Of a DNA stretch of 64,000 nucleotides, positions 1 through 64,000 are shown piece by piece; within the stretch, counting starts at the first letter, position 1; every line of letters begins with the position of its first letter. The stretch is from Asterias rubens. Lineage: Eukaryota. The notes under the pieces were generated by a model. It saw only the letters and a list, made by a program, of their open reading frames with translations, was not told where the DNA came from and ran no database searches. Location of the stretch: positions 16,740,001 through 16,804,000 of the forward strand of contig NC_047072.1 of assembly GCF_902459465.1 (NCBI RefSeq), given 5' to 3'. A program made the position numbers and the translations under genes.

Positions 1-702
1 ACTTGCATTCATGACACTTAACAGCGTAGTATTTTTTACTAATGTCTTCACGCTGTGAAAATTGACAGTAGTATCGAAGCTGGGTAAAGTTCCGTTGACT
101 GAAACCAATAAAGTGATACGCATTAGCTTAAACATTACACGATTCATTTTGTCCAGGAAATATAATACTCCAAGACAAACTACAGGAATTGTGTTTGGAA
201 CCTAAAGTTCAAGCGAGCACCAATTCTCCATCAGGGGTCCGTCTGGCGTCCACAATGCATGCAGTAAAAGTCGACGAAATAACGCTTAGACCCCGCCCCA
301 ATATAACCGGGCCCGATCTTTTATAATTTTGAGATCGACCCTCAACATAATGGTTGAACAAAAAACATTATTATAATTCTGACTTGACGTGTACATCACT
401 TTGTCTCTCAAGACTCACTAATCTTAATGTTACACCATCTTATTATTTTCAGAATGTGAACACAAATAACGTGAACGTGGCCATAATTTTTTTATTTTTT
501 TATATTTTATTTTACTAAAACCCGAACACCTGGTTTTGGGGGAAACAATTGTATCGAAATGTTTTAAGTTATGGGAATAAATTAAGTCTTTCGTCAACCA
601 AAAGGACCTTCTTTTAGCAACAAATTTGAAGGCTGCCCAAAGCAACATTCCATTGAAGGCATCCCAGGTATACCCGACGAATCATGTACCCAGTACACTC
701 TA

Positions 703-972
703 GCCTTTAGTCAAGGCGCACGCGGCGGCAGCGCCCCCAGATATCACGCACAAAGAAAGACCAGCGCTGGGGTCGATTTCACAAAGAGTTAGGACTTGTC
801 CTAACTTAGGACTAGTCCTAGGAGATATACAAATTGCATGGATAGTCCTAAGTTAGGACAAGTTACTCGTCCTAACTCGAGATAACACTAGTCCTAACTC
901 TCTGTGAAATCCACCCCAGGTCTTTTTTCGTGCGTGACATTTCGGGGTGCGGCGTGCGCCTTGACTGAAGGC
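703..972. mobile_element. Palindromic MITE with a second MITE nested at its centre
   Basis: Arms GCCTTTAGTCAAGGCGCACGC...TCACGCACAAAGAAAGACC (703-~762) and GGTCTTTTTTCGTGCGTGA...GTGCGCCTTGACTGAAGGC (~919-972) are imperfect reverse complements. TA flanks both ends (701-702, 973-974). Confidence 0.7.
768..917. mobile_element. ~150-bp hairpin MITE (GGGTCGATTTCACAAAG...CTTTGTGAAATCGACCC family, possibly PIF/Harbinger-derived)
   Basis: Terminal inverted repeats and internal TAGTCCTAAC/GTTAGGACTA subrepeats. Further copies at ~5253-5427, ~13356-13523, ~43710-43835 and ~45305-45438. CTG/CAG flanks at several copies. The superfamily is inferred. Confidence 0.75.
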
Positions 973-2005
973 TACGACACTCGGACAGCTGAATCAAAAA
1001 TATATTCGTGGATTTGACTATTTGGTTAGGCGTTGCCTATAGAAACGAGTACCCACCGAGACTGAGTATGTAATGTTGTGACATTCACAGCTGGACGACA
1101 AACCACAAATCATGAAATAACCTCAAAATGACACTTCCTTTAAAGGGATTGTGGAGAAACAAAAGTTAAAGTGATTTATAAACAGTCAAGCCCAACGCCC
1201 ACTGTGTGCTTGTTTTTTTTGACGAGTTCGCAACTGTAGAATAATTTGACCTCTTTTTAAACAAACATGGTGCAAAAATTCCTCATAAATATATATCGTC
1301 CACAGCTGTTATAAAAGATCCCACGGCAAACTTTATGTTTATTTACAAAAGGAATAATAATAATAATCCTAAAAGTTTAAAAATGTTATGACATAGACAT
1401 TGATTTATGCACTTTATTCCTGGACGTGTTACTTGTTAAAATAAGAAGTAATTGCCGTCCTAATTCTCTATGTATGAGACAATATCACAGATCGTTTTAT
1501 GAAAATAATAAGCTAAGTAACATCGGGTGGGTGGGGTTACTGAGTTGAAGCTGCAAGCTCTCTTTTTATAAAGTGTTTACCGGAGTCAACCTACGCACCA
1601 AATGCAGCCAACCACCCACACATCAATTATACTATAGCATCCAAACCCCATAGAGCACAATTTGAGCAAAATAATATTGACGTAAAGCGGTCACACAATT
1701 TACACAATTATTTTTTCGTTTCCTGCCCCTCTCCATTTGAAGAAAATAATCACATGTGGTGCGTTTATCAGACAGCTACAGGAATTGCAAGCATCTTCCT
1801 CTCGCAAAAACACATTCAAGCCATTGTGCTCATTTACAGTTGCTACCAAGGACTCTAACCAAAATTGGAAAAAACAAGTCGAGGACTCCTTAGGGAAGTC
1901 ACAAGACTGGCTGGGGTGGTTCACGAGGAATTTGTGTTCAAAGTATAAATTGGAAACTGTTTAAAAGTGCACGGAACAAGGAAAGAGCAAGCTCCTCAAG
2001 AAATG

Positions 2006-2402
2006 GCAGTAAAGTTAGTTTGATATTGGATATTGAACATTCACTATGTTTGCACAGTGCGAATATCAATGTTGCATTTTAGATATTGGACATTTGACAT
2101 TCACTATGTTTGTACAGCGAATATCAATGTTCCATTTTAGATATTGAATATTGGACATTCACTATGTTTGCACAGTGCGAATATCAATGTTCCATTTTAT
2201 ATATTGAATATTGGACATTCACTATGTTTGCACAGTGCGAAAATCAATGTTCCATTTTATATATTGAATATTGGACATTCACTATGTTTGCACAGTGCGA
2301 ATATCAATGTTCTATTTTAGATATTGAATATTGGACATTCACTATGTTTGCACAGTGCGAATATCAATGTCCAATATTCAATGTCAAACTAACTTTACTG
2401 TC
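2006..2402. repeat. 60-bp tandem array (~6 units) bounded by terminal inverted repeats
   Basis: Unit ATATTGAATATTGGACATTCACTATGTTTGCACAGTGCGAATATCAATGTTCCATTTTAG recurs every 60 nt. The left end GGCAGTAAAGTTAGTTTGA is inverted at the right end as TCAAACTAACTTTACTGTC. Confidence 0.85.
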
Positions 2403-3601
2403 GTTCCTCAGTATGCATCTTTGAGGTGTGTGCACTTGTACGTCTTAAATACTGGTCTTAGAACAAGTCTCGACTGCTCCGGTGTTGTCTTGAGTCAGGA
2501 CCCCGTAGCGACCCGGCACACCGAAACCGTGGACGGCCCAGTCACTGGACCTGTCATGCTTAATTCCACTCGTGGTATGTTTACCCTGTACCTCATGCCG
2601 AGATCATGCCCTCTTTTGGTGATAGAATTATTATCTTCAGACTTCAGTATTCAGTTAAGTTCAAAATTAATGGGCAGTTATTTCTAAACTGTTGGACACC
2701 TCACCTATGCTTTTTTTGTCACATAAAGTGCAATCCAAGGCCGTTTTTATTTAAAAAACACCCGCTCAAAAATGTGTAACATTGGCAGAAAAACATGTTC
2801 GCCATTTAACCTTGAAGGGCCGCCTATGCTGTTGTTGTTTTAGGAGCAAACCACTACGGTTAACATTCCACAGTAAAAGTTGATTATTGAATGACATAAT
2901 TTTGAACGCGGAGTTGTTTTTCTTCTCCCGGAATACCAGGGTAGCTATGTGCCAAACTGTTCGCACAATATGGCGATATCAGCATCCAATATCGATGTAT
3001 AAGGTATACATTCACTGTACAAACCTATGCGAATGCCTAACATAGAACATCGAAAAGGCAACATTGATAATCGCTGTACAAGCCTATACGTGAATGTTCA
3101 ATATCCAATATCAAACTAACTTCACTGCCACTGCCTTTCATCGCATTTCTAGTTCTTAAAAAATGGCATTCATCAATTTCACAATCAAAACGTAAAGCAC
3201 ACGCTGACCAGCGGTGCATGTGTAGTTTTGACGGAACGTCCTTGCAGGGGCAGCCAAGTAACAAAAATAAATAATCATAATTCATCGCGAATAATAATGA
3301 AGAAATAAAAAACAAAGGTTGCCGCATCCTTGTCTACCCTTGACCTAGTTCATAACACTCCAAAACTGTTAAGATATAGATTTGTGATTTATCATCACAT
3401 ATTGTTCTTCGATTATTAGTGACTTATCACTCATTTCAATGAACTTTATTTCACTTTTCATTCTTAAAATTATAACCCTGAAGTAGGTTAATAAACTCAC
3501 AAAAGGCATGGCTGCGACGAACAAACAAATAATTTCAAAATCATTTGAATTATTCTGGTTAAATTATTCTGATTGTGAAACCAAGGACTCGGAGCAAAGC
3601 G

Positions 3602-5070
3602 AACTAACACTGTATTAGCCATGAACCCAAACACTGTATTATCCATGAACCCAAACACTGTATTAGCCATGAACCCAAACACTGTATTAGCCATGAACCC
3701 AAACACTGTATTAGCCATGAACCCAAACACTGTATTAGCCATGAACCCAAACACTGTATTAGCCATGAACCCAAACACTGTATTAGCCATGAACCCAAAC
3801 ACTGTATTAGCCATGAACCCAAACACTGTATTAGCCATGAACCCAAACACTGTATTAGCCATGAACCCAAACACTGTATTAGCCATGAACCCAAACACTG
3901 TATTAGCCATGAACCCAAACACTGTATTAGCCATGAACCCAAACACTGTATTAGCCATGAACCCAAACACTGTATTAGCCATGAACCCAAACACTGTATT
4001 AGCCATGAACCCAAACACTGTATTAGCCATGAACCCAAACACTGTATTAGCCATGAACCCAAACACTGTATTAGCCATGAACCCAAACACTGTATTAGCC
4101 ATGAACCCAAACACTGTATTAGCCATGAACCCAAACACTGTATTAGCCATGAACCCAAACACTGTATTAGCCATGAACCCAAACACTGTATTAGCCATGA
4201 ACCCAAACACTGTATTAGCCATGAACCCAAACACTGTATTAGCCATGAACCCAAACACTGTATTAGCCATGAACCCAAACACTGTATTAGCCATGAACCC
4301 AAACACTGTATTAGCCATGAACCCAAACACTGTATTAGCCATGAACCCAAACACTGTATTAGCCATGAACCCAAACACTGTATTAGCCATGAACCCAAAC
4401 ACTGTATTAGCCATGAACCCAAACACTGTATTAGCCATGAACCCAAACACTGTATTAGCCATGAACCCAAACACTGTATTAGCCATGAACCCAAACACTG
4501 TATTAGCCATGAACCCAAACACTGTATTAGCCATGAACCCAAACACTGTATTAGCCATGAACCCAAACACTGTATTAGCCATGAACCCAAACACTGTATT
4601 AGCCATGAACCCAAACACTGTATTAGCCATGAACCCAAACACTGTATTAGCCATGAACCCAAACACTGTATTAGCCATGAACCCAAACACTGTATTAGCC
4701 ATGAACCCAAACACTGTATTAGCCATGAACCCAAACACTGTATTAGCCATGAACCCAAACACTGTATTAGCCATGAACCCAAACACTGTATTAGCCATGA
4801 ACCCAAACACTGTATTAGCCATGAACCCAAACACTGTATTAGCCATGAACCCAAACACTGTATTAGCCATGAACCCAAACACTGTATTAGCCATGAACCC
4901 AAACACTGTATTAGCCATGAACCCAAACACTGTATTAGCCATGAACCCAAACACTGTATTAGCCATGAACCCAAACACTGTATTAGCCATGAACCCAAAC
5001 ACTGTATTAGCCATGAACCCAAACACTGTATTAGCCATGAACCCAAACACTGTATTAGCCATGAACCCAA
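3602..5070. repeat. 24-bp minisatellite, ~61 near-perfect copies
   Basis: Unit ATGAACCCAAACACTGTATTAGCC. Only one internal variant unit was seen (TTATCC at ~3640). Confidence 0.97.
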
Positions 5071-6213
5071 ATGGAGAGAAGACAAGGAAGATAGATGTAG
5101 ATTTGTTCTAGAAGGGAAAACCCACCCACAAAATAACAGCTCTACATCTCTAAGTGGAGCTCCGACCCAGCGGGTGACACTGCTATAGACCATTGAGTTT
5201 ACAAGAAAGTTTTAATAATTGTACGGTCCATGGCATTTCTTGGATCGTACACTCTGCCGTCGATTTCACAAAACTCTTGCTAACTTAAGACTAATCTTAG
5301 GACTAAGAACGAGTCCCAAACCCTGCACTGTAGCATGCAGACCTTAATATTAATCCTAAGTTAGGACGAGTAACTCGTCCTAGCTCAAGATAAGACGAGT
5401 CCTAACTCTTTGTGAAATCGACCCCTGGTCAGGGAAATGTACACTTTGTTTTATATTTTCCTTATAAACCCATGAGTTTTAAAATAACGTCTCAACAAGT
5501 TTTGTGGGTCTTTGGCAATTTTGCAATCGGGTGATGCCACACGTTACTGCGTCTAAGGGTCGCTTGTTATACAAGTGTCTCAAATTTCTGAAATGTTGGT
5601 GGACCGTATGTGATGAGCACTCTGTAGAAGAACATAAGTCGAAGTGCATCGTTGCTCCGGTGGTGTCGAGTTTTTTACCACCCATAAGGCACACTCAATC
5701 CAGACCCACCCGAAGTAACGTTTGTATTACAGTTAACACCCTACCCCCAAAGGCAGTGACAGAAAACCTTCTAAACATTTTGAAAAGAACATCCGTTCAG
5801 CGTCAAAACGAACTTGATACTTTTTAAAGTTTATAATCTAAAATTCTGGGCCCCAAGGCTAATCTTTTGGCCTACTTCATGCACAACTGTTGGTGGATTG
5901 TGTGTATATAACCGATATTTGGATTTTCTGATTCACATTTTATGATAGACAACTAGAGCGAAGACTACAAGTCTCGTCAGGTACCCTGCCATGTTATTCT
6001 TGTATCTTGACCTTCTCATGACCCCATTCATCATCAGCTTCACATCTGGGGGTTCTGGATACCAGATCTGGCTATATAGGGTTAGACACACGGCTTATAG
6101 GTTTTCGGTTGCTCAGTTCTTGAGTTTAACAACAGCATTCGCCACGGGGATTCGTGGAGGTCATAAATACATGGCTGTCTCATACCATATCGCACCCTGT
6201 TTGCTTTCATTGT

Positions 6214-6605
6214 TTAAAGACAGTAGACACTATTGGTATTGTCAAAGATTAGCCTTCACAGTTGGTGTATCTCAACATATGCATAAAATAACATACCTGT
6301 GAAAATTTAAGCTCAATCAATCATCGAACTTGCGAGATAATAATGAAAGAAAAAACACCCTTGTCATTTGAAGTTGTGTGCGTTTAGATGGTTGATTTCG
6401 AGACTTCAAGTTCTAAACCCGAGGTCTCGAAATCAAATTCGTGGAAAATTACTTCTTTCTCGAAAACTATGGCACTTCAGAGGGAGCCGTTTCTCACAAT
6501 GTTTTATAAATTTATACCATCAACCTCTCCCCATTACTCGTCCCCAAGAAAATGTTTATGCTAATAAATATTTTGAGTAATTACCATAGTGTGTACTGCC
6601 TTTAA
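6214..6605. mobile_element. TTAA-flanked ~380-bp MITE (Kolobok-like non-autonomous family)
   Basis: TTAA-AGACAGTAGACACTATTGG ... GTGTACTGCCT-TTAA. The internal sequence matches the other copies of this family. Confidence 0.8.
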
Positions 6606-9600
6606 TATGTAATTTCAAGGGAGATGGTTTTCCAAGAGGTATTTGACATCGCTTGATCTATGAAGTGTTCAATCACTTTATTAAATGGAACTTTTCGAGA
6701 GTTGTGGGTTGTGGAAATTACATTTATGCGTATCTTTTTAAGAGTTTGGGGTAGCCGATAAACAAACAGGGGATGAGTTCTAATAGACTTCTGAGTTGGG
6801 GAAATAAGATTGGGTTGTATGAGTCTTGCAAGGGTTTTGGTGTTTCTGAACGATTGCGGGGGAGGGGAAGGGGTGAGGGGGTTTGGGGTGGCGATGGTGA
6901 TTAGCAGCGATCAAACTCTCTACTGACAAAGACCATTATGACTGAACATCCATGATCCGATGGATGTATTTTGATAATATTATTAAACAGATGTAAAATC
7001 AAGATATTGGAAACAATTACAAATTATTACAACAGCAGAAACTGATTATGGACATAAATGTTTCTCATAATTCAGAAACCAGCGGGATTTGTACACTACA
7101 ACTAGGTTAATGCGACCAGGAACAAAAGTACATATCTATATACCATTCTCGAAAGTGAAGGTTGTTACATGAAGATAATCTAAACCAGAAATATTCAGGA
7201 AAAAAAAAACAATTCTTGCCGATGTCCGAGCAGAACATTGTTTTCGCAATTGTATTTTTGTCGTGAGATACGAGTACTTTCGTTCAAGAACAGACATCGT
7301 ATGTTGACGGTGACAAAATATGAAAAGGCTTTCCTTTTAACCTTCAATCCGAAACCCGAAAGCTCAACATGATTGCTACTAATGTAGTTTCGACACTGGG
7401 ACTGGGGTTTGTAATTTATCAGAATTACTGGAACTTGAAGTTCGTATGTTGGCTTTAGCTAGCCGCGGCTAGCCGATGCAAAACGTATATTAACGGGGGT
7501 TGCTCGAGGCATTTTACGGTGCCATTCCGGTTGGAGATTTACTTCTCGTCTGGTCGTGTAACCTTGCGTCTGGGGCCGATAGCATGTTTATGTTTTCTTT
7601 GGAACGGTGTTGGTGGTGAGTGGCTTCATTGAAACATAGAACAAGGACCAGAGCTCACCCTTTCTTGGTCGAAGCAAACAGTTAAAGAGGCTGATATTTG
7701 TTTTGGACACTTGAAGATCAGCAATCTTACATCTCTTCAGTAAAGTGATGCTTATTGCACCCCCCCAGTCGGAAAGACACTGTTTTTGAGCTCAAACTTT
7801 CTTAAAACCCTTACAAACCAACCCCCCCCCCCCGCCCCAAAAAAGAAAAAAAGTGGGTCCTTTATTAAGGATGGATTTGATGGTCTTGGTAAAAATAGGA
7901 CCAGGATTCTGTGTTTCTGTTTGGTTGCTGTTTACTTTAACACGTACGCATTCGGCTGAAATTTTTACACAGACATTTTAAGTTGTCTTTTTTGGTAACT
8001 TGTAATTTGACCTCCAAATCAGAATTAGGTTGAAAACATCCTGTGATGTACTTTTAAGTTCAAGTTCACGTAACAGCGCGTTAAGTGCTTAACAAGCCTC
8101 GCCCCACAATGCAATTACAAACAGACGATGTTTACGGAATTTCCAAGAAGAAAGCAAATCTAAAACACAGATAAGAAAACTGCCTCGTATGACCAAAATA
8201 CTTCCTTTCATTCAGTATAATTATTGTTGCCTCTAAATTGCGCGAGGAAATTGCTTGGTGTTACACGGATCTATAAATCTATCAACAGATCCTTACAATA
8301 CACCTGTTGCATCAACTTAGCCAAACATAAATCATAAAAATACAAACTTGGTGAGCATTTTCGCAATCGCCTAAACAGATGTGGACATTCCTTTCTAAGA
8401 TGTGAATGAAAGGGCGAAATATTGCAGTGGAAGGGTCACAATTCTTTCAATGGGGGGGGGGGGGGGGGTGGTGATTGGGCTGCAACTGTAGCTTAACAAG
8501 TACAAAACCGCAAGTAAGTGCGAATTAAATGCAGACGTAAACAAAATCAATGGGCGTTGTTTACTTCTGCTTTATTAAATCGGCAAAAAACGGAGTCAAC
8601 TTGAGGTTTGAAACGTTGCATCGTGGAAGAAAAACTAAAAGACGTTTGCGGTAACACCATTGTGATAACTCTTTTGAGTATTGTTGGTTCTGAAAAAACA
8701 ATGGTTAACGACCCAATGTTTCGATCGCTATAGCTCGGACCATTGACATTGGGTTGCACAAACTTTTAATATAAAGCCATGACAGTGCACACTTCTCGGT
8801 ATTTCAATTTAGGTCACACTTCGTCATCAATATGTTTCATTTAACAAGTTCACATTTGTGACAATTGTAAAAGACGCCGAATATACTTCTGATCTTAGTA
8901 AACTCCGACTTTCAAGAGCACAGCATTGACCCTTAAATTACTCGGAATAATGACAATAAAAACATTTATTTTAATGATCAGAAACACTTAACCTTCCATT
9001 TTTAAAAGGCGCGAAAATATATTTTTTCTTTGTTAACTCCGACTTTAAAGAGCACAACACGGACCCTTGAATTATCCGGGTTAACTATACGTCCAATAAA
9101 AATGTTTATTTTAATAACCAGAAATACTTAATAACCGGCTTCGTTTGTTCTTTAAAAAGAAAAGGGTCACAGATATAGGTCTTAAAAGGCGTTTGTCCTT
9201 GCCTAGAATTACATACTATAAATAACAGCACGACCAAGTCGCTCAATAATGGTCGAAATATCACACGTATGGAACAACATTTCTTGACAGGAAAAGATGG
9301 TTTATCAGCATGTTGGCAGATTAGGTTACCGGCAAATTATCGCTCAATGACGGCAGGGTCTTTGCTCTGGCAGCCTGCTAGTTTTCACCATGGCTCGTTG
9401 CAGACGCTCACTGCGAGAAATTTCTAATAACACAACTTTGTGGTCTCTCCTGGGGAATTAACCCCCTGACAAGCACCTTGCTTTCAATATAAGGTTCAAA
9501 TAACACCAGTAATTGCAATACGATTCCATCTTTTCATTTTTGACAGAAATGAGAGAAGAATTTTGATGCGAAAGCTTCCCGTGGTCATGGAGACAGTAAG

Positions 9601-10634
9601 GGTTCATCTTATGATTGTCTTGAGAGTACCCTACGGTGCTTTCAGTCCGTACCCTCCCCTCCCTCGGTGTTGTCTTAAACTCTTGGTAGTCCAAGATCTG
9701 TCAAATCTCGTCAGGATACTTGGCGGGATTTGGGGACCATCCAGGCCGGGCGTCCCTTTAACAGATTGTTTAGATCAAAACCGAGAAATTCCTTAACCAG
9801 TGAGAGTCTAAAAACCACAAAAAGTTTGAAATTCTTCACATTTTGAAGTTGGTTATTTAGAGAATGTTAGTGCCTTGTATAGTGTTGCCATTAACAAAGA
9901 GTGCCACGCCTTTATTTGGTACTGTGAAGACTTATTGCGGGAATAGCATAATAGACGTCTAGTTGTTAGACAGTCGGAATTATTTTAGGACGAATCCGAA
10001 AAAGGCTGTCTTCCGAGATTCCGTGGCGATTGGGCGACACAACGTTTGACCCAGACAATTATTTGAAATATTATACAACTGTCAATAAAAACACCAGAGA
10101 CACACAGACATGATAGAAGGAAATAATAATAATAATAATTGTTGAAGGATGAACGAGAAAACCCTAATATCTAGAAATATTTTAGCCTCATCTCTGCAGG
10201 CACCTCGAAGTATTCAGTACCAAATAGAACAGTTACTCATTGTTGGGCTGCATGGTTGAGCAGTCACATCTTCACACAGCATCGTAAAAAAAATTGTGTT
10301 GATTGAAGACGTTTGTACATACAGTGATTCATTGATGCTTGATTTAAAACAAACAACGTCTTGTAAGAAAGATTACGTGTATAATCCAGGGAGGTTGCCT
10401 CTTGTCGAATAGAGGAAGGGGCTAAATCAACCAATGACTAATGCACACAAACGATGCGTACAACTCCTACTGCGTTTCGTCAATGAAAATCTGTATCAAA
10501 TTATTTTAAGAGCCTCTCAAAAAGTTCTGCAACTCGTCTGATTTGTCTCGCTAATCCCCCAAGGTGAATGGAAACTCACCCTTCTCTCTTGCCGCTTGAC
10601 CCCTTCTGGCCCAACTGACTTGCGTTTCCTCAAC

Positions 10635-11028
10635 TTAAAGAAACTGGACACTATCGGTAATTGTCAAAGACCAGTCTTCTCACTTGGTGTATAACAACAT
10701 ATATGGACAAAATAACAAACCTGTGAAAATTTGAGCTCAATTGGTCCGTCGAAGTTGCGAGATAAAAAGGACAGAAAAACACCTTGTCACACGAAGTTCA
10801 AGTGTGCTTTCAGACGCTTGCTTTCGATACCTCCCATTCTAAATCTGAGGTCTCGAAATCAAATTCGTGGAAAATTACTTCTTTCTCGAAAACTGCTCCA
10901 CTTCAGAGGGAGCCGTTTCTCACAATGTTTTATACTATCATTATCAACCTCTTCCCATTACTCGTTACCAAGTTAGGTTTATGCTAATAATTATTTTGAG
11001 TAAAACAAATAGTCTCCACTGCCTTTAA
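10635..11028. mobile_element. TTAA-flanked MITE copy
   Basis: TTAA at 10635-10638 and 11025-11028, with the family TIRs and body. Confidence 0.8.
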
Positions 11029-12515
11029 TCATGCATTCGAAATGCTTTGCTTTCATTCTTAAATTTTTCTTGGCAAATTTCCACACGAATTCTTTATAAT
11101 CCTTGTTGAATTATCACCGTATCTGGTTCAATCATCTCTCGGGAATCTCTGTTTTCCTGGAGGGGGCAATTTTTCTTGCTGAATGGTCAAGTCATTTCCG
11201 ACTGCTTGGGTTTTCTTTCTTTAAGTGCGTCATATTTCCCTTGAGTTTGAAATGGAATCATACGGGAACCGTGTCTCCACTTTTATGGGGGACAAGTCAA
11301 CTTGATTCATAAATCATTGGGCATACTGCCCTTGAATTTGACTTACACAAACTGTCCTGCGGCCAAGGGGAAATGTCTGTTTTATGAACAAAGATCAGGG
11401 CCCAATTGCATAGAGCTGCTTAAGCACAAAACGTGACTTAGCATATCTTTTGATATTTTAGTGAGAGTATACCGTTTCTCACAATGTTTTATACTATTAA
11501 CAGCTTCCACTGCTCGTTACCAAGCAAGTGTTTACGCTGACTATTATTTTGAGTAATTACCAATAATATCCATTGCCTTTAAGCTAAGCACATACAACGT
11601 AAGACGTTTTGTTTTCTGGCAAGCGTCAGTAATAAGAAAGGCAGATCAATCAAGCATGTATCAATCAACAAGTAATACAAAGTAATAACGTTTGACGGCT
11701 ACTTCTAGCATGGAAGAAAACTTCCTCCATGCTTATAGTATAAGCCATTACATGGGGCGTGTGTAATTGATTAAGTTGTTGATCACAATTCGTGTAAGGA
11801 ACACTGACAATTTAATAACTTTATATTCTAATCGGATGGGTTGACAGGATATAGCCGGATATTAGTAAATGGTGTATAGTAAAACCAGATTTCACTCAAT
11901 GGGTTTAATGTGTCATCACAAACAAACAAGATTAAATCGTCACAAAAATCGACTGCAGTAGTTCGGAATATAAAAGCAAGGTAACTGTTATCGAATAATG
12001 CGTCAAGTGCAATTCAAAGGCAAATGGTATGGATTGTATTCGAATAACAGTTACTTTTCGAGTACAAGTAATCGATCCTGTCGTTATAGCTGCAGCCATT
12101 GGCAAGAATAATGAGTTGTGAGTGATCAAGTTGACGATTTGGATTGCCGAACGGTTCGCTACATACGAAGACAATTATTTGTCAAAGATTTATCTAACGG
12201 AAGAAATAACAGCAGCTGCCAAACTTGCGGGTTGTTGATCTAATTTCAACTACACATGCATTACTTCCTAGATCCTGAAAACACATTAATGGTTTGATTT
12301 GAAGATCCTGTAAAACAGAATGTGATGAAACATTATACCATGTGACACGTAACAGCTTATTATGTGGGTTAGGCCTACAGTTTCTTATTAGCATCAATGT
12401 GGGGGGGGGAGGCTAAAATTCAAAGGGGGTGTCATCCGCAGACTGGTAACAAAGTCTTATTATAGCACATTTCACAGGAACGTTTCAATGCCCTTTTATA
12501 CAGTGTAGTACCCAT

Positions 12516-12693
12516 AGGCCCATTTTCATAAAGCTGCTTAAGCACAAAAACAAGCTAACCAAATTGTACTAACCATAATAAAGTTTACCAGCCAAAATAC
12601 CATGTCACATGTACGATGTATTCTGCTCATTTCGGCTTAGCAGGTTTTTTTAAGCAGTACTTGCTGCTTAAAAGCAGTTCCATGAAATTGGGC
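12516..12693. mobile_element. MITE of the GGGCCCAATTTCATAGAGCT...AGCTCTATGAAATTGGGCCC family
   Basis: Inverted termini. Related copies at ~17869-18107 and ~35673-35869; partial copies at ~11398, ~46490, ~53665 and ~63923. Confidence 0.65.
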
Positions 12694-13284
12694 AAAGGTA
12701 ATTGAATGGACAAATAATTACATTCTGTTAATGTCTATGGGTGTGACAAAATGTTTCAGTCCTCGCGCTCTCGTGTTTGGATAAACCTCGAAATTGTAAA
12801 AAGTCTCAATCCGAAAACCATTCAAAGTCGGTGAACAACGGTTACGTATTTTTTATTACATAAAACAAAAACTAAATGGAGATTGGTGCAACACCGAGAC
12901 TGCTTGCTAAAAGATGTGAACATTATTTGAAAAAGGACATACAAGTTTGAATATGTGCACGTGTAGAAGACATCGAACACATGGATCAACATTGTGTGGT
13001 CTCACACGTTTATTTACTTATTCCGGTTTCGTATACACAGAGCAAGGGAAGGTCTCCACGTTAATATTGGGCTACATGATCGTGCCTTGTATGAAATAAC
13101 CCCCACGGCATAATTCATACAGATCTCCATGGGTGGCTACCCTGAAGGCACAAAACAACATTTGACTCATGACATTAATATGTTTATGAATAACCTCAAA
13201 GAACTGACTGGGGTTAAAGGTTAGCAAGCAGGTATGTACATGGGTCTATTCATATATATAGACACACAAACACGTGGTCCTTCT

Positions 13285-13630
13285 CTATGGCCCTTTTCGA
13301 AACCATGGATTTGGCTTTTGATTCGGCTTCAGGCTCCGTTCTCTTGTCTGAAGCCCTGAGGACGATTTCACAAAGAACTAAAGACTAGTCCTAAAGTTAG
13401 GACTAGTCCTAACTTAGGACTAGTCCTTGGAGATCTACAAACTTAAGGCTAGTCCTAAGTTAGGAGAATCTTGTCCTTACTCGAGATAAGACTAGTCCTA
13501 ACTCTTTGTGAAACCCATCCCAGGGCGTGTATGCAAAGCATGCGCAATTGTCAAAACAACCGCGGGGCCAAGCTAGCCTGAGCCGAATCCAGAGCCGAAG
13601 CCGAAGCCGTGGTTTCGAAAAGGGTCACTG
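13285..13630. mobile_element. GGCCCTTTTCGAAACC-type MITE interrupted by a nested hairpin MITE
   Basis: Termini GGCCCTTTTCGAAACCATGG and CCGTGGTTTCGAAAAGGGTC. The uninterrupted version lies inverted at ~60550-60716. Confidence 0.7.
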
Positions 13631-13784
13631 GTTCTATTGCAGACAATTTAATAAGTGCAGTTCGTGTATATGCACGTGTGAAAGTATTCGTAATAGTACA
13701 AATACAACTGGGCATATGACGAACTCGGACCATTTCTAACTATCAAAGACCGTCTGTTTTTTTTTTTTTTTTTTTCTTTAATAT

Positions 13785-14151
13785 AAGGCAACTGGACAGT
13801 TTCGGTATTTACTCAAAGTAATTTTTAGCATTGAAACTTCCTTGGTAACGAGCAATGGAGAGCTGTTGATAGTATAAACATTGTGAGAAACGGCTCACTC
13901 TTTAGTACGTAGTTTTGAGAAAGAGGTATTTTCTCCCTCAAATATTAAGAAAACTCAGCTCATTTCAACCTGAAAACACACAAACTAATTTGTGCAACAA
14001 GGGCTGTTGCCTCTTTCACTATCCTACTACAACTTCAATTACCAATTGAGTTAACATTTTCAGAGCTTTGTTAATTATGTGCATGTTTTTGGATACACCT
14101 AGTGAGAATAATGGTCTTTGACAATTACCATGATGTGTCCAGTGCCTTTAA
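13785..14151. mobile_element. TTAA-flanked MITE copy (diverged)
   Basis: Family body (CATTGTGAGAAACGGCTC...GGTCTTTGACAATTACC) ending in GTGTCCAGTGCCTTTAA. Confidence 0.7.
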
Positions 14152-14530
14152 AGATAAATGCTATATGCAATTCAAACGCAAACAAATAAGGAACAGCACC
14201 CGTAACGTAATTGTAGTAGGCTAAATAAGATAAGCAGTTCCGTTTTCGAAGAGTTTACAATTATTATTGTAGCATACTTTCTTAAAAATGGATTGACTGA
14301 GAACTTCCAAAATAAAATAAAGTGTTAATTTGATAATAAAATAATGTAAATTTTTCAAAAGGTGGGCGTGGCACTTAAAACGATAATAAAACTATTAGGC
14401 CCTAACACAAGAAAATTATAATAAAATAATCTTATACAATTGTTTTGTAGGGAAGAGATATGGACGCTGTACCCAATTTTCATAAAATCATCTTGGCAAT
14501 TTGTTTTGCAATATACAATACTTTTTTATA

Positions 14531-15760
14531 TTATCCTTTACATTCGCCATAATCACCAGTTATCCAGTAACAAATCTGAGCGAATTTCAATGGAGTGATT
14601 CGCATGGCCACATTCTGTTCTTCCCGTATTCCAAAAGAGTTCACGTAGGATGTGAACCCACCGTATATACCGATGACTTTACGAGACCAAGTCGCCTGGT
14701 CTGGTTCCCACTGTCTCACGTAGATACCCGACCCAATGCTGGTTGGCGACCCGTCGCACTGTTGGTAGAATAGATGTTGCGTCCCACCGTTCACGGTGCA
14801 GAAACGATAGAACAGAGTTGGGTCGTCTGGGATGTCAAAAGACGCAAAGTGAACCATGGTACCGAGGGGTATGTTGCCGGTGTCGCCAATACCAACTTCA
14901 AGATGTTGGCGCTCCGGACTCCGTTTGAGCAGAATCACAGCGTAGTCTTTATCCAGAGGTAGAAGCTGATTGGATTTCTTATTGGTCCAATCGTATGGGA
15001 GATACACTTTAGAGGCTCGAATCCAGAAGAAAGCTTGAGCATTTGCGAGGTCCGGATCCTCGCCCGGGATCGGTTCACGCTCGCGTCTGAAACCCGCACG
15101 GATTTCTTTAACGTCTACGACGTAACGTTTTCCGTTATGGATGCAATGAGCAGACGTAAGGACGTACTGGGGCGCTATGAGGACCCCGCTACACCCGACA
15201 GAAAGCTTAACGGTTGCAGAGAAAGGGTACATCGTGACGTATTTCATGACATTTATCTCGAACCGTGAGTCTAACCCAAAGACGGCGCGTTTCCTGCGTC
15301 TCTTTGCCCCACCAGCAGCTTTCTGTTTTTGTTTCCTCACGGTATGCGTCCACCTGTTAATGTAATTCACCATTTTCTCTTGAACGCGAGGTCTAGTCAA
15401 CGTTCTGGTGCCATTGGGGTAAAGAGTTTCAAACGCTAACATCTCTTCAGCCTCATCAACGGTGTAGTTCCTCTGAGATGCTACATCCGAAACCTCACAC
15501 TCTGCATCACAATATAAACTTATCCCGTCTTGGTTTACTGTCTCTTTGTCTTGCTTTATCAAGTCCTCTTCGCTCCCTTCAACCTCCTCATCCAAGATGA
15601 CGCTCTCAGCCTGGGCATTCTCTCCAGCCCCTTCTGGTTTAGGTAGCTTGAATCTATGCCATTTATCAGCAGCTGCATGCACTGATGAAGCAGATACCAG
15701 GCTAGCAAACATGGACAAGGATGCCACCAATACACATACCGCATGAATGTTTAACATCAT
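14531..15760 (-). CDS. PRSS23-like: PRSS23/PRSS35-family secreted trypsin-like protein, probably catalytically inactive
   Basis: 409-aa single-exon ORF with a signal peptide, acidic pro-region and furin-type KRRRKR/AVFG site. Family motifs: YPFSATVKLSVGCSGVLIAPQYVLTSAHC, DYAVI, YRFC, YQQCD..P...GSGIYVR and WSRKVIGI. Confidence 0.92.
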   Translation of the reverse strand: MMLNIHAVCVLVASLSMFASLVSASSVHAAADKWHRFKLPKPEGAGENAQAESVILDEEVEGSEEDLIKQDKETVNQDGISLYCDAECEVSDVASQRNYTVDEAEEMLAFETLYPNGTRTLTRPRVQEKMVNYINRWTHTVRKQKQKAAGGAKRRRKRAVFGLDSRFEINVMKYVTMYPFSATVKLSVGCSGVLIAPQYVLTSAHCIHNGKRYVVDVKEIRAGFRREREPIPGEDPDLANAQAFFWIRASKVYLPYDWTNKKSNQLLPLDKDYAVILLKRSPERQHLEVGIGDTGNIPLGTMVHFASFDIPDDPTLFYRFCTVNGGTQHLFYQQCDGSPTSIGSGIYVRQWEPDQATWSRKVIGIYGGFTSYVNSFGIREEQNVAMRITPLKFAQICYWITGDYGECKG

Positions 15761-16189
15761 GTTGCTGTTGTGGTAGAGCGAAGTGCGGTTGCCAAAACTT
15801 GCTCGTGTGAACGAACCACAGACCTAAGATAAGTTCGTCTATAGCTACCACAACCTCAAGTCTACTGCCTCATATACAGAATAACTTATGATCCATTCTC
15901 ATAGATCTCGTTTTATATCACACCACTAAAGCTCAGGCGCAGTTTTTCAAGCCGACGCGTGTCTTTAGAATCGAGAGTAAATCTTGTTTATCCCAGGAAG
16001 CATTTCCCACAAAAACGCTGCCAAACTTCTCTCAAAATCAAAAGTGTGTAGAACTACATTTGGAGCACAGCCAGGTCTGCAATTAGCCTGTTTACAATTC
16101 ACGCAGTGAGAGTTGACAGACTACAACCCAAGAAATCCCCGACTGCAAGAAAATTTAAGTGATTTCTTCCCGACTTGGCCCCGAACTTA

Positions 16190-16330
16190 CGTTCACAAAC
16201 GCTGACTGATCTGAGATGACGAGTTGGCCCCACTGATCTGAGGAACTCACGGCCACGCCCACTTGATTCATAAACAAAGTTCCGTGCATCGTGATTGGAC
16301 GGCAGTTGCTATGACGTGTTTGACTGGATT
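16190..16330 (-). promoter_or_regulatory. Candidate promoter and 5'UTR exon of the PRSS23-like gene
   Basis: Minus-strand donor GTAAGT starts at 16190 and acceptor CTTAG ends at 15824, just upstream of the start codon. Nearby are a GC-box-like CCACGCCCAC, a CCAAT box (ATTGG on +, ~16293) and a TGACGT half-CRE. These are retained in the duplicate at ~23.4-23.5 kb. Confidence 0.5.
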
Positions 16331-18626
16331 TACATACGGTGACTTGGTGATGAATGTTTTACCCCTCCGCCATGTGTGTGAATACACGGCACACCTTGTC
16401 TGCAGGACCCTAGACTTGATGACAAGTCGTTAGTCGGTGTCTATGTTTGCCAGTGTTGCCACATTCTACGTTCATGCAACAGTCGCGATTATACATTCAT
16501 GCAGCGTTCGCAGATAATTCCTTGCATGATCCGTCAGTGACTGACTAACACGAATTGGGATCGAAGGTGTGTGAACCGTCCCCGCAGCTGAATTGGGAAA
16601 GACACACGCCGCGGCACAACAATAACCGACTTGATTTCAAGACTAGCAGGACCCTGGAAAAGCTAGTGACCTCACGGGGTCACCATGGCCCAGATTTTCC
16701 GTTACTAATTCAAGGTGATATTTACTACACGAACTGCATGGCTGGTTTGTCTTGGACTGTACGGCAGTAACGGAAGGTTGATTTCAAACAAGGTTTCGGT
16801 TTGAGGTATTAATTGGACCATTGGTGTCTGCCTCTGCGCTACGGGGTGGTAGGGGGTGGAGAGGGAGGGGATGAAGGGGAGGGGGGATCAGAAGTGGAGG
16901 GGTTATCAAAAGAAGCAACCATCCCGTCACACTTTAAAAAATGTTGTAAGTATTGGTTTGATGGAGACTGTGTACATCTACTTGATGTGTAGATTGTGTT
17001 AGTGTTACCGAAAACCAATTGCCTCACCTCACAGTGCCATTAATTTTTCTTGCACATTATTATGGAGGAAGACGACTTTCTCCAGGCACATCATCCAATA
17101 ATCTCTCAATAATAAGAGCTTTGAGCTAGCTACCTGCGTCTTAGAGAATTGTATAAAAAGTGCGTGTTAAACATCACTTTTGTACAAATACATTCACCAA
17201 TTATGGAAATATCAACACTTTACTATCACAAATAATGCAATAAACTTCCGTAGACAGATCTTAATCAAATAATAATTAACAATGATAATATTATTTCACG
17301 ATAGGCGTAGAATGTTGAATAGTAGAGCCCCATGCTGGGACTACCCAACTTGATCAAACTTTTGAGTTTACACACATATGCCCCCGAATTATTAAAGTCA
17401 ATCGCTTGGGTTTTTGGCTGGAGGCGTTTTTTAGGTCTGGCCATGACGGTCTGGTTTTTGACACTGTTACATTTTTTGGTGATAAACGAAGAGTGGTCGG
17501 AAGAAAATTTGGAAGGAAGTAGTTTTATTTGTTCTTCTCCCTCTCTCTCTGTATTTATTGCATTTTGGGGTGTTCCAATCTCTGCATGTATTGGGCTACT
17601 TCTCCTGTATTTTTTTTCTTATTTTTGTGTTTTTTTTCTTCCTTTTTTTTCCCCGTTTACAATTAGCAACGTTTTGATGTCCTTAGTGCAGGTCCCTACC
17701 GCACCGGGTGCTTCCGATTTTATCAATGTTTCCATTTTGTAAATTTTTGAACAATAATTATTCCCCTTTTTTTGCTGTTTTATGAAACAGTATTTTGTTT
17801 CAATGAAACAGTATATTTTTTCCTCGTACTTCAAGGAGGCAATTGAGGCGATCGCTCCCATGTCCCCAGGGCTCAATTTCATAGAGCTAAGCACAAACAT
17901 TTGCTTAGCATGAAATTTCTTCCTTGATAAAAACAAGATTACCAACCAGATTTCCATTTGTTGCATATTGCTTGATACTGGTATTTCAGCTGCTGTTGGC
18001 TTATCCTGAAAAACACGTGGACATTTGGTTGGTAATTCTGTTTTTATCGAGGCAGACATTTAATGCTAAAAAGATTTGTGTGTTAAGCAGCTCTATACAA
18101 TTGGGTCCTGGTAATTGCCTTGGTGCCCTTGAAATGTTCCAGTAGAAATTTACAATTTCCTCATAGGGTGCCCTTTACAAGTACCAAGGAGAAAATGCAT
18201 TGGTGTTTTGCACTTTCAAAAGAACAAGGCACATACTTCTACTTTAATATTTCACAAAAGGTTAACTTTTTTCCCCCTTTTTTTTTTTATTACCTAAGCT
18301 CAGTTTAACGATTATTGTTCATTATTGGGCTTTGTTTTATGAATACAATAATACAAAAACTATGCATAACAATCCATGCATGCAAATTACTTTTTGGTTT
18401 ATTGTTTTTTTTTATAATCTTCTTAATAACAATAATTAACAATTTTATTATTGAAAATACAAACACTTTGCCCAGCACATTTAAGGGTAATGTCCATAAA
18501 ATGTGACTTTCGGTTAAAAATCTATTTAAATGTCGAGAGCAGCCTTTTTTACGTTAGTCTTGTCGCATACAAGCATCATCAACAACCTTAAAAACACAAT
18601 CCGAAGCAAGATATTCAAAAAGCAGT

Positions 18627-20720
18627 ATGTTTCTCGTCAACCTCGTACCCCTGCTTCTGCTAGTCGGTGTGTTGACTCAATCAGGAGTAGATGCAGATGA
18701 ACAACTGGGGGAACAAGCGAATAATCTTCGAGGTGAATATTAGTATATAGATTCTCTATTTTTCATTTTGAGCAAGATACCTGACTTGAATTGCTTCGTT
18801 TCACACATTGGTGAAACTGGGTCATATTGTGTGAGAAAAAAGCCTTGGGAGCGTTACGTTGCCCACAGCAGGCTGTACTGAGAAAACGGGATGTTATTGG
18901 CCCAATGACCAAGGCACTTAAAGGCAGAGTTGGTTTTTACTCAAAATAATAATCATCATAAAACCTTTCTTGGTGACAAGTAATGGGGAGAGGTTGATAG
19001 TATGAAACATTGTGAGAAACGGCTTCCTCTGAAGTGCTATAGTTTTCGAGAAAGAAGTAATTTTCCACGAATTTGATTTCGAGACCTCAGATTTAGAACT
19101 TGAGGTCTCGAAATCAACCATCTAAACGCACACAACTTCGTGTGACAAAGGTGTTTTTTACTTTCATTATTATCTCGCAAGTTCGATGACCGATTGAGCT
19201 CAAATTTTCACAGGTTTGTTATTTAATGCATATGTTGAGATACACCTACTGTGAAGGCTAGTCTTTGACAATTACCAGTAGTGTCCACTGCCTTTAAATG
19301 GACAGCGCATCAATACGGTTGTTGTAAAAATTAATGCACCATTTAAGAACTTGTTCTTATTATTACTAAACAATTGAAACTTTTGTTATCTCCAGATACG
19401 GTGAAATCCTTCTACGACAAGTTTATCGAGTACAGCATCAATGATGATACGGATGCCCTGATAGGTTTACATGACGAAAAATGCAGTATACTGATTGACG
19501 GTTTGCCACCCACTACTGGAGTTGACGGTAGGGGGCGCACTTCTTTTTTTTTTCTCTGATCCACAACCATAAAAATAAAACACTGTATCAAAAATACAAA
19601 CAAATTTATTCGTAATTGTTGCCGTTCAATGTGCAGTTGTTAACTTTCATGGAACAGTGTGTTGCTAAGCTACCATTAACTCTTTGCAAGAATATTCTTT
19701 TCTTAACCGTCGTTATTAATTACATTTTTTTTTTTTTTGGGTTAGAAATACGATCTTTGTTGAAGCTGATACCCGAGAGAGCCGTTCACATTGAGCCCAC
19801 CTATTGGGATGTAAAGGCGATGGATAGCAATGCAGAGTATGTGTACGTCACGGTGCATCTCGATTATTTCAATGAAGCGGGTGAAATAATCATAGCTACA
19901 AAGTAAGTATTTCATTCATTCATTCATTTTCTTAAAAATGAAAAAAAAATGACAGCACAAAGCAGAGTTATGTGGCATTACAATAAATATTGATAAAAAT
20001 TGCGCAGATAAAAGACAAAGATGACAATAAATTGAAATATAAGTTTGATAAACCACTGAGAGGGCATTATTAAAAATGCACAGGGTGTTGTGGGTTAGGG
20101 GAGTTAGGGTTATGGTTATGGTGAGATGTTAGGGTTGTGCTATAGACCGTTCAATTTATGGTATACTGGCATGGCCGGCCGATTGGTAGCAAAAAAATCA
20201 ATCGTGTTCAACACAAATTGTGACAACATTTCAACATTTTCTGCTAAGACTCGCGAGCTGAAATATCTCTTATGATTTGTTGATTTGTTTCCAACAAATT
20301 CCACCACATTTTTGAATTATATAGTTTTGTAACATTTTTTACAAACTATGGCTATCTGTTTTTGTTTTGCATGAACGGCCTTTATAGTTCTCCAGCCTAG
20401 GTTGGCAAAATATCGGCCTATGACCCCCCCAACCCCACCCCAAATACGGCGAACTGTGTCCAAACCTCTTTTGACAGCGCCCTCTTTTGAATAAATTCCC
20501 ATAATATGGAGGACAACCGATGTTGCAAAGATTATGTTGGGTAAGGCTAAAATATACAGGCTCATATTTATTTTGATTTTTTTTTTCAAAATGTTTCTTA
20601 ATCTGTGTTTTTTCTGTATTATTTTTATTTGACAGTGGAATAAATATCCTAAGGAAGAATCCAGATGGATACAAGTTTTACATCGTGATAATCAACAGAC
20701 ATAATCAACAATTAGCTTAG
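18627..20720 (+). CDS. Secreted NTF2/SnoaL-like (DUF4440-type) protein, copy A, 159 aa
   Basis: Exons 18627-18732, 19396-19527, 19746-19902 and 20636-20720; GT-AG introns in phases 1,1,2; 480 nt in total. Protein: MFLVNLVPLLLLVGVLTQSGVDA/DEQLGEQANNLRDTVKSFYDKFIEYSINDDTDALIGLHDEKCSILIDGLPPTTGVDEIRSLLKLIPERAVHIEPTYWDVKAMDSNAEYVYVTVHLDYFNEAGEIIIATNGINILRKNPDGYKFYIVIINRHNQQLA. The gene model is well supported; the fold is assigned by pattern recognition. Confidence 0.85.
18918..19297. mobile_element. TTAA-flanked MITE in intron 1 of copy A
   Basis: TTAA at 18918-18921 and 19294-19297. The same insertion sits in copy B at 24503-24877. Confidence 0.85.
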
Positions 20721-21269
20721 TGTAGCGACGTATACACTTTAAACTCATACCGTAAAGGTACAGGCCTACCTCAGCTGAGGTCTCGAATTCAATTCAAATA
20801 TTTTTGTGAGAAAATACTTCTTTCTTAAAAACTAAGTTAATACGTGTACTTCAGAGGGAGCCGTTTCTCACAATGTTTTATGCTATCGCCAGCTCTCCGT
20901 TGCTCGTTACCAAGTAAGTTTTTATGCTAACAATCATTTTGTGTAATTACCAATAATGTCCATCGGTGCATTTAACATCACACTACAGTTATAGATAATA
21001 AAATCACAGAGTTGGACCGCCCTCAAAATACTTCCCTTTTTAATAACTGCTTTATAACGTTACTAATATTTCAATAATGATCATCATTATATAAAGTTAA
21101 CATACCCAAACACATCATTATACTATCTCCTCCACACTCTCTGCGAACGTTCGAAATGTTTGAAAATGGGGACGACTTCTTCCTAAACATGAATAAATAA
21201 ATAAACTAAACAAAGCATTGTGAAATACTGTGTTCAAGTCCAGTGTGTGTGATAATTCTTTATCATTGT

Positions 21270-21750
21270 AATAATAATAATAGTATCGAAGTCTGCTATA
21301 GCGCACGTATCTACCAAGCAAGGTACTCAAGGCGCTGAGTATAAATACATTTACAGAAAGATGGGTTATTAAAGTTGTGAATTATTTGGCAAAATAATAG
21401 AGCACCTTATAAGGGTTTAATTCAATTCAATTCAATTCAATTCTTTATTCATCATGCCCAGCATGAAAATCACGTTCTCGATTTGCACATTAACATAAAG
21501 TATACAAGGTGCTACGGTGCATACAGCAGCCACAGCCAGGTACACCGGGGTGAACCCCTTCTCTTTTGGATATAAGTGCACTGGGTTCTTTTACGTGCGT
21601 TACACAACACATGAGACCAACGGCTTTACGCCCCATCCGAAGGACGAAGAAATGGTTAAGTGCCTTGCTTAAGGACACAAGTGTCACGATGGGGGGGGGG
21701 GGGATTCGAACCCACATTATGCTGATCAGAAACACCAGAGTTTGAATTCA
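21270..21750 (-). mobile_element. tRNA-derived SINE
   Basis: B-box-like GGGTTCGAATCC head on the minus strand and a (TTA)n tail. Homologous copies at ~26850-27330 and ~29165-29577, partial at ~53390-53535. The 29.5-kb copy also shows the A box TGGCCGAGCGGTTAAG. Confidence 0.75.
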
Positions 21751-21951
21751 TTGGCGTTGCCTTATTTGCCATACCTGCAATGTATGTAAAATAAAATGAT
21801 GTTCTTTTCCATAACCGCAGTACTTCGAAGTGGAATGTTTCTCAAAATGCATTTCACTATCCAAACTGCTGTAATGCTTACCACGTAGGTTTTTAATGAC
21901 ATTGATTTACAAACCCACTACCAAACGTATACAGAGCCCTTTTCACCTTTT

Positions 21952-22519
21952 TTAAAGACAGTGGACACTATTGGTAATTGTCAAAGAATAGTCTTAACAG
22001 TTGGTGTATCTCAACATATGCATAAACCAACTAACATGTGAAAGTTTGAGCTCAATCGGTCGTCGAAGTTGCGAGATAATAATGAAATAAAAAACACCCT
22101 TGTCACACGAAGTTGTGTGCTTTCAGATGCTTGATTTCGAGCCCTCATCAAGTTCTAAATCTGAGGTCTCGAAATCAAATTTGTGGAAAATTATTTATTT
22201 AATTTATTTTATTTTAATTCTTCGGACAAAAAAAGCAAAACAATAAAACAAGCACAGGCCGTCCAGGGAAGGGCAAAAGGCTAAAAACTGTCATCAAAAA
22301 AGATGTGCTCTCCCAGACCTAGCTCATAAAAAATACACATTATATATACTATACATTAAACATTATCAAATTACTTCTTTCTCAAAAACTACACCACTTC
22401 AGAGGGAGCCGTTTCTCACAATGTTTTATTCTGTCAGCCTCCCCCATTACTCGTAATCAAGAAAGGTTTTATGCTGATAATTATTTTGAGTAATTACCAA
22501 TAGTGTCCACTGTCTTTAA
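21952..22519. mobile_element. TTAA-flanked MITE with a ~180-bp internal insertion
   Basis: Family TIRs and TTAA at both ends. The insert at ~22195-22370 resembles ~35015-35090. Confidence 0.75.
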
Positions 22520-22689
22520 GCCTAATAAAACAAAACAATTATAATAAATAATTGGATGCGTAATTTGATCGATGGCGATTACGTGTTAATTTTCGCTAGA
22601 AAGTTTTTTTTTTTTTTTTTTTTTGACTCATGTGCATTGCCCGTAAATTAATTTGTTTTTCAGATACAAGAATCTTTATAAATATTTGG

Positions 22690-22890
22690 GTTTTACCCAT
22701 AAACACCGATGCGTGATAGCACTTTATACTCTCGAGTTCTGTGGAAAAAACCCATATCACAGGCATATTGCTCAGGTGTGATTCGAACCCACGATATTTG
22801 CAATGCTAGAGCAGTGTCATACTATACCGAAATTGCCCGGTAGGTAGAGGCAGTTCAAATCCTATTAGCAGCGGGTACTGCAACGATTTG
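22690..22890 (-). mobile_element. Second tRNA-derived SINE-like family
   Basis: ACCGATGCGTGATAGCAC...GATTCGAACCCACGA...CTAGAGCAGTGTC. Related copies at ~58130-58300 and, inverted, at ~49290-49450. Confidence 0.6.
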
Positions 22891-22990
22891 GGTCTAACCT
22901 AATGAAGTATTTTTTACCCACGATGCAAAATGTCCATATATATTATTAAACATATTTGTTTAAGCCACACACAAGTTTAGATTAGTCTAC

Positions 22991-23521
22991 AGCTACCAAA
23001 ACCTCAAGTCTACTGCCTCATATACAGAATAACTTCGGATCCATTCTCATAGATCTCGTTTTATATCACATCACTAAAGCTCCAGACGATCTACAGGTTC
23101 AGTTTTTCAAGCCGTGTCTTTAGAATCGAGAATAAATCTTGTTTATCTCAGGAAGCATTTCCCACAAAAAAAGCTGCCAAACTTCTCTGAAAATCAAAAG
23201 TTTTAAGAACTACATTTGGAGCACATCCAGGTCTGCATATAGCCCGTTTACAATTCACGCAGTGATAGTTGACGGTCTACAACCCGAGTAATCCCCGACT
23301 GCATGAAAACTTAAGTGATTTCTTCCCGACTTGGCCCCGAACGTACAACACAAACGCTGACTGATCTACGATAAAGATTTGGCCGACTGATATTAGGCAT
23401 TCACGGACACGCCCACTTGTTTCTTAAAAAAGTTCCATGCATAGTGATTGGACGGCAGTTGCTATGACGTATTTGACTGGATTTACATACGGTGACTTAG
23501 TGATGGATGTTTACCCCCTCA
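22991..23521 (-). repeat. Orphan duplicate of the PRSS23-like promoter, 5'UTR exon and intron segment
   Basis: Collinear with 15843-16367 (starts AGCTACCA-AACCTCAAGTCTACTGCC). It lacks the splice acceptor and the coding exon. Confidence 0.9.
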
Positions 23522-24211
23522 GCGTCCTGTGTGTTTCCTGGTGGATTTTCCCCAAATTACGATTCAGATTCAGATCCCAAGTCTGTGTGATGTGTGAAGA
23601 TTAGTCCTTAATACTCCACGGAGGCAACGAAGGCGATTGCCTCCATGCCCCATGGGTGCCCTTGAAATGCTCCAGTAGAAACATACTATTACCTCATGGT
23701 GCCCTTTACCAAGGAGAATATGCCTTGGTGTCATTGCCCTTTCAAAAACGAAGCATACAGGACTAGCAGAGTAGGCGTATTTTTCTACTATGTCACGAAG
23801 CTTGATAATTCTTTTATTTTCTTGTTTTACCTAATGATTTAATCATTCTCAATTATGAGTTTATAGTTAATTTGTTAGGGATTATGCGCTAATTATGGCT
23901 CGAGCATACAGTTTGTTATTTTGTGTGAGTACTACAAAAGACAATCACACTATGCAAACTACTTTGTGCTAATTGTTTTTTAAATAATCTTCTTATTAAC
24001 AATCATTAACAATAGTTAAAATAGGAGAGCTCTGCCCAGCATATTCTTGGGGTAATTACTGTCCATAAAATGTGCCTTTCGTTTGAAAATCTATTTAAAT
24101 GTTGGGAGTGCAGCCTTTTTACGTTAGTCTTGTCGCATACAAGCATCATCAACAACCTTACTAACATTATCTTCGTCTACAACACAAAACGGAGCAAGAT
24201 TCAAAGGCAGT

Positions 24212-26307
24212 ATGTTTCTCGTCAACCTCGTGCCCCTGCTTCTGCTAGTCGGTGTGTTGACTCAATCAGGAGTAGATGCAGATGAACAACTAGGGGAACA
24301 AGCGAATAATCTTCGAGGTGAATATTAGTATATAGATTATCTATTTTTCATTTTGAGCAAGGTACCTGACTTGAATTGCTTCGTTTCACACATTGGTGAA
24401 ACTGGGTCATATTGTGTAAGAAAAAAGCCTTGGGAGCGTTACGTTGCCCACAGCAGGCTGTACTGAGAAAACGGGATGTTATTGGCCCAATGACCAAGGC
24501 ACTTAAAGGCAGAGTTGGTTTTTACTCAAAATAATAATCATCATAAAACCTTTCTTGGTGACAAGTAATGGGGAGAGGTTGATAGTATGAAACATTGTGA
24601 GAAACGGCTTCCTCTGAAGTGCTATAGTTTTCGAGAAAGAAGTAATTTTCCACGAATTTGATTTCGAGACCTCAGATTTAGAACTTGAGGTCTCGAAATC
24701 AACCATCTAAACGCACACAACTTCGTGTGACAAAGGTGTTTTTTACTTTCATTGTTATCTCGCAAGTTCGATGACCGATTGAGCTCAAATTTTCACAGGT
24801 TTGTTATTTAATGCATATGTTGAGATACACCTACTGTGAAGGCTTTGACAATTACCAATAGTGTCCTCTGCCTTTAAATGGACAGCGCATCAATACGGTT
24901 GTTGTAAAAATTAATGCACCATTTAAGAACTTGTTCTTATTATTACTAAACAATTGAAACTTTTTTTATCGCCAGATACGGTGAAATCCTTGTATGACAA
25001 GTTTATCGAGTACAGCATCAATGATGATACGGATGCCCTGATAGGTTTACATGACGAAAAATGCAGTATACTGATTGACGGTTTGCCACCCACTACTGGA
25101 GTTGACGGTAGGGGGCGCACTTCCTTTTTTTCTCTGATCCACAAATACAAACAAATTTATTCGTAATTGTTGCCGTTCAATGTGCAGTTGTTAACTTTCA
25201 GGGAACAGTGTGTTGCTAAGCTACCATTAACTCTTTGCAAGAATGTTCTTTTCTTAACCGTCGTTATTAATTACATTTTTATTTTTTTTTTTTGGTTAGA
25301 AATACGATCTTTGTTGAAGCTGATACCCGAGAGAGCCGTTCACATTGAGCCCACCTATTGGGATGTAAAGGCGATGGATAGCAATGCAGAGTATGTGTAC
25401 CTCACGGTGCATCTCGATTATTTCAATGAAGCGGGTGAAATAATCATAGCTACAAAGTAAGTATTTCATTCATTCATTCATTTTCTTAAAAATGAAAAAA
25501 AAAAATGACAGCACAAAGCAGAGTTATGTGGCATTACAATAAATATTGATAAAAATTGCGCAGATAAAAGACAAAGATGACAATAAATTGAAATATAAGT
25601 TTAATAAACCACTGAGAGGGCATTATTAAAAATGCACAGGGTGTTGTGGGTTAGGGGAGTTAGGGTTATGGTGAGATGTTAGGGTTGTGCTATAGACCGT
25701 TCAATTTATGGTATACTGGCATGGCCGGCCGATTGGTAGCAAAACAATCAATCGTGTTCAACACAAATTGTGACAACATTTCAACATTTTCTGCTAAGAC
25801 TCGCGAGCTGAAATATCTCTTATGAGTTGTTGATTTGTTTCCAACAAATCCCACCACATTTTTTAATTATATAGTTTTGTAACATTTTTTACAAACTATG
25901 GCTATCTGTTTTTGTTTTGCATGAACGGCCTTTATAGTTCTCCAGCCTAGGTTGGCAAAATATCGCCCTATGACCCCCCCCCCAACCCCACCCCCCCCCC
26001 AACCCCACCCCCCCCCCCCCCCCCCCCCCCAATACGGCGAACTGTGTCCAAACCTCTTTTGACAGCGCCCTCTTTTGAATAAATTCCCATAATATGGAGG
26101 ACAACCGATGTTGCAAAGATTATGTTGGGTAAGGCTAAAATATACAGGCTCATATTTATTTTGATTTTTTTTTTCAAAATGTTTCTTAATTTGTGTTTTT
26201 TCTGTATTTTTTTATTTGACAGTGGAATAAATATCCTAAGGAAGAATCCAGATGGATACAAGGTTTACATCGTGATAATCAACAGACATAATCAACAATT
26301 AGCTTAG
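24212..26307 (+). CDS. Secreted NTF2/SnoaL-like protein, copy B, 159 aa
   Basis: Exons 24212-24317, 24976-25107, 25300-25456 and 26223-26307, with the same lengths and phases as copy A. Three amino-acid changes were seen (F>L, V>L, F>V). Confidence 0.85.
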
Positions 26308-27366
26308 TGTAGCGACGTATACACTTTAAACTCATACCGTAAAGGTACAGGCCTACCTCAGCTGAGGTCTCGAATTCAATTAAAATATTTTTGTGAGGAA
26401 ATACTTCTTTCTTAAAAACTAAGTTAATACGTGTACTTCAGAGGGAGCCGTTTCTCACAATGTTTTATGCTATCGCCAGCTCTCCGTTGCTCGTTACCAA
26501 GTAAGTTTTTATGCTAACAATCATTTTGTGTAATTACCAATAATGTCCATCGGTGCATTTAACATCACACTACAGTTATAGATAATAAAATCACAGAGTT
26601 GGACCGCCCTCAAAATACTTCCCTTTTTAATAACTGCTTTATAACGTTACTAATATTTCAATAATGATCATCATTACATAAAGTTAACATACCCAAACAC
26701 ATCATTATACTATCTTCTCCACACTCTCTGCGAACGTTCGAAATGTTTGAAAATGGGGACGACTTCTTCCTAAACATGAATAAATAAATAAACCAAACAA
26801 AGCATTGTCAAATACTGTGTTCAAGTCCAGTGTGTGTGATAATTCTTTATCATTATAATAATAATAGTATCGAAGTCTGCTATAGCGCACGTATCTACCA
26901 AGCAATGTACTCAAGGCGCTGAGTAAAAATACATTTACAGAAAGATGGGTTATTAAAGTTGTGAATTATTTGGCCAAATAATAGAGCACCTTATAAGGGT
27001 TTAATTCAATTCAATTAAATTCAATTCTTTATTCATCATGCCCAGCATGAAAATCACGTTCTCGATTTGCACATTAACATACAGTATACAAGGTGCTACG
27101 GTGCATACAGCAGCCACAGCCAGGAACACCGGGGTGAACCCCTTCTCTTTTGGATAAGTGCACTGGGTTCTTTTACGTGCGTTACACAACACATGAGACC
27201 AACGGCTTTAACGCCCCATCCGAAGGACGAACAAATGGTTAAGTGCCTTGCTTAAGGACACAAGTGTCACGATGGGGGGGGGGGGATTCGAACCCACATT
27301 CTGCTGATCAGATACACCAGAGTTTGAATTCATTGGCGTTGCCTTATTTGCCATACCTGCAATGTA

Positions 27367-28468
27367 AACTGCTCACAAAAAGTAAGGAAACTTTTTTCAA
27401 TCCAGTATATTTGTTATTATTTATTACTCTCTTTGTATGTGGTATATATCAATGCAAAGCTGAACTGTTCCTCTTTAAAATGATACCATATTTGCAATGA
27501 TTACATGTTGCTGAACTTGGCTACACGAATAACAATGAGGCAAAGTCACAAACCAAATGTGCCAAAATTACCGTTGTCTGTGCTAAATGGTCAATAGGTA
27601 ATGCTCAATTAGTCAAACCGATCAAGCTTTTCAGAACCATTAATGGTTTACACAAAGATTTGCACCAGTGAGCTCATCAGAAACAATTAACCCTCATCTC
27701 TTGAAAAACACCTTGTTTGATGGGTATTTGCAAGGCGATATTCTACAGCCGATTGCAGTCCCATACTTGCAGACTCTTAGACCAAAATGCCATCTTTCAA
27801 GATGACAACGCTCGCCCCCATCGAGCCCGACTGGTGACTGACTATACCTGAACAATGTTGGGGTGCGCCGGATGGATTGGCCCGCTAACAGTCCAGACCT
27901 GAATTCCATGGAACATCTGTGGGACCAGCTTGGCCTCGCTGTCCGCGACAGAACCACCAACACATCAACTGTGGCTGACCTAACCAGGTTCCTTAATGAA
28001 GAATGGAACGCCATCCCTCATCATCAGCGCATCAAAATACTTTTGTGCAGCATGAGACGAAGGTGCCAGGCTGCCATCAACGCCTTCGGATCATCCACTC
28101 GTTGCTGTACTTTTTGTATCAGTAAAGTGTATTAAGATCACTAAGTTGTCTTGCTCTATACCAAACTTCTTGTCTCAATAAAGTGGATTAAGATCAGTAA
28201 GATGTCTTGCTTGTTTGAATTACAGTGTCAATTTGATTGTTCGTACAGTAACACACAAAATTGCTAATTTTGGCACATTTGATTTGTGACTTTGTCTCAT
28301 TCTCATTAACGTGGTCAAGTCCAGCAACATGTAAACATTGCAATTGTGGTATCATTTTGAAGAGGAACAGTTCAGCTTTGCAATGATATATACCATATAC
28401 AAAGAGAGTATTAAATAATAACAAATATACTGGGTTGAAAAAAGTTTCCTTACTTTTGGTGAGCAGTT
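27367..28468 (+). mobile_element. Internally deleted Tc1/mariner transposon with long (~200 bp) TIRs and a TA TSD
   Basis: TA at 27365-27366 and 28469-28470. TIRs begin AACTGCTCACAAAAAGTAAGGAAAC and end GTTTCCTTACTTTTGGTGAGCAGTT. Internal frameshifted transposase C-terminus: FQDDNARPH...WPANSPDLNSMEHLWDQL. The empty site CAATG-TA-TGTAAAA is present at ~21778-21792. Confidence 0.92.
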
Positions 28469-29689
28469 TATGTAAAATAAAATGATGTTCTTTTCCATAA
28501 CCGCAGTACTTCGAAGTGGAATGTTTCTCAAAATGCATTTCACTATATCCAAACTGCTGTAATGCTTACCACGTAGGTTTTACTGACATTGATTTTCAAA
28601 CCCATTACCAAACGTATCAGACCTTTTGTTATTGATTTGTTTTTTTGCAGCCCAATAAAAAAAAAACAATTGGGGGGGGGGGATTTTAGGCCCCCATATA
28701 TCGTGAAGATTATGAGCATGCTCTGCAGCATTTTAGACATGCTCTAAAAATGTGCACAACGTAATTTTGACTTCACCCAGGTTGTTAATCTATAAACCCA
28801 TTATGGTCATCCCCAAGTCCTTTTAGAGGGTTTGTAGATGTTTTTAACCATACTTATTAAAATATGACAATTTGTTTTATGTTATGTTGCTAATTGTTTT
28901 TTCTAAATGTTGTCCCAATACATAATGCATACTGTACTGCATGAGCACTACTACTATACTGCAACAAAAACTTGGGTGCTCAAAGTTACACCATTGGTTG
29001 TCTTCACATGATAGATACGGAACAAAGAATCAAAATTAACATTAAGGTTTAAAGAAGTTAGTGTTATTTTAACACCCTTGGTGTTCATTTTTTTATTATT
29101 TTTATTATGAAGGGACAAGACCGTTGTGTTACTTTTTTGCAGTGCATTATTATAGTATTCGTAGGTTATAATAATATAAATACAGAAGTCTTGTATAGCG
29201 TATCTACCAAACAAGGTACTCAAGACACTCAGTATATACAAAATTTCAGAACTAGGGTATTGCAGTGATGATTTTTAGACCCAATTATGAAGCACCTTAT
29301 AAGGGTTTACAAGGTGCTACGGCGCATACGGCAGCCACAGCCAGGAAACACCGGGTCGAACCCCCTCTCTTTTCGATAAGTGCACTGGGTTCTTTTACAT
29401 GGGTTACACAACACATGGGACCAATGGCTTTACGTCCCATCCGAAGGACGAAGCAATGGTTAAGTGTCTTGCTTAAGGACACAAATGTCACGGCTTGGGA
29501 TTCGAACCCACGCTCTGCTGATCAGAAACACCAGAGTTTTTAATTCGGTGCACTTAACCGCTCGGCCACAACACTTCCAAGGAAATGTGGGATATATATA
29601 AAAAGCCTTTAACCCACAACTTCAAATCCCAAGACCTTTCAGAACAGAAGAACCACACGCGAATGTCAATAATTTTTGGTGATTTCTAG

Positions 29690-31786
29690 ATGCAATCGTG
29701 ACCGTGTTTGATAAGATGGTCGAGTACAGCCTGAAGGATGATACACAGTCCCTCATGACGATGTCGTATGCTATGTAGATCTCGTTTTGAAGTCCATAAT
29801 CCAGTTTACGGCTGGGTCCTCAGCCAGGTGAAGGGCTTTGATGCCACCATCAAGGTGAGAGAGTGGGCAGTCATCTATCATGTGGCGCATCGTCTGTGGT
29901 TCTCCACAATCACAAAGCGGAGATGCAAGGTAGCCCCACTTGTGTAGGCTGCTGCGGCACGGCCCTGCGTCTGTACGAAACCGGTTTAAGACGCACCAAT
30001 GGCCGCGCGGGAGGTCCATTCCCGGAAGTTGGATGGTGGGGTCAGCGACCAGGAACTTGTGGGGGACGTTGGTGTGGTCTCGCCACCGTGTGCGCCATAG
30101 ATCTTCTGCTGTCGCTGCACTGTCCGGGACATTGGACCAGATTGGGTTTCTAGACTTAAGTCTAGGCCTAGGGTGGAAGTCAAGGTCTCTGAGGAGAGGG
30201 AGCTCAGGGTTGGATCGGATCTTACAGACCAGCCTAGATGTGGCTACCTCTCTTCGGATGTCTGGAGGGGCAATGTTGCTCAGGACTGGGAGCCAGTCTG
30301 TCTTTGTACTGCGAACGGCGCCAGTGATGGTTCTCATGGTGTTGTTGAGTTGGACGTCGACAAGGCCGGTGTGGACAGAATTCCTCCAGACTGGAGCACA
30401 GTACTCAGCCACTGAGTAGCAGAGGGCTATAGCAGATGAGCGGAGTGTCCTTGTCTTAGCTCCCCAGGTTGTACCACCGAGCATGTGGATCAAGTTGTTT
30501 CTGGTCTGGATTTTGGCAGCTACTTTCTGGAGGTGAGGTTTGAAGGTGAGTGTACGGTCCAGGGTGACGCCAAGGTAAGTCGGTTTGGGGGCGTGGCTCA
30601 AACGTTTTCCGTTGAGAAAGATGTCTAGCTCTTGTTGGCTTTTTGCATTGTGCAGGTGAAAGACACTGGATACTGTTTTAGCCACACTGGGCTGAAGTCG
30701 CCAGCGTTTACAGTATTCACTGATCTTTGCTATGTCATCATTGATAGTGGTGCCGAGGTCTTCAAACGTTCTTGCTTGGTGGGCGAGGCAGATATCATCA
30801 GCACAGATGAACTTTCGGCACATAGTGGCTGGGAGGTCACTTGTGTACAGGTTGAACAGGGTGGGTGCCAGTACTGATCCTTGTGGCAAGCCGTTCTTCT
30901 GCATTCTCCATGAGCTACAAGTGTCTCCCATATGGACACGAAACCGTCGTTGTTGCAACAGCAGTTCAACTATGTCAACGGCCCAGCGTGGTAGTACTTT
31001 GGAGATTTTGACTAGCAGACCTTTGTGCCACACAGTGTCATATGCAGCAGTTAGATCCAGGAAGACGGCGCCAGTCTTTAGGCCTTGCTGGTATCCGTTT
31101 TATAGTCCCTCATAAAACTGTTTCATCAAAACGCAACAATCATGATGGGTGGATTGCCGCCTGTCATTGGACATGAAGGTAATTAACCGTTTCTCCTTTT
31201 TTTTTCTTTTTCCTTTTTTTTTTTGAATTTTTTTATATTCATACTTGATTTGTAGTTCAAAGATTAATTAATATGTAAAACAAATAACTAATAATATTTG
31301 CATTTACGTATTGATGTTCAAACATTCTAAAATATGCATCCCTGTGGATACACTTCTTTCCATTGTTCAGGTACTTAAGATTTTCCCGTAGACTCTGTGC
31401 ACCTAATTGCTTGTGGTACATCCCGGTCTTGAGAACTTCCCTATGGAGTCATTTTATTTCTCCCTCATTTGTTTTTTCCCATAAGGTACCGAGTATGGGA
31501 ATAGTGTTGGCTCTTTTAAACGAAAAAAAAAAAAAAAAATTAATTATTGCTTAATATTTTCACTGTATTTTTTGGGTTGTCTAGTTGTTATTGTTTGGTT
31601 AATATATGTTTTCGTTTTTATTTCGGTAGAAATACGAACTTTGCTGGAGATCTTACCCGAAAAAGCCTCCGACATCAAATGCATCCTTAAAGTGATGGAG
31701 CCAATGGATGAAAGCGCAGACTTTGTGTACGTCGCAATTCACTTTGAATTCTACAACGAATTGGGAGAAAAATACATGGATGGGAA
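29690..31786 (+). pseudogene. NTF2/SnoaL-like copy C, disrupted by a LINE insertion in exon 2
   Basis: Exon 2 halves 29690-29756 and 31114-31178 rejoin to exactly 132 nt (DAIVTVFDKMVEYSLKDDTQSLIKLFHQNATIMMGGLPPVIGHE). Exon 3 at 31630-31786 is intact (157 nt). No exon 1 or exon 4 was found. Confidence 0.85.
29757..31103 (-). mobile_element. 5'-truncated non-LTR retrotransposon (I group, Ingi/Vingi-like), 1347 bp
   Basis: Uninterrupted RT frame from GAVFLDLTAAYDTVWH through LPQGSVLAPTLFNLY, CADD and YLGVTLDRTL to a C-terminal CDCGEPQTMRHMIDDCP zinc knuckle, with no RNase H seen. Stop at 29771 and a short 3' tail CATACGACATCGTC. TSD AGTCCCTCAT at 29747-29756 and 31104-31113. Confidence 0.93.
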
Positions 31787-32829
31787 GTAAGTAGGAGCCA
31801 ACTAATATAAAACCATCCCTGCATCCATATACTAAGACCTACAGACTAATCCGACGCGCACCGGGCGCGCAAGTTAGTGTTGGGCACCGCGCGTCATTTG
31901 CTGCGGTGTCTTCAACGCCTAGATTGTGCACACAAAGACACCGCAGTTGGTGATTTTCAATAGAGGGCGCTACCAATTTTGATTCGTCGGATTGGTCTAT
32001 AGACTTGACTCAAGTCCCAAATCCCGTGCCATCGCCAGAAAACTGCATTCCCCAACCAAATCCGCATTCTCGTGACAACATTTGACTTGCTAGCTATGTA
32101 GTTGGCGCAATATATATTTAAAAAAGGGACCTCCCACACGAGAACGGGGCTTGAATCAAGTCTAACTTGGACCGTACTTGGTAAACAACTTACAGACCAT
32201 GCGAACGTTTTTTAAAATAAGTGTGACCTAGTGCATTCTTTGGGTATTCTGGCAGGCAAGATACTGCATTGGTCATAATTGGGAAAGTTTACACTTTGTG
32301 TCATAATTTCCACATAAATCCAAGAATTATGAACGTAAAAGCTGGACAAGTTTTGAGATGTGTCCCATTCCATCATATCAAAAATTGATAAGAATTAGAC
32401 AGTGCAATCTCCATAAAATATAAGATTTTATGTTTTCTTCCATATAGGCTGTGTACAAATCGTGCCTGCAAGAAGTCCAGGCTCTGTGTCTCTTTTGTGA
32501 TGTGACGTCACATGTCACATCATCTATACAGTCAAAGTTAAACAGACAATTACTACTCAACTGATGAGGAGCTTTAATTTGAATGGTAGGGATTATGCGC
32601 TTATGGTTGCCATAAACCCGTCGTTCATGCGGGTTTCTGGCTTAATAGAAATTTCACTAGGAATTATTGTCCGAGAACTAAAATTTGATTGACGGGTGAA
32701 GTTATGTTTAAAAATACTGAGTAGAGCCGTTTGCGTTACAAGTGACTTATCGCATACAAGCATCGTTATCAACCGTGGAGATATCGTAATTCTTTCCTGA
32801 CGCATTCACACGCAAGAATAAAAAACAGG

Positions 32830-35424
32830 ATGTTTCTCGTCAACCTTGTACCCCTGCTTCTGGTGTTCGGTGTGTTGACTCAATCTGGGGTTGATGCAAC
32901 TGAACATCTTGAGGAAGATCAGAGTGATCTTCGAGGTAAATATTTCAAGAATATCTTGATTTTACTTTAGTTGTAGAGTGTGACAAGAAGCAATTATATT
33001 TAAACCTTTCCATATCTTGTTTGCACCATGCAAAGTTTTTCCTACTTATTCTGATTTTTTTTTATATACAAATAAAACTACAAAACATATTGGTTTTTTT
33101 TATATTTGCAGAAGTGGTTGTGTCATTGTTTGATAAGTTTATAAACGCAAGCCTCAGCGGTGACACGGATGCGGTTGTGAGCCTTCACGACAAAGATGCT
33201 AAGATATTAATAGATGGCTTTCCTCCGGTTATTGGACTTGACGGTAGGCCCATACCTATCTATTTACATGATTTCTACATCATTGCATTGTATTGGCACT
33301 GGAAACCATTGGTAATTGCTCAAAACAGATGTTAGCACAAAACTTACTTGGTAATGAGGAATGAGGAGCTGTTGATAGTGTAAACGATGTGAGAAACGGC
33401 TCCCTCTAAAGTAACGTTGTTTTTTATCACGAATTGTTTTCTCACTAAAATGTTTGAGTTGACCTCATCAGCTGCGGTCTCGAATTCAAGGCATCTGGAA
33501 GCACACAACTTGTGCAACAAGGGTGTTTGTTTCCCTTCATTATTATTTCGCAACTTCGACTACCAATTGAGTTCATAGGTTTACTTTCATAGGTTTGTTA
33601 AGGTATGCATAAGTTGAGATAAACCAAGTAAGAAAACTGGTCTTTGACAATTAGCAAAGGTGTCCAGTGCCTTTAAATCTTGAATCTTGTATTGGTCTAC
33701 TCTCCTGAAAACATTGATGCTGTCTTGGAGAGGGTGCGTTGCAAAATCCATTTGTGCTCTGTGCGTGTACTGTCAACATTTGTTTTGTTTATTTGATGTT
33801 TATGATTTATTTGGGTAGAGATACGCACTCTGGTGGAGCTCCTACCCGAAAGAGCCGCTGAAGAAAAGTTTACCATCAAAGAGTTGTGGCCAATGGATAA
33901 AGACGAAAACTATTTGTACATCCGTTATCACTTTGATTATTTCAACAAGTCCGGTGAGAACTACCTCGATGCGAGGTAAGTGATAATAATAACAATAATA
34001 ATAATAATAATAACAACAACAACAATAATAATAGTAACCAGTTTTTATAATCACCTTTCTTAAGGGCGTCTCAAAGCACTTCTTGCATTGTTACCCCTGG
34101 TCATGCACTCCTTAAATCATCTCAGCTTTCGAGGAAGTATACAACCTGTAACAAATACAAATCAATCACAAGAACAGTAATTACAAGAATCGATCACAAG
34201 AACCATCTCTGTCACAGGTACCCATTTACCCGGCCCCTGGGTGGAGAGAAGCAAGTGCATAGTTAAGTGTTTTGCTCAGGGACACACAAGGGTCACGACC
34301 GGGAATTGAAAAAAATTAAATATAAAAAAAGGCCGCTTAGTGCCATCTTAAAGGGTATATATGTATTTTTTCCTAACAAAAAACACAAAGTCCACAGACT
34401 TACACAGTTTAAAAATTATGAAAGTAGAAAGCTTCTCTTGAAATTTTACTTACTGAGGTGCTGTAGTTTTTGAGAAATGAGTAAAAGTAATAATTTTCTT
34501 CTCAGTTTTAGCATGTAAAAACGTGTTAACAAGTTATGCTATGGTTTTGGTATAATATCATAACTGGTTAAGGGGATTTTACATGCTAAAATAATTTGGG
34601 TCTCATTAGACCAAAACTATTTTGTGACTTGTTTTACTCATTTCTCAAAAACTTCATCACCTCAGTAAGTAATATTTGAAGGGAAGCTTTCCACATCATT
34701 ATCTTCAAACACTGTAAGTTTAATGTAAATCTATGGACATTTTGAAACCTTTAAAGAGTGTGTTTTATTTTCTATCATTTAAACAACAAAATAATAATAA
34801 TGTTTTGAACTAGTACACACTGCTAACAGACATAAGGCCAACAATAAAGAAAACAGTTTAGCGTCCTCACCCGCTTCTTTTTTAGAGACCGGCACTTTTT
34901 TTGTTCACGGAAAAAGGGTAAATTTCAACGATCTCAGTCGATTGTTGTTGCTTGTAAATATTTATTTATTTATTTATTTCATTTTAAATCTTCGGACATA
35001 ATTCTTTGTTGGCAGGGGCCGTCCAGGGTAAGGCAAAAGTTTTAAAAACTGTCATCAAAGCGATGTGCCCTCCCAGACCCCTCCAACAAAAAACATAAAC
35101 GTTTATAAAACTACAGAAAATAAAAGCATGAATTAAAAAATAAGTAGATAATAACATACAAAAGTACAAAACGCTACATTAAATTAAAAAAATCCCAGCC
35201 GGTTGGTTGTCTGTAAAAAATGTGTCGGCGGTCATAAAAAAAATAGCCATATTCCCTTTTTTTTCAAAAAAGGGCTAGACGGCTAAATCTGTTTCTGTTT
35301 GAATTTGGCATAACCAAACATCTTATCTGTTAAATTTCACAGTGCATTGGCAGTCTTCAAGAAGTCTGACGACCAGTACAAGATTCACATAGTGATGTTC
35401 AACACTCACAACCAAGCAATATAA
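32830..35424 (+). CDS. Secreted NTF2/SnoaL-like protein, copy D, 158 aa
   Basis: Exons 32830-32935, 33112-33243, 33819-33975 and 35343-35424 (106/132/157/82 nt), phases 1,1,2. C-terminus SALAVFKKSDDQYKIHIVMFNTHNQAI resembles the DUF4440 last-hairpin pattern (v.v.kk..dg.wki). Confidence 0.85.
33295..33676. mobile_element. TTAA-family MITE in intron 2 of copy D
   Basis: Family body ending in GTGTCCAGTGCCTTTAA. Absent from the equivalent intron of copy E. Confidence 0.75.
34060..34320 (-). mobile_element. SINE fragment in intron 3 of copy D, with a homolog in intron 3 of copy E (~37615-37850)
   Basis: Both begin GGGCGTCTCAAAGC just after an AT-rich tract and share TACCC.TTTACCC...GGTGGAGAGAAGCAA...TTGCT.A.GGACAC. 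Confidence 0.6.
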
Positions 35425-36336
35425 TAAGACGTCATGTGAACCACTCCCTTCACGGTTATCACTTTATGTTCGTCACGATCGTCACTGACTCTACCCCCAC
35501 AAAACAGTCTAGAATACTGTGACAGTTATTTGTCATAGTCAATATTTAATGTAATTTTCTTAGTGCAATTGTCAACGTGTTATCTTTAATACTCTTAATT
35601 TCTTCAACCAATTCCGTGGGTAACATTGCATTGCTTTAATGTGTCAATCTGTCACAGTGTTTCATGCAAGATGGGCTAAGATTCATAGAGCTGTTTAAGC
35701 ATTGACTAGTTACTAAGCAAAACACAATTATGCTTACCATAATAAGGTTACCAGCCAAACTATACCATGTCACAAGTACATTTTATGACTGGTATCCTGC
35801 TGATTTCTGTTTAGCAGTTGATTTTTTAAGCAATATTTTCTGCTTGACCAGCTCTGTAAAATTGGACCCTGCCCAAAAAACTCGGTATCTTGCGGCAGAA
35901 ACAAGTTAATAAAAAAACCATGTCGTACAAAAAGAGGTTTCTTGTTATTTCATACGAGTTCTAGTGTAAAAGACAATTATTATACAACTAATGAGGAGCT
36001 TATGTTGAATGTTGGGGATAAGATGCGCTAATGGTTACAATATTAACCCGTCGTTTATGCGGGTTTTGTTTAATTATAATAGAAAGAGAGAATTGCCAAT
36101 CAGTTCACGGTAATTTATTATTACTTTATAAAATTTAATTGACGGTTGAAAATCTGTATAAATATTTTGAGTAGAGCCGTTTAGCGTTAGAAGCGACTTC
36201 TCGCATACAAGCATCAGCATCAATCGTGGGAGGTATCGCAATTATTTCCTGACGCAAGAAGAGTACTGCAGTATACTGATTTGCGCTGTAGAAGTATTTC
36301 TTCTTCTTATTATTATTATTGAGAATCAAAATTAGT

Positions 36337-38371
36337 ATGTTTCTCGTCAACCTTGTACCCCTGCTTCTGGTGTTCGGTGTGTTAACTCAATCTGGGGTTG
36401 ATGCAACTGAACATCTTGAGGAAGACCAGAGTGATCTTCGAGGTAAATATTTTAGAATATCATGATTCTATTTTAGAAGTAGAGAATAATGTTTAATGTC
36501 ACGTAATGTAATTAATGTGTAGGCCTAGTTCTACAGTTCGTTTTATTCACTTATTTTGAAAAATATATAAAGCCAAAAGTATTTCAAAACTAAAAGTCGT
36601 GCTGGTAACCTCTCCACTCTTGTGTTTTTATCGACTCTTTTTACATTCCTATTTTTTTCTGCTAATCTGCTTATTGTAAAAACATTACCGTTTTTTAGCT
36701 GTAATAATTGTATTTGCTAATTTTTGTGTTTCTTTGAAGCGCTTTGAGGCCCTGCAGAAGGCGCGATATAAATGTTTCTTGATACTTATTATTATAACCT
36801 TTGTGATTTGTAGAAGCGGTTGCGTCCTTGTTCGATGAGTATATTAGCGCTAGCCTCAGCGGTAACACGGATGCAGTGGTGAGCCTACACGACAAAGATG
36901 CCAAAATATTGGTCGAAGGTTTTCCTCCGGCTACTGGACTTGAGGGTAGCTGCTTTTACTTAATTTCTAAACCTACATTTCGCATAATACATTGAATTTT
37001 TTAAATCTTGAATCTTGAATTGTTCTACTCTTATAAAAGCTTTGCTGATGCCATAGAGAGGATGTGTTGCAAAATATAATGTGGTCGGTGCTTATGCTGT
37101 CAATATTGTAAACAAAATAAAATCATACATTAATATTTTGCAATTAAATTTAAACTTAAGATAATATACACATTCTTGCTAAGCTATCACTATGCAAGAC
37201 TTGTCTATCCTTCATTATATTGTTTGTAGTTTTGCCATTTAGCTTTTGATAAAACTTCTGGCCGAAACGTGACGCCACTAACTTTTGTTTGCGTTTATTA
37301 TTATTATTATTATCATTTTTTTTCTTCTGAAAATATCTTTTAACATTCGTTTTGTTTATTTCGTATTATGATTTATTTTGGGTAGAGATACGGACTCTGG
37401 TGGAGCTCCTACCCGAAAGAGCCGCTAAAATGAAGTGGACCGTAAAAGAGGTGTGGCCGATGGATAAAGACGAAAACTATGTATACGTCCGATTTTACTT
37501 CGAAAATATCAACAAGTCCGGAGAAAAATACCTTGATGGGACGTAAGTAATGAATAATAAAAATCGTAATAGCAATAATAATAACAACCAGGTTTTTTTT
37601 AGCGGCTATAAACACTCGAAGGGCGTCTCAAAGCGCTTCCACCATTTAATTCATTCCTTAAACCATTAGCTACAGAGACAGTAAACAGCCTATGCAACAG
37701 TGTGCTACTAAGCTCAATCACAAGAAGTATCTCCGCCCTCACATATACCCGTTTACCCCTAGGTGGAGAGAAGCAATTATGTTTGGTGTCTTGCTTAAAG
37801 GGACACAAGTGTCCCGACCGGGATGCAAACCCACACTCTGCTGTACATGAAACATTATAACAAAATGGCCGCGCTATGTCATCTTGAAGAGTGTATTTTA
37901 TTTTCTAGTATTCATTTTTTGTTCATTCTTCGGAGTGTGAAACGTCTGAAAAAAAGATTAGACCTAGTCAAGGGAAGTACATACCACAACTGCGTCCGAA
38001 ACGAATTTAGTCTGGCTAGTTTTGAACTAGCAGCTAACTTGCAGAGGCCGGCTCCTTTTTTTTTATATATTATTTTGAGAACGGAAAACAATATTTTTTT
38101 AACGATCTCAGACGCAAACAAAATTGAAAAAATACCCCAGACAGTTGTCTTTAAAAATGTGTCGGCGGCCATTTTTCGGCGGCCATTTTGAAAACAAAAA
38201 CCTACCTCCTTCCTTTTATCAAATGGCAGGGCGATAAACATGTTTTTTTTTTTACCTAACCAAGACTCTTATCTTTCGTTATTTCACAGTGCATTGACCG
38301 TCCTCAAGAAGTCTGAAGACCAGTACAAGTTTTACTTAGTGATGTTCAACACTCATAACCAAGCAACCTAA
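36337..38371 (+). CDS. Secreted NTF2/SnoaL-like protein, copy E, 158 aa
   Basis: Exons 36337-36442, 36814-36945, 37386-37542 and 38290-38371, with the same lengths and phases as copy D and an open frame. Confidence 0.85.
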
Positions 38372-39256
38372 TATGACGCTATGTGCACCACACCCTACAC
38401 GGTTATGTTCGTCGAGACCGTCTCTGCATCTGAAAGCACTTTTAAAAAGTTCTGTACAAACCTTACAAGAAGTGGGACTCGGTGCGACATCGTTTTGCTT
38501 CTGGTCAAGACTGCAAGTTCATATCATACCCCGGCTCGTATTAGCTTGATCGATGTATGGCGGACACTTTATGAGTGCACTGTTTTTGGTTTGGGTGTAT
38601 GCAGACAAATTTAACCCAAACCTAATAGTGACCTAATAATGTGTTCACCATAACTTAAAATGGCTTAATCACTGCCCATCAAATGCACATAAAGAACACT
38701 TCATTTGATGTTTTTACTACTTTACGAAGCGCACCTGCGTTCTCATTATATCCCGCTTTGGTTGTCGTTCTAAAATCGTCCGAACCTTCAACAACATCTT
38801 TGTTTCTAATTTGTACAAATGCAATAAACATTCAACCAAGATCATCAAAGCTTGTTTCCTCGTCCATTAATACAGTGACAAACAACATCCTAATGGTCAC
38901 ATCGGGTTACAATATAGTAGTTGGAAACTGAAGGAAAAAAAATCAAATATATTTATTTTTACAGGATTTATTTACAGATTGATCATTCAAGATATTTTAA
39001 CGATATAAATTTTGAAAATAGCCAAGCCGGTTGACTAAATAATATTTCTGCCGGGCCAATTTTGGAAGAAAAAAAACCTCCTTCGTCACCTTTTTTTTAG
39101 AAAAAAGGAAGACGTCAGACATGTTTTTGTTATTTGTCCTGAATCAGCAAATGTAAAATAAACGAGCAGTGTGTTTTAAAGGTCGGTGTTGGACAGAACC
39201 ATTCCAAGTTCTGCTCTACGTCAATGACAAATTTTTCGGGATGCATACGGGATGCA

Positions 39257-40357
39257 TTAAAGGCACTGGTCACTATTTGTAATTACTCAAAATAAATGTT
39301 AGCATAAAAACTTACTTGGTAACAAGCAAAGGGGAGAGGTTGATGGTATAAAACATTGCGAGAAACGGCTCTCTCTGAAGTAACGTAGGTTCCGAGAAGT
39401 AGTTTTCCACTAAAATATTTGAATTTGATTTCGAGACCTCAGAATGGATGTTGAGGCCCCGAAATCAAGCATCTGAAATGAGCCCACAACTTTTTGTGAC
39501 AAGGTTTTTTTCATTACATTATTTCCTCGCAACTTAGACGACCAATTGAGCTCCAATTTTCCCAGGTTGTTTTTTGTGCAATATGTTGAGATAGAGCAAG
39601 TGAGAAGACTGGTCTTTGACACTTACCAAGGGTTTCAAGTGTCTTTAAACCTTATCATATTATTTCTTTAGTGAAAACAAACCTCCGAGATGAAAATCGT
39701 TTAGTATACATTGCTTTGCTCCTCCGGTTGATTTCCTCCTCACAGTGCGTAGGCGTCTGTAACCATGGCTTTAGCTGTCTAGAGTCCATCCAGTTAAAGG
39801 CACTGGACACCTTTGGTAATTGTCAAAGACCAGTATTCTCACTTGGTGTATCCCAATATTATATGCACCACATGGTCATCCAGTTGCAAGAGAATAATGA
39901 AAGAAGAAGTTGTTGCATAACTGTGTGTGCTTTCAGATGCCTTTACAAAGGCTTCAGCCCTGATGTCTTGTGTTATTTGAGTGCGAGAACCTGTTTCTCA
40001 AAAACTACTTTACTTCAATGGGAGGTGTTTCTCACAATATGTTATACTGTCAACAGCTCTCCATTGCTTGTTACCAAGTAAGTTTTTATGATATAGAAAG
40101 GTTTACGGTAACACCATGTAATGACTATCTTTAATAGTTGGGGTGGTTCTGAAAAGAACCATTGGTTCAACTCGACGTTTCGATCAGTATGCTCTGATCG
40201 TCTTCTGGAGAAAAACTCATTAGAGATAGTCATTATATGGTGTTACCGCAAACCTTTCTATATCGTATTTCCACCATGCAAAGTTTCAAATCCTACTTAA
40301 GTTTTTATGCTACACCGATTATTTTGAGTATTTACCGATAGTGTATAGTGCCTTTAA
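39257..40357. mobile_element. Two adjacent TTAA-family MITEs in opposite orientation (39257-39648 and 39794-40357); the second contains a nested ~170-bp palindromic element
   Basis: TTAA-bounded family TIRs. Nested arms TAGAAAGGTTTACGGTAACACCATGTAATGACTATCT and AGATAGTCATTATATGGTGTTACCGCAAACCTTTCTA at ~40093-40261. Confidence 0.7.
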
Positions 40358-40451
40358 GGTCTAGCACTGACGTGCACTGCACCGGAGGGTCCACTTCTGC
40401 TCAGTGCATAATTAATGGTCTGGGAAAATGCTTCACTGAGAACTGGAGAAA

Positions 40452-43400
40452 ATGACAGTAACACGGAAACATAATTTCGCTCACCTTAGCCAGGTCGATC
40501 GCGGCTGGGCTTGGGCTGTCTTGCTCGGTGTTCACGTCTGTAACATTTTCGGTTACGGATATTTGACTACCTTGGGTTTATTCTTCACAGAATGGAAGGA
40601 GTACTTCGATGAATCCGCCACTGCAACGAGTTTACTTCTTAGTCTGCCCTGGATGGTTGCGAGTCCGTTCTGTAAGTAAATCCAGTAGTTATAATTAATG
40701 CCATGGACACTTACGGTCATTATTCAAAAAGTCTTTTAGCATTATAACTTACTTGGTAACGAGCAATGGAGAGCTTTTGGAACACATTGTGAGAAATGGC
40801 TCCCTCTGCAGTAATGTAGTTTTGAGAAACAGGTAATAATTTCTCACTCCAATATTAAAATATTTCAGGCTTAAAGCCTTCTTTATTGGGGATCTGAAAA
40901 GACACAAATTATGTTGTGCTATAAGGGTGTTTTTCTTGCATTATTCTCTTGCAACTTCGATGACGAATTGAGTGAACATTTTCACAGTGTAGTTATTTTG
41001 CTGCAAATGTGTGAATACACCAAGCGAAAACTGGTCTTTTGACATAGGTATGCATGTGCCGTTTTGTGCTTACGGAGCGAACCGACTTTTAATTTTTGGC
41101 AACTCATGAAGTGTTGCAATTCATTGTTCATTTTTTGAGAAAAATTGATAACATTTGATACGTTTCAATCAAATATTGAAATCGTAAAAAATTAATATTT
41201 TGATAGTATAAAACATTGTGAGAAACGGCTCCCTCTGAAGTATGTAGTTTATGAGAAAGGTATACATTTCTCACTCAAGCAATAAGACTTCAGCTGAAGC
41301 ATCATGCATCTGAAAGCACACAAAGCAATGCAACAACATGGGTGTTTTTCGTTCATTATTCTCTTGCGAATTTGATGACAAATGGAGTTCAAATTTTTAC
41401 AGGTTTGTTATTGTATGCATAATGTTTGGATACATAAAGTTAGAATACTGATCTTTGACAATTATACCAAAGGTGCCCAGTACCTTTAACAACATTAACA
41501 GGTAAACGTGGTTCAAATCAGTTTGAATCGGAAGTTCCGACCAGGAACAGACATTTTGTCTTTTGATTTCAGTCCCTACGTGTGAGATGAAATTGGATCA
41601 CGACCCACACGTAGCCATTTGCATGTAGGCCTATAATAGTATTGAAATCAAGTCGGTAATGGGAGACTTTTTGAAAGCTCTGCCACTAGAGGGCAGCAGA
41701 CCTACCAGGTAAGGGTGCACAACTCATACAGCAAACAATGGTAAATGCTAAAAATTCAAAAATACTCAAAAAATATTTAGAAGTCTCTCAGCCTCTTGAA
41801 AATTAAATCAGATACATTGTCATACAACTAAACTTCAGATTTCTTCTAAATTTTTGGTAGGTCAGCATTTTGGAATTTTTGCTAATTACCCTAGAAGAAA
41901 CACTCCCAAAAACTCATGCACACCGCTTGTTATCCTTGGGGAACTCGTGTCCAGTACGTCCTGTTCCAGAACAGTTTGGTTTATGCTGGCAATGTGTTAT
42001 GAAAAATAAAATACAGTTTGGCTAAATCTAAAATACAAAATCAAAAACACGCAAAGTTGCTGTCAGTGACCGTCACTCATGCTTCTCCTATTCCTAAGTT
42101 GTTGACATTACCTGGTGAAGAGCGCCTTCTCTTGGTGATCGGCAGATAGTCTAAAACTTCCCATTGTTAAAGACCTGCTTGAACGAAAATGTCAAGTCGT
42201 GAACTTTGCTGAATTCCACTTAAAAATGTTTTCGATGAATAAGGAAATCGATTCATATGATCATAAATAGGTTTCAATTGTGTAAAAAAACAATCATTTT
42301 GTATGCCCTTATCCAGAGCTTTTCTGCGAGATTTGCGAAAAGCCCCGTTACGTAATCACTCTCAAAACGTCATAAGTAGATAAAGCCGCTTTGTTGCAGC
42401 GTGGATGTATAACAAAGCAAACTCCCACAAATGACGTCAGCGGCATTGTCCTTTGACGCCCGCTCTCAACGGCAGAAGTGTTTTTAGTTTTTCAAAAAAC
42501 CTTTAGGTAGGGGCCTGATTTTTTAATCGATAATTACGAAAAGTTCAGAAGTGTACACATATCAAAATTACATTAAAATGGTGAACAAGTGCATTATAAA
42601 CAAGTAAAAATACCAACTGTTGAAAACATTCCGCTCAGGTAGCTGTTTAAGCGCGGTGTAGCTACGGGGACGGTCAGTTAGAGCTGCCACGCGCTACCTA
42701 CGACCGTTGCATGAATGTATAATCGCAATGTGACTGTTGCATGAACGGCAGAATGTGTATTTATAATAAATAGGCAGCTCCTAACGAGTTGTAATCAAGT
42801 CTAGTAGGCCTACTGTACATTTTGATATGTTATGTAATATAATGTACATGCACATTCACGAACACCAAGACTGCGTAGCTACGGCGGGCGGTAGCGCAAA
42901 ACCCTGTGACAATTTTGACTCAATCGGTCATCAAAGTTGCATGAGAAAAATGACATGCACAGAAAAACACCATTGTCGAAAAATGTGTATGTGCTTTCAG
43001 ATTCCTAATCAAAGGATTCAGACCTAAAGTCTTTCATTGTTAATAAATTGATTTGGAAATTATCTCTTTCTCAAAAACTACGTTTCTTCAGAGGGAGCCG
43101 TTTCTCACAATAATTTATAGCATCAACAGCTCTCCATTTCTAGTTACCAATTAATTTTTTTATGCTAACGATTATTTTGAGCAACTACAAATAGTGTCTT
43201 TAATGCCTCCGTAATACAAAACTGTTCTCATCGCACTTACTCAACCACTGAATTTAGGTATGTGTAACCGGTATGAATAGTACCCCCCCCCCCCCACCCT
43301 TCTAAAATTAGTCTGCATTCGCCCATGTAGCATTGCATTACTGTTTGTATAATTAATATCCATCTTATGCAAATCATGTGCAATTCAAATCAGCTATAAG

Positions 43401-45844
43401 ACACACCGTTGGCGGCGCACTACACTTGCCGACATTCACATTCTGGTAGAAGTGAACATGCATTTTTGTTTACTCCGTCTTCTATATGTAAAGTAATAAC
43501 TACTATTGTTTGAAACACTAGGTTTCTTCATTGGTGTTATTGCATCTCGTTTTGGCATCAGACGAGTCGCTATGACTGGGGCTTTAATCAACGGGTCAGC
43601 AACTATACTCGGCTCGCTAACCAAAGACATGTGGCAGTTGTACATGTGTAACGCCTTATCTGGTAAGTTCATGATACAATGTACATGTCCCATGGGCCTG
43701 ATGGGGGTCTAGTCAACAAAGATAGTCCTAACTTGGGTTAAGTCCTAGGTCTCTTATGAGTTACCTTGAAACTTCAGGCTAGTCCAAGCTCGTCCTAACT
43801 CGAGATGAGACATTGTCTTATCAGAAATCCACCATGCTTTCTAGTTTACAAAGGGTTCATTTCATCTATATCATTATGTGTGTGAAGCCAATGACTCGCT
43901 TAGCGGCGATCTTGATCACTGTATTAGCCAACGGAGAGAGTACACGGGAAGGAAGTTTTTCAGTAGCTGTGGGAGATAGCCACAGATAATTTTTCCAGGG
44001 AAAACACACGCAATCGGATGTGGACTAAGATTATAATCCACATAGTGCCCCGGCGGAAAGAGAATGGAAAATATGCCTAGTTCACTAAGCAGAAGCAGAA
44101 TTGTGTAAACTTGATAAACGGTACCCTTATTAACACTATTAACTTTGTTAATTAACGAAGTTACGTTTCCTGCGTTAATTTACGTGCGTTACACAATACA
44201 CGGGACCAACGGATTTACGTCCCATCCAAAGGAAATACAAAAATGGCAAACTTGTACTATTCAAATGCATTGAGAATCCAGTTTTGAAGAAAAAAAATCA
44301 ACTTGTTTTTTGTTTTAGGTATACTATTTGTTTCACTCTGACTAATTCCCCCCCCCCCCCATCTATTCCCCTTAGGTGTAGGCGTGGTCATGATGCTGTC
44401 ATCAGGAATGATCATCATCTCCCAGTACTTTAAGACAAGATTTGCAATCGCGAATGGAATAGCAGTAGCCGGTGTCAACGTCGGTCAAATAATGTTCACC
44501 CCGTTGTTCCGTTTCCTCATTGATACATACGGATGGAGGGGAACCATGTTCATCACTGGTGCCCTGCAGATGAACTGTGTCGCTGCTAGCGCCCTCTTTC
44601 GTCCGCTCAAGACACATAATTCGAACGGAAGAAAACCCAACAATAGTATGAGCATTAATATGCATGTGCTAGGTGATGATACAGTAATCAATGACTCCCA
44701 TAAGAAACAAAAGTCTAATGTTGCCCTTAAGATTTTCACTAATGTTAAAGCCATGTTGCTTATTCTAGCCACATGTGTGTTCTCAATTGGCTTACTGACA
44801 AATCTAGCTCATCTCCCCGCCAGATGTAAAGAAGGCGGTTGGTCGGATGATCAAAGCGGGATGTTACTTTTATCCTTCGCAATCACAGCCATGATAACTA
44901 GACCTACCCATGGTTGGTTTGTTGACAATAACTACATAGGCTGCTTCAAGCTTCAACTCATCGTACTCATTAGTGCTTCATTAATTACATTCACGAACCC
45001 TGTGTCCAACAACTATATATTCTTAATTGGGTATTCGGCTGTTTTGGGCGCCCTACTTGGAATCGGATGTCCGCTGTTGATTGTTAATATGAAGAGTTTA
45101 GTGAATGGACCTACCACGCCAGCGGCTTTGAGTTTAATTTGGGCAACGGTGTTTCTCTTCAACGGAGTTGGGTCGGTTGTTGCAGGTAATTAATATCAAA
45201 AGACCACACATTTCAGCGATGTTACGTAATTTTATATTTCTTCCATTAAAAAAATGTAGCTGTTGATGTTGTGCTTGTTGTTATTGTTGTTGTTGAATAT
45301 AAAGGCGGGCCGATTGCACAAAGATATTTAGAACTAGTCCTAGGAGATATTAAAAACTTAGGCTGGTCCTAAGTTAGGACGAGTAACCCGTCCTAACTCG
45401 AGATAAGACTAGTCTTAAATCTTTGTGAAATCCACCACTTGACACTCTTGGTAATTACTCAAACAAATGTTTAGCATAAGACCTTACTTGGTAACTAGCA
45501 ATGGAGAGCTACTGATGGTATTCAACATTGTGAGAAACGGGTCCCTCTGAAGTAACGTAATTTTGAGAAAGAGGTAATTTCTCATTCAACGATTGACTGC
45601 AAAATTGTATTTCCACACTTACCATAATGTATTCTTTTTTTCCCTTGTTACACCAGGCAAGCTTTACGATGCTACGGGGAACTATGTTGTCCCATTCCTG
45701 ACAGCGGGCGCTATGTTCCTTGCGGCTTTCCTTCTGGTCGCTCTAATCACTGTAATGAAACGTCGACAAGATTTACGTGAACTGCAGCTACGCAATAATG
45801 TGCAATGTCAAAGTGCTCTTTCAAGTAATAATGTATCAAATTAG
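40452..45844 (+). CDS. SLC16-like: SLC16 / monocarboxylate-transporter family MFS protein, 452 aa
   Basis: Exons 40452-40671, 43522-43662, 44376-45185 and 45657-45844, all phase-1 GT-AG introns; 1359 nt in total. Family motifs: DRGWAWAVL, RFGIRRVAMTG, YFKTRFAIANGIAVAG, YGWRG and GKLYDATGNY. Confidence 0.92.
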
Positions 45845-47581
45845 TTCTCTCGATGAAATGTTCACCAGTTAGTACTGCAGCCATAGAGCAAGAGTCGTAA
45901 AGGGTGTCTAGTCAAAAACAAGTGGACCGAGATATATGATTTCAAAACAAAACAACTGAGTTTGAGACTCAAAACCCCAGTAAAGCACATTGAACAAGCA
46001 GTCTGCTCTGCTCATCTGAAAAGGGGAATGAAACAAATTGATCATTCTAAGAGATGCCTGTTTTACTAAAAGCACTCAATGTTTGTAGCTGTCCATGGAA
46101 TGTTAACGCTTGATTAAATCTGAGTAAGTAGCAAAGGGCATAACAAAAGTCATTCATTTGTCAAGCATTCCGCAGACAGCTTGCACAATGCGTATATTGA
46201 TAAAATAGAGATATAACTCCTCTCAGGAAGGATCAATTTCTTTCATTTTTGGGGGTCTAATAAGCAAGAGAGAGAGAATGTTTGTTTAATAATATGTGCT
46301 TTGCAACACCTTTTGGTGTCTTGTTTGTTTTTTAAAACATCACCAATCCCGGTCAACTTCTTTTTGACTTATATACAGTGCACATTCTTCGACAAAGAGT
46401 AGAATTAGAAATTCCTCCGGCTGTGCTCCAACTCGTTAACGAATTACATAACCATTTCTTTATAATATAGAATTCTGACTGTTTGTGCGGGGCCAAATTT
46501 CTTAAAGCTGTTTAGCAGGAAATTTTGCAAAGCAAGAATTAAGGAGCATATACCATTGACATCAATGGTAAACATTTGGTGGTTTGGCTGGTAAAACAGT
46601 TTTGCTAAGCAATAATTCTCTGGCGTGATACACTTAAGTGATCGATCACATTCAAAGATTCAAGGCACTGGATACTTTTTGTAATTAATCAAAATAAGCA
46701 TATAAGCAGAAAGATAATTTAATTTTTACACATTCCATTCTCGTCTTCCTTCTTCTTATTCGAGCTCGACCAAAAATAAACACTCGCTATTTACTTTAAA
46801 GAAATGTATTAATCAAAGTGGGGGGAAATGCAAGCGAAGAATTTGGTTAAATAAATAACTGTGTAGGAGTCAATGTGTCTGTACTTCGAAAAGTACATCT
46901 CCCTGGGCAAATAACTTACATTGCTAAGCAAGAATTAAGGAGCATATACCGTATTTAAGGCACTGGACACTTTTGGTAATATTGTCAAAGACCAGTATTC
47001 TCATTTGGTGTATCCCAACATGCATAAAATAACAAATCTATGAAAATTTTGACTCAATAGACCTTATGCATTGACGTCATCCAGCCGCCATCTTAGAGGA
47101 AAACCGGTGACGGAACAATCGAGACGCACGGATTTCTACGCGCGGCGAACAGTTTTGGCCAATGGACAACCTCCTTTTGACCTCTAGGTGAGGGCGCCCT
47201 ACTGAAATGACGTCATGTGCATAAGGTCTATTGGTCATTGAAGTTGCAAGAGAATAATGACAGAAAAACATCCTTGTTGCAATACTTTGTGTGCTTCCAC
47301 TACTTTCAGATGCATAATGAACAGCTTCAGCTGAAGTACTCTGTGTGAGAAATTACATCTTTCTCATTAGCTACGTTACTTTAGAGGGAGCTGTTTCTCA
47401 CAATGATATACTACCAACAGCTCTTCACTGCTCGTTACCAAGATCCTAACATTTATTTTGAGTAATTAACAATAGTGTACACAGTGACTTTTTTGCAGAG
47501 TGCACAACACTCTATAATTATTGACAACTTACCGATAGAACGTGCATTATACTTATCAATGGTTGATTAGCAATACCCCCT

Positions 47582-47970
47582 TTAAAGGCAGTGGACACTA
47601 TTGGTAATTACTCAAAATCATTATAGCATAAAACCTATAGCATATAACGAGTAATGGAGAGAGGTTGATAGTATAAAACATTGTGAGAAACGGCTCCCTC
47701 TGAAGTGCCACAGTTTTCCAGACAGAAGTAATTTTCCACGAATTTGATTTCGAGACCTCAGATTTAGAACTTGAGGTCACGAAATCAAGCATCTAAACGC
47801 ACACAACTTCGTGTGCTGACAAGGGTGTTTTTTCTTTCATTATTTTCTCGCAACTTCGACGACCGATTGAGCTCAAATCTTCACAGGTTTGTTATTTTAT
47901 GTATATGTTGAGATACACCAAGTGAGAAGACTGGTCTTTGACAATTACCAATAGTGTCCACTGTCTTTAA
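47582..47970. mobile_element. Well-preserved TTAA-flanked MITE (representative copy)
   Basis: TTAA-AGGCAGTGGACACTATTGGTAATT ... AATTACCAATAGTGTCCACTGTCT-TTAA. Other copies or fragments lie near 11.5, 20.8, 26.4, 40.7, 41.2, 42.9, 45.4, 47.0, 51.5, 53.7, 54.4, 54.7 and 61.6 kb. Confidence 0.88.
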
Positions 47971-48460
47971 AAAAGAGCTTACATATAAATTTACCATGCT
48001 ATTTAAAATATTTTAGTAAACTTGTAGTATATATTTTTTCTTAAATAACTCAATGTTCGGCCATAGGAAATAATGATATTTAAAATATGCAATAAATAAA
48101 GAACATTGGTTCGAAAAGAGTAACAAATATTTAAAATTGTTTTAAAACATTGTCAGTTTTTACGGACATGGATCTATTTAACTCTTGCTCAAGGCAGTCG
48201 AATTATTCACTCCGAAAAAAGACCGCCGCTGTATAAAAACCCACCCGTATTCACTGTGCGTAACATCGCACGACACAATGCCCACGTACACTATCCGCAT
48301 TTGGTCTCGGTTTCTAAGTCATAGAAACATGCACAAAACAGTGACGGGGTCACTGCTATTAATTCATCTCATGTTGGACTTTCTGAAAATCTCGCGCATG
48401 CGCAAAACTATGTGGTACTCGATGTAGAGCTGTTACTTGTGAGTTATGAATGGGTGGATA

Positions 48461-48589
48461 GGCCGTCTCCGAAACGGCGACCTCGGCTACAGCTACGTCT
48501 AGATCAGCGCGTCTACCAGTGTTGAAGAATAGGCAGACGCGCGCGATCTAGCCGTAGCTGTAGCCGAAGTCGCCGTTTCGGACACGGCC
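48461..48589. mobile_element. 129-bp palindromic MITE
   Basis: GGCCGTCTCCGAAACGGCGACCTCGGCTACAGCTACG ... CGTAGCTGTAGCCGAAGTCGCCGTTTCGGACACGGCC, flanked by ATA on both sides. Confidence 0.75.
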
Positions 48590-50022
48590 ATAGTCTCATT
48601 CAGTCACATAATGATGTGTACCAAAACAGTAATGTCGGTGCTTGTAAATGTGATTGCCCGAATAAATATTATGAATATTATTAATGGAGCCGGTGGTTAG
48701 TGTGATCGGAGACACAATGTTGTCAAACCTGTGATACTTTACTCTGTAGTAAACATCCTTACTATGCCCCGCCCCCCCCCCACCTCCAACCCACCCAACC
48801 CCCTGTTTGCTACCATACTCACTTCACTGCTTTCGCAACACCGGTGTCGCATGCAATTATGTCCTCTATGCAATACTATCCGGAGCAAATTAGTGCATAT
48901 GCAATCGCGTCCGCACGGACGCTGCTGCATATGCAACTGTGTCTGTCCGGACACATTTCCGCCCCGTGCAAAACCGTCCTTGCAGTTAAACGCCCTTGGT
49001 CGACGGAACACGTTCGCCGTTTTTTGTACAAGTTAAGTGCATGTCATGTTCGGCCGTTGGGTATTCGCTACAATCATAAAACACGTGAATATTCATGCTG
49101 CATATACGTAGGGACAGTTCATGCACGCTCGCTTACGCGCGCACATACAATGTACATTCATGTATGCCAACCTGTACATAGCCCCGGACACGATTTCATA
49201 TGCAAAAGTGTCCCTATCGGACACAATTTTAATGCATCTGACGCTGGTCCATTGAACAATCGCCGTATTGTCCAAATGATACAAAGCGCTACAGGTAGAC
49301 ACTGCTCTAGAATTGCAAGGGTCGTGTGTTCGAATCCCACCTGAGTAATATGCCTGTGATATTTTTTTTTAAAGGACACGGGACGTACCGAGTACATGTA
49401 TATCAGTGGTTACACACATCGGTGTATGGGTAAAACCAAATTATGTTCTTTATCCCCGATTAACATATCTTATAATGCTATAGGTACGTATAATGCATCC
49501 AAGTACCTAAATAAGAATATCAAATAAAAGCATTATAATGCAACAGAAACGATCATCAGACTTGCTTTCATGACCTTGCGTTCGCTCGTCCTCTGTGTAA
49601 AATAAGTCTGAAATACGAAGGGGAAAAAATAGACAAATCGAACCCCTTTATATGGTCACCGGACCGAACAAAAGAAGGCCAGTCCAAAAATGTGTATGCT
49701 GATCTATACTAGTCGTTTGTTGAGGCTTTTGTTGCCGTTCATGAACCTGTGAGTTATGGATGGGTGGATATGTCTCATTCGTTGAACACCATCAACTACT
49801 TTGTACACTTGGGGTCACTGTGCGCATTGGTCTGTTGAAAAAATAGAGTGCCTTTTCTAAAGGATACAAATCGCTCGGGAAAATGCAACCAAGTCCTAAT
49901 GGTCCAATGGTTTTGTAAATATCAGCTCCTGTATTACAACAAAAACACTGCATAGCATTCATTCTGAAGTGAACATTCACTGCATGTTAATGATCTTAAA
50001 TGACGTGTATCCAAACAGTATA

Positions 50023-50595
50023 ATGTCGAAAATAAGTTGTCTACATTCTCGACCGGACTTAATCGCCTCGTGCTCGAGCCTTCTGCTAAGTGTATGGCCC
50101 TTTACGAAGACTGAGAGACTGCAGCTTTTGGAGAAAGAGAACTGCACCGGGTTCCCGTGTTCGTTGGTTCTCATTGACCAGAAAGAGAACCAACCCGATT
50201 ATGTTATAGGACATATTCGATTAGCCCCATGCCTCGAGCCACCAGAGGGCGTCTACTTAGAAGCACTGTGCATTGATCAAACCCAAACCGGCAGAGGTCT
50301 AGGCGTTAAGATGATGAAACACGCCGAAGAATACGCAGTTACAGCCCTCGGGTTGAAGCAAGCTTTTCTGTGGAGCGCAACTAGCATGAGGGGCTATTAC
50401 AGCAAGTTGATGTGGCAGGAGTACACCAAGTTCGGCATCACAACAGTCGGTGGAAATATACTCGGGCAATACAACGGAGCGACCACCTGGCGAGGAAACG
50501 TTCCTCCAACTGGCTGGGAGTCGGCGTACGAAGAATGCTACCACGAAGACATGAAAGACTATCTAATTATGACGAAATACCTAAAGAAAAACTAA
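50023..50595 (+). CDS. NAA80-like: GNAT N-acetyltransferase, NAA80/NAT6-like, intronless, ~190 aa
   Basis: LHSRPDLIASCSSLLLSVWP, FPCSLVL, VIGHIRL, VYLEALCI and the acetyl-CoA motif QTGRGLG..MM match the NAA80 family pattern. The start is taken at the first plausible ATG (50023); the track start at 49969 is GTG. Confidence 0.75.
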   Translation: MSKISCLHSRPDLIASCSSLLLSVWPFTKTERLQLLEKENCTGFPCSLVLIDQKENQPDYVIGHIRLAPCLEPPEGVYLEALCIDQTQTGRGLGVKMMKHAEEYAVTALGLKQAFLWSATSMRGYYSKLMWQEYTKFGITTVGGNILGQYNGATTWRGNVPPTGWESAYEECYHEDMKDYLIMTKYLKKN

Positions 50596-50743
50596 CTACT
50601 GACCGATCGCAGTAGGCAGTACCTGTATGTCGCCACGAAGTCTGTGTCGTCTGCTATCATTAAACTTGACTTTGCTGACTGTGTGTGACACAAGTATTTC
50701 AATTGCGGAGTTTAACATTGGATACTACGGTGGCCCACAACTG

Positions 50744-51040
50744 TCACGGCAAAACAAAAGCGCCACGGTAAAATAAAAAGCGCCACGGCAAAACAAAAAG
50801 CGCCACGGCAAAACAAAAAGCGCCACGGCAAAACAAAAAGCGCCACGGCAAAACAAAAAGCGCCACGGCAAAACAAAAAGCGCCACGGCAAAACAAAAAG
50901 CGCCACGGCAAAAAGAAAAGAGCCACGGTAAAACGAAAAGAGCCACGGCAAAACAAAAAGAGCCACGGCAAAACGCAAAGAGCCACGGCAAAACGAAAAG
51001 AGCCACGGCAAAACGCAAAGAGCCACGGCAAAACGAAAAG
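50744..51040. repeat. 20-bp tandem repeat, ~15 copies
   Basis: Unit (C/A)GCCACGGCAAAACAAAAAG, with variants clustered along the array. Confidence 0.93.
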
Positions 51041-52373
51041 CATGCGAAAGGAGTCGCGGTGATTCATGGGATAGGTTATAAATGGCCCACGTAATGTGTA
51101 CACAGGTTCAGGTCCCACAGTTCCAAGCCAACTTGGTACAAGTCAACTCGGTCCCAGGTCAACTCGGTCCTTCGACCAACCTTCATGTTTTAAAAGTTAT
51201 GTTATTGTACTGTTTCGTTGAAGTTAACTTGATAATATTATTATGTTCGTGTAAGTTTACTTACTTTTTGTTTTCAACCAACCTTAATGTTTTTTTTTCT
51301 ATTATTATTTTATTGGTAGGTCCAGTGTTTTGATTTAATTTATTACGTGTAAGTTAACCGGAAAGTTTTGTTTATTATTATTATTTTTAACCAAACATTA
51401 ATTTTCTCATAACTCGTACATTGAACTCATTGTTTTTCAGTTGAAATTATTCTCCCACCACAATTATTCAAAAGTGAAACAAATAAAATATTGTGAGAAA
51501 CGGCTCCCTGTGAAGCAACGTAGTTTTCGAGAGAGTCCACACATTTGATTTCGAGACCTTAAAATTTAGAGTTTGAGGTAACGAAATCAAGCATCTGAAA
51601 GCACACAACTTCGTGAGGCAAGGGTGTTTTTTCTTTTATTGTTATCTCGCAACTTCCATCACCGATCGAGCTCAAATTTTCACAGGTTTGTTATTTTACT
51701 CATATGTTGAAATACACCAAATGAGAAGATGGTCTTTGACAACTACCAAGAGTGTCCAGTGTCTTTAATTTTATTGTATTGTGTTTTCCTTTTAGTCCGA
51801 AACTGGAACAAAAACATAGCCATGGGGAGGGTAACATTAGTATAATAATACATAACAACTGTCAGAAGTAGAACGGAAAGCTACGATTGTTAACTTAGAA
51901 GAAAACAAACATTAGTTAAGCCTCAGTTTGATTTCCTTTTAAAAACGGTAAATAAAAACTAGATGCTGGCTTTGACAAGTAGCTGAGCAGATGTAGATAA
52001 CATTGGGCCCTATGGGCATCCGGCCACCAGCAGAGAACTGCGCGAGTGGGGCTGTAGTGGCTGATACTACAGCAAACACGGGTATGAGACCATGTGACCT
52101 TTGACCTATGGAAAACCATAACATGATTCGCGCGCAAACCGCCGGGCAAAGCCTTTGTGTTTTGGCAGCCAGCTAGAAAGTGTATGCAATCTTACCATGA
52201 CTACGTGTCTTTTTGCCCGGCGAAACATGACGTATACAGTGTTTTTGTGTTCAATAGAGGGCGGTTTAAATGTAAACACAGGTCATAGTATCGGGTTTTT
52301 ATCACATGTGTTTGCTGATCGATCACCCTTAGGAGCCTATACTGCCCTTTGTACCGAGAGCAGACAATATTTA

Positions 52374-52627
52374 AGGTGCGTTCGATTAGCTTCCCTGTGT
52401 TGACTCCGGTCTGCCCACGGTTGGTTCGAATAGCTTTGACGTCATTCCCGGGGCTCACCCGGGTCAGCCCAAAGTACCCTGCTTACGGAGTGGGTCACTC
52501 CGGAGGCTGGCCCAGGTGCATGACATCACCACGAGAGGGTTAGTGATCGTTCGATTAGCTCTTGTCAGGGGCTCACCTATAAGTGAGCACCGCGGGGTCG
52601 AAGCTGGGAAGCTAATCGAACGCACCC
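52374..52627. mobile_element. ~254-bp MITE (PIF/Harbinger-like)
   Basis: TIRs GGTGCGTTCGATTAGCTTCCC and GGGAAGCTAATCGAACGCACC, flanked by TTA and ATA. Confidence 0.7.
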
Positions 52628-52899
52628 ATAAACAACTTCAACTTGAGTGATCTTTGAAAACAACAATGCTTCAAAACTGACTATTGTCACGCCATAACAA
52701 TCACCCATAGAAAATGTCGCCACCTGGTGTTGGCAGAGTGCCAGTGCACGTGGGTTAGATGAGTATTAATATTCAGCAGACTGTGTAAACATGACCGCTC
52801 ATGAATTATTCATCCTGGTACACAGGCTGGAACCACTGCCTGTGACTTTTATATGAGTTTCCTGTTGTCTCTCACATCGTTACGGAGGGGGACTGTTTT

Positions 52900-53018
52900 T
52901 TATTGGTTTTGACGTTTCTGTACGCATGCGCACGTGAAAAGACAAACCATAATACAGGGAAGGAAGTATAAAAGGGATTGGCGCACCCAAATCGTCTCTG
53001 CAAGCAGAAAACAAAATG
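52900..53018 (+). promoter_or_regulatory. Candidate promoter and first exon ending at an ATG
   Basis: ATTGG at 52902 and 52977, an NRF1-like CGCATGCGCA (52923-52932) overlapping an E-box CACGTG (52931-52936), then AAAATG/GTGAGT at 53016-53024. Confidence 0.5.
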
Positions 53019-56000
53019 GTGAGTACCTTTTGACTTTCGTGCTCAGGTGAGGTTTGCAGTAGCACAATGTGGAAATCTTGTTTAGGTACTGTTAGTTCTT
53101 AGAAGAACTCCCTGAAAACAATAAGAGAATACTGATCGAAACGTTGAGTTGTAAAGTTGTTGTTAGTCTCCTCCGAACCAGCACTAAACACGGAGGTAGA
53201 CTCAATGCACCGAATGACATTCCCCCTTTTTTATGCAAGTCGCCAGACACACAAGGCCTGAAGGCCACTTCAAGGTGTGGGCTACAAACAGAAATCCAGA
53301 GGCAGTTTCCACCTACTCCTATAGGCCTATAGGGCTAAAATGGGTTATCCCCCTTTACAGTCCGTACGGATGTAAGCTTGGGTATCATCAGTACGAAGCC
53401 TGGCCGGTAGAGCAGAAAGCACTACCTCCCCAATTTTACGTGGCAAGTGTCACGACTGGGATTCGAACCAACACTCTGCTGATCAAACACCAGAGCTTGA
53501 ATCCGGTGCTCGTTAACCGCTCGGCAATGACACAAGAGATTTACGCACAAGATGCTACCGCAATCCTGACCTGATTAAACTCCCACCATGCAAAGTTATC
53601 AATCATATTTATTGATGCTAATGTTCAGAGTAATGTGTATTCAATTATTATTCGAAAACAACAAGGGCCCAATTTCATAGAAATGCTTAAAGGCACTGAA
53701 CACGTTTGGTCATTGTCAAAGACGAGATTTCTCACTTGGTGTATCCCAACATTTCGGCTCAATTGGTCATAGACTTTGCAAGAGAATAATGAAAGAAAAA
53801 ACCTTCCTTTCTACATTACTTTGTGTGCTTTAAGATGCATATTAATAAAAGGCTTTAGCTGAAGTTGTTTATTGTTTGAGTGAGAAATACCCTCTTTCTT
53901 AAAAACTACGTTACTTCAGAGGGAGCAATGTTTAATAATATCAAAAGCTCTCCATTACTCGTTACCAAGTAAGTTGTTATGCTTACATGTATTACCAAAA
54001 TTGCCCAGTGCCTTAAAACACCTGAACATGTGTTATAACCAATAGCCTGCGTACCAGCTTATGAACATCCAGTTTGTATTTTGAGGTGCTTTGTAATGAA
54101 TTATGTGTTTGTGTATCATAATGTCGTTGGTTGGTTTCAGTGCTTATGTTATCCCCGTGCATTATAGAAAGTTCTTTTTGATAAAGCAATGTTTTCAATT
54201 GAAATTATTTAACTAAATGGTGTCTGCTTTTTGTCATGTCTGTTTTCTTTTTTTAACCATTTAGTATTTTATCTGGTATTCGTATTCTCATTCGATTATT
54301 GATAAGCAATTCGATTTGATAGGAAAATCTACTTGTGTAACTTAAGCTTTTAGTGCAAAGATAGTGAACACTATTGGTAATTGTCAAAGACCAGTCTTCT
54401 CACTTTATACCTTCAACCTCTTATTTTATACCATCAACCTCTCCCCATTACTCGTCACCAAGATAAGGTTTTATGCTAATAATTATGCGAGTAATTACCA
54501 ATAGTGTCCACTGCCTTTAAGCTTTCAGTGCAATTTAGAGTTAACCCTGCTATGATAAGATGTATCATCATACGTTGCGTTTTCTTTCGAACAAAATGCT
54601 GAAAAAACTTCTAAAATAATATATTAATAATATTATTATCCATTTTGTTTTATTCGTATGCAGACAATTTGTTGTGAAATACAAATTATCCAAAAACCTT
54701 TAAAGGAAAACGGGACACTATTGGTAATACTACTCAAAATAACTAGTAGCATAAAACCTCACTTGGTTACGAGTAATGGGGAGAGGTTGATAAGTATAAA
54801 ACATTGTTAGAAACGGCTTCCTCTGAAGTAACGTAGTTTTCGAGTTAGAAGTAATTTTCCACGAACTTTGTTTCGAGACCTCAGAATTAGATTTTGCGTT
54901 CTCAAAATCAAGCACCTGAAAGCACACGACTTCGTATGACCATAGTGACATGGATGTTTTTTCTTTTCATTATCTCGCAACTTCGATGACCAATTGAGTT
55001 CAAATTTTTCACAGGTTTGTTACTTTGTGCATATAATTTATGTTGAGATACACCAAGTGAGCAGACTGGTCTTAAACAAAAACATATTAAATCGTCTGCG
55101 ACATTTTTTGGCTACTTGCCAATAATAATTGGAAAAAAAAAAAAAAATGATTGAGCAACAGTGTGACCTAAGGGAAAGTACCAATGTGTTTGTGCCATTG
55201 AACCTTGGTCGTTTGGGTTTTATGAGGCCCGGGAAAATAATAAAGAACAATAGGTGTTTTTCTTAAACCTAGTCTGTGAATATAGTTCAATGACAGGTTT
55301 GTTACTTTGTGCATATAATTCATGTTGAGATACACCAAGTGAGCAGACTGGTCTTAAACAAAAACATACAAATTGTCTGCGACATTTTTTGGCTACTTGC
55401 CCACAAACATTGAACCTTGGTCGTTTGGATTTATGAGGCCCGGGAAAATAATAGAAAACAATAGGTGTTTTTCTCAAACCTAGTTTGTGAATATAGTTCA
55501 ATGACTTAAAATGCCCACCCACAATTTTTGGCGTACAGTTTTGGCGTAAACAATTTAAGTTGGTGCTTTGTCCCTGAATGCAACAATATTGCCCAATAAA
55601 CGGAAAATCAACAGTAACAAGTCAATAGGAATCAAAGATGGCAGATTCCATTGTCCAAAAAAAAGCACATTGTTGCTTGGTTTAATCAGATAGCTACACA
55701 AAACCGTCTTGTAACACGTTTATAAATATTATTCGTATTAGGATCAGTTTCTATAATAAGGGAATAACAGGGTAGCGACGAGTTCTTTGACGGCCGTTTA
55801 AAACCGGCAGGGTCGTTGCCGTGTCGGCTCGGGCCTTTATCACACGGCAACGACAGTTAGTATACAGTTAGTATACATTATAAAGAGTCTGTTTTTAAAA
55901 CTTAACACATCGTTCCGTCTCGGTGTCAAAGCGCATGTTGTTGTCTAGTTACTTATAATTAATATGTTTCTTTTCTCTTTCTTATTCTCATTTCAAGAAT

Positions 56001-59000
56001 ACTTCGAGAAAAAAAAACAGAAGACTGAGAGGTACGAAAACTTAAATTATATTCTTATCTTCCATAGCAATATCATTTTGAAATATATGATGTGTGTTTT
56101 TGAAAGCGTTTGAGTGCAATCTCGTTGGCAGGGGTAAACTTTTACACATCTATAACGGTCTGGGTGTTTATTGAATGATACAAAAATAAAACATTGAATG
56201 TCAACTTCACGAACAATCAAGATTTAACTTACAGATCTGTTGTCAATATTGCAACACTGTATAATATCGATAACACATAAGTTAAATCTGATGTATTGTT
56301 TTTGCTCGGCAGTTGAGTCTAATTGACATAAATCAATATTTTGTAGCTCTTTGCCCAATTAATTTCCATTACTCTTATACCAATGACTTGCTCATAACTA
56401 ACTCATAAAATAATTTTTAATTTTTCGCTACAGCAGTCAACGTAAAGACTATAGTATCAGATGATGTTCCTCCTATGACTGAACCAATTATGTGTCTATC
56501 GAATTGTTCGAATTCTATTATCCAAGTTATTCTACCAAGCAGTGAATCACAGCACGGTAAGTATTTAAGCTAGGAGGTTACCGCTTAGACACCTTTGGTG
56601 TATCCCAACATGTTCGTTATACCAAGTAAGTTGTTAGCTACTTTGAGGACTAACACACGTCCACACATTGGTTTTACTTTGAGGACTAACACACGTCCAC
56701 ACAGTGGTCTTTCCCCAGAACAAAGGAGTGTCCACGTGACTGCATCACAGAGGTAGTGCTTTACTGGGTTTCGCTTGTGAGGTCTTTTTAATAATGGAAC
56801 AACGTACCCAACCATTTTGTGTGTCATACTAAACTCTAATCATAGTTTATTCTTTTTATGTAAAACGAATCGTTGTGTTTCTTTGATGTGAATCCTGTAT
56901 TGTATACACTTTGTTTTATCTTTGCAGTGAAAAAGAAAACAGATGAAACTTTAACAGATGAAGTACCACACAGTATCCATATTGAGACATTTAGCATGTC
57001 CAATTGTCAAAAATGTGCAGTTCACATTGGTTCCTCTATCGGCAATGAATATAATGGTAAGTGGCAAATTTAAAACAAAGTGCAAACTAAACATTCCAGT
57101 TGTGTATCAATGTACGACATGCACAAGTCTAATGTTGCTGTAAGGTGACGTCACTTAGCCCCGCCCCCCCTCCATTGCCGCCATGTTTGAGGGTACGTGA
57201 AAGTGACAACTCACATGTAATCAGCAGTAATAGTCTATTAATTTTCACTTTCCTCTCCGTTGATGCTTGGACGCGCGATATGCAAGTGTGTTTCGTGCAA
57301 CCGTGTGGACCCCCCATTGGCCTTTTTGTTCATACTTTTTTTGCAACAGCTCCCTTTGGTTTTGAACACGTTTTTCAACCGTGGATACAGCCTAATTTGT
57401 TGAGCGTGTATGTCCTACTCACTCACGCACCACCGCCACACTACAAACTATGTACATTTCTTAAAGTAAAATCTTTTAAATCAACCTCCTCCAGCCCATG
57501 TTAATTTATCATTATAGGGAATTACTATGTCTGTCTACATGGACAGATATCCATGACACGGTTGTCACAGAAAAGACACAAAAAGACGATAAGAATATTT
57601 TGACTAGTTTTACTAAACGTTATTTTGGCCGGGTGCTTTGAATCAAGTGAGTTTTTTTTATGGGGATTTTTTTGATGGGGATTTTCTACTTTTTTTTGTG
57701 GGGGGGGGGGGGGTTCTCCCTCTTTTTCCCGTTTTTTGCTGAGTTCAGCAATATTATTTCTTATCTATAATATTCCTTCTTTTTGTATTCAGTTAACAAT
57801 ACAGGCTTAATGAAGTTCGATCTATCTGGTGATTCAAGTATGAAAACAACAACAAACAGACGTTGTAAGTAGCAGTTGTCTTTCATTCTTAAGTAATATT
57901 TATTTTACATGCTACAAATTTATGTCTCTTGGACATTTCTACAAAATACCTTTAAGAAATTTGTTTAACTGCTCGATAGCAACGGCAATGCGTGCACGTT
58001 TTCCAGAACACTACAATGCAACCAGCATCATGCCAATTATTAGTTATGAATTAGTGATAATCTTTAATAAGCTGTCATCATTTTTAACAACATTTAACTA
58101 TAGTTGAAAGAATATTCATTCAGGTTTTAACCCATCCTAAATACCGATGTGTGTTAGCACTGTATACTCAGTACATCCTGAGTTCTGTGGAAAAAAAATC
58201 ACATTCATATTATTCGGGTGGGATTCGAACCCACGACCTTTGACATTCTAGAGCAGTGTCAAACCATCTAGACCAACGAGATAGATAGAAGGAGTTCGAA
58301 TCCAATGTAAAACAAAACTAAATGAATAACATTTAACTATTTCTGAAAAGTGCCTGATTTCGTCGTGGGGTGATGCATTTACTGCATTTCTCTAAAGTTT
58401 GATATGACGCTTGATTAAAATAATGTTGAACTTCTCTTTTGTTTATACAGTCAAGTTGTTATTGATGTCAAGCTGGAGCAGAGACCACGTTCGATGCTGG
58501 ATCATGAATATTAATCTACCAAGTTATGTAGCAAATCAATTTTACCAAGAACATGTCAATGGTCTTATGTTAAAGATGTACAAGAAAAAGCATTTAAAAA
58601 GGGATTTCCATTTGTACACGTCAAATTGGCGTCTTATTTTATATCTGAGAAAAAAATGGTTGAAAATAGAAAAAGTTCCTCAAATAACAAGTTTGTATTC
58701 ACGTTCAGAAAACATTTCGGTACCTGCGTCTTTTACTTATGACATGGTTATAGCTAATGACAATATCAAAGACATAATATTACATTTAAACTCAAAGTTG
58801 AGGTCATTTCAAGATTCATTTACGGAATTTAATATTTCAGAATTAAATTATTTGCATCGCGGTGATTTACGTGTTACGTCAAAAAACTTTGAATCAGAAT
58901 TCGTTGAAATATTGAACACGGGAAAAAACAACTTAATAGTCGGCTTTATAAATGTAACACAGTGTACTTTATGTGACAACTTTATAGAACAATTGAGTGA

Positions 59001-59232
59001 AATGTTGAGAAAAGTTCAAGATACTAATCTAAAGAGTTTTATACTTGGCGAATTCAATTTGCATAACAGTTCGAGAAAGTTGCTTCTTTATGAGAAAAAT
59101 GTCATAGGTGCTCTGACAGATAATTTGTTTTTCCGACTAAGAACTGAAAGTGTTTTCATAGGAACCTCAATTCTATTTGATGAAGTTATAACAAATGACA
59201 CGCGTGTGTTTAGTTACGATCATGGAAGTTAA
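53016..59232 (+). CDS. Uncharacterised ~380-aa protein: basic N-terminus, two RHIM-like repeats, SAM domain and degenerate LINE-type APE/EEP endonuclease domain
   Basis: Model exons 53016-53018, 55998-56031, 56434-56556, 56928-57056, 57793-57864 and 58451-59232. All are GT-AG and phase-compatible (0,1,1,1,1), with an open frame of 1143 nt. SAM-like segment WSRDHVRCWIMNINLPSYVANQFYQEHVNGLML..YKKKHLKRDF. EEP-like motifs in order: ISE, FESEFVEI, LIVGFI, FILGEFN, LFDEVITN, YDH. The last four exons are more secure than the first two. Confidence 0.65.
55011..55505. repeat. Local tandem duplication (~210-280 bp unit) that includes a MITE end
   Basis: CAGGTTTGTTACTTTGTGC...GGCTACTTGCC and TTGAACCTTGGTCG...ATAGTTCAATGAC each occur twice in the same order, with a ~70-bp indel between the copies. 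Confidence 0.8.
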
Positions 59233-60549
59233 CATTAAAAACGAAAAAAATAAACATTGTGAAGATACTGCAGGTACATTATGAAAAGCAAACGGAAGTG
59301 TAACGTGGATTTTAGAATTTTAAATTTGAATTTAGACTAATGTTAATTCAGACCAAAGCTACGAAAACCAATAACTTTTGATTTAAACATCTTTCGTCGT
59401 AGCAAGGTTGACTCAGCCTTACATCCTTTCGGGGTAGTTAAAATGAGTACCATTCCAAATTTGGATTGGAGTGGGCAAAACAGAAAATATATGGACTTTT
59501 TATATGGAAACTAACAGGCAATATGTGATACATTAAATAAAAAGCTACACAAGAGGCAACATTGTTTTGTTTTGTGGCAAGGTCAACTCAGCCTTACATC
59601 CTTTCGGGGTAGTTAAAATGAGTACCATTCCAAATTTGGGATGGGCAAACAAGAAGATATTTTTGGATCGTAGAGTTTTTGTGATGAAGATGACAATGTT
59701 TTTTTAATTGAATTGAATTGAATTGAATAGTTGAAGTCGATTATATAATCATACATTATTAAGCGGATGAGTCCGTCCATTTCCGAAATTGGCAGTCGCT
59801 AACTGTGACTGTGACAGGTCTATTTTGAAAACAAAACGAAAGAACAAACCTTGGAGTTGATAATGATACGTTGTGAGATTTGCATTGAGCAGTCTTTTCT
59901 TCAAAGAATGTGCAAAATGTTGTGTAGTCATTATTCAATAAAGAGAGTGAAAGACAAGTATTTTGATTACTGGTTTCACGTTATTATTACCTTTTAAGTA
60001 ACTCACACAGTTTGAAGATATTGATAGTAGAAAGCTTCCCTTAATAAAATATTACTTCCTGAAGTGCTGTAGTTTTTGAGAAATGAGTAAGTCCAACCAT
60101 CCTTGAACGGATGCATTGAAAGTCTCCCATTGCCTTTGTTCATTATGGCCGTTTCGAAACCACGGCTCAGCCCGGTCAGTGTGTAGGCCCCTATTGATCG
60201 TGCAGTAAGGTCGTCTCCTCGTGTACAAATCAAAACATGAAAACATGCAAACATAAAATAACCAGGAAATGCGTGTTTCTCAGTATATCACTCTAAAACA
60301 TACCTTGATATCGTCGGCCAGCCTCTGTTGAACAGCCACATTGAAACCAAGCACGTGGATGGGCTTAAAGGAGACATTTTGCCTGAAGTTTACAGATAAA
60401 AATACACCGTGATCAACGTCAAAAATCCCCGCCATTACAAAACTGAACTACATAGGGCGTACTCCATAAAACAAAAAACGGGTGACCGGGGGGCGGGGGG
60501 GGGGGGGCGGTGCACACGTGGCGGACGAGTCAAACTACCTCTACTTCCT

Positions 60550-60716
60550 TTTTGAAACCACGGCTTCGGCTCCAGACTCGGCTCAGGCTAGCTTGGCCCC
60601 GCGGTTATTTTGACAATATTGCGCATGCTTTGCGTGTACGTGTTCAGGGCTTCAGACAAGAGGACGGAGCCTAAAACCGAATCCAAAGCCGAAGCCGTGG
60701 TTTTGAAAAGGGCCAT
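60550..60716. mobile_element. Uninterrupted copy of the GGCCCTTTTCGAAACC-type MITE
   Basis: Reverse-complement match to 13285-13630 without the nested insert. Confidence 0.7.
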
Positions 60717-61567
60717 CCAATTCAGACATTTGTGACGGTAAAAATGGACTGTTTCCGGAATTAGGTATACAAATAATTATTGAATCTCTTAATGGTTTAG
60801 TTTGAGCCTCAATTTTAACTACAAATTTGAAAAAAGACGTCCCAACATGTGAAACTTCTCGTTGCCTCAAAGGGGCGACCCTCATGGCTATAATTTTGAA
60901 AAATAAATCATACTTTTTTGATTGCATGGCTATTTATTTCGTAATAAACACTAACAAAAAGCTAGTGGCCTCACATTAATTTCTTTTTTTTTCACCGTAA
61001 TAATAGCAAACTTGCCTCATTTAATCGCTAAACCAAAAAAAAAAAGAAATGCATTATAGCCAATTATTTAATTAAAGATGCTATGTCAGATTTTTGGCCC
61101 CAAACATTAAAACATAGATTTATTTGAGTGAATGGTATTTCAAAGAGTATCAACGAAAACAAGTTTAACTTTTACTTTTAATGGTCAGGAACCATGACAA
61201 AAATTTAAAACGTTTCTTATAAAACACATAAGAATTGGTCACGTGATATATTGTCGGGATCCCGTCAAAAACTAATTTTGAGCACTTTATTTCACTGCTA
61301 CTAACAATTGGACTTTTTCGAGCAATGGCTCAAATGAAAGCTTGTAACTTTCTCGACCCCCATCAAAATACCTATTGCATTTAAAATAAAAAAAATTGGG
61401 TCAAATCGGCCAAAAATCTGACATAGCATCTTTAACCGTTTTGTGCAGTTTGTGCCCATTATTTAATAAGGGTATAAGGCTGATCAGTGTCTACTTTCAT
61501 GAAGCTGCTAATTTTGCCTAGAAATGTGTACAAGGCTTTTAAATCAAATGCTCTAAAAGCACACAGC

Positions 61568-61935
61568 TTAAGACACTGGGCACTATTGGTAACTGTCAAA
61601 GACCAGTCTTCTCAATTGGTGTATCTCAACATATGCATAAAATAACGAACCTAATGAAAATTTAAGCTCAATCGGCCATCGAAGTGGCGAGATAATAATG
61701 AAAGAAAAAACTCCTTGTCTAACACTGTTGTGTGCTTTCAGATGCTTGATTTCGAGACCTCAAATTCTAAATCTGAGGTATCGAAATCAAATTCGTCTCG
61801 AAAACTATTATACTTCAGAGGGAGCCATTTCTTACAATGTGTTTTACTACCAACAGCTCCCATTACTCGAATATCAAGTAAGGTTTATGCTAATAATTAT
61901 TTTGAGTAATTACCAATAGTGCCCACTGCCTTTAA
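61568..61935. mobile_element. TTAA-flanked MITE copy
   Basis: TTAA at 61568-61571 and 61932-61935, with family TIRs. Confidence 0.8.
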
Positions 61936-62466
61936 TAACTGATTTGTCCAAAACAGAAATTCAAATAACTTGAAAACTAACTCATAACCATATTTTTCAA
62001 GTTTGTATTCCTTTTTAATACAAAGCACAGATACAATCTTTAAGTGCTTTTATTCATGTTTATCATACCCTAGTATTTAATTAACAAGTTTAATTAAGAC
62101 ATTTCAAAGCTTACATTCAGATTATTATTCAGTTAATTTCATCAGATGTGCAAACATTCAGTAAATATGAACACAATCCTGACCTTATATACCAACATTT
62201 TTATTGTAATTTTGTTTAAGTTGATTTCTCTGTGGTGTTTTAGTACATCAATACACTACAAAATCAAAACAACTTTGCTTACTGCTGTATAACCAAGTCC
62301 ATTTTCCTTTTTTTTTGTCAAGAGACATTTGAACAATTATTTTGTCCTACGCAACAAAATACCCACTGGCAACACTTGTTTTTTTCCTCCTCGCTATTTT
62401 TTTTCTTCTGAAGTACAACAGTTAAGAAAATTTACCTGACGCGTCTTAAATATATTGCAGATTGAA

Positions 62467-63036
62467 CTTTCTCATGGTATTATACCAGTTAGAGTTTGAT
62501 TCACATGAAGCAAGCTAGATCAAGGGACTATAAGATGATTATAGACCTTTATCATGGTATTATACCAGTTGGAGTTTGATTCACATGAAGCAAGCTAGAT
62601 CAAGGGACTATAAGATGACTATAGACCTTTCTCATGGTATTATACCAGTTAGAGTTTGATTCACATGAAGCAAGCTAGATCAAGGGACTATAAGATGACT
62701 ATAGACCTTTATCATGGTATTATACCAGTTAGAGTTTGATTCACATGAAGCAAGCTAGATCAAGGGACAATAAGATGATTATAGAACTTTCTCATGGTAT
62801 TATACCAGTTGGAGTTTGATTCACATGAAGCAAGCTAGATCAAGGGACTATAAGATGATTCTAGACCTTTATCATGGTATTATCCCAGTTAGAGTTTGAT
62901 TCACATGAAGCAAGCTAGATCAAGGGACTATAAGATGACTATAGACCTTTATCATGGTATTATACCAGTTAGAGTTTGATTGACATGAAGCAAGCTAGAT
63001 CAAGGGACTATAAGATGACTATAGACCTTTATCATG
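62467..63036. repeat. 80-bp tandem repeat, ~7 copies
   Basis: Unit CTTT(A/C)TCATGGTATTATACCAGTT(A/G)GAGTTTGATTCACATGAAGCAAGCTAGATCAAGGGACTATAAGATGA(C/T)TATAGAC, period 80. Confidence 0.93.
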
Positions 63037-64000
63037 CTGTCGCCATCTTGGTCTTGTTCTTCGTATCGGGTAACAATAATGAATGCTAATAATAAGTTTG
63101 CAAATAGGAACCAGACTATTTTGTTCGTCCAGCCTCGGTTCAGAAACATTCAATTTGATATCAATGGGAGAAATTCAAGATGGCTGCACCATGATGAAGG
63201 TCTATTGTCGACCAGTTGGCGATTTTGCCTGGTACCCATGATGTGTTTCATGCATAGGTATCCATGGAACATTGACTAGTGGTTAACTGTTGGTCGCTGA
63301 TCGAACTTGCCCATGTCTGATCAATGTACCCTTGTATATACCGGTATCCCGCAACTGGTTACCAATGTGAATATGGTGCACTCAAATAAAAACAAAGCAA
63401 CAAAATTAAAACAAACTAGAACATAATATCACATCGTTTGTGTTTTATAGAAATCCATTTTAGGATCTCAACCCCCCCCCCCCCCCCCCGCCCCACCAAA
63501 CAAACAATCACTATTTCTTTTAGCTAGATTAAAATGCACAATTTTAATGCATTCAAATTGCACATAATATTATATGAATGTTAAACATTTGTACATGTTA
63601 TCAAACTTCATAATAACACGGTTTTGAATCCAACTAAACTGTCCTATACAAAAAAAAAAGCAAATTAGACAAAAATATGCTAAATTGAATCAATGAAACA
63701 TCCATAAGCATAATCTAAAAATTGCAAGTTTGATAATGGAAACCAAATACAAATCTTAGGATATAAAACTTAAGACAATCGAAAAGTCATTATTATTTTC
63801 ATCAACTGAGTTTCAAGCAAAACTCTTGTCAATTAAATATTTAGGAGTGAAATAATTTTGATTTAGATAAGATTCAAGACAGCTAGGTTTTCTCACAATA
63901 AAAGCGGAATGGCAAAAAACCAGGGCCCAGATTCATGGCTCTGCTGTACCGCAGAATTCTGCGCTTACAATCACGATTCTGCACTTGACGTGTAAGCTTG

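What the first reader, a model, noticed from the sequence alone, without database searches (positions are those of the whole stretch)
18627..38371. Hidden five-gene tandem family of secreted NTF2/SnoaL-like pocket proteins
Seen: four intact 4-exon genes and one disrupted copy, with identical exon sizes (106/132/157/82-85 nt) and phases, a clear signal peptide and almost no cysteines. The mature part follows the SnoaL/DUF4440 pattern: helix, D.DA...L.D.D..I...G.PP..G..EIR, then beta strands ending in (K/R)K..D.YK. Established: this fold forms a cone-shaped hydrophobic pocket in ketosteroid isomerase, polyketide cyclases and scytalone dehydratase, while the well-known animal members (NTF2, NXT1, G3BP, CaMKII hub) are intracellular. 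Inference: a lineage-expanded secreted system for binding or modifying small molecules (steroids, saponins, pigments, chemical cues or microbial metabolites), possibly of ancient bacterial origin and since intronised. I do not recognise a named animal family for it.
Basis: partly seen in the sequence, partly recalled or inferred. Interest (0 to 1): 0.85.

Follow-up and report, generated by a model that had tools for sequence, protein, structure and literature searches.

The report
Secreted NTF2-like gene family, starfish
This stretch of the common starfish (Asterias rubens) genome holds four intact, transcribed genes and one broken copy for small secreted proteins with the cup-shaped NTF2/SnoaL fold; the family is real and restricted to sea stars, but what the cup binds or does is unknown.

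Summary
Window 18627-38371 holds four intact 4-exon genes: A, B, D and E. Exon sizes are 106/132/157/82-85 nt, all GT-AG, with identical phases. A fifth copy, C, is broken. RNA contigs from two runs join the D and E exons at exactly the predicted junctions.

The window is Asterias rubens LR699102.1, about 16.74-16.80 Mb. A, B and D are already annotated as "uncharacterized protein" (LOC117297009, LOC117296369, LOC117296370). E is not among the called genes. C is a pseudogene remnant.

The NTF2/SnoaL fold is supported:
- AlphaFold2 on the 92%-identical A. amurensis ortholog of E gives pLDDT 90.
- The best solved match is the putative ketosteroid isomerase 3hx8 (VIA Z 19.4, rmsd 1.9 Å).
- Atlas shape search gives TM 0.87-0.88 to bacterial DUF4440/YybH models.
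- Pfam SnoaL_2 and TIGR02246 each match 5 of 6 members. SnoaL_2 fell below its cut-off where the score was shown.

The family is larger than reported, with at least 10 loci in A. rubens and one-to-one A. amurensis orthologs. No relatives were found outside sea stars.

Secretion is inferred from the signal peptide only. Small-molecule binding is my best guess (about 0.4). Bacterial origin is untested. Other first-stage notes of this scan describe NTF2-like arrays elsewhere in this genome.

A secreted animal NTF2-like protein already has a precedent in C. elegans SFP-1. Interest is moderate.

The parts
18627..20720 (+). Gene A (LOC117297009, XP_033636021.1). Four exons: 18627-18732, 19396-19527, 19746-19902, 20636-20720. 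Product 159 aa: signal peptide, acidic linker, NTF2-like domain.
   Evidence: Model. Product is identical to P0022. It is a called gene in L002. Its exon 4 plus 3' region is held at 0.53 of sampled words in RNA run X1.
24212..26307 (+). Gene B (LOC117296369, XP_033635138.1). Four exons: 24212-24317, 24976-25107, 25300-25456, 26223-26307. Product 159 aa, 98% identical to A. A and B are a recent tandem duplicate.
   Evidence: P0015 equals B. The duplicated unit 18380-21943 versus 23952-28627 is 93-98% identical, introns included. dS between A and B is 0.029.
29691..29757 (+). Pseudogene C, 5' part of exon 2 (67 nt, including the left copy of the target-site duplication).
29758..31103 (-). 5'-truncated LINE fragment inserted into exon 2 of C. 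Its reverse-transcriptase ORF lies at 29771-31033 on the minus strand. It is flanked by the 10-bp duplication AGTCCCTCAT (29748-29757 and 31104-31113).
   Evidence: 420-aa RT-like ORF. Junction sequences.
31114..31178 (+). Pseudogene C, 3' part of exon 2 (65 nt). 67 + 65 = 132 nt, the family's exon-2 length. A GT donor follows.
31630..31786 (+). Pseudogene C, exon 3: 157 nt, open frame, AG acceptor and GT donor. No exon 1 or exon 4 of C could be found between 26308 and 32829.
   Evidence: Negative blastn and tblastn.
32830..35424 (+). Gene D (LOC117296370, XP_033635140.1). Four exons: 32830-32935, 33112-33243, 33819-33975, 35343-35424. Product 158 aa. The 3' UTR runs to about 35755.
   Evidence: Model. 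RNA contigs of X1 and X2 join 32935|33112 and 33243|33819. X2 record 8 runs exon 2, exon 3, exon 4 and the UTR. D is 94% identical to its A. amurensis ortholog P0014.
36337..38371 (+). Gene E, not among the called genes of the public record. Four exons: 36337-36442, 36814-36945, 37386-37542, 38290-38371. Product 158 aa.
   Evidence: Model. RNA joints 36945|37386 and 37542|38290 appear in X1 and X2, and X2 record 11 spans exons 2-4. No gene is called between D and the MFS transporter gene. The A. amurensis ortholog XP_071801121.1 (P0001) is about 92% identical.

Best explanation
Shown:
- This is a real, transcribed tandem array in Asterias rubens, chromosome record LR699102.1.
- Each intact gene encodes about 158 aa. 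Exon 1 gives a cleavable-looking signal peptide (MFLVNLVPLLLLVGVL..SGVDA) and a short acidic linker.
- Exons 2-4 give one compact NTF2-like domain of the SnoaL_2/DUF4440/SgcJ type, with elements a1-a2-b1-a3-b2-b3-b4-b5.
- The predicted mature protein is about 15.5 kDa, pI about 4.6, with no or one cysteine.
- The array belongs to a sea-star-restricted family of at least 10 loci. The paralogs are old (45-50% identity), and each is kept one-to-one between A. rubens and A. amurensis under purifying selection.

Inferred mechanism (probability about 0.4): the proteins are released outside the cell as soluble carriers. They hold a small hydrophobic molecule in the cone-shaped pocket between the helices and the curved sheet, and different paralogs have different ligand preferences. 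Sterol- or saponin-like compounds are plausible candidates in a sea star. This would be a role like that of lipocalins, odorant-binding proteins or NPC2 families.
For: - Gene structure and splicing.
- Identity of the locus and its annotation.
- Fold, sequence level: Pfam SnoaL_2 in 5 of 6 members, best E 6.3e-5. TIGR02246 in 5 of 6, best E 1.1e-5. PDB profile hits are MonBI at 4.4e-4 and ketosteroid isomerase at 0.03. Language-model features score 0.96, with all ten best named clusters in the NTF2 clan.
- Fold, structure level: AlphaFold2 pLDDT 90, pTM 0.82. Foldseek PDB gives 3hx8 at E 6e-10, TM 0.74-0.79, and every one of the 50 rows listed (of at least 500 matches at E <= 0.001) is an NTF2-like or cystatin-like-fold protein. 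VIA gives Z 19.4, rmsd 1.9 Å over 121 residues. Atlas shape gives TM 0.87-0.88 to bacterial DUF4440/YybH.
- Secretion features: hydropathy 2.7 for residues 2-16, nothing above 1.25 elsewhere, no C-terminal retention motif, and an N-x-S sequon at N122 in D and E.
- Carrier rather than enzyme: the ketosteroid isomerase Tyr14 position is F/Y/V/L. Word depth is high in RNA run X1, up to 1251 for D. There are many old paralogs with dN/dS 0.28-0.49 and one-to-one orthologs.
- The nearest solved scaffold family has been turned into vitamin-D3 and digoxigenin binders (5ien, 5iep, 4j9a). This shows the pocket can hold steroid-like ligands.
Against: - No ligand, no proteomic detection and no tissue information were obtained.
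- The signal peptide was judged by simple rules, not by SignalP.
- The confident model is of the A. amurensis ortholog of E, not of a window protein. The window's own protein B gave only pLDDT 54 with a shallower alignment, although its Foldseek hits were also NTF2-like.
- An invariant acidic residue (D70, end of b1) lies within one position of the catalytic Asp38 of ketosteroid isomerase and of the equivalent Asp of MonBI in profile alignments. A His in b3 is nearly invariant. An enzyme therefore cannot be excluded.
- NTF2-like domains also act through protein-protein contacts.
Confidence: 0.4

Rival explanations
1. Secreted or secretory-pathway enzyme. The NTF2-like pocket would catalyse an isomerisation, dehydration, cyclisation or epoxide opening on a small lipophilic substrate, as in ketosteroid isomerase, scytalone dehydratase, SnoaL, MonB/Lsd19, limonene epoxide hydrolase or the bile-acid 7-alpha-dehydratase BaiE.
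For: - The best sequence-level PDB hits are enzymes: MonBI/MonBII at E 4.4e-4 and ketosteroid isomerase at 0.03.
- The conserved acidic residue at position 70 (Asp, Glu in A. rubens gene E) aligns at or next to the catalytic Asp of MonBI and ketosteroid isomerase.
- A His in strand b3 is kept in nearly all members.
- Structural neighbours include LinA, LEH, BaiE and scytalone-dehydratase-like proteins.
Against: - The oxyanion-hole Tyr14 position of ketosteroid isomerase is not conserved.
- The b3 His is Tyr in E in both Asterias species.
- Most invariant residues sit in hairpin turns (MD, FN..GE, K..D.YK) rather than in obvious pocket positions.
- The closest structural family (DUF4440/YybH/SgcJ) has no established chemistry.
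- A family of ten abundant paralogs fits binders at least as well.
Confidence: 0.2
2. Secreted signalling or effector protein that works through protein-protein contacts, as a pheromone, a reproductive factor or an immune factor. The NTF2-like domain would serve as an interaction module rather than a ligand cup.
For: - C. elegans SFP-1 is a small seminal-fluid protein with a signal peptide plus an NTF2-like domain. It acts by binding SKN-1 in recipient cells (PMC12669617).
- A rust-fungus secreted effector has an NTF2-like fold (PMC6889267).
- Sea stars have other lineage-restricted tandem families of secreted proteins with highly conserved signal peptides and a proposed pheromone role: the Acanthaster attractins (PMC11957666).
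- Here exon 1 is 81-98% identical in nucleotides among paralogs whose other exons are 52-67% identical.
- The family is taxonomically restricted.
Against: - There are no data on partners, tissue or season.
- dN/dS of 0.28-0.49 shows no sign of the diversifying selection common in recognition or pheromone families.
- Homology to SFP-1 was not tested.
Confidence: 0.2
3. The genes descend from a bacterial DUF4440/SnoaL_2 gene acquired by horizontal transfer in a sea-star ancestor, and gained introns and a eukaryotic signal peptide afterwards. This concerns origin and is compatible with any of the functions above.
For: - The nearest sequence families (SnoaL_2, TIGR02246) and the nearest structures (3hx8, Atlas DUF4440/YybH clusters) are overwhelmingly bacterial.
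- Several of the solved bacterial chains begin at residue 24-39. That would fit a removed signal peptide, which is my inference and is not stated in the entries.
- No homolog was found in other animals.
- The proteins have no or one cysteine, unusual for animal extracellular proteins.
Against: - Similarity to any bacterial protein is too low for a tree: SnoaL_2 scored 22.2 bits against a cut-off of 27 where the score was shown.
- A whole-library HMMER search with exon 3 found no bacterial relative.
- A scan of 185,579 bacterial and archaeal genomes also found none.
- DUF4440-type domains also exist in eukaryotes (one search lists eukaryote-like entries; a sponge example is in PMC4633127).
- Other first-stage notes report further NTF2-like arrays in this genome, which could be the endogenous source.
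Confidence: 0.25

Closest known systems
Bacterial DUF4440 / YybH / SnoaL_2 / SgcJ-EcaC (TIGR02246) proteins. The closest solved example is 3hx8, a putative ketosteroid isomerase from Mesorhizobium loti.
   Same: - One-domain NTF2-like cone of about 125 residues with the same element order.
- VIA Z 19.4, rmsd 1.9 Å, 20% identity to 3hx8.
- TM 0.87-0.88 to Atlas DUF4440/YybH clusters.
- The shared 'D.DA...L..D' and 'G.PP..G...IR' sequence pattern.
- Function is unknown in both.
   Different: - This is an animal family with three introns and a eukaryotic-type signal peptide plus an acidic linker encoded by a separate exon.
- Where the score was shown, the match fell below the Pfam cut-off (22.2 against 27 bits).
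- It forms a multi-paralog family confined to sea stars.
Ketosteroid isomerase, SnoaL polyketide cyclase, scytalone dehydratase, MonB/Lsd19, limonene epoxide hydrolase (the NTF2-like enzymes).
   Same: - Same fold.
- A conserved acidic residue at the end of b1, near the position of the ketosteroid isomerase Asp38 and the equivalent MonBI Asp.
   Different: - The ketosteroid isomerase Tyr14 position is not conserved.
- The other catalytic sets could not be mapped without coordinates.
- These enzymes are cytosolic microbial or fungal proteins, not secreted animal proteins.
C. elegans SFP-1, a seminal-fluid protein (PMC12669617).
   Same: A small animal protein built as signal peptide plus NTF2-like domain, and shown to be secreted.
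   Different: It comes from a different phylum. Sequence relatedness was not tested here. SFP-1 acts through a protein partner (SKN-1). It is a single gene, not a tandem family, as far as the paper says.
NTF2, NXT1/p15, G3BP and the CaMKII hub (the classical animal NTF2-like domains).
   Same: Same fold: Z 15-16 to NTF2 and p15, and TM about 0.7 to CaMKII hubs.
   Different: Those proteins are intracellular, lack a signal peptide, and act by protein binding or oligomerisation. Pfam NTF2 gives no hit and CaMKII_AD matches only one member at E 0.063.
Acanthaster attractins, a crown-of-thorns starfish spine-secreted family (PMC11957666).
   Same: A lineage-restricted tandem cluster of small secreted proteins in a sea star, with the strongest conservation in the signal peptide.
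   Different: The sequences are unrelated, and the authors report that family as absent from Asterias. The precursors are cleaved into peptides. No NTF2 fold is reported.

Membership tests
NTF2-like superfamily (fold level) | An alpha+beta cone: three N-terminal helices packed on a curved antiparallel sheet, in the order a1-a2-b1-a3-b2..b5. | tested here: met
   - AlphaFold2 model m2c34d7ffdce2: pLDDT 90, elements H2-21, H25-30, E32-40, H49-58, then four long strands.
- Foldseek PDB: E 6e-10, TM up to 0.84, and all 50 rows listed are NTF2-like or cystatin-like-fold proteins.
- VIA: Z 19.4.
Pfam SnoaL_2 (PF12680) | Whole-protein score at or above the curated gathering cut-off of 27 bits. | tested here: not met
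   P0001 scores 22.2 bits, E 2.2e-4. Five of 6 members match at E <= 1, best 6.3e-5; bit scores were not listed for the others. The public record lists the hit on D as 'weak'.
NCBIfam TIGR02246 (SgcJ/EcaC family) | A match to the family model above its curated cut-off. | tested here: inconclusive
   Five of 6 members match, best E 1.1e-5. The cut-off was not shown for these members, and member 1 (gene B) has no hit.
Ketosteroid isomerase | The catalytic set Tyr14, Asp38 and Asp99 (Comamonas numbering). | tested here: not met
   In the profile alignment to 6uad, the Tyr14 column is F/Y/V/L in the family. The conserved acidic residue at position 70 (Asp in most members, Glu in gene E) lies one position from residue 38. 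Asp99 was not mapped.
Classically secreted soluble protein | An N-terminal cleavable signal peptide, no other membrane segment and no retention signal. | tested here: inconclusive
   - Hydrophobic core at residues 2-16 (mean hydropathy 2.7).
- A small-residue motif V-D-A at -3..-1.
- No later hydrophobic window above 1.25.
- C-termini are NQQLA, NQAI and NQAT.
- No SignalP run and no proteomic detection.
Expressed, spliced gene (not a pseudogene array) | Transcripts that join the predicted exons, absent from DNA runs. | tested here: met
   - D: all three junctions are supported.
- E: junctions 2-3 and 3-4 are supported, in RNA runs X1 and X2.
- The DNA-like run X5 is collinear with the introns.
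- Organism B run X3 holds a diverged spliced ortholog.
- A and B: only indirect support, 0.53 of words in X1.
Conserved animal family with one-to-one orthologs across phyla | Detectable orthologs in other animal phyla or other echinoderm classes. | tested here: not met
   - Whole-library HMMER with the exon-3 profile gives 13 hits. Eleven are family members, and the last two (680 and 1330 aa) match only short repeated stretches.
- Word-indexed searches with 1, 4 and 27 sequences return only Asterias proteins and fragments.
- Fragments from two further assemblies of unidentified species were also found.

The most novel reading that the evidence does not exclude
The family would be an extracellular system for handling the sea star's own steroid chemistry (delta-7 sterols, polyhydroxysteroids, asterosaponins). 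The proteins would be carriers that shield tissues or deliver these compounds as chemical signals, or secreted isomerase- or dehydratase-type tailoring enzymes. They would have been built from a DUF4440-type gene that entered a forcipulatid ancestor from bacteria, and then gained introns and a shared signal-peptide exon that is kept uniform by gene conversion.
Probability: 0.1. Interest if true: 0.8.

Novelty: new member of a known kind. Interest (0 to 1): 0.4.

Why it matters
If these abundant, cysteine-poor, secreted NTF2-like proteins bind or modify small molecules, they would give sea stars a previously unrecognised class of extracellular carriers or enzymes.

That is relevant to saponin and sterol biology, chemical communication and defence in an ecologically important predator.

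The family is also a clean case of a taxonomically restricted gene family whose fold is recognisable only by structure prediction. It shows an unusual pattern: a near-uniform signal-peptide exon joined to deeply diverged domain exons.

Practically, gene E should be added to the A. rubens annotation, and the family could receive a name.

Tried and rejected
1. Pfam on single exon translations gave nothing. The spliced window proteins have no contiguous reference, so I did not paste them. I worked instead through database proteins that are identical (P0015 = B, P0022 = A, P0025 = D) or orthologous (P0001, about 92% to E).
2. The first AlphaFold2 run, on gene B with a shallow alignment, gave pLDDT 54. 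I replaced it with a run on a deeper alignment that includes exon pieces from other assemblies.
3. The Atlas search with exon 3 alone was uninformative, with scores about 0.6.
4. The scan of bacterial and archaeal genomes for relatives found none.
5. Literature searches for the LOC and XP identifiers, SnoaL or DUF4440 in starfish, and NTF2-like in echinoderms found nothing relevant.
6. The supplementary proteome tables of two A. rubens papers do not contain the identifiers. The footprint-protein paper has no supplements held.
7. Exon 1 and exon 4 of copy C were sought with tblastn and short-word blastn and not found.
8. I considered a cystatin-type protease inhibitor, because the fold class is 'cystatin-like' and a trypsin-like gene lies upstream. 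I rejected it: all close matches are NTF2-like, not cystatins.
9. I considered a membrane anchor. I rejected it: the only hydrophobic segment is 15 residues at the extreme N-terminus and contains a proline.
10. The species behind GCA_014845345.1 and SRR26532981 could not be identified with the tools.

Full report
**1. What is in the sequence**

A tblastn search of the whole window with the exon peptides finds five copies, all on the + strand, between 18.6 and 38.4 kb, and nothing convincing elsewhere. Exact models with canonical GT..AG introns and identical phases (1, 1, 2) are:

| Gene | Exon 1 | Exon 2 | Exon 3 | Exon 4 |
|---|---|---|---|---|
| A | 18627-18732 | 19396-19527 | 19746-19902 | 20636-20720 |
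| B | 24212-24317 | 24976-25107 | 25300-25456 | 26223-26307 |
| D | 32830-32935 | 33112-33243 | 33819-33975 | 35343-35424 |
| E | 36337-36442 | 36814-36945 | 37386-37542 | 38290-38371 |

Exon sizes are 106/132/157/85 (A, B) or 106/132/157/82 (D, E). The products are 159 or 158 aa.

Copy C is a remnant:
- Its exon 2 is split at 29757/31114 by a 1.35-kb 5'-truncated LINE fragment. The reverse-transcriptase ORF lies at 29771-31033 on the minus strand.
- The insertion is flanked by a 10-bp target duplication, AGTCCCTCAT.
- The two exon halves add up to exactly 132 nt.
- Exon 3 (31630-31786) is intact.
- No exon 1 or exon 4 can be found.

**2. Transcripts**

Contigs of two RNA runs of organism A (X1, X2) join D at 32935|33112 and 33243|33819. 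One X2 contig runs exon 2, exon 3, exon 4 and about 330 nt of 3' UTR. For E, the joints 36945|37386 and 37542|38290 are present in both runs, and one X2 contig spans exons 2-4.

A run of a second species (X3) holds a diverged, equally spliced D-like transcript. The DNA-like run X5 is collinear with the introns and shows none of these joints.

Word depth of the D contigs in X1 reaches 734-1251. This is a poor measure, but it suggests abundant mRNA. The exon 4 plus 3' region of A is held at 0.53 of sampled words in X1. I could not lay reads a second time, so expression of A and B is only indirectly supported.

**3. Where this is and what is annotated**

A whole-library HMMER search with the exon-3 profile returned a full-length 158-aa protein (P0001) and exon-sized ORF fragments. 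Follow-up searches named the organisms.

- P0015 (XP_033635138.1, LOC117296369, Asterias rubens) is identical to gene B.
- P0022 (LOC117297009) is identical to A.
- P0025 (LOC117296370) is D.

The window is LR699102.1 at about 16,740,001-16,804,000 of assembly GCA_902459465.3. All are named 'uncharacterized protein'. Between D and the next called gene, an MFS transporter starting at about window 40452, no gene is on record. E is therefore unannotated here, although its A. amurensis ortholog XP_071801121.1 is annotated.

**4. The family is larger than the window**

- About 160-180 kb downstream on the same chromosome lie three more 4-exon paralogs with the same exon sizes: F (LOC117296326), G (LOC117296937) and H (LOC117296739).
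- Two more, I (LOC117304501) and an adjacent copy J, flank an Arf-like GTPase gene on LR699112.1.
- A maximum-likelihood tree gives well-supported one-to-one A. rubens / A. amurensis pairs for A/B, D, E, F, G and H. It places the A/B duplication after the species split.
- The same tree places a sequence from another assembly (GCA_014845345.1) beside the F/G clade, so the paralogs predate the genus.
- A and B sit in a 3.5-kb duplicated unit that is 93-98% identical, introns included.
- Pairwise dN/dS is 0.28-0.49, which indicates purifying selection.
- Outside sea-star material nothing was found. The evidence is 13 hits in 1.84 billion representatives, of which 11 belong to the family and the last two (680 and 1330 aa) match only short repeated stretches; three word-indexed searches; and no bacterial or archaeal relative.

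**5. Fold**

Sequence level:
- Pfam SnoaL_2 matches 5 of 6 full-length members, best E 6.3e-5. The one score shown, 22.2 bits for P0001, is below the 27-bit cut-off.
- NCBIfam TIGR02246 (SgcJ/EcaC) matches 5 of 6, best E 1.1e-5.
- A family profile against PDB sequences gives MonBI/MonBII at 4.4e-4 and ketosteroid isomerase at 0.03.
- Language-model features of the mature gene-B protein score 0.96, with all ten best named clusters in the NTF2 clan.

Structure level:
- The first AlphaFold2 run (gene B, 19 rows) was poor, with pLDDT 54. Even so, its Foldseek hits were almost all NTF2-like.
- I deepened the alignment with exon pieces from contigs of other assemblies. The second run, on residues 30-158 of the A. 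amurensis ortholog of E, gave pLDDT 90 and pTM 0.82, with the order a1-a2-b1-a3-b2-b3-b4-b5.
- Foldseek against PDB gives 3hx8 at E 6e-10 and TM 0.74-0.79. All 50 rows listed (of at least 500 matches at E <= 0.001) are NTF2-like or cystatin-like-fold proteins.
- VIA-align gives Z 19.4, rmsd 1.9 Å over 121 residues.
- AlphaFold DB clusters are DUF4440, SnoaL-like and NTF2-family proteins.
- Atlas shape search gives TM 0.87-0.88 and rmsd 1.6-1.8 Å to bacterial DUF4440/YybH clusters.
- Swiss-Prot neighbours are CaMKII hubs, LinA, ketosteroid isomerase, limonene epoxide hydrolase and NXT.

The NTF2/SnoaL reading is therefore well supported at the fold level. Membership of a specific Pfam family is not established.

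**6. Secretion**

- Residues 2-16 form the only strongly hydrophobic segment (mean hydropathy 2.7, against at most 1.25 elsewhere).
- This segment is followed by ..SGVDA and an acidic stretch.
- There is no C-terminal retention or GPI-like signal.
- D and E carry an N-x-S sequon at the invariant N122, as do several other members.

This is a classical signal-peptide picture, but it rests on simple rules. No SignalP was available, and no proteomic evidence was found.

**7. Mechanism**

Shown: the fold, the architecture, transcription, the old paralogs under constraint, and the restriction to sea stars.

Inferred: an extracellular role that uses the NTF2 pocket. I rate a small-ligand carrier role as most likely (about 0.4), for four reasons:
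- The ketosteroid isomerase Tyr14 position is not kept.
- The nearest structural family has no known chemistry.
- The transcripts look abundant.
- Many old paralogs, each conserved between species, is the pattern of binding-protein families.

An enzyme (about 0.2) stays open. The conserved acidic residue at the end of b1 (Asp70, Glu in gene E) lies at or next to the catalytic Asp of MonBI and ketosteroid isomerase in profile alignments, and a His in b3 is nearly invariant.

A protein-binding signalling or effector role (about 0.2) has direct precedent in C. elegans SFP-1 (PMC12669617). Sea-star 'attractins' offer an analogy (PMC11957666).

Without model coordinates I could not decide which conserved residues face the pocket.

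**8. Origin**

The nearest relatives by sequence and by shape are bacterial, and no other animal homolog was found. But the similarity is too low for a tree, and no close bacterial relative exists in the collections searched.

Eukaryotic DUF4440-type domains exist. Other first-stage notes of this scan report further NTF2-like arrays on other pieces of this genome, which I could not examine. Bacterial origin is possible but not shown (about 0.25).

**9. An unexplained detail**

Exon 1 (signal peptide plus linker) is 81-98% identical in nucleotides among paralogs whose exons 2-4 are only 52-67% identical.

Its history also conflicts with the rest of the gene. Exon 1 of G is 97% identical to that of A, while exons 2-4 of G are closest to F (79-95%) and only 55-65% identical to A.

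The similarity runs a few tens of bases into the flanks. This points to gene conversion or exon exchange between clusters about 170 kb apart, rather than to selection on the peptide alone.

**10. Verdict**

- The fold interpretation is supported.
- Function and origin remain inference.
- 'Hidden' and 'five-gene' need correcting.

This is a new, unnamed, sea-star-restricted member of the NTF2-like superfamily with a secreted architecture. That architecture already has an animal precedent. Interest is moderate.

Noticed in passing
window 18627-18732, 24212-24317, 32830-32935, 36337-36442; L001 8392-8496 (minus strand): Exon 1 (signal peptide plus linker) is 81-98% identical in nucleotides across paralogs whose other exons are 52-67% identical. 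Exon 1 of G groups with A/B (97%), although exons 2-4 of G group with F. This looks like gene conversion or exon exchange between clusters about 170 kb apart.
   Followed up: partly
L001 (LR699102.1:16936182-16958051) 1101-4048 (-), 6412-8496 (-), 10001-11870 (+): A second cluster of three intact paralogs (F, G, H) with the same 4-exon plan lies about 160-180 kb downstream of the window on the same chromosome. It sits next to an SH3-domain gene.
   Followed up: yes
L012 (LR699112.1:8124616-8148665) 10001-14050 (+) and 21218-22860 (+): Two further paralogs (I and J) lie on another chromosome and flank an Arf-like GTPase gene. The annotated 187-aa product of I starts 27 residues upstream of the signal-peptide-like Met, so its start codon is probably mis-called.
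   Followed up: partly
L003 420-709 (GCA_014845345.1, JACSEG010015862.1): In another, unidentified species, exons 2 and 3 are one continuous exon (intron 2 is absent) while intron 3 is kept. This is an intron loss or gain within the family.
   Followed up: partly
window 27694-28135: Tc1/mariner-type transposase remnant (for example ..WPANSPDLNSMEHLWD..). It lies inside about 1.1 kb of extra DNA downstream of gene B that the duplicated A unit lacks.
   Followed up: no
window 33282-33669, 34446-34833, 35610-35803, 37744-37937 (also 21483-21745, 27067-27354, 29265-29543): Very high-copy repeats in the introns and spacers. Summed contig depth is 10^4-10^5 or more in every run, both DNA and RNA. 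Several translate to the ..DSNP(H/R)SADQ.. string, which I take to be typical of tRNA-derived SINEs.
   Followed up: no
window 25952-26062 versus 20402-20494: A G/C-rich simple repeat in intron 3 of gene B is expanded relative to the same place in gene A.
   Followed up: no
window about 14531-15760 (-) and from about 40452 (+): Flanking genes in the public record: upstream, a 409-aa product with a weak trypsin match; downstream, an MFS_1 transporter of 452 aa.
   Followed up: no
window 38433: Both an RNA contig (X2 record 11, 1092 nt, of which 623 nt lie off the stretch) and a DNA-like contig (X5 record 25) stop matching the window at 38433, about 60 nt past the stop codon of E. This may be a polymorphic insertion or an assembly difference in the 3' UTR.
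   Followed up: no

Follow-up and report, generated by a model that had tools for sequence, protein, structure and literature searches.

Structure of the gene

Positions 58451-59232 of the window (the whole 64,000-nucleotide stretch of Asterias rubens DNA analysed here) are the 3′ terminal coding exon of a spliced, lineage-restricted starfish gene of the Asterias genome, whose parts are collected in Table 1. An earlier note on this DNA, made from the letters alone, had pointed to a long open terminal exon in AT-rich DNA, and such an exon indeed lies within an open reading frame of 273 codons (58411-59232) in DNA with a GC content of 0.30-0.32. At this local composition, the probability of 274 codons staying open by chance is about 1e-10. 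The exon start given in the note was exact, as seen from contig joints at the AG acceptor, and so was the stop.

Table 1. Positions in the window of the exons, motifs and domains of the starfish gene. Residues are numbered on the product of the terminal exon.
Feature	Positions	Strand	Basis
e1, putative 5′ UTR exon, extent uncertain	55978..56031	+	GT donor after 56031; unplaced contig letters
e2, coding	56434..56556	+	RNA contigs; alignment with A. amurensis; tblastn of P0002
RHIM-like stretch of e2, SNCSNSIIQVIL; IQVI	56520-56531 (IQVI)	+	
e3, coding, holds the conserved RHIM-like motif	56928..57056	+	contigs, ortholog comparison
RHIM-like motif of e3, SNCQKCAVHIGSSIGNEYN; core VHIG	57020-57031 (VHIG)	+	
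e4, coding, variable linker	57793..57864	+	contig X1 record 4; splice sites read
e5, terminal coding exon	58451..59232	+	259 full codons from 58453; stop TAA 59230-59232
SAM domain, SAMD9-like type, residues 3-72	58459..58668	+	profile, PDB sequence matches, predicted structure
Middle region, residues 73-128, weakly constrained	58669..58836	+	dN/dS 0.4-1.0
LINE-endonuclease-derived region, residues 129-256	58837..59220	+	BLASTP, hhalign, genomic LINE matches, Foldseek
3′ UTR	59233..59464 or beyond	+	colinear run-on of contig X1 record 4 to 59464

The exon chain was read from assembled contigs, one of which (1712 letters; run X1, record 4) connects 56445-56555, 56927-57055, 57792-57864 and 58451-59464. 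Upstream exons are joined to 58451 at its AG acceptor in contigs of runs X1 and X7, with 110 upstream letters preceding this position in contig X7 record 20, and the GT..AG joint from 56555 to 56927 was found in four of the four runs. These runs are only guessed to be RNA, and the skipping of GT..AG introns in their contigs indicates spliced RNA. The protein search returned no RefSeq protein for the locus.

Four upstream exons spliced in frame had been proposed previously. Three of them were verified as coding, but the fourth and most upstream one, which lacks an in-frame ATG, is best read as a 5′ UTR: the in-frame reading of e1 shows no ATG past a stop at 55956, and a short uORF opens in another frame from an ATG at 55964. 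Upstream of e2, 32 letters of contig X2 record 6 and 65 letters of contig X1 record 4 remain unplaced, and the contig alignment reaches back to 56432 presumably because e1 ends in AG. The first in-frame ATG of the gene is found at 56475, within e2, and yields a product of 354 aa, so that the 380-aa model with a basic N-terminus put forward in the earlier note was wrong for this copy.

The surroundings of the gene are repeat-rich, contigs pile up to a very high depth over 53.8-55.4 kb and over 58.13-58.33 kb, and an ARAGORN scan of the tRNA-like repeat at 58.2 kb detected no tRNA. In another part of the window, tblastn with LINE ORF2 reveals an unrelated reverse transcriptase fragment on the opposite strand (30377-31069).

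Domains encoded by the terminal exon

The SAM-like domain suspected at the start of the exon is real, as indicated by both PDB sequence matches and the predicted fold. The Pfam SAM_2 profile matches with 16.9 bits (gathering cutoff 20.5, E 0.007), and the same sub-threshold match occurs in all full-length relatives, whereas the best PDB sequence matches to the region are SAM domains without exception. According to the AF2 model, the exon product contains a five-helix SAM fold of ~70 residues, with pLDDT above 90 across residues 1-70 and with SAM or PNT domains as all of the top 47-50 structural matches; the PHC3 SAM aligns with this predicted, not solved, structure at Z 12.5 and an rmsd of 1.1 Å over 70 of 70 residues. 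Among the matches of the family profile are the SAM of P0057 (itself a SAM_1 match with E 1e-12) and SAMD9-like proteins from Acanthaster (E 1e-21), Patiria, Glandiceps and Ptychodera. The nearest sequence relatives of the domain are echinoderm and hemichordate SAMD9-like SAM domains, and the identity with that of Acanthaster amounts to 38% (E 1e-17), including the helix that follows the SAM. A complex prediction with three copies of SAM residues 1-80 scored 0.00, which speaks neither for nor against self-association, a property that not every SAM domain has. The N-terminal exons of the family showed no similarity to the exons that precede the A. rubens SAMD9-like gene, the SAM of which lies at 11673107-11673367 of contig C12, and it is therefore the SAM alone that can be tied to SAMD9-like genes.

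Most of the remaining exon derives from the endonuclease of a LINE. Residues 129-256 of the family align by hhalign with residues 111-245 of the LINE ORF2 endonuclease (98.9%, E 3.9e-17), BLASTP matches to LINE ORF2 endonucleases reach 4e-18 and 3e-17, and 44 LINE copies of the genome match residues 130-250, many of these copies with open frames of 983-1032 aa, which carry both Exo_endo_phos and RVT_1. The closest genomic LINE is just 33-34% identical. Four of the motifs named in the earlier note were recovered by BLASTP and hhalign, namely FESEFVEI (aligned with IESCFIEL), LIVGFINVTQ (VIIGIVYKPP), FILGEFN (YIMGDFN) and LFDEVITND (LIDNILTND). The absence of a reverse transcriptase after the stop also held, since tblastn with the full LINE ORF2 found the endonuclease stretch alone (58840-59199) and no adjacent reverse transcriptase. 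No Pfam family matches the C-terminal part.

The structure search suggested in the note returned both expected kinds of match, SAM and LINE endonuclease. In the case of the endonuclease, the best Foldseek matches (TRAS1, L1 and R1) were modest (E 2.5e-3), the R1 endonuclease gave Z 7.0 with 125 residues aligned with VIA, and structural alignments to endonucleases spanned 111-145 columns, with similar scores for TDP2 and ExoIII. It should be considered that AF2 gave a pLDDT of 41.5 (unusable) from the seven family members alone and of 85.9 from an alignment adding SAM and LINE homologs, so that the EEP likeness of the model is partly built in by the LINE endonucleases of its alignment.

The proposal that the endonuclease had been captured in full has to be abandoned. 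A complete EEP fold has ~230 residues. Of the ~235 residues of the endonuclease, just the C-terminal ~128 can be detected; judging by the alignments, the first ~110, which make up the N-terminal ~45% of the fold, have either been lost or changed beyond recognition. The catalytic Asn and the GGGV hairpin appear to be absent, and probably the Glu too. The reading of ISE as the metal-binding Glu stays just suggestive: a local hhalign of the middle region with LINE residues 51-74 (24 columns) scored 12.4 (P 0.06), which one of 30 column shuffles equalled, and a gap of ~36 residues falls at the expected place of TWL...GGGVALYIKQ. The middle region could represent what is left of the endonuclease's first helix and ISE strand.

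The N-terminal region

Conserved (I/V)(Q/H)(I/V/F)G motifs sit in the disordered N-terminus of the family. In the orthologs, the e3 tetrad reads VQIG, IQFG, IQVG or IHVG (VQIG in P0002 and P0005, IQFG in P0003, IQVG twice in P0081), with Asn, Cys or Ser before it and Asn after it. The RHIM-like repeats described in the earlier note stand in so far as most family members carry the tetrad, but Pfam and PDB profiles gave them no support. RHIM was absent from the Pfam matches of the full-length relatives and their N-termini at E values up to 10, and PDB sequence searches with the N-terminus returned no RIPK1 or RIPK3 fibril chains, just chance matches to basigin and CXCL12. APOBEC-like Pfam matches of the relatives and their N-termini (E 0.002-0.005, below cutoff) were taken as noise. 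The likeness to RHIM, as far as these searches go, is at the level of the motif.

The copy studied here, on contig C12, does not match the RHIM core tetrad I/V-Q-I/V/L-G, as it shows VHIG and IQVI. Moreover, compared with A. amurensis, a 33-bp deletion at 56448/56449 has removed the ATGATG start and the Lys-rich codons from the A. rubens copy. The basic N-terminus previously described is therefore present in the A. amurensis ortholog, of 375 aa, but gone from the C12 copy. The loss of the start codon and of the basic N-terminus, together with His for Gln in the tetrad, suggests that the C12 paralog may be drifting in A. rubens.

Copies, selection and catalytic residues

The 417 Mb genome contains only two copies of the SAM-plus-endonuclease unit, the C12 locus and its paralog LOC117299140 on contig C15, which is likewise intron-bearing. 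Colinearity with the A. amurensis locus L025 extends over 48.7 kb to 64 kb of the window, and intron-free, transcript-like CDS contigs (L026, L027 and L028) come from two further sources. The terminal-exon tree supports two Asterias ortholog pairs only and leaves the deeper branching unsupported; judging by the N-terminal exon types, the duplication would predate the split from the third source.

The alternative that survives best is that of a neutral exonised LINE fragment, that is, a chimeric transcript open by accident and encoding a functionless protein. Its catalytic motifs have decayed, start codon and basic N-terminus have been deleted in the C12 copy, the middle region has a dN/dS of 0.4-1.0 and the C-terminal part is without a Pfam match, all of which would fit such a fragment. 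Against it, both paralogs and at least four or five sources have an open frame, with a dS of up to 0.8 among them, and pairwise Nei-Gojobori estimates (not a codon-model likelihood test) give a dN/dS of 0.26-0.36 on the endonuclease-derived part (Fisher p 2e-5 to 2e-7) and of 0.28-0.40 on the SAM. The pair formed by A. rubens and A. amurensis differs by 13 non-synonymous and 8 synonymous changes, too little divergence to demonstrate constraint by itself. On the other hand, 56 columns are invariant in the family, among them newly acquired patches peculiar to it such as LLLYEKN-I--LTDN-F-RL and EVITN, and the accidental opening of such a frame has the very low probability given above. These data make a neutral fragment decidedly unlikely, and the substitution rates indicate that the LINE-derived piece is kept under purifying selection as a module of a host protein.

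According to a second alternative, the C-terminal domain would have a remodelled active site and would retain nuclease or phosphodiesterase activity. Catalytic positions were mapped through the hhalign alignment and a comparison of the LINE profile with the human L1 endonuclease, whose motifs LNINGL, QETHL, IY-APN, GDFN, KIDH and SDH it aligns with. The LINE catalytic set (Asn, Glu, Tyr, Asp and Asn of GDFN, Thr, Asp, and Asp-His of SDH) was not found complete in the family. The Tyr of YRPP is Asn in the seven close relatives and Asp in P0009, and the Thr-Arg of PTR has become V/A and F/L. Across the family, the Asp of GDFN reads E/K/E/E/D/D/D and its Asn N/N/N/N/Y/H/Q, the Asp of LID reads D/D/D/D/H/Y/Y and the terminal His of SDH reads H/D/D/D/D/D/I. 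The equation of the final YDH with SDH is ambiguous, as its Asp is aligned by hhalign to the earlier of the two Asp residues in TDISDH, and relatives show Asp, Ile or Val for the His. The change of the GDFN Asp to Glu noted earlier is present in the reference, but position 59052 is polymorphic within the species: contigs of both X1 and X2 show A>C (GAA to GAC), and protein P0001, at 99% identity, agrees with them. A more distant member, P0009, has the same layout of SAM followed by endonuclease and keeps RPP, GDFN and TTRIT, and is, by its sequence, an intermediate form; a search from it found no additional relatives.

In these alignments, each alignable catalytic position is lost or variable. 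With the Tyr, the Thr/Arg, the Asp of LID and the His of SDH replaced and the Asp and Asn of GDFN variable among orthologs, DNA nicking by the LINE-derived piece is very unlikely. The retention of an acidic residue at the ISE/ISD position, the frequent Asp or Glu at the GDFN position and the widely kept terminal Asp could speak for an active enzyme of another kind. Yet the undetectable N-terminal ~110 residues, with the Asn and the GGGV hairpin among them, the replaced Tyr, Thr, Arg and His, and the GDFN and LID residues that differ between orthologs, and at 59052 even within the species, render it highly improbable.

A transposable element, either a SAM-bearing LINE family or a LINE that inserted recently and was mistaken for an exon, can practically be dismissed: the homology to LINE endonucleases and the repeat-rich region with very high contig depth nearby would be expected of it, but the dispersed copies of the unit that the earlier note had named as contrary evidence were not seen, introns interrupt both existing copies, which are connected to non-TE exons, there is no neighbouring reverse transcriptase, the nearest genomic LINE is as distant as stated above, and the A. 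amurensis ortholog is syntenic. It is scarcely credible, finally, that the C-terminal part comes from a cellular EEP enzyme of the TDP2, APE or CCR4 type, for despite the similar structural scores of TDP2 and ExoIII, all sequence matches with recognisable context are LINE ORF2 with RVT_1, or fragments, and the shared motifs (E-x-x-F-I-E-I, I-V-G-x-x-Y-R-P-P, G-D-F-N-x-N-L-L and L-I-D-N-I-x-T-N-D) are LINE-specific.

Origin and possible role

A real gene under selection, which combines a SAM with a dead, partial, LINE-derived endonuclease, is thus very probable. The core of the earlier note, a spliced host gene encoding SAM and then an APE-type LINE endonuclease sequence with a degenerate active site, is borne out, and so is its retention as a host protein, given the two copies, the synteny, the reading frame open across species and a dN/dS of about 0.3. 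We found no described protein with this combination, and the named relatives are all 'uncharacterized protein'.

As the best explanation overall, with a probability of roughly 0.8, we propose a starfish gene in which a SAM and an exapted, dead piece of endonuclease serve as modules. A LINE copy would have inserted in frame into the beginning of a SAM-encoding exon related to that of a SAMD9-like gene and later lost its reverse transcriptase part, and the endonuclease fragment would have become a structural or binding module. The resulting protein could work through its SAM as an adaptor or regulator, the likeliest way being homo-oligomerisation or hetero-oligomerisation with SAMD9-like proteins; this part of the proposal is tentative, with somewhat less than even chances. 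The only pointer to the role in innate immunity or transposon surveillance advanced in the earlier note would be the SAMD9-like type of the SAM. A fuller version, unlikely as it stands, would be an echinoderm innate-immune adaptor that is coupled to SAMD9-like STAND sensors by a RHIM-like amyloid motif together with a SAMD9-type SAM, with the dead LINE remnant as a bait or decoy for LINE or viral factors or for nucleic-acid ends.

Comparison with known systems

The RHIM adaptors (RIPK1, RIPK3, ZBP1 and TRIF, as well as the viral M45 and ORF20) carry in a disordered region the tetrad I/V-Q-I/V/L-G (consensus in PMC7375649), which most members of the starfish family fit. The family shows no similarity to these adaptors at the profile level, and the tetrad of its C12 copy is VHIG. 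According to PMC12119088, no RIPK1 homologs were found in echinoderms. If the innate-immune adaptor were true, a part of a transposon would work as a sensor module of cell-autonomous defence in a phylum reported to be without them.

The SAMD9/SAMD9L-like STAND proteins of echinoderms and hemichordates share their SAM subtype with the starfish family, the SAM opens a large terminal exon in both the SAMD9-like and the starfish gene, and two relatives from Ptychodera likewise show a VQ(I/V)G motif N-terminal to the SAM. The starfish protein, at 354-375 aa against 1600-2300 aa, lacks the AlbA_2, NTPase, TPR and ubiquitin-like parts of the SAMD9-like proteins, so that the SAM alone is shared. Fused to a SAMD9-type SAM that follows a conserved RHIM-like tetrad, the endonuclease remnant offers a concrete, testable entry into echinoderm SAMD9-like signalling.

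With the APE-type endonucleases of L1, R1Bm and TRAS1, the starfish protein shares a homologous C-terminal beta-alpha-beta part with a predicted similar fold. Unlike these endonucleases, the starfish piece is truncated and immobile, without a catalytic set or a reverse transcriptase. LINE-derived coding sequence is also found in host genes such as L1TD1 and the L1 ORF1p fusion isoforms of MYL4, RFX5, NUP42 and USP4, in some cases as terminal exons (PMC12129022; PMC4161310), but these come from ORF1p, an RNA-binding chaperone, whereas the starfish piece comes from the ORF2 endonuclease.

Host genes derived from LINE ORF2 are very rare, and the accessible literature names essentially one endonuclease case, the ruminant BCNTP97 (PMC12129022, PMC4161310). 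In PMC12129022, which cites Iwashita et al. 2006, BCNTP97 (p97Bcnt / CFDP2) is described as having recruited a LINE (RTE-1) endonuclease domain as coding sequence after gene duplication, with an unknown function. Like the starfish gene, it is a host gene with a LINE endonuclease as coding sequence. Its endonuclease is reported as intact, whereas that of the starfish can be recognised over its C-terminal ~55% only and has lost the catalytic residues; the fusion partner is BCNT in the former and SAM in the latter, the LINE families differ, the starfish host is an echinoderm, and the two recruitments are independent. The starfish family is an independent and older example, duplicated and under selection, and shows that an endonuclease fold can persist as a protein module even when partial and catalytically dead. 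Even if its function were trivial, it would remain a clean textbook case of exonisation followed by catalytic loss.

Gene structure and genomic context

The exon under study belongs to a real spliced gene that selection maintains and that joins a SAM domain to part of a LINE endonuclease with a degenerate catalytic site. The central observation of the earlier note is confirmed, and its interpretation finds partial support. Its open frame extends over 273 codons (58411-59232) in DNA of 30-32% GC, and at the local composition (per-codon stop probability of 0.08) a 274-codon open frame has a chance of about 1e-10. Logan contigs from four public sequencing runs were placed on window 53600-59500. 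One of them (run X1, record 4; 1712 letters) covers 56445-56555, 56927-57055, 57792-57864 and 58451-59464, contiguous in the contig's own coordinates, and another (run X7, record 20; 862 letters) carries 110 upstream letters spliced onto 58451, while the GT..AG joint 56555>56927 is present in all four runs. Contig joints and sequence confirm the spliced gene described in the earlier note, with its last exon starting exactly where proposed.

The 417.6-Mb genome contains only two SAM-plus-endonuclease copies, each with introns and non-TE exons, and a tblastn search with a whole LINE ORF2 gave no reverse transcriptase near the exon, as the earlier note had stated. The expected syntenic ortholog is present in Asterias amurensis, whose locus L025 is colinear with the window over 48.7-64 kb, including two upstream GNAT acetyltransferase genes. 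Complete intron-free coding contigs were also found in GCA_014845345.1 (two paralogs, P0005 and P0006) and SRR1427060 (P0081).

Features of the window, with coding exon borders (all GT..AG) from contig joints read against the sequence; L025 is the A. amurensis locus
Feature	Position	Strand	Basis or remark
Coding exon, second exon	56434-56556	+	contig joints
Coding exon, third exon	56928-57056	+	contig joints
Coding exon, fourth exon	57793-57864	+	contig joints
Coding exon, last exon	58451-59232	+	contig joints
3' UTR	downstream of last exon, covered to 59464	+	contigs (X1 record 4)
LINE reverse-transcriptase fragment	30377-31069	-	27% identity to ORF2 residues 618-848, E 2e-19; unrelated to the studied gene
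Two tandem GNAT (Acetyltransf_1) genes	about 48684-51040		A. amurensis counterparts of 197 aa and 201 aa (L025 1911-2504, 4052-4657)
Very high-copy repeat block	53797-55372		summed contig depth 1e4 to 1e6; many rearranged joints in run contigs
Highly repeated element in the intron before the last exon, probably a tRNA-derived SINE	58131-58327		tRNA-like end GGGATTCGAACCCACGACC; contig depth >10,000 in all runs; zero tRNA called by ARAGORN
Duplicated ~90 bp of the 3' UTR region, relative to A. amurensis	59397-59485 and 59574-59728		both on L025 about 13500-13656
Tandem array	62467-63036		period 80 bp, 7.1 copies, 95% matches; apparently a single unit in A. amurensis (L025 16119-16211)

The SAM domain

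The SAM-like domain announced by the earlier note is recovered by several approaches. The exon product matches Pfam SAM_2 with 16.9 bits (E 0.007), below the cutoff of 20.5, with the same sub-threshold match in every relative, and the weak PDB sequence matches of the region are SAM domains in all cases. A seven-member profile of the family, run against 1.8 billion representatives, matched with its first 80 positions the SAM regions of SAMD9-like proteins from Acanthaster planci (E 1e-21), Patiria miniata, Glandiceps talaboti and Ptychodera flava, one of these regions giving SAM_1 at E 1e-12. The Acanthaster SAM shares 38% identity with the exon product (E 1e-17), and the similarity runs on into the post-SAM helix. 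In an AF2 model built from a 58-sequence alignment (pLDDT 85.9), the predicted residues 3-72 superpose on the PHC3 SAM over 70 of 70 residues (Z 12.5, rmsd 1.1 Å), and their top 47 structural matches are SAM or PNT domains throughout. A complex prediction with three copies of SAM residues 1-80 scored 0.00, which carries no weight either way on self-association.

In the SAMD9-like gene of A. rubens, a 1637-codon open frame (G000:C12:11668496-11673406, minus strand; L029 997-5907) opens directly with the SAM, and ubiquitin-like exons lie upstream of it. Those upstream exons are unrelated to the ones of the studied gene.

A partial LINE endonuclease

Searched against all six frames of the genome, the exon product matched over its full length at two places, the studied locus and its paralog LOC117299140 (78% identity), and partially at 44 others, 43 of which fall on product residues ~125-250, the exception covering residues 5-72 (SAM). 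Many of the partial matches lie within open frames of 983-1032 aa, and three of these frames are LINE ORF2s, since they show an N-terminal Exo_endo_phos and, further along, RVT_1. By BLASTP against two LINE ORF2s, product residues 130-249 align with LINE 112-233 (4e-18 and 3e-17, 30-34% identity), and when the family profile is compared with a profile of 13 LINE endonuclease domains, family 129-256 falls on LINE 111-245 with 98.9% probability (E 3.9e-17).

The first ~110 LINE residues, with the HINARSL Asn, the SETWL Glu and the GGGVALY hairpin, stay unaligned in this profile-profile comparison. A restricted local comparison paired DNIKDI...FNISE with KNISNI...IGISE, as the earlier note proposed for ISE (score 12.4, P 0.06, equalled by one of 30 column shuffles); were this pairing real, the stretch separating it from the strongly matching part would have lost ~36 residues (TWL...GGGVALYIKQ). 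With or without it, the capture of the domain was incomplete, contrary to the earlier note.

The Foldseek check of the model gave the endonucleases of TRAS1, L1 and R1Bm, plus TDP2, as best PDB matches (E 2.5e-3 to 3e-2, 124-146 columns), and in VIA-align both the R1 endonuclease and ExoIII score Z 7.0-7.1 (111-125 residues aligned). These modest scores confirm the sequence result and add nothing beyond it, because the model's alignment included LINE endonucleases.

Active site and selection

All alignable catalytic LINE positions are replaced or variable across the family, in agreement with the altered active site suggested previously, and from these residues catalysis by the LINE-derived part appears very unlikely. 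The change of the GDFN Asp to Glu holds for the window, which reads GEFN, but it is polymorphic within the species: 59052 reads A>C, giving Asp, in X1 and X2 contigs, and Asp is also found in the 99%-identical protein P0001. In the distant member P0009, from an ENA assembly (profile match at E 3e-44), the SAM likewise precedes the endonuclease part, and RPP, GDFN and TTRIT are retained; P0009 seems to represent this fusion at a less decayed stage.

Residues at catalytic positions, set by an alignment of the starfish LINE profile to human L1 endonuclease that spans the L1 motifs
Position	Residues in the family
Tyr of YRPP	Asn in seven close relatives, Asp in P0009
Asp of GDFN	E, K, E, E, D, D, D
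Asn of GDFN	N, N, N, N, Y, H, Q
Thr-Arg of PTR	V/A and F/L
Asp of LID	D, D, D, D, H, Y, Y
Last His (SDH)	H, D, D, D, D, D, I

Pairwise Nei-Gojobori comparisons of the last exon gave the dN/dS below 1 that had been anticipated, with 0.26-0.36 on the endonuclease-derived part (residues 130-259; dS 0.39-0.82; Fisher p 2e-5 to 2e-7) and 0.28-0.40 on the SAM (residues 1-72), where the sp3-against-sp4 pair reaches 0.72; the middle region (73-129) is weakly constrained (0.4-1.0). Between A. rubens and A. amurensis alone, the count of changes is too low to inform on selection. The family alignment has 56 invariant columns, including LLLYEKN, LTDN and EVITN patches absent from LINE endonucleases.

N-terminus and upstream exons

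The 380-aa model with a basic N-terminus is appropriate for the relatives but not for the copy in the window. The A. amurensis ortholog (P0002; 375 aa, 95% identity across the last exon) starts at an ATGATG within the second exon, followed by a Lys-rich stretch. In the window, a 33-bp deletion at 56448/56449 (relative to L025 about 10010-10045) took out both, and RNA contigs match the deleted form with zero differences (X2 record 6, X7 record 16). The inferred exon ending at 56031 offers no in-frame ATG downstream of a stop at 55956, and the first in-frame ATG, at 56475, gives 354 aa without the basic N-terminus, which is why the longer model does not fit.

The product of the upstream exons is of low complexity and contains a single well-conserved motif, N-C/S-x-x-C/S-x-(I/V)-(Q/H)-(I/V/F)-G-x-F-x-x-N, and a second, less conserved one. 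The RHIM core tetrad, I/V-Q-I/V/L-G (PMC7375649), is fitted by this motif in most relatives, but the copy in the window reads VHIG and the region gave zero Pfam or PDB profile matches; the likeness, seen in sequence, may serve as a lead only. All four runs contain a second haplotype of the third exon at 56969-57018; it differs at six linked positions, and three of these changes turn K-C-A into N-S-V immediately before the VHIG tetrad. Two Ptychodera SAMD9-like relatives bear NVQ(I/V)G ahead of the same SAM type (P. flava P0054 residues 64-87 and P0032 residues 102-125, SAMD9-like or uncharacterised proteins), which suggests that the combination of RHIM-like motif and SAM could recur in ambulacrarians.

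Proposed origin and comparison with known systems

The fusion would have arisen when a LINE copy inserted in frame into a SAM-first terminal exon, comparable to the SAM-first frame of the A. rubens SAMD9-like gene. The endonuclease remnant would then persist as a structural or binding module, and the protein may act as a small SAM-based adaptor, probably with SAMD9-like partners, whereas its reading as an immune adaptor is speculative.

Named relatives in databases are all entered as 'uncharacterized protein'. The family belongs neither to the SAMD9 family nor, in the functional sense, to the LINE endonucleases, the latter because its fold is incomplete and its catalytic set lost; it falls among the exapted TE-derived genes. 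In PMC12129022 and PMC4161310, few LINE-derived host genes are named: L1TD1 and the ORF1p fusion isoforms, which come from ORF1, and BCNTP97, which derives from the RTE-1 endonuclease, reported there as intact and with function not known. Unlike BCNTP97, the starfish family combines another partner domain with a truncated, dead endonuclease, and it constitutes an independent case and a rare, clean example of exaptation.
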